Counted from the first letter of the stretch, positions 1 to 64,000 are shown. The stretch is 64,000 nucleotides of DNA from Trichosphaerium sp. ATCC 40318 (GCA_038496445.1 JALMLS010000561.1:1-64000), one strand, 5' to 3'. A program made the numbers and translations. The notes: generated by a model from the letters alone, not told the origin.

Positions 1-1602
1 GGTATTTTCTCAGAGCGTACGTGTATGTGATATCAATCTCGAGTAATTGAGGTACAGGTATTTCTGTACCTGTATCTATACCTCCCATAACATTACCAAC
101 GATTCTAACAATATCCTGTTCACTATCTATGCGAATGTATAGCTCTGGTCCTGCCTCACAATCGAAGGTAACAACCTAGTAAATTTTAGTAAGCGAAGAA
201 CAACAGCATCAGAAAAAACAAACATTTTGTAAACGTTCCGTCACGTGTTTTCAAAAAAAATTAGTACGTACGTTTCCAGGAGACAAAGCATCAAGACGTA
301 GACAGTAATCTGGAGGTCTTTGAATACCACCTGGATGGTTCAATACTCTGTATGTATTCATAATAGGTGGTGTTGTTGAGAACGGTGGACAAACTCTTGT
401 TGGAGGAAGAGTAGTAGGAGGTAACGTAGTAGGTATGACAGTTGTTGGAGGGCTTGTTGTTGGTGGTAATGTAGTTGGTGGCTCTGTTGTCGGTGGACGC
501 GTCGTAGGAGGTTCTGTTGTTGGTGGACGTGTTGTTGGAGGTTCCGTTGTTGGTGGATTTGTTGTTGGAGCACGTGTTGTTGGTGGTTCTGTTGTTGGAG
601 GCCTCGTTGTTGGCGGTTCTGTTGTAGGAGGCTCTGTGGTGGGTGGTGCTGTAGTAGGCGCCTCTGTAGTTGGCGGCTCTGTAGTTGGAGGGTTTGTTGT
701 AGGTGGCTCCGTTGTTAGTGGGTTCGTAGTTGGAGGTCTTGTTGTTGGAGGCGCTGTAGTCGGAGGTTCCGTTGTTGGAGGCTCTGTTGTAGGAGGCTGC
801 GTGGTTGGAGGTGCTGTTGTTGGCGGCTCTGTTGTTGGCGGCTGCGTTGTTGGCGGTGCAGTTGTAGGAGGTTCTGTAGTTGGAGGCGCCGTAGTTGGAG
901 GTTCTGTAGTTGGTGGCGCTGTTGTAGGTGGTTGTGTTGTAGGTGGTTCTGTGGTGGGCGGCTGCGTCGTAGGTGGCTCTGTTGTTGGAGGCTCTGTTGT
1001 TGGTGGAGCTGTTGTAGGTGGAGCTGTTGTTGGAGGCTGTGTAGTTGGCGGCTGCGTTGTAGGTGGTTGTGTTGTTGGAGGAGCCGTTGTTGGCGGCTGT
1101 GTTGTAGGTGGTTCTGTTGTTGGAGGAGCCGTCGTAGGGGGCGCTGTTGTTGGTGGCTGCGTGGTTGGAGGCTGTGTGGTTGGAGGTTCCGTTGTTGGAG
1201 GTTCCGTCGTTGGAGGCTCTGTTGTTGGAGGCGCTGTTGTTGGCGGAGCCGTAGTTGGCGGTTGCGTAGTAGGCGGCTGTGTTGTTGGCGGAGCTGTTGT
1301 TGGAGGAGCCGTTGTTGGAGGTTGTGTAGTAGGTGGAGCTGTTGTTGGAGGCGCCGTGGTTGGTGGTTGCGTAGTAGGCGGCTCGGTTGTTGGAGGCTGT
1401 GTTGTTGGTGGTTCAGTCGTTGGCGGCTGCGTTGTAGGCGGCTGTGTTGTTGGAGGAGCCGTCGTTGGAGGAGCTGTTGTAGGCGGCTCAGTAGTTGGAG
1501 GAGCTGTTGTAGGAGGCGCCGTTGTTGGTGGTTGTGTGGTAGGTGGCTGCGTGGTTGGTGGTGCCGTTGTAGGCGGCTGTGTAGTAGGTGGTTCTGTAGT
1601 TG
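1..1602 (-). repeat. Inverted copy of 5553-7157 (mucin-repeat exon and following exons of gene A)
   Basis: Base 1 onward (ggtattttctcagagcg) is the reverse complement of ...cgctctgagaaaatacc ending at 7157. Near-identical with a few SNPs. Ends at a TAGTTG microhomology junction (1597-1602). Confidence 0.95.
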
Positions 1603-2403
1603 TACAATCTCTCTACTCTTAGATAAGGTTACCGTATATCTTTTATTGGAACCACAAAAGCTCAGGAACTAGCCTTACGGAGCAACAAAGACGTCTTTGG
1701 CGCCAAAACACAAAAAACTCCAACAAACAAATCACGTTTTCCGAAAGGACGTTATGTACCTTTGTGACGTTGCCAACGGCAACTACTTCTTTGTAAGTGT
1801 GGTAAAGAAGATCATACAAATCTCTGAAAGGAGATTTTGTATCTGGTTTTAAAAAAACAACTGTTCACGGTGATATTTTGCTCTTGTTCTTGTTTTGGTC
1901 GCACCTCCTTAGGCCGTCAACAACTGCTTATCACTATATACATCCGATTATAAAGAACAAACAAAAGCGATACTAAACGTTTCCAACAATGCTTCGGTTC
2001 GGTGTTATATCCTTTATACTGTGCCTAGCAGTGACCTATGTATCATCACAGATTGTAATAGATGATTTTAATAACCCTGTTATGGCTGTAGCTAACCTAA
2101 CCGTACAACAATTACACTTGACACTATGGGCGCTGGAATCCTTGATGGCACACGTAGAATAACTGCTAGACTTATAAGCGCACCAGATGATCAATCCCGT
2201 GTAGTTTGCGTTGTTAGCGATAGAGGTGAAGGATCATTTATCTTAGCTGCCGATACAACAACGACGGTAACTGTATGCTGGATTACCCTCTGGATATGCC
2301 TACAGACTTGATAAACGGACCAGCTTGTGGTAAGAGATTGTGCACTAAGTATTTAACAAACCTCCTAAATAGCCTTCATTTTAATCTTCTTGTTGCTTGG
2401 GCT
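1597..2403 (+). repeat. Direct copy of 9854-10661 (promoter and first exon of gene B), truncated, with two 1-nt deletions in the exon
   Basis: Matches 9854 onward. ATG at 1989. gtacaacaatt (vs gtacaaacaatt) and acgacggtaac (vs acgacgggtaac) are frameshifts relative to the 10245 copy. Confidence 0.93.
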
Positions 2404-5400
2404 CAAGCGACGTGTGTCGTTGTTTGTTTTGTTTGAAGATATGTAATAGAAGAAATGATCGTACAATAGAGAGAATATATCTACTACACCGAGATGTGGC
2501 CTGATAACTCCAAGGAATAACCTGTATCTTCAGATTGTTTACCCATTATAACATATTCTTCTCCATCAAATCTCAAGAATCCAATACTTTCTTCTTCAAT
2601 TTGTATAGTAACATTATTAGGATCTGTTCCCATTATATTAAGGCCTCTATAGAGTAAAGTAAACATTGGTAGAAGGAGAATTAAGATCTGAAAATAGAGT
2701 CCTTCAAAAAGGATTTTCAAAGGAAATCTAAAGACGTACGAATATGTAATGTCAACATCGAGGCTCACAGGATTTGGCGTTTCGAATCCAGTGTCAATAC
2801 CACCTGTGATATTCCGAAAATACGAAGCGTATCTTGAACTGGGTCGACACGTATGTATAGTCCATTACCAGTGTCACAATCGAAAGTAACAACCTGGTTG
2901 TAGTAAGTATAATTGTTGATACAAAGTGGAATTCATTTAAACGAGAAAATCCGTACAGCGTTAGGAACTAAGGCATCTAAACGCAAACAGTACTCTGGTG
3001 GTCTTTCAATGGCGCCTGGATGATTTCTTAGCCTGTAGCACTCTGTTGCGATTGGTGACGTTGTGAAAGGTGGACAAGGACGCGTAGGTGGCATAGTAGT
3101 TGGTGGCAATGTCGTTGGAGGCAGCGTTGTAGGTGGTAAGGTAGTTGGTGGCAACGTTGTTGGTGGTGCCGTTACTGGTGGGAGTGTAGTAGGTGGCAAC
3201 GTTGTAGGTGGCAGCGTTGTAGGAGGTAACGTTGTAGGTGGCAGCGTTGTAGGAGGTAACGTTGTAGGTGGCAGCGTCGTTGGCGGTAGTGTCGTTGGAG
3301 GAAGAGTTGTTGGAGGTAATGTAGTTGGAGGCAACGTAGTTGGCGGTAGTGTCGTCGGAGGAAGAGTTGTTGGAGGTGACGTTGTAGGTGGCGCTGTAGT
3401 AGGAGGAAGCGTCGTTGGTGGCAACGTTGTTGGTGGAAGCGTTGTAGGTGCACTGATAACTTGAAGAGCGTTGCTAACTGGAGGGTCGCAAAACGCTCTC
3501 GTTCCTGCTCTAGACATCCACTGTTAGTACAGCAATTGTATACGTGTAGTTTCATTTGCGAACCTGTTTCCGCCAAGACCTGTTCGTAGTGTAGTTCCAG
3601 CCTGTAAATTTTCAACAGACCCTGCTAGGTTTCCAGTATCTCCAGCATCTGTAGTTAAGTTAGGGATAGGGTCGCTTAATAAAACACAAAAGGAGTGTGT
3701 TATTGAGCATTCAAGTTACGTACTTTCAAGCAGGACATCAAAAGTACATGTAAAATTTTCAGATTCAGCGAGTTGTATTGTTAACTCAACAGCATTATTC
3801 AGCAATATTGGGTTGCCCTGTGTGATTTGAGTAAAAAGTAGAATAAAGTAAGAAAAGAAAGTAATGTAATAAAAAAGAAAAAAAATCACGTGAATTTACA
3901 ACGGAACATAAAAATAAGTCTTATTAGAGAATATTCTCGTAGTCATCAGGAAGACGAGAAAGAAGTGAAGTAAGTTTTCAACAAAAGAAAAATCACCACG
4001 TGATTTTTGTGATCTTATTGTAATAATTTGTAGGAAAGATATTGTATACTTACGTTAGTACATGATACTGACGGAGCTTGGATTGTACCAATAGATTGTG
4101 GGAAAGGGAAAGTAGCCTCTATATTCTCCGCAGTTGCAGGAATAGACACGTAGTTTTCACATGAAAATGAGATGCTGATAGTCTCTCCTACGAAGAGGAA
4201 AAAAAGTTAACATTCTAAGTTACATTGTTAATTTTGTGGCGTACCTGCGACAGCAGGGGTATTTGCATTTACGCTATGCCAACTAAAATGGGCTTAGTAT
4301 AGACCAACGAAATAGATTTATGATAATAATCTTACCATGAGACACTTGGCGCACAACAAGTGTATGTGAGTTGAATATCACCGGCAAGTCTTAAAGGTAG
4401 AGCCAATACTCGAATAGAGTTCGTTTGGCTGTATGCTTGAATGTTTGCTCTATCAAAAGGCAGGCAGAGATCGAGAGGATTGAATCCGAACAAGGTATCT
4501 GGAATAACAACATTTGATGAGAAGGTTCCTGTTTGGGTGACTGCAGTGAAAGACACGCGAGTTTCAGCGTCTGATAAAGTCGCACGCGTCAACCAACAAT
4601 CTAAATTGTTATAAGTACAAAACACTTAGTTTATAGGAAAAGGTTCGTAGGCACGTGGAACGCACGTGAGTACAATCCCAAAAGAAAAGAACAAAAAAAA
4701 AAAGGGAGATTTTGCCACAATGACGAAACAAAATAAAAAACGACGCTTGGACGTTAGCCCAAGCAACAAGAAGATTAAAATGAAGGCTATTTAGGAGGTT
4801 TGTTAAATACTTAGTGCACAATCTCTTACCACAAGCTGGTCCGTTTATCAAGTCTGTAGGCATATCCAGAGGGTAATCCAGCATACAGTTACCCGTCGTT
4901 GTTGTATCGGCAGCTAAGATAAATGATCCTTCACCTCTATCGCTAACAACGCAAACTACACGGGATTGATCATCTGGTGCGCTTATAAGTCTAGCAGTTA
5001 TTCTACGTGTGCCATCAAGGATTCCAGCGCCCATAGTGTCAAGTGTAATTGTTTGTACGGTTAGGTTAGCTACAGCCATAACAGGGTTATTAAAATCATC
5101 TATTACAATCTGTGATGATACATAGGTCACTGCTAGGCACAGTATAAAGGATATAACACCGAACCGAAGCATTGTTGGAAACGTTTAGTATCGCTTTTGT
5201 TTGTTCTTTATAATCGGATGTATATAGTGATAAGCAGTTGTTGACGGCCTAAGGAGGTGCGACCAAAACAAGAACAAGAGCAAAATATCACCGTGAACAG
5301 TTGTTTTTTTAAAACCAGATACAAAATCTCCTTTCAGAGATTTGTATGATCTTCTTTACCACACTTACAAAAAGTAGTTGCCGTTGGCAACGTCACAAAG

Positions 5401-5544
5401 TACATAACGTCCTTTCGGAAAACGTGATTTGTTTGTTGGAGTTTTTTGTGTTTTGCGCCAAAGACGTCTTTGTTGCTCCGTAAGGCTAGTCCTGAGCTTT
5501 TGTGGTTCCATAAACAGATAACGGTAACCTTATCTAAGAGTAGA
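2401..5544 (-). repeat. Inverted copy of 9869-13003 carrying the 5' part of gene B (ATG at 5172), 3'-truncated at 2401
   Basis: ORFs 4609-5172, 4332-4625 and 2933-3517 mirror 10245-10787, 10792-11085 and 11901-12470. This copy has one extra PPTTL unit (194 vs 189 aa) and scattered SNPs. Confidence 0.93.
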
Positions 5545-8500
5545 CGAGCCGCCAACTACAGAACCACCTACTACACAGCCGCCTACAACGGCACCACCAA
5601 CCACGCAGCCACCTACCACACAACCACCAACAACGGCGCCTCCTACAACAGCTCCTCCAACTACTGAGCCGCCTACAACAGCTCCTCCAACGACGGCTCC
5701 TCCAACAACACAGCCGCCTACAACGCAGCCGCCAACGACTGAACCACCAACAACACAGCCTCCAACAACCGAGCCGCCTACTACGCAACCACCAACCACG
5801 GCGCCTCCAACAACAGCTCCACCTACTACACAACCTCCAACAACGGCTCCTCCAACAACAGCTCCGCCAACAACACAGCCGCCTACTACGCAACCGCCAA
5901 CTACGGCTCCGCCAACAACAGCGCCTCCAACAACAGAGCCTCCAACGACGGAACCTCCAACAACGGAACCTCCAACCACACAGCCTCCAACCACGCAGCC
6001 ACCAACAACAGCGCCCCCTACGACGGCTCCTCCAACAACAGAACCACCTACAACACAGCCGCCAACAACGGCTCCTCCAACAACACAACCACCTACAACG
6101 CAGCCGCCAACTACACAGCCTCCAACAACAGCTCCACCTACAACAGCTCCACCAACAACAGAGCCTCCAACAACAGAGCCACCTACGACGCAGCCGCCCA
6201 CCACAGAACCACCTACAACACAACCACCTACAACAGCGCCACCAACTACAGAACCTCCAACTACGGCGCCTCCAACTACAGAACCTCCTACAACTGCACC
6301 GCCAACAACGCAGCCGCCAACAACAGAGCCGCCAACAACAGCACCTCCAACCACGCAGCCTCCTACAACAGAGCCTCCAACAACGGAACCTCCGACTACG
6401 GCGCCTCCAACAACAAGACCTCCAACTACGAACCCACCAACAACGGAGCCACCTACAACAAACCCTCCAACTACAGAGCCGCCAACTACAGAGGCGCCTA
6501 CTACAGCACCACCCACCACAGAGCCTCCTACAACAGAACCGCCAACAACGAGGCCTCCAACAACAGAACCACCAACAACACGTGCTCCAACAACAAATCC
6601 ACCAACAACGGAACCTCCAACAACACGTCCACCAACAACAGAACCTCCTACGACGCGTCCACCGACAACAGAGCCACCAACTACATTACCACCAACAACA
6701 AGCCCTCCAACAACTGTCATACCTACTACGTTACCTCCTACTACTCTTCCTCCAACAAGAGTTTGTCCACCGTTCTCAACAACACCACCTATTATGAATA
6801 CATACAGAGTATTGAACCATCCAGGTGGTATTCAAAGACCTCCAGATTACTGTCTACGTCTTGATGCTTTATCTCCTGGAAACGTACGTACTAATTTTTT
6901 TTTTTGAAAACATGTGACAGAACGATTACAAAATGTTTGTTTTTTCTGATGCTGTTGTTCTTCGCTTACTAAAATTTACTAGGTTGTTACGTTCGATTGT
7001 GAGGCAGGACCAGAGCTATACATTCGCATAGATAGTGAACAGAATATTGTTAGAATCGTTGGTAATGTTATGGGAGGTATAGATACAGGTACAGAAATAC
7101 CTGTACCTCAAATGCTCGAGATTGATATCACATACACGTACGCTCTGAGAAAATACCTTTAACCCCTCTTCTCATGTTTAAACTTACCGTATGGGTTATT
7201 TATACCAAAAAATATAGTGGACTCCATTTTACGTTTGAAACAAAACAACCAAAGCTAATTGGTTTTTTTTCTTTCACGTTTTTTTTCACGTATCTATATG
7301 TATCATTTGCGGAGTTTTTGTTAATGTATTTATGTGTTTAGTGGCTTGACTTTTACTGGTGCTGCTCCAGAAATGGGTATAACAATAGCAACAGAAGGCA
7401 TGGGTATAATGAGATTCAATGGTGAAGTATTTGTGGTCATGGGTAAAATGTCACAAGAATCATTGACCTCACTTGAAATTTTCAGACCTCATCTCGGCGT
7501 TGTTGATGTATTCTCACTATTGTACGCTACCCATACACAAAACTTGAGAACTTTGAATTTAACGTTAAACAACACAACAAGAAGTATACTTCTTTGTGTT
7601 TCGTCTTTTTGTTTGTTGGTTTTTTTTACCACGTGCCGAATTCTTGGCTTACATTCTTGTTTAGCGGTTGGTTGAAGATTGCCAGACCGGGTGAAGCTTT
7701 CAACACACAATATGTTAACGATTGGCAAGCTACAATTGGTCCATGTGTATTCTGTGACCAAATCTTGGCAACACCAAGTGGTGGAAACATTGTCCCTACC
7801 ACAGAGTCGCCTACAGTTACAACACCACAACCGACAAACTCACCAACAAGAGTACCAACACCAATGCCAACGGCAGCACCAACAGCAATACCAACTGCAG
7901 CACCAACGGCAGTGCCAACCAACTCACCTACAGACGCACCAACAATAGCTCCTGCTTCGGCGCCTGTTACAGCATCGCCAACGGCAATGCCAACAGCTAC
8001 CCCAACGGCAACACCTACAGCAATGCCTACAGCAATGCCTACAGCTAGTCCAACAGCTACCCCAACAGCAACGCCTACAGCCACGCCAACAGCTATCCCA
8101 ACGGCGGCACCAACGGCAACACCAACTGTTGCTCCAACTGAACCACCTACAAACGTTGTTACACCAATAATGTCACCAGTATCAGAAATGTTTGATGGCT
8201 GCGGACTACCTGCTTTATGCCCTGAGGATTGCCCATCGTGTACTCAATGTGATTTCATGTGTCAATGCAATGGATGCGACTTTGAAAATCCTTCTTGTCT
8301 TTTCATTACAGCAAACCAAGGTAAACACCACACTGTTTTTGCCATTGGCTGTTTATCAACTGCTTAAAATCTCCCCTAGGTGATGTTTCCGTACCTGATA
8401 CTGTACCGAGATGTTTAGTCATTGGTCCTGGTGTTACAATCACGGGATCAGTACGCTTTTTTTTATAACCGTCACGTGCTAAAGGGTTTTTTTAGATCAC

Positions 8501-9521
8501 TGGTACTACATCTATCGATTGCGTATTACTTTCTGCTGGATCCACAGTTACAGGAAATATTAACTTGGGTGGAAACACTGATTGCTTACGTACAGAAGCA
8601 GCTACTGTCGAAGGAACCATCAACGGCGGTATGTGTCAATTAATAAGAACTTCAGAAACAAAAAGGACCACTCAACAATAATCTCTAATAATCTTCTTTT
8701 TATAGGATCTCAAGGCGATTGTATTGAGCTTAATGCGTTATCTAATGTCCAAGATATTATTTTGGGTTCTGGAGACAACTGTGTTAAAGCAGTATCCGGA
8801 GCTACAACAGGACCAATCACAGGTGGATCTGGAGATGATTGTATTCGTGCTTCAGGAGTATCTATACTATCCACAATTGACCTCGGAAGCGGTGACGATT
8901 CTGTTACCATAGATACAGCAACCACAGGATCTATCTCAAGTACGTAGTTAAAGAATACAACAAAATCTTAGAGCACAATGACGAGATTTCTAATTTCTTA
9001 CTTTAGCCGGTGACGACATGGATTGTGTATGGCTCACAAATGCCTTCACAGGAGAAGTTAGTGTCGGTGAAGATATGGATACTATCAGTATATTTGGAAC
9101 AAATACTACAATAATTGATGCTGGATCAGATGATAGTTGTGTAACAGTTAGGGACAGATCACTCGTAAATGGAATTGAAGGAAGTGCTGGATCTGATATT
9201 GTCAATGTTTTCAATTCATTCGTATCTGGATCACTTAACACAAACTCTGGTAATGATTACATCACCGTCGCTGGAATAACAGGAGAGTTAACCGGTGTCG
9301 GTGCTGGTATTAATGGAGGAGCTGGAGTTGATAATATTATCGTACAAGGCGCTTCCATTAACAGCATGTTCGGAGGAAGTGACAATGATTGTCTTGAAGG
9401 TAGAAGAAATACAGCACCTCAAGGCGGTACCGTCAATATTTCTGGTAATGGTGGTACAGATGTATGCGCTTCTGATGGCACTGGTTCATTTGCAGAGTGC
9501 GAATCTACATTTTCACTTTAA
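5545..9521 (+). CDS. Gene A (5'-truncated): secreted mucin-like protein with ~80 PPTT[Q/A/E/R] repeats, an unknown domain, PTAxPTA stalk, Cys-rich motif and RTX-like GxGxD repeats; multi-exon
   Basis: Open +strand frame gag ccg cca act aca... from ~5546, then CPPFSTTPPIMNTYRVLNHPGGIQRPPDYCLRLDALSPG. GT-AG introns. C-terminal ILGSGDNCV, ITGGSGDDCI, IDLGSGDDSV, INGGAGVDNI, GGSDNDCLEG. Stop at 9519-9521. Paralogous to gene B throughout. Confidence 0.85.
5546..6758 (+). repeat. Coding 15-bp tandem repeat (PPTTx pentapeptide, about 80 units)
   Basis: CCN CCN ACN ACN NNN periodicity with synonymous third-position variation, showing the + strand is the coding one. Confidence 0.95.
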
Positions 9522-10244
9522 ACAATATAAATTTGTAGAAAAGAAAAAGAGCTACTTACACTTATCCAATTTTATAAACAAACAGCCAGTAAAAAACAAT
9601 AAAATAGCTTTAGAAATATTATTTGCGTTTTTTTTCTCTTTGCTAGGGTTTTTACTGAAATCTTCTATGCTCTTCGCACTACTAGCTTCATAGCGACGTA
9701 TCTGCAAAGCCATAAAATTGATTTATTAGTTTGTGTTTTGAAGCAGTAATGACGGTTCATTTTGAATTGACAATCACGTGTTTCTGTGACGTTACAAAGG
9801 TTTCCTAAAGATAGGTTTTAGCGCACAGTTTCTTTTTTTGAGGTAGTTCTGGATAGTTGTACAATCTCTCTACTCTTAGATAAGGTTACCGTATATCTTT
9901 TATTGGAACCACAAAAGCTCAGGAACTAGCCTTACGGAGCAACAAAGACGTCTTTGGCGCCAAAACACAAAAAACTCCACAAACAAATCACGTTTTCCGA
10001 AAGGACGTTATGTACCTTTGTGACGTTGCCAACAGCAACTACTTCTTTGTAAGTGTGGTAAAGAAGATCATACAAATCTCTGAAAGGAGATTTTGTATCT
10101 GGTTTTAAAAAAACAACTGTTCACGGTGATATTTTGCTCTTGTTCTTGTTTTGGTCGCACCTCCTTAGGCCGTCAACAACTGCTTATCACTATATACATC
10201 CGATTATAAAGAACAAACAAAAGCGATACTAAACGTTTCCAACA

Positions 10245-13200
10245 ATGCTTCGGTTCGGTGTTATATCCTTTATACTGTGCCTAGCAGTGACCTATGTATC
10301 ATCACAGATTGTAATAGATGATTTTAATAACCCTGTTATGGCTGTAGCTAACCTAACCGTACAAACAATTACACTTGACACTATGGGCGCTGGAATCCTT
10401 GATGGCACACGTAGAATAACTGCTAGACTTATAAGCGCACCAGATGATCAATCCCGTGTAGTTTGCGTTGTTAGCGATAGAGGTGAAGGATCATTTATCT
10501 TAGCTGCCGATACAACAACGACGGGTAACTGTATGCTGGATTACCCTCTGGATATGCCTACAGACTTGATAAACGGACCAGCTTGTGGTAAGAGATTGTG
10601 CACTAAGTATTTAACAAACCTCCTAAATAGCCTTCATTTTAATCTTCTTGTTGCTTGGGCTAACGTCCAAGCGTCGTTTTTTATTTTGTTTCGTCATTGT
10701 GGCAAAATCTCCCTTTTTTTTTTTGTTCTTTTTTTTTGGGATTGTACTCACGTGCGTTGTCACGTGCCTACGAACCTTTTCCTATAACTAAGTGTTTTGT
10801 ACTGATTACAATTTAGATTGTTGGTTGACGCGTGCGACTTTATCAGACGCTGAAACTCGCGTGTCTTTCACTGCAGTCACCCAAACAGGAACCTTCTCAT
10901 CAAATGTTGTTATTCCAGATACCTTGTTCGGATTCAATCCTCTCGATCTCTGCCTACCTTTTGATAGAGCAAACATTCAAGCATACAGCCAAACCAACTC
11001 TATTCGAGTATTGGCTCTACCTTTAAGACTTGCCGGTGATATTCAACTCACATACACTTGTTGTGCGCCAAGTGTCTCATGGTAAGATTATTATCATAAA
11101 TCTATTTCATTGGTCTATACTAAGCCCATTTTAGTTGGCATAGCATAAATGCAAATACCCCTGCTGTCGCAGGTACGCCACAAAATTAACAATGTAACGT
11201 AGAATGTTAACTTTTTTTCCTCTTCGTAGGAGAGACTATCAGCATCTCATTTTCATGTGAAAACTACGTGTCTATTCCTGCAACTGCGGAGAATATAGAG
11301 GCTACTTTCCCTTTCCCACAATCTATTGGTACAATCCAAGCTCCGTCAGTATCATGTACTAACGTAAGTATACACAATATCTTTCCTACAAATTATTACA
11401 ATAAGATCACAAAAATCACGTGGTGATTTTTCTTTTGTTGAAAACTTACTTCACTTCTTTCTCGTCTTCCTGATGACTACGAGAATATTCTCTAATAAGA
11501 CTTATTTTTATGTTCCGTTGTAAATTCACGTGATTTTTTTTCTTTTTTATTACATTACTTTCTTTTCTTACTTTATTCTACTTTTTTACTCAAATCAAAC
11601 AGGGCAACCCAATATTGCTGAATAATGCTGTTGAGTTAACAATACAACTCGCTGAATCTGAAAATTTTACATGTACTTTTGATGTCCTACTTGAAAGTAC
11701 GTAACTTGAATGCGCAATAACACTCTCCTTTTGTTTTATTAAGCGACCCTATCCCTAACTTAACTACAGATGCTGGAGATACTGGAAACCTAGCAGGGTC
11801 TGTTGAAAATTTACAGGCTGGAACTACACTACGAACAGGTCTTGGCGGAAACAGGTTCGCAAATGAAACTACACGTATACAATTGTTGTACTAACAGTGG
11901 ATGTCTAGAGCAGGAACGAGAGCGTTTTGCGACCCTCCAGTTAGCAACGCTCTTCAAGTTATCAGTGCACCTACAACGCTTCCACCAACAACGTTGCCAC
12001 CAACGACGCTTCCTCCTACTACAGCGCCACCTACAACGTCACCTCCAACAACTCTTCCTCCGACGACACTACCGCCAACTACGTTGCCTCCAACTACATT
12101 ACCTCCAACAACTCTTCCTCCAACGACACTACCGCCAACGACGCTGCCACCTACAACGTTACCTCCAACAACGCTGCCACCTACGACAGCACCACCTACA
12201 ACGTTGCCACCTACTACACTCCCACCAGTAACGGCACCACCAACAACGTTGCCACCAACTACCTTACCACCTACGACGCTGCCTCCAACGACATTGCCAC
12301 CAACTACTATGCCACCTACGCGTCCTTGTCCACCTTTCACAACGTCACCAATCGCAACAGAGTGCTACAGGCTAAGAAATCATCCAGGCGCTATTGAAAG
12401 ACCACCAGAGTACTGTTTGCGTTTAGATGCCTTAGTTCCTAACGCTGTACGGATTTTCTCTTTTAAATGAATTCCACTTTGTATCAACAATTAACTTACT
12501 ACAACCAGGTTGTTACTTTCGATTGTGACACTGGTAATGGACTATACATACGTGTCGACCCAGTTCAAGATACGCTTCGTATTTTCGGTAATATCACAGG
12601 TGGTATTGACACTGGATTCGAAACGCCAAATCCTGTGAGCCTCGATGTTGACATTACATATTCGTACGTCTTTAGATTTCCTTTGCAAATCCTTTTTGCA
12701 GGACTCTATTTTCAGATCTTAATTCTCCTTCTACCAATGTTTACTTTACTCTATAGAGGCCTTAATATAATGGGAACAGATCCTAATAATGTTACTATAC
12801 AAATTGAAGAAGAAAGTATTGGATTCTTGAGATTTGATGGAGAAGAATATGTTATAATGGGTAAACAATCTGAAGATACAGGTTATTCCCTTGGAGTTAT
12901 CAGGCCACATCTCGGTGTAGTAGATATATTCTCTCTATTGTACGATCATTTCTTCTATTACATATCTTCAAACAAAACAAACAACGACACACGTCGCTTG
13001 AGCTCAAACAACGCTTTAAAACAAATCGAATTTTTTGTTTTTTTTGGAATAGCTTGCTTATGTATTTAAATAGTGGTTGGGTACGTATCGCTCGGCCAGG
13101 CGGACCTTTCAACACTGAATTCGTCAATGATTGGCAAGGAACAATAGGAGAGTGTATTCTATGTGAAGACATTGACTTAGGTGGTAGCGGTCAACCTGTC

Positions 13201-15043
13201 CAACCGCCACCTACACCAGTTGCTACCGATGCACCTACAGATGCGCCAACTACAGACGCTCCAACAGATGCACCTACAGAGGCTCCTACAGCAGCTACAG
13301 ACGCGCCTACAGACGCTCCAACAGCGGCTACAGATGCACCTACAGATGCGCCAACTACAGACGCTCCAACAGATGCACCTACAGACACTCCAACAGACGC
13401 TCCTACAGAGGCTCCTACAGCAGCTACAAATGCGCCTACAGACGCTCCAACAGCGGCTACAGATGCACCTACAGTCGCACCTACAGCGATTCCAACAGCA
13501 GCTACAGATGCACCTACAGACGCACCAGTTGCATCTCAAGCTTGTCCTTTGAGTCCAGAGAATTGTCCTACCGGTTGTAACCAAGTCTGTCCACAGTGCT
13601 TTGTTAGTTGCCAATGTGGTAACTGTAATTTCGGTGATGCAGGGTGTATGGTAATACCAGCCCTAGAAATGGTATTGGGTACGTAAAACTCAAAACAGGA
13701 ATTGTCAAACTGTATATTCAACGAAGTTATCTTTTTTTCTGATCCTTTTTTGTAAAGATGTTCAAGTTCCACCATCTGGATGCCTCGTATTGGAATTAGG
13801 TGCTATGGTAGCCGGTAGCGTAAGTACAAAAACTACTCTAGTGATTTTACTTTTGAAGAGAGGGTTACCTATAGAGCCCCGCGATTTGTTTTTTTTTACT
13901 TCAACCATTGAGAGCTTTACATCTACGCGATGGACTAGTCCATCTTCCTACACATTTGATTTTCTTTACGTGCTCTACACGCGAGTAGAGGATGTTGCGT
14001 TTTTTTCGGCATAGAGCTTACGAGTTTACTAGATTACTGGTACATCTGGAAACGATTGCGTACTTTTAGGTGTAGGAGCAGCGGTATTTGGTGATATCAA
14101 CTTGGGTGAAGGAAATGATTGTATCCGTACCAACACTGCAAATGTTGATGGCGAAATCAACACAGGTATGAGAAAAAAGAAAGAAAGCCAAAAGAGGCTT
14201 CATTGATATATTATGCTTCTTCGTTTGCTTAATAAGTGTCTTAAGGTTCTGGAGATGATTGTGTCGAACTGGATCAATCACAAGTGCAAGGTATAGATCT
14301 TGGCGATGGAATGAACTGTTTGAATTCCGGCAACTCTGCAGCACAAGATATTTCTACAGGAGATCAAAGTGATTGTGTTTTGCTCAGTCAGGGCGGAACC
14401 TATGAAGATATTGAAACCGGCGCAGGAAACGATATAGTCATTGCTACTACTTCAATCACAACTTTTGCTGTTGATCGTAAGTTCTAAATGTTCATGTGTT
14501 TTTTTTAACAACTCCTTCTTTTTAGTATCTGATGGTGATGACTGTTTTGAATACTCTCTATCATCAGCACGTGGAAGTTTAGACCTTGGTTCAGGAATGG
14601 ATAATGTTATTGTAAACGAAGGTATAGTAGGAGACATCAATGCCGGAACAGGACGTTCTTGTATGAGGATAACTGCTTCTTCAACAACTGATACTATTAC
14701 GGGAAGTTCCGATACAGATAATATCTTTATATCCGAATCAACAGTTCAAGGCCCTGTTAACTTGGGAGCAGGAAACGACTTTTTATTCGTTGAAGGAAGC
14801 GCACAGTTCAGATCTGCTATTGATGGTGGCGCTGATGGCGGTGCTGGAGTAGATAGTCTCATTGTAACCGATGCTTTCGTTTCTTCCATTTCAGGCGGAG
14901 CTGATAATGATTGCTTGTATTCTGAGGATAATTTTAACCCTGCCGGTGGTCTTGTGTCTGTCGATGGATCTGCTGGTAATGATGTATGTTCATCTGATAA
15001 CATGGGAGAATTTACTAGTTGTGAAACTACAGCTACGTTGTAG
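10245..15043 (+). CDS. Gene B: secreted modular surface protein (signal peptide, N-terminal globular region, PPTTL mucin stalk, unknown domain, PTDAPT stalk, Cys-rich motif, RTX-like Ca-binding repeats); multi-exon
   Basis: MLRFGVISFILCLAVTYVSS signal peptide. Exons linked by GT-AG introns (e.g. gtaag at 10588). IDLGDGMNCL, IETGAGNDIV, LDLGSGMDNV, VNLGAGNDFL, GGADNDCL, DGSAGNDVC. Stop at 15041-15043. Confidence 0.85.
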
Positions 15044-15720
15044 AGCAGAAAAGAAATAAACAGTTTTAATTAAAAATAAAAAAAAAATTTCCTTATTTTC
15101 TTTACTCCATACGACATTTACTGACAGGGTAAAAACAAAAATACTTTAACTCAACACGGTGCACCTCTCCATAGTTACAAACTTATCAAAGCTTTTGCAA
15201 CAAAAACTCAGATTTCAGATGAGCAGTACATTTGTCGTTTGGTGTCCATAGAAAACTCACCATTTTATGTGGTATTTTAGCTTCTCGCTTACAACGCCCC
15301 TGAAATGCATACTCATACGTCACACTTGGCTCCTACGCGAGTAAAGGCCGTACAGAGAAAGCACTGGAGCACTCACTGTGTTGCTCTTAAAAGCATTGCT
15401 GTTCAATTGAGCGCCTAACAAACAAAGGGAGTGTACATTCTGAATGAGATATCAAGTGGCTATTTTCAGCGCCATCATTTGCCTGATAAGTCAACCTAGA
15501 TATTCTCCACTCAACAAACGTTGATTATTAGTTGCAAATTGCCGTGTAGGCTGTTAAATTGGTGTCTAGCTTTGCAGCCTTTAGTTTAAATACTGTGCGG
15601 CACATTTAGTGTTTATACAGTGACACTTATCGTAGATTGCGTACGGAGCAACGTGTAAAGCCTTGAAGAGCGTTTAAACCAATGTGTGTACGTAAACAAT
15701 TTAAGACTATCCATTTAGCC

Positions 15721-18700
15721 ATGTTATTAACACCTATGCTCGTTAGAACGTTATTAGAGCGTTTAAACTAATACTGTAGTAGGAACGGCTAATTCTTCCG
15801 ACATGGCTAGTATTTACGCTGTGTATCGTGCTGGATCTCGTTGCGGTGGTTTTCTTTGTTCTAGACGGAGAGTCCGGCGAAATCGCTTTTTTTAAGAAGC
15901 AAGTTCTTCTCTATAACTGGAAGACGTCTAGTATTGAAGTCGCGGTAATAATACATCGATTTTAGTCGTATTAAGCACTTTCATAGGCTGTTGCTATTTT
16001 GCGCGCTGAATACCTGTTTTTTATTTACTTCTTGTGCACAAAATCTATCCTTAAAGCTGTTCTGGTGCGTTGAAACACTCAGTAAAGTGTAAATAATGTT
16101 TTTAGGCTAGTTCTGTTGTGGCGTCTTTGGCAGTGTCTGTTAAACTTTGTATATTTATTGTACGCTTGGATTCGTGCGTTTATAAACTAAAAAAGCACTT
16201 TTAAGACGTTTTAACAAAAAACCAAAAAATTAAAAAAAAACTCGTTCACCACGCTGACGGATGATATTCTTAACTTTTTTTAAGGTGGAAAATAGAGCCA
16301 ATACATCTGCTCTTGCTTATATGCTTTGTGGTTATGTTATTTTTGTTAGTGGTAAGTGTTATCATCACGTTTCTTTCCGAAATTCTTCTCTTTTTTGTAA
16401 ATAAATTCGAACTAGTTTTTGAGAATCACGTGATTCTAATATCCAAGTAAACTTAATTTTTTGCTCCTACTGTTCTTTAAAATTATAATTGTTGTAGTAT
16501 CAATTCCAGAGCTCCGTCTTTTTTCGGGTTTCACGTGATTTTTTGATTTTTATTATTTTTATTATCCAATCTTAACGTTTTGGATAAGTTGTTCAGCCAC
16601 TTCTTATTACAATGGCGAAAAGACGAAACAGAGATTCTAGGCTCTCTTCTACATTTACTTACTCTGATCATTACGGCTCCATTAAACAAAAGTATAAAAA
16701 CCGTAAACCAGATCCAGAAGATTATTCATATGTTCACTCGTAAGTTAATTTTTTGTCCTTGTTTTGTTTGTTAAGTAAACTCATTCTTTCAATTACGTAG
16801 GGTTGACAGGGTAGCATTTTTAGAGTCTTCTGTACGTAGAAATAAGATAATCTTTACAAGCTTGACGAGTTGCAATTATACTTGAGGTTGTTTACTTTTG
16901 CGTTTATTAATTGAATCTACTTAGTATGCCATAAATGGTGGAGTTGCTATAGATCATGAAATACCTCCTGCAATAGATATTGATGACGCACAAAAGCGGC
17001 AAGAAGGATCAATAGAAAGTACAGGTATGTTGATTCTTTTTTGGTATCTCATGTTCATCGTTTCATAGATACCCAACAGTCTCATTCTTCTGGTCAAAGT
17101 GAGAAAAAAGAACCCGTACCTATAGTACAGAAACCAGTGACTGCTCCACTTGTTGTGTACGCCAACCCTTTTGTTTGTTTGGGTATCACCTATTTACAAT
17201 TCATTAGTACACTTCCTTCATCAGGTGTTCGGCGGAAAACTTCTGAAAATACACCATATATTCCTCGCCTCATACCATCAACGCCTAGGCTTATAGCGCT
17301 TATGCTTCAAGAAGGAAAAGGTGTGGTGTTAGAAGACAGAACATATTTTTTTAAGCAGGTAAAATATCAAGCTACTATTACTGACTTACAATTATTAAGT
17401 ATGAACAATGCTTTGTTGGAAGTGAGGCTGTAACGTGGTTAATTGATTTAGTATCTGATACAAGTGTGTTATCAAGGATAGGTGCAAAGTATGTCCTACA
17501 AAAGACAATGGACGAAGGTACGTTGTAATAACCTTTCTGTGAACTTGTTGTTCAATCGCTGTAAGAAACGCTTATCACATATGTTAATTTGTTCATGTAG
17601 GATATTTTACCCATATTCAAGGACATGTAGAGTTTGAAGATAAAGACACAGAGTATTACACATTCGCTGTGCGTAATATTTTTAATAGCATTTGTGTTAA
17701 CTTACCTTAAAGGATTTACACGATTCTGAACTTCCTGTATCTTCCCTACCTTCTAGTATGGCGGATACAAGCCCTCTTCAACACAGACATGGTAAAGGGT
17801 TACCTCCTCTAGTAGTAAAATTGCTTGAAGATATGCGAAATCCACAAACAGGTACAATTATTTTGAATGCTTTAAACTCCATCTCATACGAAATTAAGGT
17901 GTTACAATCAAAGAAAGAAACTTACGACAAGAAAACAATGAACATGTTACTACTTACAGTAAATGTTTTGTTGGTAAGGAAGCTGTTAGTTGGCTTACAG
18001 ATCATACCAAAGTAACGACATATCAAGCGAATACAACATTACAAGTAAGTCTTATGAGAAGAACCATGACCCAAGTCACTAGTGAAGATGTTTGCCTAAC
18101 AAACTTCTTTTTTTAAGGCTGCAATGACTGCTGGACTCTTCTATGATGTTCTTTCTCCTTCTAAATTAACCTTTAAAGATGATTTCGTTATGTATAGGTT
18201 TATGGTGAGTTACTCTAACTAAATAACCTTGTATCAACTTGTTATACCTTAGATTGATGATAGATCATTACCAATACAACAACAGCGACCTCCACTTACA
18301 AGAGTACAGTTTATATCCTTTGTTTAGCACTAACTCGTCTGTTCACTTAGAAAATTGATTACAAATCACTTGTTCAGTTGCTAGGTGAAGTTTATGCAAC
18401 TAAAAAGAGGAAAGAACAGGTCTCACAAGATGTTCCAGAAAGAGCTGATTCTAGACAAGACTTAGCTCGCACAACGTATGTTATACTTTTGTCTGTTAGC
18501 TGCTAGAGGCAGATCCGCATTTTGCCATCTCCTTGCCTCTTTTCTGGTTTAATTTCTACTTTAGTGTTCGTAATAGACTCAAAACACGTGCTGATACAGC
18601 TGCTTTGACTTCCACAGGCGGAAGTGTACGTTATTGTTTTTCTCCAGAGGTTTTTTTCTTGTTTGTTTGCTTGTTTGTTGATTCTTGTGCACAGAAATTA

Positions 18701-19783
18701 TTGGCTTCTTTTATTGCACAAATGCTTGATGACATTGAAACCACTAGAACAAACCTTTATGGCACAAGAGTGCTGTTATTCTCTGGTATGTAATTACGGC
18801 TGATTTTTTCTTCAGTTGTATTCTGAATATTGTGACGTTGCACCGTCTGGTTTGTGCTCATTTTTTGTACAATAGGACAAAGCGCAGTCTCTTGGATGCT
18901 TAAACATAAAGGATTGGTCGAGCGTGAGCACGCTACTATGATGCTACAGCGAATGGTTAACAAAGGTATGTTTTTGATTTAGAACTATCCAACTTCATTT
19001 TGAGGCTTCTTTATTTACTAAAATACTCTAAAATAGGCGTAATAGCAAGTATGGATGGTGAAGATGTGTTTCTTGATAACGAAACAGAATATTTTGTTCC
19101 TGTACAATGCCATGAAGACTGTTTTTCAACAATCCTTTATGCTCATCTTCTTTTTAGGGTGCACCTGTTATGGATGATATCCATCCTGTTGTTGCTCGTA
19201 AACCTCTTCCACCTTCAAGATCAGAATTATATAATACAATATATAATGATATAGTACTATATCAACGTACATCTGATATGGTAGGCGTTCTTGCGAACAA
19301 CATATTCTTTTCTCATTTTTTTCTTTTTAGGGTTCTGAGTTGAAACAATTTTTCCAAGAGATGGCAAATTCTCAAACAGGTATATTTCTTTATTTAAATA
19401 ATGTGTAAACTAATAATGGGTAATAGGAGTGCATATAAAAGACCGATTTGTGCAAGTTAATGCGAGAGTAAGAACATCATACAAGCAAAGTTTTATCGGT
19501 AAGCAAACAAAAAATCGCTTAAAAACAAACACTTTCCTAAATACTCATTAGGTTCTGATGCGTTGTCTTGGTGTTCAAACCATCTCAAAGCCTCCAAAGA
19601 GGATTCTGTACATATTTTTTTAGAATTACACACTGTGTTAATGCGTCGATTTGACATTTTTAGGCATCACTTCTTGCTAAGATGTTGGAAGCACATTTGA
19701 TTGTTTTAATGCATCTATCAAAGGAAGATGATAACAAAGTATTCGATGAAGAGTCACTGTACCATATTCAATGTGTAAAATAG
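15721..19783 (+). CDS. Four-TM (MENTAL/TMD0-like) membrane protein with three (possibly four) tandem DEP domains; multi-exon
   Basis: Spliced N-terminus WLVFTLCIVLDLVAVVFFV..QVLLYNWKTSSIEVAAVAILR..SSVVASLAVSVKLCIF..LLLLICFVVMLFLLVPLLITMAKRR. DEP signatures KCFVGKEAVSWL..FKDDFVMYRF, FSGQSAVSWML..FLDNETEY, SFIGSDALSWC..FDEESLYHI. Start codon inferred. Confidence 0.7.
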
Positions 19784-20082
19784 AATCCTACTTTTAAGGC
19801 GGGTTTAAAACTAAACAAGAAACCATTCTGGAATATATTTTTCTTTTGTAAAGCAAGATGACGGGTTGTAGTTTTCGTAAATCGCACGTGATAATTTGAC
19901 TGCTCCAACAGGCTAAGTACAGTTTTATTGCTTACGGTCGCGAAAAAGGTGAGAATACGTGTGAGGACACAGACTTAGTTGTCAATAGTCACTTGTTGTG
20001 CAAAGATAGTAAACAAGAAAACACTCAAAGAAAGTGTTTATAAATTTTCTTTTCTTAAATATTGTATTCAGGTGCAATTACT

Positions 20083-21480
20083 CTACATAATGGTGGATTT
20101 GTATACATCCGTTTCTTGCAGCATATCATTTATAATATCAAATCCAATAAGACACATTGCTGCAGGTAGTACCCTGTAAAATAACAGTTAAAGATAACCA
20201 TAAGAATATAAAACAAATCAAAAGCAATTGCACAAGTTCTCTTCGACTTGATAGAACTTGCACATGATAGCGTTTTTGTGTTTTATAACATACGACATGC
20301 TTCGAAGAGTAATTCCTCTAAAAAATGGCCGGAGTCCTGCTTCACGGATAACCTTCAAAGAAAGTGTTGTCCTTAACAAAAAAGGGTCAGAATCATTTTG
20401 TATTTTAATTGGTGAATGGCAAGTACACTTACTGACTAATAGTGGCTGGTATGCCTGCTTTAACATTTTCTATAACAGTGCTCCTGTGTATGGCTTGGGC
20501 CATATTAAGAGGATATGCAGATATGAACGCTGTAAGAGAAGCAAGTAAAGACAAAACGCATTTTCCATACAAATCTGGTTTTTGATTATCAACAATGCTT
20601 AATGTATCTTTTGCTGTATCATAGACGCCAAAATATAATGTACGATATACCAATATACTTGGAAGCCTACCAACAACTTTTTGATATGGTGTACCTAATC
20701 AACAAGCGTCAGAAAAAAACAAGAAAAAAAAAACATGACATAAAAATGTTCTTGTTTCCATTCCACCCGAAATAAGCTCATAAAAAAAAATTACGTTCAG
20801 GTAATTACACCATAGTATACATCTAGAGAGATCACTTTGAGGCATTAAAAAGACTCAACAATGCCGAAAAAATAAGCGGAACTTTTTTGTAAAAACAGTC
20901 AAGTCAGATCATTAAAACAAAAGCGCAATACGCTGTGCGCGTATTACTACGCGTAATTAGCGTACGTGGATCTTTTGGGGTTACTTTGTAACTTTGTGTC
21001 CCTGACACAGCGAGAAAAGTCAAAAAAGCAGTTGTAGCACTAGCTACCATATTTGCGGCAACCTACAAATGGTTTAACGGTTGTTTTTCGTTGAACATGT
21101 ATGTTACGCTTACCAAGTCTGTATAATCAAGGAATACCGCGGATTTCATGAGCTGATATCGAATAATGCCCCTAAAACAGAATGCTAATCCTTGCGACCC
21201 AGCGTATGGTATCATCTCTGTAAGAAGCCCTTTATGTAACCCTTTGCACGTATTAGAATGCGTTTTCGCTGTCATTTGTACCGTTTATGCCGTGCTGTTT
21301 AAAATGGTGTTGTACTTTTTCTACGTATAATTTAGACTCATTACTGGAAGACCCATTAGGTATTAACGCTGATAAGACAGTGTGGGATGATACTCCGTGT
21401 GTCAAAGTTTTAGCGCTTGCAGCTACTGCTAATCCCGTAAGCAGGTCAAGTGCTGGACTGGGAGTATAACAGAAGGTCAT
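20083..21480 (-). CDS. Mitochondrial carrier family (SLC25) protein, divergent ADP/ATP-carrier-like; multi-exon
   Basis: GLAVAASAKT, GLHKGLLTEMIPYAGSQGLAFCF, SILVYRTLYFGVYDTAKD, SAYPLN, GLRPFFRG; three-repeat layout. Confidence 0.8.
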
Positions 21481-21556
21481 TATAAGCCATTGAGGTTGAG
21501 AAATGGTCAGAATGATCAAGTGAAGTCAGCACATGTCAAAAGTGAATTTTGCCAAA

Positions 21557-22859
21557 ATGTCGAAGCAGAAGAGCATAAGAATCTATACAGTTGACGCTTT
21601 CACGTCACAAATATTTGCTGGTAACCCTGCAGGTGTTTGTGTCTTAAAAGATGCTATAAAAGAAGAATTAATGTTACAAATCGCTGGGGAGATGAAGTAC
21701 GCGTGCTCGACGCGCATTTATGACTTTACCAGGTAATACTGACAGAAACCAGGCACTCTGAGACTTGTTTTGCTGTGACAGACTTGCAAAACTTGCTAGA
21801 CAATAAACCAGTTGGTTTAAGATGGTTTACTCCAGTCGTTGAAGTAAATTTGTGTGGTCACGGCACATTGGCTACTACAATGGCGCTTATCGAAGAATTT
21901 GAGCTACTAAAGCGTAACGTCACTAATATAAGGTTCGTTCTACTTTTTAAACGGTTTTAACGAACAAACGTTACAAAACGCTCTCACGCCGCGTTACTAG
22001 CGCGTTCGTCATCTCTTCGTTCACTAGGATACTGTAAAACCAGTTAAATATCACTAGATACGCAACACTGAGCGGAGAGCTCATTGTATCGTGGGAAAAA
22101 CCAACAGATGGCAAATTACCATTGCTTGCAATGGACTTTCCTCAAAATCCTGCTGAAGAATTTGCCATTGACGCAAGTACAAAAGAACAATTCGCTAAAT
22201 CTCTTGTACGTATCCAACCATGCAACATACCCTTAAGGTCTATGCTTTATTGTATTTTACTGACCCTTATCAATAGAAGATAACAAGTGATGACATCACT
22301 GCTATTACCTATTCTCCAGGGACTAAAAAACTTATTGTTGAAGTAACTTCAAGTAATATTGTCAAAGCAGTAGATCCTGATCACAACGCATTGACAAGGT
22401 GCATTTTTTATATATACATCTATCTAACTAATGGAGTACTAACACATTTTTAAGTGTACCGTATTCTAAGGATGTGAGAGGTGTATCTGTAGTTACAACA
22501 AAACTTATTGACCTTGATCCAAAATTCGACGGTTGTGATTTCGCTTCTCGGTATTTTACACCTTGGAATGGTATTCCTGAGGATCCAGTAAATGGTATGC
22601 AACATGCGTGGATTTATGGGTTTTTTTATGTCACGTGAGAAACACGTGATAAAAAATTTTAGCGCCTAAACAAAGCCTAGGTTCTTCACATACTGTGCTT
22701 GGACCGTACTTTCAACAGAAACTTGGAAAAAGCGAATTAAAGTCTGGAATTCTTAGTACAAGAAGTGGTGTTATGTATTTATCTGTTAAGGACAATGGAC
22801 GAGTTGTTATATCAGGCAACGCATCAGTTTTCTTGAAAGGATGTATTAATGTTCCATAA
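21557..22859 (+). CDS. phzF: PhzF/PBLD family isomerase; multi-exon
   Basis: VDAFTSQIFAGNPAGVC, HSETCF, LRWFTPVVEVNLCGHGTLA, SRYFTPWNGIPEDPVNGSSH, RVVISG. Start may be 21533 or 21557. Confidence 0.93.
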
Positions 22860-23101
22860 AGAGATATCATGCAACCTTATCTCCATCTCGTGTTTACTTA
22901 GTCTCACTTGACACTTAGAAAGAATTGCATTAGATCATCTAAGAAGAAGAGATGAGACGTTTAAAAAACGAGATTTTGTGTGATTTTCCTGCGCAGGTTT
23001 TTTGCTCAATTTTCCATAAAACAGTTACATAATTGTTTTAATGCATTGTCACGTGTTTTGATTACATAGAGATTATACAGAAAACAAAACCAAGGCAGAT
23101 C

Positions 23102-26000
23102 ATGGACGATACAGCATTAATTATAGTCATTGCATGTTTTGGAGCTTTATTTATTATCATGGTTGTTATTATTGCTGTAATACTCGTACTGAGGTATGTT
23201 TGCTTTGTTACAATCAATATATCCATTAACAATGCTCCTACGCTGATAGTTATCGCAAGTTATCATCGTCAAAGCCAAAAAGGTACGCTTGATTAAAAGA
23301 CATTGTATTAGTTTTTATGAAACACATTGTAATTAAAATAGCACTCAAATAAGGATGGTGTCTTCATCTGTTAGTAACAACGAGTATACACCTTTAACTC
23401 GCATCGGTGAGTGGCATAGAATACAGTTTTTTTTACAATGATTCAAAAAACTTTTGATCAAAAAAAAGAAAAGTCACACGTGTTTTCTTTTTATTACGCT
23501 CACGTATTGATGTCTTTGTATTGTAGAGCCCAGATATCGCAGATTAAGCATAGCAGAAGTTACAAGCAAACAAAAAACCTCAGAAGAGTCAGAAAGCATA
23601 TCAACACCTCCATTTGTGCGTACCACGTGTTTTTTTGAGGCGTTGTTTTAACTTTTCCATTGTGAATTTGTTCACACGACCATTAACGCCAGTGACGCCA
23701 ACAAAATATTTAGGCAGGTACAAGCACAGAAGAGGATGATAATGATGATTTCAGAGCGCCTTCAGGACGTAAAAGAACACTATCGGTATCATATCTCAAA
23801 ATGAGGACAAAGGACTCTTTTTTGGCTCTTGAACCAAGTCAGGCTGGTAAATTCACTCATGCGTATGTAGTGGTTTTTGTATTTTTTTCCGATAAGAAAA
23901 TTCTTAGTTGGTACACACTTTGAATTCTCATTATAACTTTAGAGGAGAGATAGCTCCTGATGAGTTACCAGTACATATATCGAAGACAGATTTGGATTTT
24001 GGTTTAGGTGCTACACAGATGCCTGTAGGTCGCTCAATGAGCGATGTTGTTGTCCTAAGGTATGTTTATTGGATACTAGAAAAGTATGTTGGAATATTTA
24101 TGTGGATAATTAATATAGGCCAAAGCCGTCAATGAAGAAAGATGTTGTTTTCTCTTTTTCTCAACCGAAATCACAAAAGTTTAATTTCACGTTTTCTCCA
24201 AAACGTGGTAAAGTTAAGAAGGTATAGTTTCCTCTTTTATACTTTGGTTGTCTGTTAATATGTGGGGTTTTTTAAGGGGAAGGATACTAGAATCAAAATA
24301 ACACTCACAGTGAACTGTACAACAAAAATAAGAGCTGCAGTTAGAATTAACTTTAGAGATATTGGGTTTGCTATTCTTGATTGTTTCTTACTAAGCGAAC
24401 TTTCTCCTTTTATTGATTATGATGAAATAAAGTTTGACGGACAAAAGAGGTTGCTTGGTGAGGGAGCGTACGCGTTCAAATTTGATTAACGAGCATTCAA
24501 CAAACCCGAGAACCCAAAACTTTTTTATAATTACCTTTCGTATTTTTCTTATACATTCGTAGCTTGGCTAGAGTATACTATGGAGAGGTATGCTGTTTAA
24601 AAAGCGCTCAATATATTCTATTAATAATTCAAATCATTAGTACAGAGGAATGCAAGTTGCAGTAAAGAAGTTCAAGCTTCAGACAATGCCTGAATATGTT
24701 CGTGTTGATTTTGAGAGGGAATTGAACTTACTAAGTTCGATACGACATCAAAATGTTGGCACGTGATATTCACGTGTAAAACAAACTCATTGCTAATTTT
24801 GGTATCTAGTACAATTTGTAGGAGCGTCAGTTATTGAAGGTAAACTAGCAACATTATCAGAACTTGCTCCTCTTGGATCTGTTGCAGACATCATAAAAAC
24901 AAAAAGATTGAGTGTAAACTTGAAGTTAAAATTCGCTTGGGACGCAGCCATGGGTTAGTTTGGAAACCTTCCATATTTTTCTGCTATTTATTGTCTTTCT
25001 TGAAGCAAGGTCTATCCACATGTCCTTTGAAACAACCAACTTGTAGTTCTTTTATATTGTAGGTTGTTTTTAATCTTTTCTTTTTAGGGCTTCATTACTT
25101 GCATAAAGGGAAGATAATGCATAGAGATATCAAAACAGAAAATATGCTCGTTTTTTCAATGGTAAACGACGCTTTAGTTAATGTTAAACTAGCTGACGTA
25201 AGTGTACAAACAAAACTGAATGGTGCTCTTTTTTTTATTTTAACTAAACTTCATAGTTCGGGATGAGTAGAGCTATAAATCCAAAAGCAGATAGACTCAC
25301 TGGGACAACAGGTAATTTTATATTTTCATCATACTATGCAACAAGCGTAGTGGTCACCATCAGGGTGGCTTTTGCATAGTGCAAAAAGAAAACCAAAACG
25401 AGTCTTGTTCATATTCTTCTTTTTCAATATTTTTGGTTTCGCAATGTTACAAGTTAGCTTATACTTTTAAATATAGGAACACCAAATTATATGGCTCCAG
25501 AAGTTATGCTTGATGATAACTATTCGCTAAAGGCAGATATCTACAGGCAAGAGAAAACATAGGACCACTTTTTTTTTTGGCAAATAGTTTTTATTCTTTT
25601 GAGTAACCCTTATTAGCTTTGGTTTGGTCTTATGGGAGCTCTATATGCAAAGACCAGCTTTTGAAAATATCAAAAAACTTATGGACTTGAAAGAACACGT
25701 TGTTTGTGGTACGTCAACCAACGTTTACCTTTACAACTGTAAAAAACCCAACTTGACTTTCGTTTCCTACTTATCACGTGATGAAAAAAAACTTCACTTA
25801 CAAACCACTAAGGTGAGAGAGAAGATATACCAAACGATTGTCCAACTGGACTTAAAAATCTGATACAAAGATGTTGGGCTGGTAAAGCAGAGGAAAGACC
25901 TAATTCTGGTCAACTGGCAAAAAGACTAGCAGTTCTTTACTCAAATGCTCTTCGCAGCAGCGCTCGACGTCTAAGAAATGTGAACTCCTCAATGTTCTAA
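23102..26000 (+). CDS. Membrane-anchored tyrosine-kinase-like (TKL) protein kinase with a TMK-type pre-kinase Ig-like segment; multi-exon
   Basis: N-terminal TM IIVIACFGALFIIMVVIIAVILVL. LDFG..PV..FSPKRG..LTVNCTT. Kinase motifs LLGEGA, VAVKK, HRDIKTEN, DFG, GTPNYMAPE, DIYSFGLVLWEL, CWAGKAEERP. Confidence 0.9.
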
Positions 26001-26158
26001 CACCAGTTCAACAAGATACATCTTTTTTTTTTCAAAACACGTGTTGTAAGCTTGTTACTTATCAAGGTTTGTTTGAGTGTTTTCAGTGAAATGTACAAAA
26101 AAAATAAAGTGTTTAACTTTTACTATCTACAAACATAAATGATTCGTGTCTTTTTGTT

Positions 26159-29100
26159 TTAAGGTATACAAATACCAATAGAAGCGTATATATTGGTGTT
26201 GTATACTTGATTACTGAATCTATCAAATCTTCCAAACAATCCACTTAAAAAAACAATTTAGAGGATTTTAAAGAAACTATCTTTAGATTTGCTAATACGT
26301 ACCTCATCCTGTATCCACTTCCCTCATTAGAAACTCGGACACTCTCAAAACCAGAAATTGCACTTATTTGGTATACCATACTCTAAGACAATCGTTAAGG
26401 GAAGAAGAGTAAAAAGGTGAGGAGTAATAAATTAAAAAAAATAAGAAAATAAGAAAAAGCTCCGCACGTTGAAGACAATTAAACCTTGTCTGACGCTTGA
26501 TGATGACAAAATAAAGTTTGGTGCGGATCCAATGACATTCACATTACTATTTAAGAAAGTTGTGAGGAAAAAAAATAGATGCAGTAGTCTTTAAACACTT
26601 ACTCAAAGATAATTTGGATAGATCCTAAAGTGTTGCTTTGACGAACATTTCCAACATCAACACCACCGTTTACAAAACCAGCTACGGTTATTGTACCTTC
26701 ACTGGCATCAAAAGATACTCTGACATTTTGTGCTACACATGACAATGTCACAGGATTCTAAAAAGCAAAAGAGTTAACGACAGAAGGTGCAAACTTTAAA
26801 AAAAACGTTTTGTTTTACCTGTCCTGGATTTTCTAATCGGAAACAGTACGTTGGTGGCGCTTCTGGTCCTGAAGTGTCTGATAATGCAAATGTGCCTGTT
26901 GGGAACACTCCTCCTACAAGACTAAAAGGATTACATCCTGTAACAGGAGCGTTTGTAGGTGCAATTGTTGGAGCTGTTGTTTGAACAGGCGCGTTAGTTG
27001 GTGGCTCTGTAGGCGGTGCGAATGGTGCATTAGTTGGCGAGGCTGCTACAGGAGCATTCGTTGGAGAGGCTGTTTGAACAGGTGCATTTGTTGGTGGTGC
27101 TGTTGGAGGAGGCACAGGAGCGTTTGTTGGCGATGCGGTAACTGGTGCGTTTGTTGGGGAAGCTGTTTGAACTGGAGCATTCGTTGGTGGTGCTGTTGGA
27201 GGAGGAAATGGTGCGTTTGTCGGTGGTTGTGTTGGAGGAGGTACAGGGGCATTAGTTGGAGATGCTACTGTTGGCGCATTAGTTGGAGCAGCTGTTTGGA
27301 CAGGAGCATTTGTAGGTGCTTGCGTTGGGGATGGAAAAGGTGCATTTGTTGGTGGTTGCGTTGGAGGAGGTACTGGAGCATTTGTTGGAGATGCTGCAAC
27401 TGGAGCGTTTGTTGGGGAAGCTGTTTGTACAGGTGCATTCGTTGGTGGGACTGTTGGAGGTGGGAATGGAGCATTTGTTGGAGATGCTGCCACTGGTGCA
27501 TTTGTTGGTGGTTGTGTTGGAGGAGCGAACGGCGCATTGGTTGGAGACGCTGCCACAGGTGCATTCGTAGGAGAGGCTGTTTGAACAGGTGCATTTGTTG
27601 GTGGTGCTGTTGGCGATGCTGTTTGTACTGGTGCATTGGTAGGTGCCTGTGTTGGAGGAGGCACTGGAGCATTCGTTGGAGATGCTGCCACAGGCGCGTT
27701 CGTAGGAGAGGCTGTTTGAACAGGTGCATTCGTTGGAGAAAGTGTAGGTGCATTTGTTGGAGAAAGTGTAGGTGCATTCGTTGGAGAAAGTGTAGGTGCG
27801 TTCGTTGGTGATGCGCTAAGGATATCAGCACAATTAATGGTAACATCACCATCAGTCCAAATAGGAAGACAGTTAGGTAGATTTCTTTCAACTGAATACA
27901 AGTTAGAAATTGTAAGAAAAAGAAAAAATTAATAGGTAGTACTTCTCCATGCAACAGCTGCTCTTAATAGTAGGTTTACACGTTCACTACTAGTACCATA
28001 GAAGTTCTCTCTACCGAAATAAAGACCAATGGGGTTATTATTTTGATTGCATCCTGTCGACATGATTGATCCTGTTCAAGACTTTAAGTTACACTAGTAA
28101 GAAATATTGTTGTATTTTTTACCTTGAGTTGGATTTCCGACACTTCCAGGAATACAGCCTATTTCAGCTCCACATCCGTCAATACTTTCAGTTACTTCGA
28201 ATCCAGGAATAGGAATTGTTAAGGTTGAATAACACCTTGTATGTGGGCTACCAGCGTTGTGTCCAATCTCATGAAGGAGAACAGCCTTAAAACAATCGAG
28301 TTATGATAAGAAATGCTGAAAGAAGAAACAGTTCTGTGAGGACTAGTACCATTGAACCGAAAGCAAATTCCCAGCCAATAGTTGACACGGAATAAGAACC
28401 ATCGCAGAAAGTGTTCACGGAAGCCAAACCCTGTGATGCATTGGGTTGGTCATCGAGGTAAATCCCTATAGCAGTTTCTCTTTGTACAGCCATCTTTGCA
28501 CTTTAAAAAAACGGTAAGTTTAGCTTAGTCAACTGTTTTGTTACTTACGGGTCAGTTTGATATAAACTTTCTATTCTATTTAAAACATTATTAGTAGAAG
28601 CAGTAAATCCATTATATGGATCGGTATCTAGGAGGTAAAGAAAATTAGATATGAATGAAGAAAAAATGGATGGTACTTTGTTCAGTGTAATAGAAGACTG
28701 CTGCAATTTTGAGTTTAAGTGCGTAATCTCTTTCATATATCCAACTTCCCCAAGCGAAAGTACCAGTAATCCAGTCTATTACAAATTGTTCATTTTGTCT
28801 AGTGCCACGGAATATATCAGAGGCTATGTCAACCGATACCTATGTTGAGAATATTTTGAGAAATGAAGGATGCAAAACAAAAAAAAAAGCCATACCCTTG
28901 CTGTATAGTACGGAAAGTTCAGTGGTAAGCTACCGTAACTAAATCTAGTTGTGGAGAGTTGCTCTGCCTCTCTTTTGAATTCATCATGGTGATGATCAAA
29001 GTCACAAGAGTGTGTCCCGCGCACTATCGTAAAAAGAAGTCAATATTTTAAAAAAATTAAAGTGTTTAGGTAATTACTTTGTTCATGTGCTTCTCTCTTT

Positions 29101-29834
29101 CTTGTTACTGCAGGGAGTATGGAAAACTCTTCATCGTATTCAATATTATTTGCTTGACCACGAATGATTATAGCGAATCCTCTCTAAGATAGCAATTTGA
29201 ATCAGTAATGTCTTAAACTGGTTTTGAATGTAAAAGTACATTGAAGAGTTCTAAATTGTTATAGCCTCCAAGAATCTCCAAGGATGATTTGTCTACCATC
29301 AGGAATGCAGTTGATCTCTCTCTTGTCGGGCTAGTAGCCACATCACCATAGAAATACCACTTATCTGGAAGAAAGATTTTTTTTAGAAACAAGCTAAATC
29401 CCCTAAATAGCTAAACATCTTTCCCCCCTTTTACCTCATTACTACGTACCTGGGTTTGGTTGGACTTGATTGCCATTTCGCGTAATTACTGTGGTTGATA
29501 AAAAAGGTGTATCGATCCTAAATACTTCAAGCGTGATGCGTTGAACAGGGTCATTAATGAGCCACGTGACTGTATTTGTTGAGTTGATGGTATTTTGACA
29601 ACTTGACGAAATATCAGCGACAAACTCTTCCCACGTGACTGTTGCTTGTCTTTTGGCGCTTGTTTGCGTCTCTAAAGTAACTTTTAACAACAAACTATAC
29701 GTTATAAACCACGACGGCAAGGTAACAGTACCACGTTTAATAAAAACGTGCCGTGTACCGATGTATAATGTTTACGCACCTGAGAGTATACATGGAACTA
29801 AACATAGTAGAAATAGCGCTACTAAGGTTCGCAT
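26159..29834 (-). CDS. Secreted metzincin (reprolysin/M12B-like) zinc metalloprotease with PTNAP mucin stalk and a C-terminal domain shared with genes A/B; multi-exon
   Basis: Signal peptide MRTLVALFLLCLVPCILS. HEIGHNAGSPH (28241-28273) fits HExxHxxGxxH. Met-turn GSIMS. P/T/A repeats 26945-27810. C-terminal PPTYCFRLE..IGICIP. Confidence 0.88.
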
Positions 29835-30440
29835 ATTATATGGCACGATGCTTTTCACTCTAACTTCGTTATGGGATACGTTTAAAACACGAGAAAACAC
29901 AATTTATTTCGATCAATCTCGAAAAATTACACGAGATTTTTTTGCGAGATTTTTGTACACATAGACAAATTGATAAGATGGCCGAGAATTCTAGAGCAAT
30001 AGCCAAGACAGGGTTTATGCTATTAGACTTGATTTTTGTAATTGGCTACCAGAACGTTTCAAAAAACGTGATTCTATTTACGGACTTAAAACAAGAAATC
30101 CTGACGATCATGTTTTCAGTTGCCATAAGCAAGGAGCTTCTGTAGTATCACTCGCTCTAATCTGTAAGGAGCATTCATCCTTGAAAGCGTAGATTCATGC
30201 TCAGAGTCACTCATTAAGTCGAGCGAGAACACGTTTTCTGGAAGCTGCTTGATCAAACACAAAATCTCTACTCGCGAACTGCCTACGCGTTGACTGATCG
30301 CCAGATTGAATTTACTTGTAGACCATCAAATAACTTTTTTTGACGCGTGGGAAAACTGGCTTGGTTTTCAGATACAGTCAACGAAAATAAATTCCTTTTT
30401 TTCTTTTACACTAAGCCGTTTTTAAACGGCCTGGGCTTGT

Positions 30441-32770
30441 ATGGAAACGGAATACTATGCCGTTACGTATAATAGTATAACATTAGAGTTCGATGCAGAA
30501 CAGTCTAGCGAAGCATTACGTGAAGTCTTTGACTGCCCATCAGATTTCGTTCTAATCGATGGTAAATACGATATTCATCAATCTAGCTCAATGAAAGGTG
30601 GACCATTTCAATTAGTTCATAAGTCCGTTCAGAGACAGCTTAAAACGATGTTTCATACCCTACAAACATCAACCAAAACACCACAAACGCATACAACGCC
30701 TTTTACACAACAAAACGTTACAAGCGCATCAAATACGTTACAGAACGGTACAATAACGCCCAAGAAGACGCTCAAACGTGTACGTAACGGTAGCGAATCT
30801 TCATCGGACAGTGACATGGAGAATGATACGTACAACGCAAAAAAGCGTAAATTCGACACAACAGATAACGGTGTCAATAAAAATCATGAAGAGCCGAAGA
30901 TTCTTAGCGTTACAAGCTCGACAGATAATAATTTGAGCGAAAACAGCTCAGACGCCTCAATGGATGAAGTATATACTGTAGAGCAGATATTAAAAAAGTA
31001 CTACTTAGTGACATTTTCTGAAATGAAAAAGCAAATTCTGACGTTTTGATCTCTAACTTTTTTTAAAAGGCGTACAGTTGGTACTTCTATAGAATATCTT
31101 ATTAAATGGGATGGATACCCTATGGATCAATGTACTTGGGAGCCTGAAGAACATCTGGACCACTGCAAGGTACATTCTTTTGGAAAAATGTCACAAAAAA
31201 AAAAATTTGTTTTTTTACCACGTGTCACGTAAGCATAAGCTACAAGATGTAACATCATTTGTTTCATTCAACCCATTTTTTTAAAATAAGAAGGAGACTT
31301 CTAAATTGAAAAATGGTTGATGGTGACCTTTTAGGACGAAAACTAAGAGTCAAGTTTTAACCTTTTTTTTTTTTGAAACAGGAGGCGTTGGCAGTGTTTA
31401 ATCGATATCACCGTACAAATAAGAGATCAATAGTTTGTGATCATTTTGAAGGTAGACTACCGCGTTCATCCAGAGAAGCTTCAGTTGACCTACTACATCT
31501 TCAGTTCCTATCAGGTCCGTACTTCGTATTCATTGAAAGCTCAGAAATTCTTTGCTGACTTTTTATTCTCTAGAAGGTTTAGTTCACCTTAGTTCAGTGT
31601 TGACAAAGAAACAAGTTGCAAAGTGTGATGCTGAGATGAGCAAGCGTTATAATCAAATTATACATACACTCAGAGCAACAGATAAGCTTGTAGTACGCAA
31701 AGGACAATCAGGCAAAATTTCAAGAAAAAAAAAATTCTTCGTTTTTCAATCTCGTCATTACTCTTTGGTTGCAACTTGATTTTGAAAAAAAAAAGTATTA
31801 CCGATTAGATATATTGTAAATATTCAGGTACTTTGACGACTTATTTGAGTTTTTAAGGATATGGAGAATGGATTCGTTGAATTCAAAGTAAGAGGAAATA
31901 ATCGGCATGATATGCTGGTTCCGGCGTTTGCAAAGGTACCTATTGGATAGGCACTTTAAATATCTAATAACAGCAATAAGGAGGATGAGTTTTCATTTCT
32001 TCAGAATAATCCTATACTGAGACCACTGGTAACAGCTATTTTTCTCTATTTTTTTTCTACTTTTCTTTTTCTGACTGGGTTCCTTTGTAGATAAACAAAA
32101 TTCTTGGTCCTGATTGTAAATTAAGTTATGCTGGCGCTTTTTTAAATATGCCTGGATCACAGAATCAACAATGGCATTCTGATGGAGAACACCTCTCAGG
32201 TGTGATAAAATACAAACTGTTCTTTGTTTACTTTATTTTTCTCTTACTTTTTTTCAACTTGTAGATTATGAGCATCTGCCACCACACTGTCTTAATATTT
32301 TTTTCCCGTTGATTGATCTAAAAATAGAACACGGTCCAACACAATTTGTGCCATCATCTCATTTAAATTGGTACATAGGTAAGCTAGATAAAGCATTTAC
32401 TTTTTTTTTGATGTCTGATTCTTATTATTTTTTTAAACACAGACTGCCCTGCATACACAATAACAGCTCAGGCTGGAGATGCCTTGCTTTTTGATTATAG
32501 ATTAAAGCATCGTGGTATGGGTAATAAATCAAATGAGCCTAGAGTCATCATGTACGCTAATTTGTTCAACTTTGATGACTTTCTTATTATTTTCTTGCTT
32601 TTTTTAGATATGTAACATTCTGTGTCCCGTCCTTCCACCATGACTCTAATTTCAGTAATCAAAGATATATTTCTAAAATGCCTAAATTATTAGATATAGA
32701 TCAAGTTACAAAATCAGTAGATCGAAGGACTTCAACGAAAACAAGAAAAAAGACTATACTTGGAACATAG
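30441..32770 (+). CDS. Chromodomain plus PhyH-like 2-oxoglutarate/Fe(II) dioxygenase fusion protein; multi-exon
   Basis: VYTVEQILKKRTVGTSIEYLIKWDGYPMDQCTWEPEEHL (chromo). PGSQNQQWHSDG, LNIFFPLID, GPTQFVPSSH, AGDALLFDYRLKHRGMGN..R (PhyH HxD..H..R). Confidence 0.85.
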
Positions 32771-33052
32771 TATTTTTTTTTCTTTCACTTTACTGCTCCT
32801 CACCTTCTATATTTTTTTTGAACTTTAAACTCCACCACTGATGAGAACGATAAAAAAATGTACATAGACCATCAGACAAAACATAAAAAAAACCCCATAG
32901 AAACCATTGTACAACATTGTAAAAAAAAAAAACCTAAATGAAAAAAAAATAATTGATACAATCATTTTAGTTTGTTGTTATTCTATTATCAATAAAATGA
33001 TGCTCCAAAATGACTGTTTTTATTCACCTGAACGTTAAGTTTACATACGGCA

Positions 33053-33353
33053 TAGAGATGGTCGCGGTCCGGTCCCGGCTAAGCAACTCAGCAACAAAAT
33101 CTGTAATCTGATAACAGTTTAAAATGTGCGATTTTGTTATTGTTGTACAATGGCACCACATGCTTTTTTTAAGTTTTACATGCCTCAGTGGCTTTGAAAT
33201 TCGTTTGTGCTCGATACATAGATCCAAAGCGTAGTATCAAGCAAAAACATGCAAAAAAATGGTTGAGTTTTCCCTTATTTTTCTTAGCCAGTTGTAGCCG
33301 GTCCCAAAAACATAAACGGCTAACCGGCTATATCCGTTTGGCGACCGCCTCTT
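33053..33353. mobile_element. Old ~300-bp hAT-like MITE
   Basis: Left end TAGAGATGGTCGC vs right end GCGACCGCCTCT (10/12 inverted match). Subterminal CCGGTCCC / CCGGCTA motifs at both ends. Flanks ATACGGCA / TTCCCGCA (5/8) may be a decayed 8-bp TSD. Confidence 0.45.
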
Positions 33354-33489
33354 TTCCCGCATTAGAGCTTAAGTCAATGCGGCTTATGTCTAAGTACTGT
33401 ATTTCTCAATAAAACTAACATATAAAGCCTGTCTCATGTTAAAAAGGAGAAAAAACGTCAAAGACCAAATGTATGTGTAAATTAGTCTC

Positions 33490-34842
33490 TAGGGACTATT
33501 TTTGTACGCGGTTCACACCTCTTATATCAATGCTTTAGCATGTGTTAATGTATCTCTAGAACGAATGGCTCTATTGTTATGTTCTAAGTGTGAAATAAAT
33601 TATTTACTTTTTTACATGTTTTTTGGCGTATTTTTTTAATACATAGCTAAAAAAGCTTCAATCGAGCTTCATTGAGAATAAACAAATGATTCGAGCCTGT
33701 AATCATCATAAACGGCTCTTGCAAATAAAGATATGCGTTATGGGCTAAAATAAAGCTTATGGTACCACAATATGAACGTGTATGTACAATGTACCTTTAA
33801 ACGGCGTTTATCGCTCGGAAAACGCTTAAACCGTTGGTTTGCTGTGTTAATATTGTAGTCAAATCGAGTTCCCCAATACCGATGTAGGGCAAGCGTGTAC
33901 AAGCGTTTAAATGGTGTACATACATTTAATAGCTATTTGACATATGTTAAGAAGGGTTTCAAGTCTGTACAGCCTTGCGTAATCTGTAAATTCCAATATT
34001 CTGTACTCCATTTACCATAAGCAATTTTACATTTTATGAAATACCATGAGTTATTGAAGGTCTCTTACTCTTTGAAAGTATAGTCCATACACTGTATATG
34101 ATACAGCATAAATTTCAGCAATAGTTAAACAATTGTAGCAGCATAGTTTCATAGAAACTGTTTTTGGTAAGTACTGAAGTGTCTCCATGTAAAAAGTAAG
34201 TTCTGTCTCTAAAACTTCTGTAGTGGTAAAACATAACTACAGCAAGCTGTATGGACCTTTGATTCAATAAAGTACCCAGCAAGAGTGAGTATTTTGACAT
34301 TTTCATTTAAATATTATGTTCATCAACTTCTATGAAAAAGTAACCTCCATGTTTTGATACCTAAATTATCAAATACTCTATAACTGCTTACAGGTAGACA
34401 ATGGTTTATTGAGCACCTGCCACCAAAAGGAAAGGTTTGAAAAAGGTATCTGTGGGTTAGAATGATTGTTCAAAATACTGACCAATTTACAGCAATCAGG
34501 TATAGAGACGGGTGATGATAGCTTTATGTGGAACACTGAAAGTGATAAAAAATGCAAGAAACGACAGAATGTAATCCTTAATCACTATGTTGTTCAAGAA
34601 TTACGTGCAAAACATGGTGGTGTTAGAGGAGAAGAATGTGATCCCAGGCAGGAAAAACTCATTTTTGGATTCAATGAAATAGTTGATTGAAGTACACTAT
34701 TAATTACCAGCAAGTTCTGGTTCCACTAAATTATAGACACAAATGTACTCTGAAGCATACCCAAAATTTGGCCAAAAATAACATTTTTGAGGTGTGCTAG
34801 ACTTTTTTTGAAAGTGTGAACTGCTTCCAAAAATCGTCCCTA
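33490..34842. mobile_element. ~1.35-kb non-autonomous TIR DNA element
   Basis: TAGGGACTATTTTTGTACGCGGTTCACAC (33490-33518) vs GTGTGAACTGCTTCCAAAAATCGTCCCTA (34814-34842): 25/29 inverted match. No recognisable transposase inside. Confidence 0.7.
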
Positions 34843-34866
34843 ATCCAAAGCTAACCTCACGACAGT

Positions 34867-35955
34867 GTGAGAACAGGTATTTTAGACCTTCCCGCAGAGA
34901 TTCTAGCACATATTTTACGTCAAACAACCAAAGCACGGTTTGCAGCCTGTCAAACATGTCAGTGCTTCGCTTCTATCATTCACGATATTATCGGATACAG
35001 AAGTGTTCATATTACGAGCATTTCACAAACAAAAGCAGTTTTAAAACATTCAAGTACTCTCCGACACACAAACATTAAACTGGATGGCCTCTTTGGTGCT
35101 GATGATTTTATCAAATTATTTTCTGGTGTTCATACTATCGACCTATCACGTGTCATGGATATTACATATCGACATGTAACAAATGAAGCAATAACAGCAC
35201 TTGCCGGAGTTCATACAATTAAGTTTGACAGTTGCAGACACATAACAGATGAAGGGCTAAAAGCTTTTGCTGGAGTTCATACAATTTATCTTAAGAATTG
35301 CAAATACATAAAAGATGAAGGGATAAAATACCTTGCTGGCGTTCATACAATTAATCTTAACAGTTGTGAAAATATAACAGATGAAGGTATCAAAGCTCTT
35401 TCTGGTGTTCATGAAATTAACCTTGCCTCTTGTTATAACATAACAGATGAAGGCATTAAAGCTCTTGCTGGAGTCCATACTATTTACCTTAATTACACCA
35501 AAGTAACTGACGACGGTGTTAAAGCACTTGCTGGCGTTCATACTATTCACCTCTGTAAGACTAAAGTAACAGATGAAGGGGTTAAAGCACTTGCTGGCGT
35601 TCATACTATTCACCTCTGTAAGACTAAAGTAACAGATGAAGGGGTTAAAGCACTTGCCGGAGTTCATACAATTGACCTACGTTTTAATAATAACATTACA
35701 GATGAAGGTATCAAAGCTCTTTCTGGTGTTCATGAAATTAACCTTGCCTCTTGTTATAACATAACAGATGAAGGCATTAAAGCTCTTGCTGGCATTCATA
35801 CCATTGATCTTAGCCATTGTGGTAAAATAACAGATGAAGGTATTAAAGCTCTTGCTGGAGTTCATACAATTGACCTATGTTTTAATACTAACATTACAGA
35901 TGAAGGTATCAAATCACTTACTGGTGCTCATAATATTTCTTTTTACCTTACATAA
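34867..35955 (+). CDS. F-box-like plus leucine-rich repeat protein (LAGVHTIxLxxCxxITDEGxKA repeats); body intronless, start unresolved
   Basis: ILDLPAEILAHILRQ N-terminal motif, then about 12 near-identical 21-23 aa LRRs. No in-frame ATG (TAA at 34852). CTAAC..CAG at 34851-34865 could be a splice acceptor. Confidence 0.85.
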   Translation: MRTGILDLPAEILAHILRQTTKARFAACQTCQCFASIIHDIIGYRSVHITSISQTKAVLKHSSTLRHTNIKLDGLFGADDFIKLFSGVHTIDLSRVMDITYRHVTNEAITALAGVHTIKFDSCRHITDEGLKAFAGVHTIYLKNCKYIKDEGIKYLAGVHTINLNSCENITDEGIKALSGVHEINLASCYNITDEGIKALAGVHTIYLNYTKVTDDGVKALAGVHTIHLCKTKVTDEGVKALAGVHTIHLCKTKVTDEGVKALAGVHTIDLRFNNNITDEGIKALSGVHEINLASCYNITDEGIKALAGIHTIDLSHCGKITDEGIKALAGVHTIDLCFNTNITDEGIKSLTGAHNISFYLT

Positions 35956-35998
35956 AAATAACATTCTTGAAAAATGAAAAATTATAAACTTGCATTTG

Positions 35999-36941
35999 CA
36001 GGGGTAAAAATATTCTCAGCAAATAAATAGCATTTGCCAGCAAAATTTACTGGCAAATCTTAAGATTTTGCTGGCAAAAAAATCCATTAAATTCAGGGTT
36101 TTTGCTGGTTTTTTTGGCAAAAATTACTTGCAAATATCATCATTTGCCAGCAAATATCTATGGTATTTGCTGAAAATTCACAGTCAAAAAAAGCACATTT
36201 GTCAATAAAACCAGTCAGGAGTTTCAATCAATGCACAAGTTATTTTATTTAAATCACATGCACAAATACAAAATCACATTACAATGTACATAGAGTGTTT
36301 TTCTGTTGGGTGATTGGAATATTTCGCCATATGATTCTATACCATGTACCCCCCTGTAAAATGGTGCTGCGCATCTAATGCAAGTGGTTTCATCAAAATC
36401 CGTGTATTACTAAGAGCTACAGAAGTATGTAAATATAAATCGCTCGAAAATAAATAAATAAATACTTACATACCTCCGGACGCCTGCGGAAGGCAGGTAC
36501 TTCCATAATACTTTTGTTGGTAATGTAAATTGGTCTTGCGGTCACAGGGAGCTTGGTTTGGTTAAATTCCGTCAATTACTAAGAACGCTACATACCATTT
36601 AATAGTGATCATCCAAAATCGTTTTGGGCTCACATTGAAAAAGTATGTCAAGTCAATGAGTTTTTTCTTGGGAATATTATAGCTGGTGTTTTTTGGCCAA
36701 CTCAGCAAAACCATGGCATTTGCCAGCAAATGGCAAATATCTGGATTTGCTGGCAAATGACAATTTTTGCTAATTTGCAAAATGACAAAACCATGGCATT
36801 TGCCAACAAACAGCAAATACCAAGATTTGCCATCAAATGACAGTTTTTGCCATTTCAGTAAAAATGGCAAAACCCAGCATTTGCCAGCAAATGGCAAATA
36901 TCAAAATTTGCCAGCAATTGCCATAGATATTTTTACCCCTG
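35999..36941. mobile_element. ~940-bp MITE with perfect 15-bp TIRs (CAGGGG start, hAT-like) and subterminal TTTGCCAGCAAA arrays
   Basis: CAGGGGTAAAAATAT (35999-36013) / ATATTTTTACCCCTG (36927-36941). Many TTTGC(C/T)(A/G)GCAAA motifs at 36020-36175 and 36700-36925. No TSD seen. Confidence 0.8.
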
Positions 36942-37018
36942 ATAAGAATCCTTTGTACACATTCTGAAAAAAGGGCAAGCCCCTGTAGGTATAGAAATAA
37001 TTGCTTTGAAGATGTATA

Positions 37019-38049
37019 CTATGGTACATAGGGTGTTGATGCTCCGACTTCCATATCAATATCTGATGGGCGTTGTGTATCAGACTTGTTGCCATGGTTG
37101 TGTTTTCTTATATACTTCTTTACCCAACCAACTGTGAGTAGCACAGAGGAAACTATAGCACCAATAAAATATATAATGGACAAAGCAATAATCGACTGTT
37201 TAAAACAAAGGCATAAGAACACTTCAACAACATAAAAAAACTAGTCCAGAAACAAGCATCTCTTCAAAATCCTACTTTTTTCCCCAAAGACAGAAAGACC
37301 TTGCGTTTTATTCGCATTTAAAAACAGCATTTTTAAGCACGTGGGGTAAAAAAAACTTGACGAAATTTGAATGCATTCAACTAATGTGTTTGTCAAATAT
37401 CAAACACGTGTCAACAGATGAATTGCTTAAAAAACGTGTAAAACTTGTTTGAAAAGAATAAACCAACACAAAAACTTACTGCTTGGTAGTGGGCAGGATT
37501 TCCTGTTCTTAACAAAGACGATGTTTGAACACCCTTACCTAAGTCTAGGAGCGTGGTCATAACTCCTGCACTTAGGATAACAAAGAATAGTGATGCAATA
37601 GTCGATACCAAGAACTAACGCAGTATTAGCAGTACAAACAAGCTCGTAGGCTTACCATTATGTAAACAGTCAGAACTCGTCCCATCTGAGGTATTATAAG
37701 CAATATAAAGCTTATAAAACTGAGCACTGCGCCAAGGAGTAGCGTTCTACGGAGAAAATGAGCAACTTCTGACTACTGGCGCCACAATCATTTTGTATGG
37801 TGTCTTGTAAGCTACTTACACTACAACGAAGTCAGGCGCTGTTACTGTACTGTCTGGTACACATTCACCGCCTATTAACTTAGTTTTAATTGTACAAACC
37901 CCTGCTTTGTATTTTGATATTAACCCGGTCAGTATAGTCGGAATTACCTAACAGGAACGCATAAATATCGAATATAATGTAATAATTCAAAAAGCGATCT
38001 TACTAGAAAACTGATTACTCCGACTACTCGGGCAGCTATTATTTGACAT
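37019..38049 (-). CDS. Small multi-pass membrane protein of unknown function; multi-exon
   Basis: Spliced hydrophobic segments LLLGAVLSFISFILLII, FLVSTIASLFFVILSAGVM, SIIALSIIYFIGAIVSSVLLTVGW followed by a basic tail. 5' end uncertain. Confidence 0.6.
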
Positions 38050-38619
38050 GGTATTCCTTTACAAGGCATCACTCGAGTTCAAATTGACTACAATTGACAG
38101 AGTTTCCGGTTAGTTCACTTAACTTAAGACATTACGTGAAACATTTTATACTCTTGCTTTTTTTGGTTTGCACGAAAAATGCTCACCTGTGTTCTACGTA
38201 CACTCTCTATCGTTTCCCGTATAGTTTCTTTATTGTTTGAGTCCTATTTTCAGCGAATATAGAGCGACAAAGTGTTAGAAACTACTGAACTTTCGCAGGG
38301 TTTTTAAAGCTAATACACAACAAGTTGTATGAATTGATACGTGCGGTGTCAATTTCAATAAGATACGTAAGCGACTCTACTCTAAGCAATGAAATACCAA
38401 TTTGAATATCAGCAAAAACCTAACAAGGTACAGCGAGAAATCTGCTAGCGGGAAAAGCGCTATCAACAGTTTTTTCGCCCGAAAACGTGATCTCAACCAA
38501 AAATGGCTGAAACGACATAAAAACGATAACGAACAAGTGGATTTCGCTAAAATGAGTGTTCTTGTAACTTATGAAGAGTTTTGTAGTAAACTACGAGTGT
38601 TTTGGTGTTTAGTATTTTT

Positions 38620-39000
38620 TTATTTTTGGTTTTGAGCTTTATGCCCATTTTGTCGCGCTCTTCGTTGTTGAAGATGCCTTGTAAAGGCAGAGGCCTTAGC
38701 CACGCGTTTGACACTAGTTTTCACCGTTTTGACTTTGTTCACCGCTTGTAAAACGGCGCACTTGGTCAGTTTCTTACATGAGGCAAGTTTGGAGGCTCTT
38801 CTGTGCTTCTTTGTCCGTTTCGGCTCAGAGGAGGTTGGGTTATTTACCTGCCCTGCATCTGCTCTCGTGCGCGTATTGGCTTGTTGTTGTGCTCTAGCTC
38901 GAGCAATAACATAAGCCCTTCCGCGCCGAGGTTGTCGATGATCATGCCCAGTGATAGCCGATTGGATGAATAGAACGCACGTAAGGAAGAATTTCAGCAT
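38620..39000 (-). CDS. Hypothetical small secreted, highly basic protein
   Basis: ATG, signal-peptide-like MLKFFLTCVLFIQSAITG, Arg/Lys-rich 126-aa ORF; no family recognised. Confidence 0.45.
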   Translation of the reverse strand: MLKFFLTCVLFIQSAITGHDHRQPRRGRAYVIARARAQQQANTRTRADAGQVNNPTSSEPKRTKKHRRASKLASCKKLTKCAVLQAVNKVKTVKTSVKRVAKASAFTRHLQQRRARQNGHKAQNQK

Positions 39001-41138
39001 GATGAAGTAGTGTATGTCGTTGTACTTCTAAGAGCCACCAGAGTTATGAATAAATGAGACTTTCTGAAGATCAGTCAGAAAGAAACCTCTGCAAAAAAAC
39101 ATCACAGGTACCTAAATGTAACGTGAAACGTGCAATGCGCAGGAAAATACGCACAGGAAGACAAATAACATTTAAAAAAAATAACAAGTAAAGATAGGAC
39201 ATACGTAAATCACACTGAGCACAGGCATCATGATTGAGGACTGTAAACCGCTGTTACCTTTGTGACGCTTACGTACCTTTTATCTAAACACTCACTTCTG
39301 TACTGACGCCGTGTACCAAACCAACTCTATAATGGTGTAAAGTAAGGTTGAAAAACAAACCTGTTTCATCACTTCACAAGTACGCGCTGTGTCTGTCCCA
39401 CATCAATTCTTGCGCATATTTTACGGTAGAAGTCTATTACATCAATTGATTTTTGCGCGTAGCGCCCTTTATCTTTTCTCAACCGAGTTTATTTTTGAGC
39501 TAAAAAAAATGCTTGAACTAATCGCTTTCGCCGGTTTCTATCCAAGGCGGCGTTTTTAGTAACAATTGGATCGAGAACTTCGTATCTTCGTACCTTGAGG
39601 TCTTCAATGTGCGCTAAAACGAGATATCAGACCCTGAAATGTAATACCGCACCACTAATCCGTATCCAAACCAGAGGCAGTCTATTTATGAGGCTAAAAT
39701 AAAACAGAAAAGACTAACAAAGAAAATGGACAAAAAAAAGGTCGTAAGATAAATAAGCTCTTTTATGCAACATATGCCAGCTTGACTGAAAAACATACAA
39801 CACAATATAAATAGGAATCAAATACAAAATACAATTTTGGAATATCTGTCAAAAAAACGTGACAATCAAAAATAAACTTTTTTTTTTAGCTTTTACAATT
39901 TTATTACAATGCGCCACCCTGTAAATATCGAACCCTACAAACAATAGTAAGCTATATTAAAGAACACTACATATTTACCGTTCTGCAAGCCAACATCCCT
40001 TATCTCCCAAGCCAATCCTATGAAGCCTAATAACTATTACACCTACAAACTAGCCGTACCCATCCTGTGAATCCATTACCTCTTGTACCTACATATTGTA
40101 AGAGAAGGAAGTACCTTGGCCAATCAATAGTAAATAATCATGAATTATTTATAAAGGGCACAAGATACTAAAATAAAAAGTTGTGGCATCACTCCAGTTT
40201 TACTAAAACGCCTCTAAAGTACGCACACGGCATCTGCACGCACATTCAGTGCGTTCGTTGTAAAAAGATGGAAGATGTGAGTGCGCATTATCATACTACG
40301 CAGTATCCAATTTCGAGTTGCATCAAAAAACCAAACCCACTCATACTTGTTTTTAATACGCTGTAGCTACCATCCACGCGTATTTAACGCCATTGCGAGT
40401 ATATTTACCTTTTCATTGTGTCGCAACAGCTTTTAAATATTGACTTTGTCTAGTAGGCCAACAAACAACGCTCGACCGCTCGTAAAACTGATCCGTTGGT
40501 TCTTTACATCCCTCCTGTCCGATATTTCTAATTGTTATTTGATGAAGTTGTTGGCCAATACACGAAATCTGGTACGCCCATAGATGCACAGTAGAGCATT
40601 AAATAAAATACTACGTGCCGTTACACTCATCTTCGGAAAATCACGTTTGAGTAACCGAAACAGCATCAAAATCCATTTTTTGAGCGTTGAGTCGTTGTGA
40701 AAATACTCAGGGCTTACTACGATCCGTGTTGTAGCGTTTGTAGCAATTTTTTATGTCCACATCGCTGCTTCGAGGTATCGCGCCCTGTGATAACTCTTCT
40801 ACATACCATAGACGCACGAAATAAATATTTAAAGCAGATCCGTTCGAACACGTTTTGCAACCTTTTAAACCATAATCACGTTAGTTTCTAAAACCCTGTA
40901 AAAAGATTGCGCTTTGTTTTGCCACTGCCAAAATAAAAATAGATTTGGTCAGCGAATTTACACAGCAAGAATAGTTTGGCCTGTTTGACTGTGCACCAAC
41001 ACCTTTTAGCACGAAAAACTTATAAAAATATCTACTATTGGACATGTCATCTTTGGTATTTTATAAACATCACGTGTGAACTGGTGGCTTAAACTCGCTT
41101 TATTTTCAGTTTCCCATACCAAAAGAACCTATTTTCGT

Positions 41139-42279
41139 ATGTCTAAGTACAAGATATTAGTTCTAGGCGATAGCCATGTTGGTAAATCAGCGATTATCGT
41201 TCAACTTGTTATGAAAGAGTTTCCAAAGCAATACGAACCAACAATTATAGACACATATACCATAAATTACCCAACAGAACAGGAAATAATAAAACTGGAA
41301 ATAATAGACACAGGAGGAAATGAAAATTACATATCAATGGTTGATGAGGTACGCGCAAAGAGTGTTTGAAGAACAAAATAAAAGAAAAAAAAATACAAAT
41401 CAGATGTTCCCGAATTCGCGAAAGTTTTTCGTCCCTTTAAACACAGGTGCGTTCGTACCGTGTAATAACGGATAATCTGAGTACCGGTGTAATTTTGGAA
41501 CATTTAATTGATGAAAAGTTTGTCGTGTAGGCCCTACAATCGCTTCAACGACTCTATCGATAAATCGATTTACGATTTGTATTTGTTTTTTATTTTTACA
41601 TCACGTGATATATTTCTAACATTATACAACTCTAGTATATCGAATCAGCTCATGGATTTATGCTTGTTTACTCAACTATAAGAAAGAATACATTCAAAAG
41701 CATTGAAGAGCACTACAACAAAATTGTACAGTACGTTCCAATTTGGCTTTTTTTATCTCAAATTCTATAAAAAATCTCTTCAAACACGTGTATGAGTTTA
41801 GGATAAAGGGGAATAAAGATTTTCAAGTCATAATAATTGGAACAAAGAATGATCTACCAGGACGACAAGTACCCGTAGTCAAAGCTGTACAACTTGCTCA
41901 AAAAATCGGATGTTCTTCAGTTGAAACATCACCCAAAAAATTATCTACAATTGATGACGCATATTCTTTGCTTGTTTCAGAGATATACAGGAATAATCCG
42001 ATAGAAGTAATGCCAGAGGCAACAGAGACAACAGAGACAACAGAGACAACAGAAACAACAGAGGCAACAGAGACAAAGTCAAATCCAAGTCCACGCGCCA
42101 GTCCGCGTGGTAGTCCTGTCCAAGCTATCAAAAAGAAGAAAAGGGCATTATCTTCATCTCCTACAAAAGTTCGAAAGAATTCTATTGCATTCCTTAAACA
42201 GAAGACTGGACGCGTGCATAGAACATTATCCTTGTCAAAGAAAAAAAAGAGTGCCACTAAAGTAAAGACTTCTACGTAA
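41139..42279 (+). CDS. Atypical Ras-family GTPase with long C-terminal extension; 3 exons
   Basis: YKILVLGDSHVGKS, YEPTIIDTY, IIDTGGNE, GFMLVYS, IIGTKND, ETSPK. ETT repeat and polybasic tail. Confidence 0.9.
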
Positions 42280-42765
42280 ACTCGTTCGCTTGTTGTTGAT
42301 TATTTCTCTAAAAGTGCTCCAACGTGCGTAGCTATGTTTGTTTCAAAAACAAGTTAAAAAAACAATCAACCGAGTTGCGCAGTGGATAATGTTTGCCCTG
42401 TACTCGCACTACGTTTTTACAGCGCGCACCAGTACCTGCACTAATAAGTGACGCAATTTCATGCGTGTGGTAGTGATAGACATTCTTCTTCATAGGAGCC
42501 ACTTGATATTGATCACTACGCGTATGTCTAAGGTAGCGACTAGTATCAAGAGTGGTGACAGTACTCTCGAAATGAGTGAAGACGCCGAACGTACGACGGA
42601 AGAGCGTAGTTATTGCCTACAAGAATTGTGTTCGGCAAACGGAGTTCAAAGAGTGAAAAAAGCTAAATTCATACAATGCGTTCAGTGAAATGAATACTTG
42701 AAACAAAACCTCAAAAAAATCATAATTCATCAGCGCAAAGCGAGTAACAACAAAACAAACACTAA

Positions 42766-43878
<1,113 letters not shown>

Positions 43879-44143
43879 ATAATATACTGGCTAAAAAATC
43901 GCCACCTGTTAAATAAAACCTTGTATTCTTCTACTTGTTCGTAATTTTTTTTCAATCGTTTGTTATCTACTCCAGGCAAGTCCTAAACGCTCTTTTTTCT
44001 TTTTTTCGAATTCTCATTGCCTTTATTGTCTTAATCACGTGAATGTGTGAACATTTTATTTTCAAATAAATTAGCTACAAGATAGTAAACAACACAAATA
44101 CACAACGAAGACAAAGGATCAATCAAGCTTAATTTAACGTAAA

Positions 44144-45350
44144 ATGGAAGAACAGACACCAAACGCTACGCACAACTTATTGTACCTTACCAGGCTTCCA
44201 GTTGAAGTAATAGTGCATATCTTACGACAAGGATCATATACGCTGCGCTCAGCCCAAACATGCCACTTGTTGCGAGAAATCGTTCATAACCATGTTGGAT
44301 ATCCTAAAATCAATGTTACCAGCGAAAGTGAAGTGAAATTTCTCCATGGGAGTCCATTACTGAAGAACTCAGTTATTTCTTTCAGTCTATTCCATAAAGT
44401 AACCGACAGCCACTTGCAATTACTGGCAGGTGCTCATTCCATCGATTTAAGACTCTGCAGCAAAATAACAGATGAAGGCGTGAAGGCGTTGGCTGGTGTC
44501 CACGTGATTTATTTATCACAAACAAACATAACAGATGAAGGTATAAAGGCATTGTCTGGCGTACACACTATCTACTTAGATTGCACAAATGTAACAGATG
44601 AAGGTGTAAAGGCACTGTCTGGTGTACAAAAAATTGTTTTATCGGAAATAGACATAACAGATGAAGGTTTGAAGCATTGGCTGGTGTACATACAATTTAC
44701 TTAAGGCGCTGTAAGTATATAACAGATGAAGGCGTCAAAGCGTTGGCTGGTGTACATAAAATCAGGTTATCATATACAAAGGTCACTGACAAAGGTTTGA
44801 AGGCGTTGGCTGGTGTACACACTATTCGTTTACGTCATTGTACCTTAGTAACAGATGAAGGTGTAAAGGCATTATCTGGCGTACACACTATCTACTTAGA
44901 TTGCACGAATGTAACAGATGAAGGTATAAAGGCATTGTCTGGTGTACATAAAATTTATTTATCGGAAACAAAGGTAACAGATGAAGGTTTGAAAGCATTG
45001 TCTAGAGCACGCACCATCGACTTATGCTGTTGTGAGTCAATAACAGATGAAGGTTTGACAGCATTGTCTAGCGTAAATACAATTAACTTGAGTCTAACAA
45101 ACGTAACAGACAATGGTATTTCATTGTTGGCTGGTGTACATAAGATATACTTATCACAAACAAATATAACAGATGAAGGTTTGAAGTCATTGTCTGGTGT
45201 ACACTATCTACTTACGTTAGTGTGACTCAATAACAGATGGGGGGGTTTGAAAGCATTGGTGGGTGTGCACACTATCGATTTGTCCAACTGCTACAAGATA
45301 ACATTTGAAGGTGTATCAGTATTAAGTGGCGCATTCAATAGAAATCTAAG
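44144..45350 (+). pseudogene. Second intronless F-box/LRR gene, frameshifted
   Basis: LTRLPVEVIVHILRQ plus the same LRR unit. 1-nt loss near 44672 (ttgaagca vs ttgaaagca), 2-nt loss near 45203, then an in-frame TAG and a G-run slip while the repeats continue to ~45330. Confidence 0.75.
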
Positions 45351-46855
45351 TAACAAAGAATGGAAACACTACTCGTTGAAGGTATCTCCACTTGGCTACT
45401 CTGCTATGCTATAATAAATTTAGTTTTCTCATTAGTATTTGAGTGTATGTTGTTCCACCAATGATTTGCACTTAATAATTCCTGCAGTATGGGCATTATT
45501 GGAGGTGCCAAAAAGATTTTTGCATCTAGTTTTGGCAACTTGTTGCTTGTAAAGAAATCTCACAATTTTTTGTTCTCACTACCCGTCTTTTAATAACTGC
45601 AGTCTCAAACTGTTACTCAAAGTTCGACTATCTTATCACCTACAGCGACTACTTTCGCACAAAACACCAAGTTTGCTTTGTATTTGTTACAACGTCTTAT
45701 TATCAATAATCTTTCGAAAAAACCCATGACAAGAAAAGTAAAAAGGATGTGACAGGTGATCGTGTCAATTGGTTTTAAGTCTCCGGGAAATCCCGGAGAG
45801 GGGGGAGGTAGGAGTTTGAAAGGGCCACATGACACCTCTCAAAGCTCGAATGTCGAAGTAAATTCCGTCGTCGTAGTAATAGTCAGTCATATGATAAGTC
45901 CACTTTCGTCGGTACATCAGCTCGTATTTTAGTAAGTATTTGTTTTGCGTATTGCCGATGGACCAACGGGACGTGTCATATGCTACCACTTGTGACATTA
46001 CTGTCACAGCGAAATAACTCGAAACCCAAGCTAAGAGATTGTGCATGGACGTCTTTTTCAAGACTCCTTTACACGAACACTCAGTACGTAGTAGAGTTAT
46101 ATATTTATGTAGAAGCATTGAACTGCACCTATTTTCACTATCCATTAGTATTGTAGATCATAGCTGTATTTAAAGAAGCCAAACTGACACAGAAAAAAAA
46201 AGTGGTTAAAAAACTTGCGAGATTTCCATTTTTCATCACATTGTACTTTTTCTGTGAATATGTGACTAAATAAGTCAACCGTACGTAGTCAACCATTCAA
46301 GCCTTGGAATTGGTTTATGTTGTGAAAAGAGACGGATTTTATTTCAGACAGGAAGGGTAAGAGAAAAAAACGATTGATGAGCTTTTCAATCAACTTTTTT
46401 TTTTTGAGTCAAACTCTTGTTATTCTCTTGGCGTTTAAACAAAAGAAAAGTAAAATTTATTGTCTATATGTGTTATGCATTCATTCAGATACTTCTTCAC
46501 TGGTTCTTTCTTTAAGCAGATCAAACATTATGCTGGCTAATCGCCAATTGTTAAATAAAACCTGTATTCTGTCAACTCAAGTTTTTACTTTTTTCTCGTT
46601 GCCTGTATTAAGCACTGGTCTGGTAGTATGTTAGCTTCAAGCTTGGTTATCTGGCTCTGTTTTTTGGGGAAAGACGCTGATGATTCGTAAACTTACTTTA
46701 AAAAACGAGTCATTCTATACTTAACAAGTACTTCATTTACAAAGCCATAATTACAAGCTACAGGTGTACAACGAAGAAAAGGCGACAGTAGCTTTAGTTT
46801 GGCTACATGCAGTGTTCTTCTTTTTTTTTAATACGATCGCAAAAAAATGTGCCAT

Positions 46856-48330
46856 TTAACGCTTGACGAAAGTATGCTTTTTACGGGCTTTGACGTATCC
46901 AGACTTTTTACGTTCCTTTTTACGTGGATCACGGTATAAGAAGCCAGCTAGAATAAGAACATAAGAGACGAGTCATTGAGAAAAAAAACAAACAAAAGAA
47001 GCATAACATTTCAAATGATTCAAGAAAAATCGCGATTAATATTTTGGCTCCTGCAGAAGGAAAAACTACGTCAAATATCCGTAGAGCGCCATCCAAGAAG
47101 CCGTGTTATATGATTACGTATATATAAAGAAAAAAAACTTGAACCACAAGTAGAACAAGTGAGGAGAAAAAAACCTTGAAGGGTAAAACAAGTTTTTTTA
47201 AAGGATGCAATAAAACAAAGCATACCGTATTTCATTGGTGCACGGTACTCTGGGTCCATCTTTATCAATGCTTTTGCAAGTGCCATACGTATAGCAGCAG
47301 ATTGTCCTATAACATAGAACCTTTAGATACAACAAAAACACCAAAAACATTTTTTTTTTCACAAAATTTTTTGAATTGAAACATAAAAAAGAAATCAATG
47401 TGGGCCTCGTTATAGGCCTTGCTTCTCTACAATCAACACAAATCGTACCACCACAACCTCCTCCTTTGACGTGACAGTGTATATCAATATGATGGTAAAG
47501 TTCTGTAACCATGAGTGGTTGTATTACGCGATTTCGCGTGAAGAAGTCGTGAAAGTAATATTGAATGCTTTTGTTGTTTATCATGATTTTACCTGTACCA
47601 TTCTTCTTTACAACGACCTGTAACGCTGTTAGTTGATAATAAGACCGTTTTTGGAGTATTCTAACGCAATAATACGTACATTAGCACGAGCTCTCTTTCT
47701 TCTTCCACCGCCAATGGCAACGTCTCTGCCTGGAGGTAGTGGAGCAGGGCGAGGGTCCGCATAGTGCTAGGAGGTGGGTTTAGTCCGACATACAATTAAA
47801 AAAACTTGTCTTTGTCGCTTATTTTGCTCTGGGACCTTTTATACGGTACGTACTACTTTTTTTTGGCGATCATGCTCCATTTTCCATGCAGCATCGATAT
47901 CTTTACGCTCAAGAAGCTCTGGTTGTCTAGGTATAGTTAAAACGCATACGAGTTCGAACTAATAGTGTCCGCTTGAATTAGTGCTAATAAACACATACAG
48001 AACAGGCGAGAATTCATCTTCCTCCGCTGGAGGTATATAAGTGACCTGTTGTACTGTTTGAGGTTTTTCTTTTAGCCAATCACCAAATACTCTCCTCCTG
48101 AGCCCTTTCCAGTTGTAGGAATCCCTGGAGTCGAATATAGTCATATCTCTGTTTTCTCCTTTTTGTGGAGGTTCATCAGCTTTAAAAGCGATGCCGTGTG
48201 GGTAATCCATCTTCTCCACATGCTCTGGGCTCATTTTCTTCACATTCACGTTTCTAACTACCAAACGTGTTTGCGTCTGTCTTGGAGTGTTCCTTGCGTA
48301 GGCACGCCCTACGGTCGCTCTGCACAGCAT
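46856..48330 (-). CDS. MRPS9: Mitochondrial ribosomal protein uS9m; multi-exon
   Basis: Arg-rich presequence MLCRATVGRAYARN. GGGRRKRARA, GTGKIMIN, VKGGGCGGQSAAIRMALAKAL, GFLIRDPRKKERKKSGYVKARKKHTFVKR. Confidence 0.93.
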
Positions 48331-48384
48331 ATTGCCTGGCGTAGAGATTAAAATAATTCGACAAACATTGACTTTCACTTTATT

Positions 48385-51009
48385 TTACACTTTGTCAAGT
48401 ACTTTAACGTTCAGCAACCCGCAAGCAATCTTTAATACCTCTGCAACGGCTATGCATAGTTGTAGACGCGAGGTTTGTTTCTCAGCTCCCAAAACGCGAC
48501 ATCGTTCGTAAAACATTGAAAATCGCCTTATTGTATCGTGAATATAAGTACCAAGGAGATGAGGCTCTAATGTTTCTTCAACACGCTCTAAAACATCGTG
48601 AAGCTCCAGAAGCTTTTTGGCTAGTGTCTATTACGCGTACGTTAGCTCTAGTTCGTAGTTTAAGCTGCTATAAAATCTTGACGTACGATTTCTTCTGGTG
48701 CATACTCAACAGACGGGTCTAGTTCTTCAGCAAACCTTGACGATTCCTCCAGTGTTGGAAGCTCAACATTTTGTTCTACTGCACGTCGCTGAATAGAACG
48801 GATACGCGCGTATGCATACCTACAGCCAAGAGAGAATGTTTTAGATGGTTAATACTAAGTTGGCTTTAGACGTACATGAGGTACATTGCTGTATTCCCTC
48901 TCAAATGAAGCATGTTTTTAAACGTGAATTTGTATGAGTGTTTTCTCATTTGTGCTAATTCAAAGTACTTTATAGCGTTTATAGCTATACTATCAGTTCT
49001 TTCGTTATCAAGTAGTTCTTCATCAGCAGTTCCAGTGCGTTCAGGTTCCTTTAGGATCGTTAAAGACCATCTTGTGGTATTGTGTGCTTGTCCGTACTTG
49101 TTTGAGCTCTTGTTTGAATTCCATGCCTTTAAAACAGAAATCGTTTAGCGCTATTTCTTTACATGTTTAAATGGTCTACAGTACCTTCTCTTTCTTGCAT
49201 GTTACGTGCGATTGTAAAGTCTTGATCAACATGTTGAGCGCGTAGTGTTGACTTTGATGCATGAACAGCAGATTTGGTGTGCTCCAATGCTTCTTCAATC
49301 AACTCTGCTAGTGCCTTTGGGTTACCTTAAAAATTGATTAAGTCACATGTATTTGATTTCATTCTAGTACCATCTCTAGAGCTCAATTTAGAACCTTTTT
49401 CATCTAACATAAGTCCAAACTTAACATGTCTGACTTCTATTGCTTTAGGATCATACCAACCAGCAGTTTGTCCCATCTAAGAGAAGGGTAAACAACTTTA
49501 AGTCACGTGATCGCAAGTTTTTTGTTTGTACTTTGTATACTGAATCGAAATGCTTCTTTTGTGTCTCATCTACGACATATAAAAGTTTATCATATCCTTG
49601 ATTAAGGCGTTGACGTAAAGCAGCTAAATCTGCAGCTGCATACATGAATGTTCCATCACTCCTTTTAATAAATGTTGGAGCAACTTCTTTTTCTTTTAAA
49701 GGAACCATAACGCGACCTTCATCGTCCTTGACGATTATGTTCTACAAAGAGTGTTATGTAAGCAAACACGCAAGCATGGATTAGATGCTTCAGTACCTTT
49801 TGAAGGAGTTCTTCGATAACACTTGGAATTTCATTCGCATAGTATGATTCACCTCTTTCTTCAACTTTGATGTTCAAAGAATCAAAAATTTTATCAAATC
49901 CTTTTCTGGAGAAGAACTGAGGTTAGAAATACCAGTGGTGTCATCTTACACGATTAAAATACCTGCTAGCAGCACATATACCATTCCATAGTTTTGTATA
50001 TTCACTTGTTTTATCACCTGACTGAAGAACACGTAAAATTTCTGCAGTTTTTGTAGAAAAGTCTTTATCTTCTTTTGCAAACGCCTTTGCTTTTGAGTAG
50101 ACTTGAGATAGGTCTTGAGGTGAGGGTAGATCAACTTCACTCAGTGAATCGCATTTAAGAATATCTTTTGCCCACTGTAAATCTTCTTTCATTGCATATG
50201 CTATGACTTGTGCCATGTGTGCGCCAAAATCACCTTGGCAATAAAAACATTTAGTTTTCTTTTTAAAAATAAGTTGCAGGTACTAACCCACGTGACTATA
50301 TCCATGTACTTCATGCCCACGGTATTCATGTACTCGTTTCAAGCTTTCTCCAATAACTGCAGATCGTAGATGACCGACATGAAGCTCTAGAAAGGTATTA
50401 AACAAAACGCTATTATTTAAATGTGATATTTACCTTTTGACATATTTGGTGAGCAATAGTCTATAAGTACTTTTTGTTTTGTAGGATGTGGAGGTAATTC
50501 ATGCATTCTTTTATTAGTAGCTTGTTGCATAATCCAATTTGGATTCATGTCAAATTTAATAAACCCTCTTGGTTCAGTTTTTATGTTCGCAACCATCTAA
50601 AACAGTTGTTTTAACACGTGATTTCAAGATGTAATTCATTCAAAAACAAGAAATAATGTCACACTTTTTTGTGATCATAGCTGCGTTTCTCAACGTCTGT
50701 ATAATTTTCCAAAGAAAGCTAAGGTATTGTTGTTGTTTTAGTAATGCGTACGTTCGTCTTTGGAAGGTTTTCAACGATTTTATCAGCAATTTCTTTAGGT
50801 GACATTGTTTTGCCTATTTTAGTCTTTGCACCTATCCTCATTGCGACACTATCTTGGAAATCCGTGTATTTTCCTTTAGCTACTAATGATACAAACTCTG
50901 GTCCTTCTTCGTCTGGAAATGTTTTTTTGATTGCCTCGTTTACAAGGTTGTGCATCCTTTTTTTTGGCGTTTCGAAGCGTGGTACGGCACTATCATGGTT
51001 CTGTGACAT
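48385..51009 (-). CDS. RARS: Arginyl-tRNA synthetase; multi-exon
   Basis: [19 protein letters not shown] (HIGH), [57 protein letters not shown]-type C-terminus. Start codon uncertain. Confidence 0.95.
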
Positions 51010-51359
51010 AACTAAGAAAAATACTGTACGAATGTCAATATTACGTACGCGTCGGCGAATATATCTATGCTGTAATGCTTTTGAGGACACTCTTAGACTA
51101 GTACACGTTATTTAATACGCTTGGACCTACAAGCATCACTGGTACCTTCTACACACCAACCTAGCGCGTAACATGCTCTCAGTAAGATTTTGAGAGTGAG
51201 TTCTGGTGATTAAAACATCACTTAATCTATACACACGTAAAAACACCTAAACACGCGAGATCAAATGGTTGTCTACGATTTTAAACTTAAGGCAACAAAA
51301 ACAGAAAATTTACTACAATTCACCTATTCATACAAGTTAACGCTTTCTGTCGTAGTTTA

Positions 51360-54290
51360 ATGGCAGAACGTAGGTCTAATTTACAGTATACATCTAATTG
51401 GCCTGTTGAACCTGTATCTGATGCTAAAGGGGTACGTTGTGTTACTCGTTCTTCTACTGATTACTTCCAAAGATAAAGCCAAACGTTCAACAAAACAAAC
51501 AACCTAAACAGGCGAAAAAGCAACGCAAGAAGAAGGCAAAGCCATCTAAAGGGCTTAAACCGGTGTCAGATGACTTACCAAGAAGGAAAGGATCCAAAAC
51601 ACCTCGTAACGACGGTAAACGCAAAAAAAATGATGTGTCGGTTGTACCAGATGCCAGACACATTAATACAGCGCCAACAGGTGGAATTGGCACACCAACA
51701 CGGATACGCAGTACGTCAGCATTTTACGCGATCATACACGCTCTTACAAGCGATAAAGCGCTAAACTACTAAAAATATAAACCTGTTTATCGCGAACTGT
51801 ACAATCATCTCATTTTTACTCAAAGCACTTGTACCTGGTAACGCTGTCATTATGACACAGAGTAAAACACAGTATCTACCAGAGTTTCATGGTGTTGTGG
51901 ATATAAAACAAAAGCGTACAATCATCATAGTGATCGATCCTCAAAAAAATTGTATAGAGTATGTCATTTTTTTTTGAACGAACTTCTGTCTGTGTCTTAA
52001 CCATCTGATTTTTTTTTAGGTTTCTTACACGTGGTAAGAAGAAGGATAAAGTACATAGGTTCCTACATGCAACAGACTTGGGTTCTATTGAGTGTGATAT
52101 TAATAATGACACTCGTTTAAGAATATCACTCAAAACAACACAAAAACCAATTGCATTGGGTTTTCCAAACTTTGGTTCAAGACAACAGTTTTGTTACTTG
52201 CTTCGTTGGTTATCACATATAAATGAAGATAAAATGAATACGCGTAATGTGTCACAAAAGTTTGACGTACAAATGTGGCTTGATGTGTACGTCCACGTGT
52301 GGTGAAGACATTTTCTCTTTTTTTTCTTAACACTCATTTAGCTATGTGGGTACATGGAATGTAGGTAATGCACCTCCGAATGTCCCCTCTTTTGAGCCTT
52401 GGATACCAAAAGATAAACATACAATTTACGCTATTGGTTCTCAAGAGTGTGACTACACAGCAAGAAAACCACACAAGAACTGTGCTGCTGATTGGTATTG
52501 TTGATTTTTTTTTGGATGTTATTTTTTTTTAACTGTTATTAGGTTTACAACTCTACTTGATCACTTGGGACCTAGTTATCATGAACTTGCCCGTGTTTCT
52601 TTAAGAGAAATGAGACTACTTGTAGTTATTAGAAAAGATCACTTAAGGCGGGTGACAAATGTACAAATTTCAAGTGAAGGCACAGGTAATTATTGTGCTT
52701 TTCTCAAAGTGGCTCTTATTTCGTTTCCTTAATTCTTTTTTAATTTTAGGTATTGCAAATAGGTTTGGTAATAAAGGAGGCGTTGCAGTCGCCTTACAAT
52801 ATGGAGAAACACATTTGTGTTTTATAAGTTCACATTTAGCAGTACGCAAACTAAGAATCTTTTAGCTCTGTTTTTGTTTTATTTTGTTTGGCACTTTGGT
52901 TGAAACTAACTTGCTGGCATGCTAACCCTTTTTGCTCAATAGGCCCATCAAAATAATGTAAAAGATCGACATGAGGATGTTATAGAACTTATAAAGAGAC
53001 TTCAGATAGGCCCTAGAGAAGTACTAGACATTCATATAAACAAAGAAATTCAAAGTTAATTTTTTCCCTTTTAGAGACCTGATGTTCTTGGAGGCGAATT
53101 TCATCATATATTTTGGTTTGGCGACTTGAATTATCGTATAAACGATAAAAGAAAGAAGGTTATTAGTCTAATAGAGCAAAAAAACTTAACAGCATTAAAG
53201 TAAGTACTCATCGTGACTCCAAGAAAACTCTTGTGTTTTAACTTGTTTTAAGAAAATCAGACCAGTTGATTGAAGAGATGGAACAAAAGGCTATTTTTGT
53301 GGGCTTCAAAGAAGGTAGTATTTCGTTCAAGCCAACATATAAGTTTGACCCTGGATCTCGTGATCATTACTCTAAAGAGAAGAATAGAGTACCTTCATGG
53401 TAAGTTGTGATATTCTTAAAATATTCCAACTAATTTTTTGGCACAGGTGTGACCGCATTTTATGGCGTTCTTGGCCTAATTGCCGTATTCGCCAACTTAC
53501 ATATAATGCTGCGCATGAACTTATGTCCAGTGATCATTCGCCTGTATATTCTACTTTTAAGGTATGCTCTACAATGATTCATGGGTATAAGAAACTAACT
53601 GTGGCTTTTTGATACAGGTAGAAATTTACAAGACGTTTGTACCAACTTACTATTGTGCTGCATGCACCATAAAACTAACTAATTTGTCAGCAAAAAATCT
53701 TCCTGCTGAAGATGCAAGAACCAAGACATCAGGTAACATAAAAGCGGTGCTAACTTCAAATTTCCACAAAACCAATTCAGTTTTTTCCTCTGAACATCTT
53801 TTTTGGTCTCGTTGACATGCTATCCATGCAATCAATATAATGATTTCAAATGCAAAACACGCTACACACTAAATTATTTATTACTCTCAGTTTTAATTGT
53901 TTGTTTAGATCCGTACATAGTCTTTGCTGCACCTTTCTTGAGTGAAGATGAAAAAACATCAATAGTAAAAAAAGACTTGAACCCATCATGGCCTGATACT
54001 ATTACACTACACCCTTTTATTCCTCATAAAGAATACCTAGAGACACAACATATACGTTGTTTAGTATGGGATAATGATGTTGTGTATGTTCTTATTGTCT
54101 CAAACCAAAGAAGCTCACGTGATATTTTTTTTTTAGGAAAGATGATTTTTTGGGTCACGGTGTTATCTCGTTAAAGGGTCACTTGACATCAAAGGCTACA
54201 GTTTTCACTGTAGATTTAACTAGACGTGGATTTATAACAGGGACGTTACATGGTAAGATTAGTACTCATTATGGTGAGCACGGTGTGTAA
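51360..54290 (+). CDS. Inositol polyphosphate 5-phosphatase with C-terminal C2 domain (SHIP-like layout); multi-exon
   Basis: GTWNVGN, AIGSQEC, GNKGGVAV, CFISSHLAAHQ, FWFGDLNYRI, PTYKFD, PSWCDRILW, SDHSPV. C2 motifs SAKNLPAED..SDPY..KKDLNPSW..VWDND..DDFLG. Confidence 0.93.
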
Positions 54291-55189
54291 ATAAGAACCT
54301 TTGTATTATGATAAAAAAGATGTTAATAATAGGTATTTTAAAGTTCAAACAAAACCAAAATTAGCTCTAAAAGCACACAAATTTAAAGCGTGATCAAGGG
54401 TTTTAAAAGTAAACAGGACGGTTGGTTTGTTTTGCCTTGTATCACATCAAAGAGAATGAATAAAACAAATTCGTACAATTTCAATAATGTAGTGACAGTG
54501 TCAGTTTATTTTTTGAAACACTGTAGTGTTGAAGGAAGGTAACAACAAGAAAAAAAAAAAAGTACTATCTTTTAGGTGGATGAAGTAAATGAAAGCATAG
54601 ATCTTTGTACAAAAAAATCAGTTAGATACCACTACAACCCTTTAAGACCAAGATAGCATATCGTTACTACGTAAACTTAAGTTTAAGCAACACACGTGTA
54701 AATTACAAATAGGTTTATTTCTTCCAACAAAAATTTTAGTTGTCTGCAAAAAGAGCAGCGACAAGTGAAAAATTGTGTCTTTACACGCCATTGCGGATAG
54801 TATTAAATACCTACAACATGTCAACCAGCTGTGTTGTGAAAAAAAGCATAAAAGAAATCTATTACGGTGTCTATATGCACTTGAGTCTTCTCCATATGCG
54901 TCAGAGCTCCCACTGCAATATTAAGCTGCTTTGAAGCGGCATCTAGTTATAATTGATTACAGTCAAACAAAGATGCTTCATAACTTGTAATTGAGCGTAC
55001 CTAGACGGTTTTGAACAGATTGTAGGCCCATAATCATTTGTTTTAACTCTACTCTCGTGACTTGCCTTCCAGGAAGATCTCTACCAACAAGATCATCCAT
55101 TATTATAACATTAACCGCAAACAGTTATCACGTGATTTTTTTCACCACAAAAAAGTCAGCGAAGGTCACAATTTTTATTAGCGCTTGAG

Positions 55190-57143
55190 ATGCCTACGTT
55201 GACACGCATACGCGTGCTAACGCTAGTTTACGTATTAGTACACGTTATAAGCGTATATGGTGAGGATAGTAGGTTTAATCCATCAATTGACTGCCGAAAC
55301 GTCAGCAAAGAGTTGTATGGTGATATAAAACCGCTAGAGTTTGAAATTATATGTAAAATAACAGTACTATAAACTTTAAAAAAACAAATTTAGTTGCCTC
55401 TTCTGATAGCCTTCAGGACGCTCTATGGTGGAAAGATGGCGTATACTATGGACATCCTAAAGTACAACCAACCTTAGAAAAGTATCTCACGTGGTAGGTA
55501 CTACAAGCTGTTTTTAGATACAATACGCTTTTTCCTTTTTTTTTTTTTCTGTTTGCACGTGACGTATTTCTTATTCATATTTGTTTGCTAGGGATAGATT
55601 TGGAGATCCAAAAAAGCTGAAAGGAACACGACGAATACAATTTTCCATGCTTAATCCAACAATGCAGAGTATTCAAACGGGTGCATGGCCACATTGGTAC
55701 AACAAAGAGTATGTTCTTAAGAAATGAATCTGGTTTTTTTTTTGTTGTCTTTATAACTTTGTGCCTGTCACTCACTTTGTTTTTCTTCATAGGAAATTTG
55801 AGTTTGATGAGCTTATAACTGATCCTGTCGTACCTATATTCCACGTATGGCCTAACGTTTATCATCTCATGTTCGTCACCTTTTTCTTCTTTTTACAAAG
55901 GCCTTAAGCGTTTTGTTTGAATTAAGTTTCGATGTTAGGTACGAGTTTTGGCTGCCTACTTGGTCTATTGAGAAGTACTGGGGTATATTAAATAGAACAC
56001 AGCTAGTAGTAGATGACACTGATGAAAGATCAACTCGTATTAATAACTACTGGGAAGAGGCGTACGTTAGTCTACAACGTCATTTGTTTAATTTTCCTTG
56101 TAGTTACTTTCCTGTCCTAAGCCAAGCAGGACCGTTGATATATTTACAACATAATAAGACAAAAGCGAGGTAATATAATACTGTCTTTTTTTGCACAGAG
56201 CCTAGATTGACGAAGGGTTTTTACAGATTTTTTCGAGAGATATATTTTGGAAGACCTTTTTTTGGGTTCCTTCAATGGCCACCAAAGCCTCTTTGGGGTG
56301 ACATTAAGAAATGGCTTAATAAAGAATTCAAAGTAAATATACCTCCTCCAACAAAACCAAAGGTTATGGTCATGCTAAGAAAGGCCTCCAGACGTATACT
56401 CAACACCGACGAAGTAGTGACAACAACTATTATATTTTCTTACTTTTTTCTTATTTAGGTCGAGGACATGTTGAAGGCTATGGGTTTGGACTATGATGTT
56501 GTTGATTTCGAAAGTACATCTCTAAAGGATCAAATGAGTACAGTTCAGAAATATAACATATTCTTAACAACCTTCGGTAAGCTTGAACGTCAAAAAAAAA
56601 CGAACTAATTTTTTGGCTAAAGGTGCTGGTTCGTTTAACTTTTTGTGGCTCCCAAAAAACTCGATTGCAATAGAGCTGTTTAATAGAGATGGAAAGACTT
56701 GGTTCTTATATGAAGGTGTTGCTAAAATATCTGATGTTAGATACTTCAGTCTTCACCAGGTTGGCACTTGGCCACCTGAACTGTGGGCAAAAGAACACCA
56801 AGGCTTGTACGCTTCTTCCAAATGTTTCCCTTTCCTTGACACTAACAACTTTTGTTTTGGATAGAGATTCTATTCCTGGAGATTTTGAGCGTCGTGGATG
56901 TGAAACACGTGATAATTACTATTCAGAGCCTTGCCTGAGTTTCGCAGAAAGAGGAGACGTTTGGGTTAATATTGCACAATTAAGGCATTTGCTTGAAAAA
57001 GCAATAAACGAAAATGCAACATCAGTATTTTCTGACAAAGTTAAATTGTTTGAGGACGTACCAGGTAACACCTATTTATCTCTTATAAATATTTACTAAG
57101 TATTGATACCATAGAGTACTCTGACTACATTTTAAAAGAATAA
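55190..57143 (+). CDS. Glycosyltransferase family 61-like (EOGT/POMGNT2/DUF563 type); multi-exon
   Basis: N-terminal signal anchor. NVYHL, RKASRRILNTDE, DFESTSLKDQM, TTFGAGSFNFLWLPKNSIAIELF (GT61 hGAGLtN..LP..vIEl). Confidence 0.8.
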
Positions 57144-57545
57144 CATGCACACCAGGTTTCACTTATGTAAGTTGAAATGCTTGTTAAAATACAAGGTTTA
57201 ATGCCACGTTGACCAACCGTATAAACCGATAGCTTACATTTCAACCGTTTTAATAAGTACACTCAAAAGGTTACAAGCCACGTTGGCACTGCATTTTTTC
57301 AATGAACTCAGTTTTGTGCTCCACAATTGTCCAATGAATTAGAACCAACTAAGTTTCATGGCAGCTTTATTGCCAAGCTTCTTCCCTTATGTTAATTCTT
57401 GAGAGATTTTTGCGTCCACAACATTAAACCGTTTTTTGTGGAAATATTTACAAGTGTCAAAACGTTCTGTGAAGCAAAGTCCGAACACTCTTTATTTAGC
57501 ACAGGTATTTACAACCCCTTCCTCCCACCACGTACAACTACGGAT

Positions 57546-57809
57546 ATGGGTTCCTTTTTCTCAATGATTCCGTATCCTTATAACCCATTTGCTCCAATAT
57601 CCAGCAGACTAGCGCTTGACAATCCACAATATGCAGGTTTAACAACGAACGAAGCCACAAGACGTATTAAACAGGCGTATGGAGATCATATCATAGTAGC
57701 CGTGTGGGTTATAGGCGAACCAGTAGAAGATGACCTTCATCATCGTCGCGTTCAACTATACGTTAATAGTAAGGAGCCTGATATTGTTGTAAACTATCTG
57801 TGTCAATAA
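57546..57809 (+). CDS. Potato inhibitor I (I13)-like small protein with MG N-terminus
   Basis: PQYAGLTTNEATRRIKQ..VWVIGEPVEDDLHHRRVQLYVN resembles WPELVG...EAK..I...VT.D.R..RVRLFV. Confidence 0.6.
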   Translation: MGSFFSMIPYPYNPFAPISSRLALDNPQYAGLTTNEATRRIKQAYGDHIIVAVWVIGEPVEDDLHHRRVQLYVNSKEPDIVVNYLCQ

Positions 57810-58540
57810 ATAAAACAACAATTTGGTATTCTTCCCCTTCCTGCCGCTTTCTTACCAAATGTTGTTTGTGAATCCAACAATTACAGCCCTTATTGTTAAC
57901 AATAACTGACAATGCGCACGCCGTGTAGTTCTGTTCTCACGTGACAGGGCTCCCCATTGAAAACATGATCCGCTCACTTGTCGTACTTGATTTCGCAAAT
58001 TGACTAAGTTGCATGACTGACACGTTTATTGTTGCACTGCTCCGAAATACCTTGTCTAACAAATCACCTTAAATATGATAATAGTTTCACTGACCAAGCT
58101 TTACTTTGTCAGGCTACTAGGATTACCAGTATACATTAATATAGCCAGTCATTTCAAATTCTCAATGCTACATAAGCAGTCATTTCGACAGTGTTTAAAC
58201 ATTGTAACAAGCAAAAATTGACGTCTGAATTAGGTTGAGTACTGTACCTTGCTTCTCCTACAACAAACCCCGAACTCATCTTTGAGGTTATCCAAAAACA
58301 ACGAAACCATTAGCTTCACCGATACAAAAGTAGCTGGCATCCTGGTCGCATGCACGTGAAAGATTGGTTGGTAAAACTCCAAATATCAACCCATCAAGCA
58401 CCAATGCAGTAAATACGGTTACGGGCTTGATGTGCATGGTTTGGGTAGACTACATACGCTATGTCAAATGCTTGTTTACTTTCATTGAACCACTTTCCAT
58501 TCTAAACTACTCGTGTACATCCGTTAAAGAGCGTTTTCTT

Positions 58541-60509
58541 ATGGCAGAATCTACAACCACAAAATGGCCATCCGTACAAGTACGCAGATAGAATGAAAAG
58601 CTTATTTTAATTATTATGTAGCCTGTTACAATAGTAGAAGGTACAAACAACAATGTACGGGGTAAAAACGTAGCCCAGTTTATGAAAAAGCAAGGTATGA
58701 ACCAATATAATAAAAAACGTACCAGAACGCTAATGCATACGCTCGTAGATCAATATGGTGGCGTAGCAATGTTGGCCGAGGTAGTTGGTAGAGACGGTGA
58801 CGCGCTACCGCGCAAATGGAGTGTAGACGTAGAAGGTACGCCAGAAACGCTATTGGGAGCTATTTGCGTTTTAAAACATTCCGAGTTGTCTAATACCGTT
58901 TAAAGGCTTCGGACAGCAGAAAGTAGCAACTGGACCTTCTATTGATGATGTTTACGAACGTATGTCTCTGTTTAGACTTTCTTTTTTACAAAATTGACAG
59001 CTTGTTACAATTAAACAAGTGCGCCTCTAACAGGCCATAGAACGACGGCGAGAGCTTGGTGATAAACAAAAGACGCTCCTCAGGCTTGTTCCTGTACCCT
59101 CAGGAGGCTCTAGTGGTGAATCATACGACTACAAGTGAGTGTCAATGGAATTTTTAAACGTTTAAACACAAAAAAAATCTAAGAACCAAAAACAATCCTT
59201 CATTTCTCTGTTTGATGTTCTTCAATTTGTGTTTTTTAATAATAAATATAGAGATATACTAGCAGAGAATAGAGCACGTATGGGCGGAGACGACTACGTA
59301 CACCCCAAAGGTAAAAAGTCGAGTTTCTTGTCAAGTATATGTTCTCACTCACACATCAGGTTCTGTTACACCAAAAGGCAATTACACTTCACCTTCTATC
59401 AATACACATGATATACATACACAAAACACGAGTATGAACCGTTTGATTATCTATTTAATGCTTATCATACCTCGCTAGCTGCTCGTGATTCTTTGGATGA
59501 TTTTTTGTCAGAGCTTGAAGCAGATTTTAATCCAAGGACTTCTGTGACATTAGAAGATCCACCAAGTCTTCCTGTGGAGGTACTCCACGATAATGAATAT
59601 AATGTGAGTCCATTCGAGGATATAGAATCTCCTCTTAAACAACAAGAACCACACCAGCAACAACAGCTTGACTTTCATTCGAAGCGGACTTCTGAAGAAT
59701 AGTAAGATCGATTACTTAATACCTTGTTTCCTAATTTTTTAACCTTCACTCAGTCATGTTGAAGCATCAAGTAATGCTACTCCTTTAACAGGAAAGCAGC
59801 TTGCTGTTCAAAAACTTAAGGGCTGGATTGGAGGCGTACTAAGGAATGTAGTCATAGTACGTTGTTTTTGGTGTTCTAAGCATTTAAACCTAACTGTTGT
59901 TTATAGCCGAAAGTCGAAGCTATATCAAGTGAGGTAGATAATATAACTAGTCCTAGTGAAGCTAAGGGTGTAGTACAGTTTATAAAGATTGCTACTACTG
60001 TACGTGTTTGTTATCAAATGGTATCACTAATGAGAGAAAAAAACCTTTAGGAACTAAAGATATTATCAAGAAATATTTTTAGAGAAGGAAATCCTTTCTT
60101 TACACCAAAGTCACCTCATAATGGTGTCAGTGATAAAATGCAATTACTACGTGATACATTAAAGAAAACGTTAGTAAATCTAATATCATGTTTTAATGAT
60201 ATTCGAGGATGGCGTCGAGATACACAAGATACACGAGTAAGTGATTTTGTTTTTTGTATTTTAATGAGCCTTGATCATCATGTCATCCTCTTTTTCGGTG
60301 CTAGATACCCCAATACGTCTATCTATCACATCAAGGGATGATAGTGTAATTGGCAGCACCACACGTTTGGGACGTGTTAATCTGGGTTCAAGTCCCAGTC
60401 GTCCCTCTTCTTCTTTTTTTCGTTTGAGTCTGACTTTTTTTTGTGTTAGACTTTAGGTGCTGTAACAAGAGCTATGAAAAATATTAAAGCATATATTATA
60501 AACAACTAG
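58541..60509 (+). CDS. Hypothetical protein (low-complexity middle, helical C-terminus); multi-exon, hosts a tRNA in its last intron
   Basis: Chain of open exons with GT-AG introns from MAESTTTKWPSVQ to GAVTRAMKNIKAYIINN-stop; no family recognised. Confidence 0.55.
60335..60406 (+). tRNA. trnP: tRNA-Pro (anticodon UGG), intron-nested
   Basis: Acceptor GGGATGA/TCGTCCC, D stem GTGT/GCAC, anticodon stem ACACG/CGTGT with loop TTTGGGA, T arm CTGGG TTCAAGT CCCAG. T-run terminator at 60414-60420. Confidence 0.92.
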
Positions 60510-60706
60510 ATATGTTGTTACGTATGCTTTGTTTTGGAGTAAAAACTGTTGACCTGTAGTCAAGTTATATAATGAGTTTGAAGATTCTTTTTTGCAAAAA
60601 AAAAAACCAAAAAACAAGTGTCTCCACATTGTACATTAAAAATATATAATCCGTTTGCTATTGAAAAAGTGTTTATTTGGTTTTATTTTAAGTTAATTTA
60701 TTAGTG

Positions 60707-62298
60707 TCAGATTTGTGACCCTTGTTTTGCTGCAGCGTTGTTGACCATTACCTTTCGTGAAAAAAATAAGAAAAAACCCTGTGTCATAACTAAGAAATCT
60801 TACATCAAGTTCGCGCTGGCAAAGCTCACCAAGATCTTTAAATTCAGCCTTGAAAAATGTTAAGATAACTTGATATTGTATGGTAGATCTTACAGCAGTT
60901 AACTCAGGAACACCACCTTGTCGTGTTTTCTTATACTCATTCCAAGTTTCACATCCTAGTTTTTTTTTTCAAAACGCAGTTGTGTAATTTCACAAGGCAG
61001 TAAGTACCCTTGAACGGCATGTGGCGGTTTGGATCAAAAACAGGCCAAGGCCTATTTCAAAGTTAATAAACGTATATACATAAAAACGCAAACCTGCAAG
61101 CATTTGTTACTGAATCACATGGTTTTCCTAGAGAATCCATTTAATAAAACAAGAAACTTAATAAACAATGTACCTCGTAGTAAATAAGAGTTATACTGTA
61201 GTGTAGGATCTGTTACTTGTGTTGATGTAGGCACATATCTTATGGTTAATCCACACCGTCTTTTGTCAGATTTATTTGCTTTAGAACCATGTATGACGTT
61301 TGAATGATGAATAGAAATGTCGCCTTTAAAAAAATAAGTTTCACCAAAATTGGCCTTAGTGTCGTTATAACTTACCTGGTTGTAATACCAAGTCTACTGC
61401 ATCTTCTTCTTTTACGACGTAATCTATTTCTGTACCCAACTAGGTAAAGTTTTAAAATAAAAGAGTGTTTCTAAAATAAACATACAACACTTTCTACATC
61501 TTTATTAACAACAAGTTTTTTAAGACCTTTTCTATGAGATCCTGGAATGACACGAAGACATCCATTCTCCGCTGTAGATGCATCTACAGCAAGCCTAATA
61601 TATAATGACGGTCATACAATATTGTATTGTACCATAAGTTCACAGGCCCGAGAGGTTTCGATTCGTCTGTTTTTTCCAAAGGAAAATAAGATCCATCTTG
61701 ATGCCATAACACTGGAAGACCAACTTTTTTTGGTTTACAAATATAATGACTTTACAAAAAAAATCACGTGTCAAAAAGTACATAGGTACAAATGAAAAGA
61801 AGTACCTTGAGAAGAGCATTATATTCGCGCCTAAGAAGAGTTCGACAACGTCGAGTAATCCAAAGAGAATGTCAACAAAAAAAAAAAAAAAAAGGAAAAA
61901 AAGTGGTTCTCCTTCACAGACTGCGATTTTCTTTCGTTGGTTTACTGCATTTTCTGTAGGTACCTATCATCGCTTACTAATCGCACCCAGAAAGGGTCAT
62001 CCCACATTAACGGATGATGAAGTTGTTCAGCTCTAAGCTCTGGATTCTTCTCAAGCAACCAAGTGACGTGCTTTGAAGCCTGGAACCAGTTCGTTTACGA
62101 GCAACAGAAAAAAAATCCAAAAACAGCTAGATACGCGCTAGTTATGATGTACCTCTTTAATGAGCTCTTTATCAATAACGTTTCGCACTAAAACAACAGT
62201 GTGACACTTTAAAAATTAAATCAAGCGCGTAGCGAACCTATAACATAGCCATCTCTTTCAAAACGCTTTGCTATGTCGTCACCTTGCTCTTTATCCAT
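60707..62298 (-). CDS. Phytanoyl-CoA dioxygenase (PhyH) family protein; multi-exon
   Basis: FERDGY, WHQDGSYF, LAVDASTAENGCLRVIPGSH, PGDISIHHSNVIHGSKANKSDKRRCGLTIRY. Confidence 0.92.
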
Positions 62299-62357
62299 TG
62301 TTTGGGTTGTTTTGAACCGTAAACGAATTCGTTTGAGCAAAAAGTCTGACAGTTTCC

Positions 62358-62928
62358 TTCCATCCCGCACCAGCCAGAGAATGTGATTGCTACTACCATA
62401 CTGTGGTCTTAGGTCTTACAGTACAAGACTACGCATATGGGTACTAATCGCGTAGAGCTTTAGAGTGGAGTAGGCTGCACGCGTGGTATGGTTCGTAACC
62501 ACGCGTACAGCTGTTTTCCACAGATACAGGGAAATAAATTCCTGAGAAAAGTGAGGAAATGCATCCATTGTTCGTTTGCCTAACAAGTTTCATGAGTTTA
62601 AATGCAAAAGACGACACTAAAACTGTTTGTTTCTTTTGTTTTACGACTCAGCGGGAAAATTAACGTCACAAAGGATCGGAGACTCTCACCACAAGAATAT
62701 ATGTTTTCCCAACTCATCAGAGTGTTTTTGATAGTAAAAAGGAGTTGTGGGTAGGGTAAAATACGTACATTTGCAAGAAGTGATGCGAGAGTAGTGAGAT
62801 TGAGAAATAATGTTGATATGAGCTTAATCACGATTAAGTGCGCAAAAATCTGTTGTTTTGGTGACACATGGCGTCCGCTCACGAGGCTCTGGACCTTGTC
62901 TATGTGGAAAACGTCGGTGCGAAGTGAG
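62358..62928 (-). ncRNA. Candidate ~570-nt structured RNA with long-range pseudoknot (RNase P/MRP-like topology)
   Basis: Terminal helix 62366-62371/62916-62921. Crossing helices 62513-62522/62903-62912 and 62372-62379/62887-62895 (bulged U). Several nested stems. Mismatches read as G-U only on the minus strand. U5 run just downstream. Confidence 0.6.
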
Positions 62929-63086
62929 TGTCAAAAATCCAACATTTTCGTTTGACTAGTTTTGAAGAGAAAGCTCATTGGTATACGTAAGTAACCTTAC
63001 TGCGCGTAGATTCGCTTATTTAACGCGTTATTAGACACGCCTATCGCCAAAAACATTGTCAAAGTATCAATAGCGTCTAAAATATC

Positions 63087-64000
63087 ATGATTCTCCTTGG
63101 ATTAACGGGAGGCATCGCCTCAGGCAAAAGTACAGTAAACAAAATGTTTGAGTTACCAATGATCGATTTGGACGTCATATCGCGTGAGATATTTGTTCCA
63201 GGACATAGCGCGTACAAACAAACGTTCGTACATAAATTTTTAGCAGTGTTTTAGTTTATTTAAGCCTAAATCGCCTGTAGGGTGGCTGAATTCGGTAAAG
63301 ACATCTTAAATGAGGACGGAACAATTAACCGAAAAAAGCTTGGCGCTATTATCTTTAATGACGCTGCACAACGCAAAAAACTGAACAAAATAACGCATCC
63401 AGCCATTTTTACGTCTATGGTAAAGCAAATATTATGGCATTTCATAATCGGAACGAAAATCCTTCTTATTGATTCACCTCTGTTATTTGAAAGTGGTTTA
63501 TCAAAATGGATGAAGCACACCATTGTGGTTTATGTACCACCAGATCTTCAATTGGAACGGTACCATACCAATCGCACAAGTTGCCTTTTTTTGAAGTGTT
63601 CGAAATTCTATTCAAAAAAAAAATACTTGTAGTCACAACTCCTTGTTCCTCATCTCGTTTTGCATAGACTAATGGGACGTGATAAATCAACATCTGAAGA
63701 AGCACAACAACGTATTAGTTCTCAAATGACGTTAGACAAGAAGAAATCAATGGCAACTTATGTTATCAATAATTCAGGAACACTTGAGGCACGTGATGAG
63801 TTTTTAGGTTTTTTTTTATTTATTTTACCGATGCTTTCAATGTCGATATTGGAATATAACACTTGTTGCAGGAAACAAAAATGCAAGTGAAACGGCTTAA
63901 AGAAAAGTTAAATAACTCTACTGTATTATTGAGTAGGAACAACTTATTAATGCTATGTGCTGTACCATTATTGTACTATGCTTACCAACTTGTAATGTAA
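63087..64000 (+). CDS. DCAKD: Dephospho-CoA kinase with C-terminal membrane anchor; multi-exon
   Basis: [66 protein letters not shown]. Stop at 63998-64000. Confidence 0.95.

Follow-up and report, generated by a model that had tools for sequence, protein, structure and literature searches.

An extracellular domain shared by adhesin-like proteins and a metalloprotease of the amoeba Trichosphaerium, with relatives among bacterial PEP-CTERM proteins

The window considered here is a stretch of 64,000 nucleotides from Trichosphaerium sp. ATCC 40318 (GCA_038496445.1 JALMLS010000561.1:1-64000). It carries two genes for adhesin-like proteins (genes A and B) and, on the opposite strand, a metalloprotease gene (Table 1). 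A reading of the DNA made from the sequence alone (the sequence-only reading) had proposed that all three share one homologous module behind a Pro/Thr-rich stalk. When the DNA was read again, the motifs and coordinates were recovered, and the stalk directly precedes the domain in all three genes. By the comparisons set out below, a single extracellular domain, some 170 amino acids long, is present in diverged form in the two adhesin-like proteins and in the protease tail. The window also holds two further copies that the sequence-only reading did not mention, A' and B'. Splice sites of the domain exons were read from the DNA, and those of gene B were checked against the transcript-derived protein P0002.

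Table 1. Domain copies and associated features in the window (positions counted from its first nucleotide).
Feature	Position	Strand	Characteristics
A', second copy of gene A stalk and domain exons 1-2	2..1612	-	truncated by the window start
B', duplicate of the 5' two thirds of gene B	2368..5184	-	two frameshifts within the domain; stops after exon 3
Gene A, domain exon 1	6758..6883	+	six-frame reading; Cys1 (at 6764), NHPG motif, Cys2-RLD motif; donor GTACGT at 6884, phase 0
Gene A, domain exon 2	6983..7137	+	VTFDC (Cys3) and GGIDTG motifs
Gene A, domain exon 3	7342..7521	+	AG at 7340-7341, GT at 7522, both ends phase 2
Gene A, domain exon 4 start	7665..7761	+	GWLKIA, NDW, Cys4
Gene A, C-terminal repeat region	8582..9521	+	GxGxD-type repeats; partner module, outside the domain
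Gene B, whole gene	10245..15040	+	P0002 (1092 aa; MMETSP and JGI) maps here
Gene B, domain exon 1	12321..12446	+	donor GT at 12447, phase 0
Gene B, domain exon 2	12509..12663	+	exactly P0002 residues 500-551
Gene B, domain exon 3	12757..12939	+	exactly P0002 residues 552-611
Gene B, domain exon 4 start	13074..13164	+	GWVRIA, NDW, Cys4; exactly P0002 from residue 613
Protease tail, exon 4 and stop codon	26159..26243	-	SGLFGRF, Cys4
Protease tail, exon 3b	26303..26382	-	intron between 3a and 3b missing from type I
Protease tail, exon 3a	26468..26546	-	conserved at six other type II loci
Protease tail, exon 2	26603..26757	-	VTLSC, GGVDVG
Protease tail, type II domain exon 1	26819..26938	-	Cys1, Cys2-RLE
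Protease gene, upstream exons	27932..29903	-	six-frame reading; signal-peptide-like start near 29835

Genes A and B have the same four-cysteine domain of about 170 amino acids. Exon by exon, their identity is 52-58% (58% in exon 2), with exon 3 at 48%, and the comparison gives blastp values of 9e-11, 7e-19, 3e-14, and 1e-12 in a small six-frame database. In gene A, exon 1 closes a long Pro/Thr-stalk exon whose reading frame is open from 5528, and exon 4 continues through a second Pro/Thr stalk and a Cys-rich knot to about 8340. Gene B comprises, in order, a signal peptide, an N-terminal domain, a Pro/Thr stalk, the barrel domain, a second Pro/Thr stalk into which exon 4 runs, a Cys-rich knot, and a repeat region, and the exons of P0002 match its DNA at or near 100% identity. 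The repeat region of gene A, described as a beta-roll in the sequence-only reading, has no Pfam or NCBIfam match, and has paralogues at 14561-15037, in C47, and in C8. A' is 100% identical to gene A in exon 1 and 96% in exon 2. B' is probably either a pseudogene or an assembly error at that place.

The protease gene carries the zinc motif of M12-like metzincins (HExxHxxGxxH) as HEIGHNAGSPH in a catalytic exon at 28097-28300 (-), and GSIMS in the exon at 27932-28075 (-) is a candidate Met-turn. The single catalytic exon matches Pfam Reprolysin_5 with E 1.8e-5, scoring 25.5 bits where the cutoff is 27. Exon 1 of the tail is the end of a Pro/Thr-stalk exon that is open from 27928 (-), and the frame of exon 3a is confirmed by a transcript-derived relative (P0004/P0131). 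Adjacency and canonical splice sites suggest that the protease exons and the tail belong to one gene.

Copies of the domain resembling those of genes A and B are here called type I, and those resembling the protease tail type II. The alignment of the tail with A and B had been made by eye, and it lacks pairwise statistical support, since blastp finds no match between the tail and gene A even at E<10, nor is there a significant pairwise match between P0002 and P0004, the spliced protein nearest to the tail. At the profile level, however, the alignment stands for exons 1, 2, 3a, and 4, which match collinearly between types I and II in hhalign (P 5.6e-13, 3e-12, 6e-4, and 3e-5, respectively), exon 3b being not significant. 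A type I exon 2 profile aligns with tail exon 2 over its full length (25.1 bits; E 0.003, assuming 3.8 million six-frame segments), and a type-I-only HMM run over 110 kb recovers all the type II copies of exon 2 with no other match. The subtypes are also bridged by a bacterial protein, P0008, which matches P0002 at 5e-15 and P0004 at 6e-9 in BLASTP. Lastly, the intron positions that had been described as comparable prove to be identical: A, B, and the tail have three introns in common, each at the same aligned position and in the same phase (0, 2, and 2), and the tail has one additional phase-0 intron. Chance or convergent resemblance between Cys-containing, beta-rich segments, in keeping with the missing pairwise match, is scarcely credible against four collinear profile matches, the independent bacterial bridge, the shared introns, and four cysteines at the same positions.

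On sequence comparison, the two types are old subtypes, with only 21-30% identity in exon 2. They group together in a tree (SH-aLRT 97), which, with the shared introns, points to a single origin in the amoeba; the amoeba branches are long, so this grouping could be the result of attraction. In type II the His of NHPDG is gone, as are, in a MAFFT alignment read by eye, the Trp in SGWGW and the Asp-Trp pair in SDW; it is therefore doubtful that both subtypes bind the same ligand. The sequence-only reading had gone further, placing the adhesins and the protease on one target, in a surface coat and adhesion system to which the remodelling enzyme would be matched. That part is not supported, given the age of the subtypes, the loss of most conserved polar residues from type II, and the occurrence of type II on non-protease proteins (C157 and C8).

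The domain occurs in at least 18 places in the amoeba genome, positioned after mucin-like Pro/Thr stalks. Its partners include the GxGxD repeat region, a von Willebrand-type module (VWA), three metzincin proteases, and unknown N-terminal domains, which agrees with the earlier description of a shuffled module. P0001, P0004, and P0006 have their C-terminus at or just past the barrel, while a stalk follows it in P0002 and, by exon reading, in gene A. Gene B and the C257 gene are represented by MMETSP transcripts, and the C157 and C25 proteins are encoded on short JGI/IMG contigs of 1.8-1.9 kb, presumed to be transcripts.

No Pfam or NCBIfam model matches the domain on any exon, on P0001, P0002, P0004, P0006, or P0131, or on the bacterial members described below; matches outside the domain on these proteins are confined to sorting signals, VWA, and stalks. 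The sequence-only reading did not recognise a named family; the domain is nonetheless recognisable as part of a large one that has no name. Profile searches and BLASTP show it to be homologous to the sole globular part of small bacterial proteins that carry PEP-CTERM or VPDSG-CTERM signals and are sorted by exosortases. Such proteins are the sort of bacterial surface-protein match that the sequence-only reading had proposed to watch for. An amoeba-only profile (exons 2-3) run against 1.84 billion proteins matched P0007 (E 1e-4) and P0008 (E 7e-4), as well as P0009, with three copies, and P0005, with four, the bacterial matches spanning E 1e-4 to 8e-4. Scored with an HMM built from 120 bacterial members only, gene B reached 59.1 bits, the C257 protein reached 56.7, and type II reached 27.8 and 21.3; with the bacterial-family HMM, exons 1 and 2 of gene A scored 23.5 and 23.6 bits.

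A word search returned 494 homologues at E<=1e-3, with query coverage of 74-100% among the 120 listed. In bacterial species genomes, 92 loci were recovered, in at least five phyla. The homologous proteins, hundreds in number, belong to Phycisphaerae, Proteobacteria, cyanobacteria, and Myxococcota. The proteins are about 220-250 amino acids long and are annotated as 'PEP-CTERM sorting domain-containing protein' or 'hypothetical', with examples in Hyella patelloides, Acaryochloris thomasi, Nitrosomonas sp. Nm51, and many metagenome-assembled Phycisphaerae and Gammaproteobacteria. PEP-CTERM or VPDSG-CTERM is the only family mark on them. The gene neighbourhoods compared, those of two bacterial loci, show no relation between them and offer no functional hint.

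Amoeba and bacterial copies share the motifs NHP.G, PP.Y.LRLD, TFD, GG.D.G, and GW followed by DW, together with the same predicted barrel. Across bacterial phyla, conservation reaches at least 85% at about 50 positions, among them His44, Arg57, Asp59, His166, Arg167, Trp177, and Asp197 (P0008 numbering). The conserved residue set of the family comprises Tyr39, His44, Pro52, Tyr54, Arg57, Asp59, Thr71-Phe72, Gly94, Gly98-Gly99, Asp101, Gly138, His166-Arg167, Gly176-Trp177, and Asp197-Trp198. Type I keeps nearly the whole N-terminal part of this set, to which gene B adds His166, Gly176, Trp177, and, as read by eye, the Asp-Trp pair in the final strand; Asn179-His180 and mostly Arg167 are lost. 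In contrast to the bacterial family, much of the motif set is missing from type II, including His44, and the C-terminal third of type II is left unaligned by the bacterial HMM. The amoeba copies also differ in having introns, in being built into long proteins of several domains, behind Pro/Thr stalks, and in having four conserved cysteines. In Pfam and NCBIfam searches, the PEP-CTERM/exosortase signal was found on the bacterial members only and on none of the amoeba proteins, which are therefore homologues of the domain rather than members of the sorted-protein class; eukaryotes are not known to have an exosortase. The family would most likely have come from bacteria by gene transfer, before introns were gained, the direction being read from distribution only.

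AlphaFold2 models P0008 with a pLDDT of 87.5 and 13 strands across residues 37-204, from which the domain is predicted to be a closed up-and-down beta-barrel. For the type II protein P0006, the domain (residues 241-350) is modelled with a pLDDT of roughly 66-91 and ranks the same barrel matches as P0008, in a test that is not fully independent because its multiple alignment is mostly bacterial. Positions 55 and 74 (P0008) lie at facing ends of a hairpin in the predicted model; they are Gly and Phe in 119 of the 120 bacterial members listed and Cys and Cys in the remaining one, as in all four spliced amoeba proteins aligned. The eukaryotic copies are predicted to gain two disulfides, Cys2-Cys3 between neighbouring strands and Cys1-Cys4 from the first strand to the last. 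The latter staple would make the barrel a self-contained module, able to sit between stalks.

We favour, with some reserve, the reading that the domain is a barrel of bacterial origin that serves in extracellular binding or targeting, and that it was multiplied and recombined in the amoeba. In secreted proteins, the barrel might hold its carrier to a component of the matrix or surface. This component would most likely be a glycan or another non-protein ligand, and the partner module would supply adhesion or proteolysis. A ligand-binding role is suggested by the fold class and by adhesive or lectin-type partners, namely VWA, Laminin_G_3 in P0009, and malectin in the relatives of P0005. Type I, which keeps several conserved polar and aromatic residues, may retain the ancestral ligand. 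Since most of these residues are gone from type II, it probably has a different ligand or acts as an anchor only. CUB, discoidin, the bacterial pre-peptidase C-terminal domain, and RTX-adhesin ligand-binding domains are shuffled, non-catalytic modules of metzincins and adhesins. They follow the same logic, that of a small beta-rich module recurring behind a linker on proteases and adhesins, but show no sequence match and no convincing structural match to the domain.

Less probably, the barrel is a passive structural module, a ligand-free, disulfide-stapled knob that punctuates or caps stalks or aids folding and secretion. Type II stays intact despite its lost residues, with C157 and C25 on transcript-like contigs, and the predicted, eukaryote-specific Cys1-Cys4 staple would suit a spacer. 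However, the barrel is the entire mature protein in bacteria and must act by itself there, conservation at about 50 positions across phyla goes beyond what a spacer needs, and several of these residues are retained in type I. Harder to sustain is a small enzyme or metal site, acting for instance on matrix polysaccharide, with type I active and type II dead. PEP-CTERM proteins are generally tied to exopolysaccharide production, and His44, His166, His180, His192, Asp59, Asp197, and Arg57/167 are invariant or nearly so in bacterial members. Yet comparison with Pfam, NCBIfam, and the PDB shows no likeness to an enzyme family, type I is already without His180 and mostly without Arg167, and barrels of this size are usually binders.

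Comparison with the PDB, membrane barrels included, yielded no specific structural relative; the matches are at the background level of the method, with best Z-scores of 10.4 and 8.6 against a typical best of 7-8. Foldseek gave no match at E<0.02; its top rows are peptide-binding domains of RTX adhesins (E 0.02-0.04, TM 0.16-0.19). The highest Z-scores belong to eight-stranded transmembrane barrels: a designed one (10.4), the OprF N-domain (10.0), and OmpW, PagL, and NspA (8.7-9.3), the OmpA/OprF type reaching 9-10 with an rmsd of 3.0-3.3 Å over 115-123 residues. A membrane-inserted barrel that anchors the amoeba proteins or forms pores is nonetheless very unlikely, as these values are near background and almost equalled by soluble barrels, and there is no OmpA-type Pfam match. 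OmpA/OprF barrels are embedded in lipid, whereas the bacterial members of the present family are already anchored separately by a C-terminal PEP-CTERM helix, and in the secreted proteins A and B the domain sits between two Pro/Thr stalks with predicted disulfides, a soluble extracellular design.

The soluble structural analogues are ligand-binding barrels, also with Z near background: YceI-like proteins, the BcnA/B lipocalins, avidins, and haemophores. The YceI-like and bacterial lipocalin barrels (TT1927b, E. coli YceI, and Burkholderia BcnA/BcnB) are likewise closed, about eight-stranded, some 170 amino acids long, and secreted or periplasmic, and with them the structural overlap is longest (127-136 aligned residues at Z 5.8-7.6). 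Membership of this calycin group was rejected, with no Pfam YceI or lipocalin match, 5-12% identity to YceI-like barrels, and Z-scores no higher than the background best of 7-8, so the likeness is one of architecture only. Even so, the YceI-like module on a cell-wall-degrading protein of Saccharophagus degradans (PDB 2x34) provides a precedent for a barrel of this kind appended to an extracellular enzyme.

Gene A, gene B and the C-terminal tail of the metalloprotease share one homologous extracellular domain, which belongs to a large bacterial family and has been reused modularly in the amoeba. The window itself is eukaryotic, with short GT-AG introns and a GC content of ~37%. When it was read in three frames, the motifs quoted in the sequence-only reading were recovered at its coordinates. 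In A and B, the ~170-aa domain is distributed over four exons and directly follows a long Pro/Thr-rich stretch. It starts at the cysteine of C-P-P-F and runs through N-H-P-G, P-P-x-Y-C-L-R-L-D, V-T-F-D-C, G-G-I-D-T-G and G-W to a terminal N-D-W-x-x-x-I-G-x-C. The protease gene on the minus strand ends in a looser version of this pattern, after a Pro/Thr stalk of ~330 aa. Its catalytic exon encodes HEIGHNAGSPH and matches Pfam Reprolysin_5 (E 1.8e-5), and adjacency and canonical splice sites suggest that the protease exons and the tail form one gene.

Searches with window sequences took one exon at a time, and the spliced sequences used were database proteins. A and B are 48–65% identical per exon (blastp 1e-10 to 1e-19). 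When six-frame translations of the window and related loci were searched by blastp with the exons of A, the tail gave no match even at E<10; the spliced gene B protein (P0002) likewise had no significant similarity to the tail's nearest spliced relative. A profile built solely from exon 2 of the A/B-like subtype (type I) ranked every exon 2 of the tail-like subtype (type II) above all else in 110 kb, including that of the window tail, which was matched over its full length at 25.1 bits. Alignment of the two subtypes by hhalign was collinear, with P values of 5.6e-13 for exon 1, 3e-12 for exon 2, 6e-4 for exon 3a and 3e-5 for exon 4, and was not significant for exon 3b. In addition, the bacterial protein P0008 is matched by the gene B protein (BLASTP 5e-15) as well as by type II P0004 (6e-9), and thus bridges two subtypes that have no mutual pairwise match.

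The suggestion that introns lie at comparable positions is borne out by three that coincide in aligned residue and in phase among A, B and the tail. The first (phase 0) lies immediately upstream of V-T-F/L-x-C, the second (phase 2) in the codon following I-T-Y or I-I-F, and the third (phase 2) in the codon preceding G-W or G-L; the tail has one additional phase-0 intron. Splice sites were read from the DNA and checked against transcript-derived P0002 and P0131, the latter a relative of the tail encoded on C157 (C-numbers denote other contigs of the same assembly). This coincidence in position and phase is not the product of chance. The proposed similarity of the tail to A and B therefore stands on same-genome intermediates, profiles, the bacterial bridge and gene structure, with pairwise blastp blank. 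A separate feature of the introns is the donor GTACG, found at 7 of the 11 examined where GTAAG or GTATG is common, which may be a genome-wide preference.

A search of the whole assembly with exon 2 (70 Mb, 642 contigs) gave 21 matches in at least 18 places, falling into the two subtypes, which are 21–30% identical to each other in this exon. Type I comprises A, B, their additional window copies A' and B', a copy on C77 that matches A at 100%, members on C39, C257 and C47, and four near-identical short copies. Type II comprises the window protease, C157, C2, C25, C8, C117, C33 and C155:67076. The C77 copy (L005, L016) has 100% protein identity to A across the domain exons and the ORF of the C-terminal repeats. 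It reflects a very recent segmental duplication, or else a single region that was assembled twice. The four short copies (L033–L036), each a short, diverged type I gene on a small contig, may represent a repeated element or assembly copies that were not collapsed.

The idea of a shuffled module also held, as its partners vary among beta-roll-type repeats, VWA, metzincins and other N-domains. The gene B protein has, in order, a signal peptide, an N-domain, a Pro/Thr stalk, the domain, a second Pro/Thr stalk, a Cys-rich knot and a GxGxD repeat region, with no membrane span, and gene A shares its C-terminal layout. The C257 protein (P0001) combines an unassigned N-region with a VWA domain and a C-terminal copy of the domain. 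Three metzincin genes end in a type II copy, as does P0131, a non-protease with an unassigned N-domain; two further close protease paralogues have no copy nearby. On C8, a type II copy lies upstream of a Cys-rich knot and a repeat region resembling those of A and B. There is consequently no one-to-one mapping between subtype and partner.

No Pfam or NCBIfam model matched the domain, on single exons or on spliced proteins, in agreement with the expectation that it would not map cleanly to a characterised Pfam family; weak single-exon rows for KH_PARP14_2, Spike_JR1 and FlaK (intron-encoded residues) were noise. Exon 2 of the amoeba (three close sequences) found no relative in genome, viral or metagenome collections, and the ESM Atlas returned nothing usable. 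A word-index protein search with exon fragments, limited by its length window, was also blank. A PDB sequence search with an amoeba-only alignment (A4) found no match. This alignment was restricted to exon 2 fragments and two reading-frame-continuous rows (exons 2–3), because MAFFT had placed exon 3 fragments on exon 2 columns. An exhaustive HMMER search with the same alignment recovered the amoeba's own transcript-derived proteins, among them P0002 (gene B, 1092 aa), P0001 (810 aa, with VWA) and the type II proteins P0004 and P0006, together with the four-copy protein P0005 and several bacterial proteins. P0007 and P0008 (238 and 229 aa) consist of a signal peptide, the domain and a PEP-CTERM sorting signal, and P0009, from a Phycisphaerales MAG, carries three copies and a LamG-like domain. 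Two other matches look spurious: P0003 (Solemya velum C-type lectin repeats), whose E of 4e-10 was summed over six weak repeat matches, and P0010, a long repeat protein. Neither was matched by an HMM built from bacterial members only.

The sequence-only reading had not recognised the domain and had proposed that any bacterial surface-protein matches be noted; BLASTP and HMMs show it to be homologous to a large family of bacterial PEP-CTERM cargo. A word search seeded by two bacterial proteins retrieved 494 homologues (E<=1e-3), of which the 120 listed measure 210–271 aa, cover 74–100% of the query and bear PEP-CTERM or VPDSG-CTERM as their sole Pfam mark, and named members are annotated as ‘PEP-CTERM sorting domain-containing protein’ or ‘hypothetical’. 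A single peptide pattern located 92 loci in bacterial species genomes, mainly of Phycisphaerae/Planctomycetota, Gamma-, Beta- and Alphaproteobacteria, cyanobacteria and Myxococcota, with one from Vicinamibacterales. An HMM of the 120 bacterial members assigned 59 bits to gene B and 57 to P0001, against 28 and 21 for the type II proteins. On window exons it gave 23.5 (A exon 1), 23.6 (A exon 2) and only 12.8 bits (tail exon 2), which confirms type II as the more diverged branch. The neighbourhoods of two bacterial loci shared no theme: one contained restriction-modification genes and a TRAP transporter, the other a sigma-54 regulator together with an oxidase. Literature searches found neither a description of the family nor experimental characterisation of any member.

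AlphaFold2 modelled P0008 from 120 sequences with a pLDDT of 87.5 and a pTM of 0.78. Residues 37–204 form 13 DSSP strands in this all-beta model, and the PEP-CTERM helix follows. Foldseek against the PDB gave no match below E 0.02. Exhaustive structural alignment, on a scale where a best Z of 7–8 is typical for models without a clear relative, gave top values of 10.4 for a designed transmembrane barrel and 10.0 for the OprF N-domain (rmsd 3.0–3.1 Å over 115–117 residues), followed by OmpW, PagL, NspA, avidins, YceI-like proteins, BcnA/B lipocalin-type barrels, haemophores and TbpB barrels. A model of type II P0006, from an amoeba and bacterial alignment, has a pLDDT of ~66–91 in the domain (residues 241–350) and retrieved the same list of barrels (best Z 8.6). 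The domain is thus read, from these models, as a closed up-and-down beta-barrel to which no solved structure is specifically related.

The four conserved cysteines (Cys1–Cys4) suggest that this predicted barrel is stapled by disulfides. At P0008 positions 55 and 74, Gly and Phe occur in 119 of 120 bacterial members and a Cys pair only in P0008 itself, and all four aligned spliced amoeba proteins have the Cys pair. Since these positions flank a predicted hairpin (strands 56–59 and 69–73), a Cys2–Cys3 disulfide is likely. Cys1 lies just ahead of the first strand and Cys4 just past the last, and as strand ends meet in a closed antiparallel barrel, a Cys1–Cys4 disulfide probably staples its closure. 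P0005 has the outer pair and lacks the inner one, a pattern that fits two independent pairs.

The family is broad in bacteria and rare among the eukaryote-like sequences searched, where it occurs in this amoeba, P0005 and two malectin-bearing relatives. P0005 has four tandem barrels and a C-terminal membrane span, and its relatives P0132 and P0133 add malectin (carbohydrate-binding) domains. All three come from another organism, on transcript-sized contigs. A quick, unrooted maximum-likelihood tree placed amoeba types I and II in one group (SH-aLRT 97), apart from P0005, with long branches for both. Together with the shared introns, this grouping suggests a single acquisition, after which the domain gained introns, was duplicated and diverged within the amoeba lineage. 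Judged from distribution only, transfer would have run from bacteria to eukaryote.

The finding lies at the level of the domain, and the role that we infer for the barrel is that of the binding or targeting part of the amoeba proteins. Several considerations point this way. In the bacterial proteins displayed through the exosortase pathway, the barrel makes up the whole mature chain; conservation of at least 85% across phyla extends to ~50 positions, several His, Arg, Asp and Trp among them; soluble barrels of similar size are typically ligand binders; and the partners in question are either modules of adhesive or lectin type or enzymes in need of positioning. For a binding domain, modular reuse across adhesins and proteases follows a familiar pattern. 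The earlier proposal that adhesins and protease address the same target is unsupported, given the low identity between subtypes in exon 2 and the lack in type II of His44; the Trp and the Asp-Trp of the last strands are also missing there (MAFFT alignment). A fuller scenario, which we consider improbable, is that the amoeba took over the cargo domain of matrix-associated, exosortase-sorted bacterial proteins as a family of recognition modules for bacterial biofilm matrix or the surfaces of prey, with type I tethering adhesins to a bacterial or own-coat polymer and type II bringing metalloproteases to a second target. If true, this would give the amoeba a heritable and diversifying ‘grip’ set whose fold has no characterised member.

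The domain family is new to the Pfam and NCBIfam copies used. It spans at least five bacterial phyla with hundreds of members, and its amoeba branch is expanded and carries introns. The family now also has a confidently predicted fold and a disulfide pattern that can be tested. Within this genome, the domain accounts for what at least 18 places encoding secreted, stalked proteins have in common. Poorly understood PEP-CTERM/exosortase cargo is thereby linked to eukaryotic surface proteins, so that a ligand identified in one kingdom would inform the other.

Two further observations concern the window. At its left end, the A/B region recurs as a rearranged duplicate containing A', B' and a third partial copy. 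The Cys-rich knot, approximately C-P-x-x-C-P-x-C-x-x-C-x-x-x-C-Q-C-x-x-C-x-F, is conserved between the second Pro/Thr stalk and the GxGxD repeats in A, B, C47 and C8 (L026, L027), and a Pfam scan of the gene B ORF that includes it gave a PT-repeat match only.

Coordinates of features in the window and on other contigs of the assembly
Feature	Location	Strand	Remarks
Left-end duplicate	window 1-5184		rearranged duplicate of A/B region
A'	window 2-1612	-	vs A: domain exon 1 100%, exon 2 96%
Partial copy of gene B first coding exon	window 1989-2424	+	third copy
B'	window 2368-5184	-	two frameshifts in barrel; ends after exon 3
Cys-rich knot, gene A	window 8190-8340		between second Pro/Thr stalk and GxGxD repeat region
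Cys-rich knot, gene B	window 13590-13680		between second Pro/Thr stalk and GxGxD repeat region
GTACG donors	window 6884, 7138, 7522, 12447, 12664, 12940, 26302		
Protease tail	window 26159-26938	-	type II
Protease catalytic exon	window 28097-28300	-	
Metzincin gene ending in barrel	C155:68218/67076		type II
Metzincin gene ending in barrel	C117:108585/110743		type II
Protease paralogues lacking barrel	C155:121349, C16:76409		
Copy of gene A	G000:C77:260300-264356		type I
Short type I copies	C393:23741, C500:19412, C521:8043, C559:4003		L033-L036
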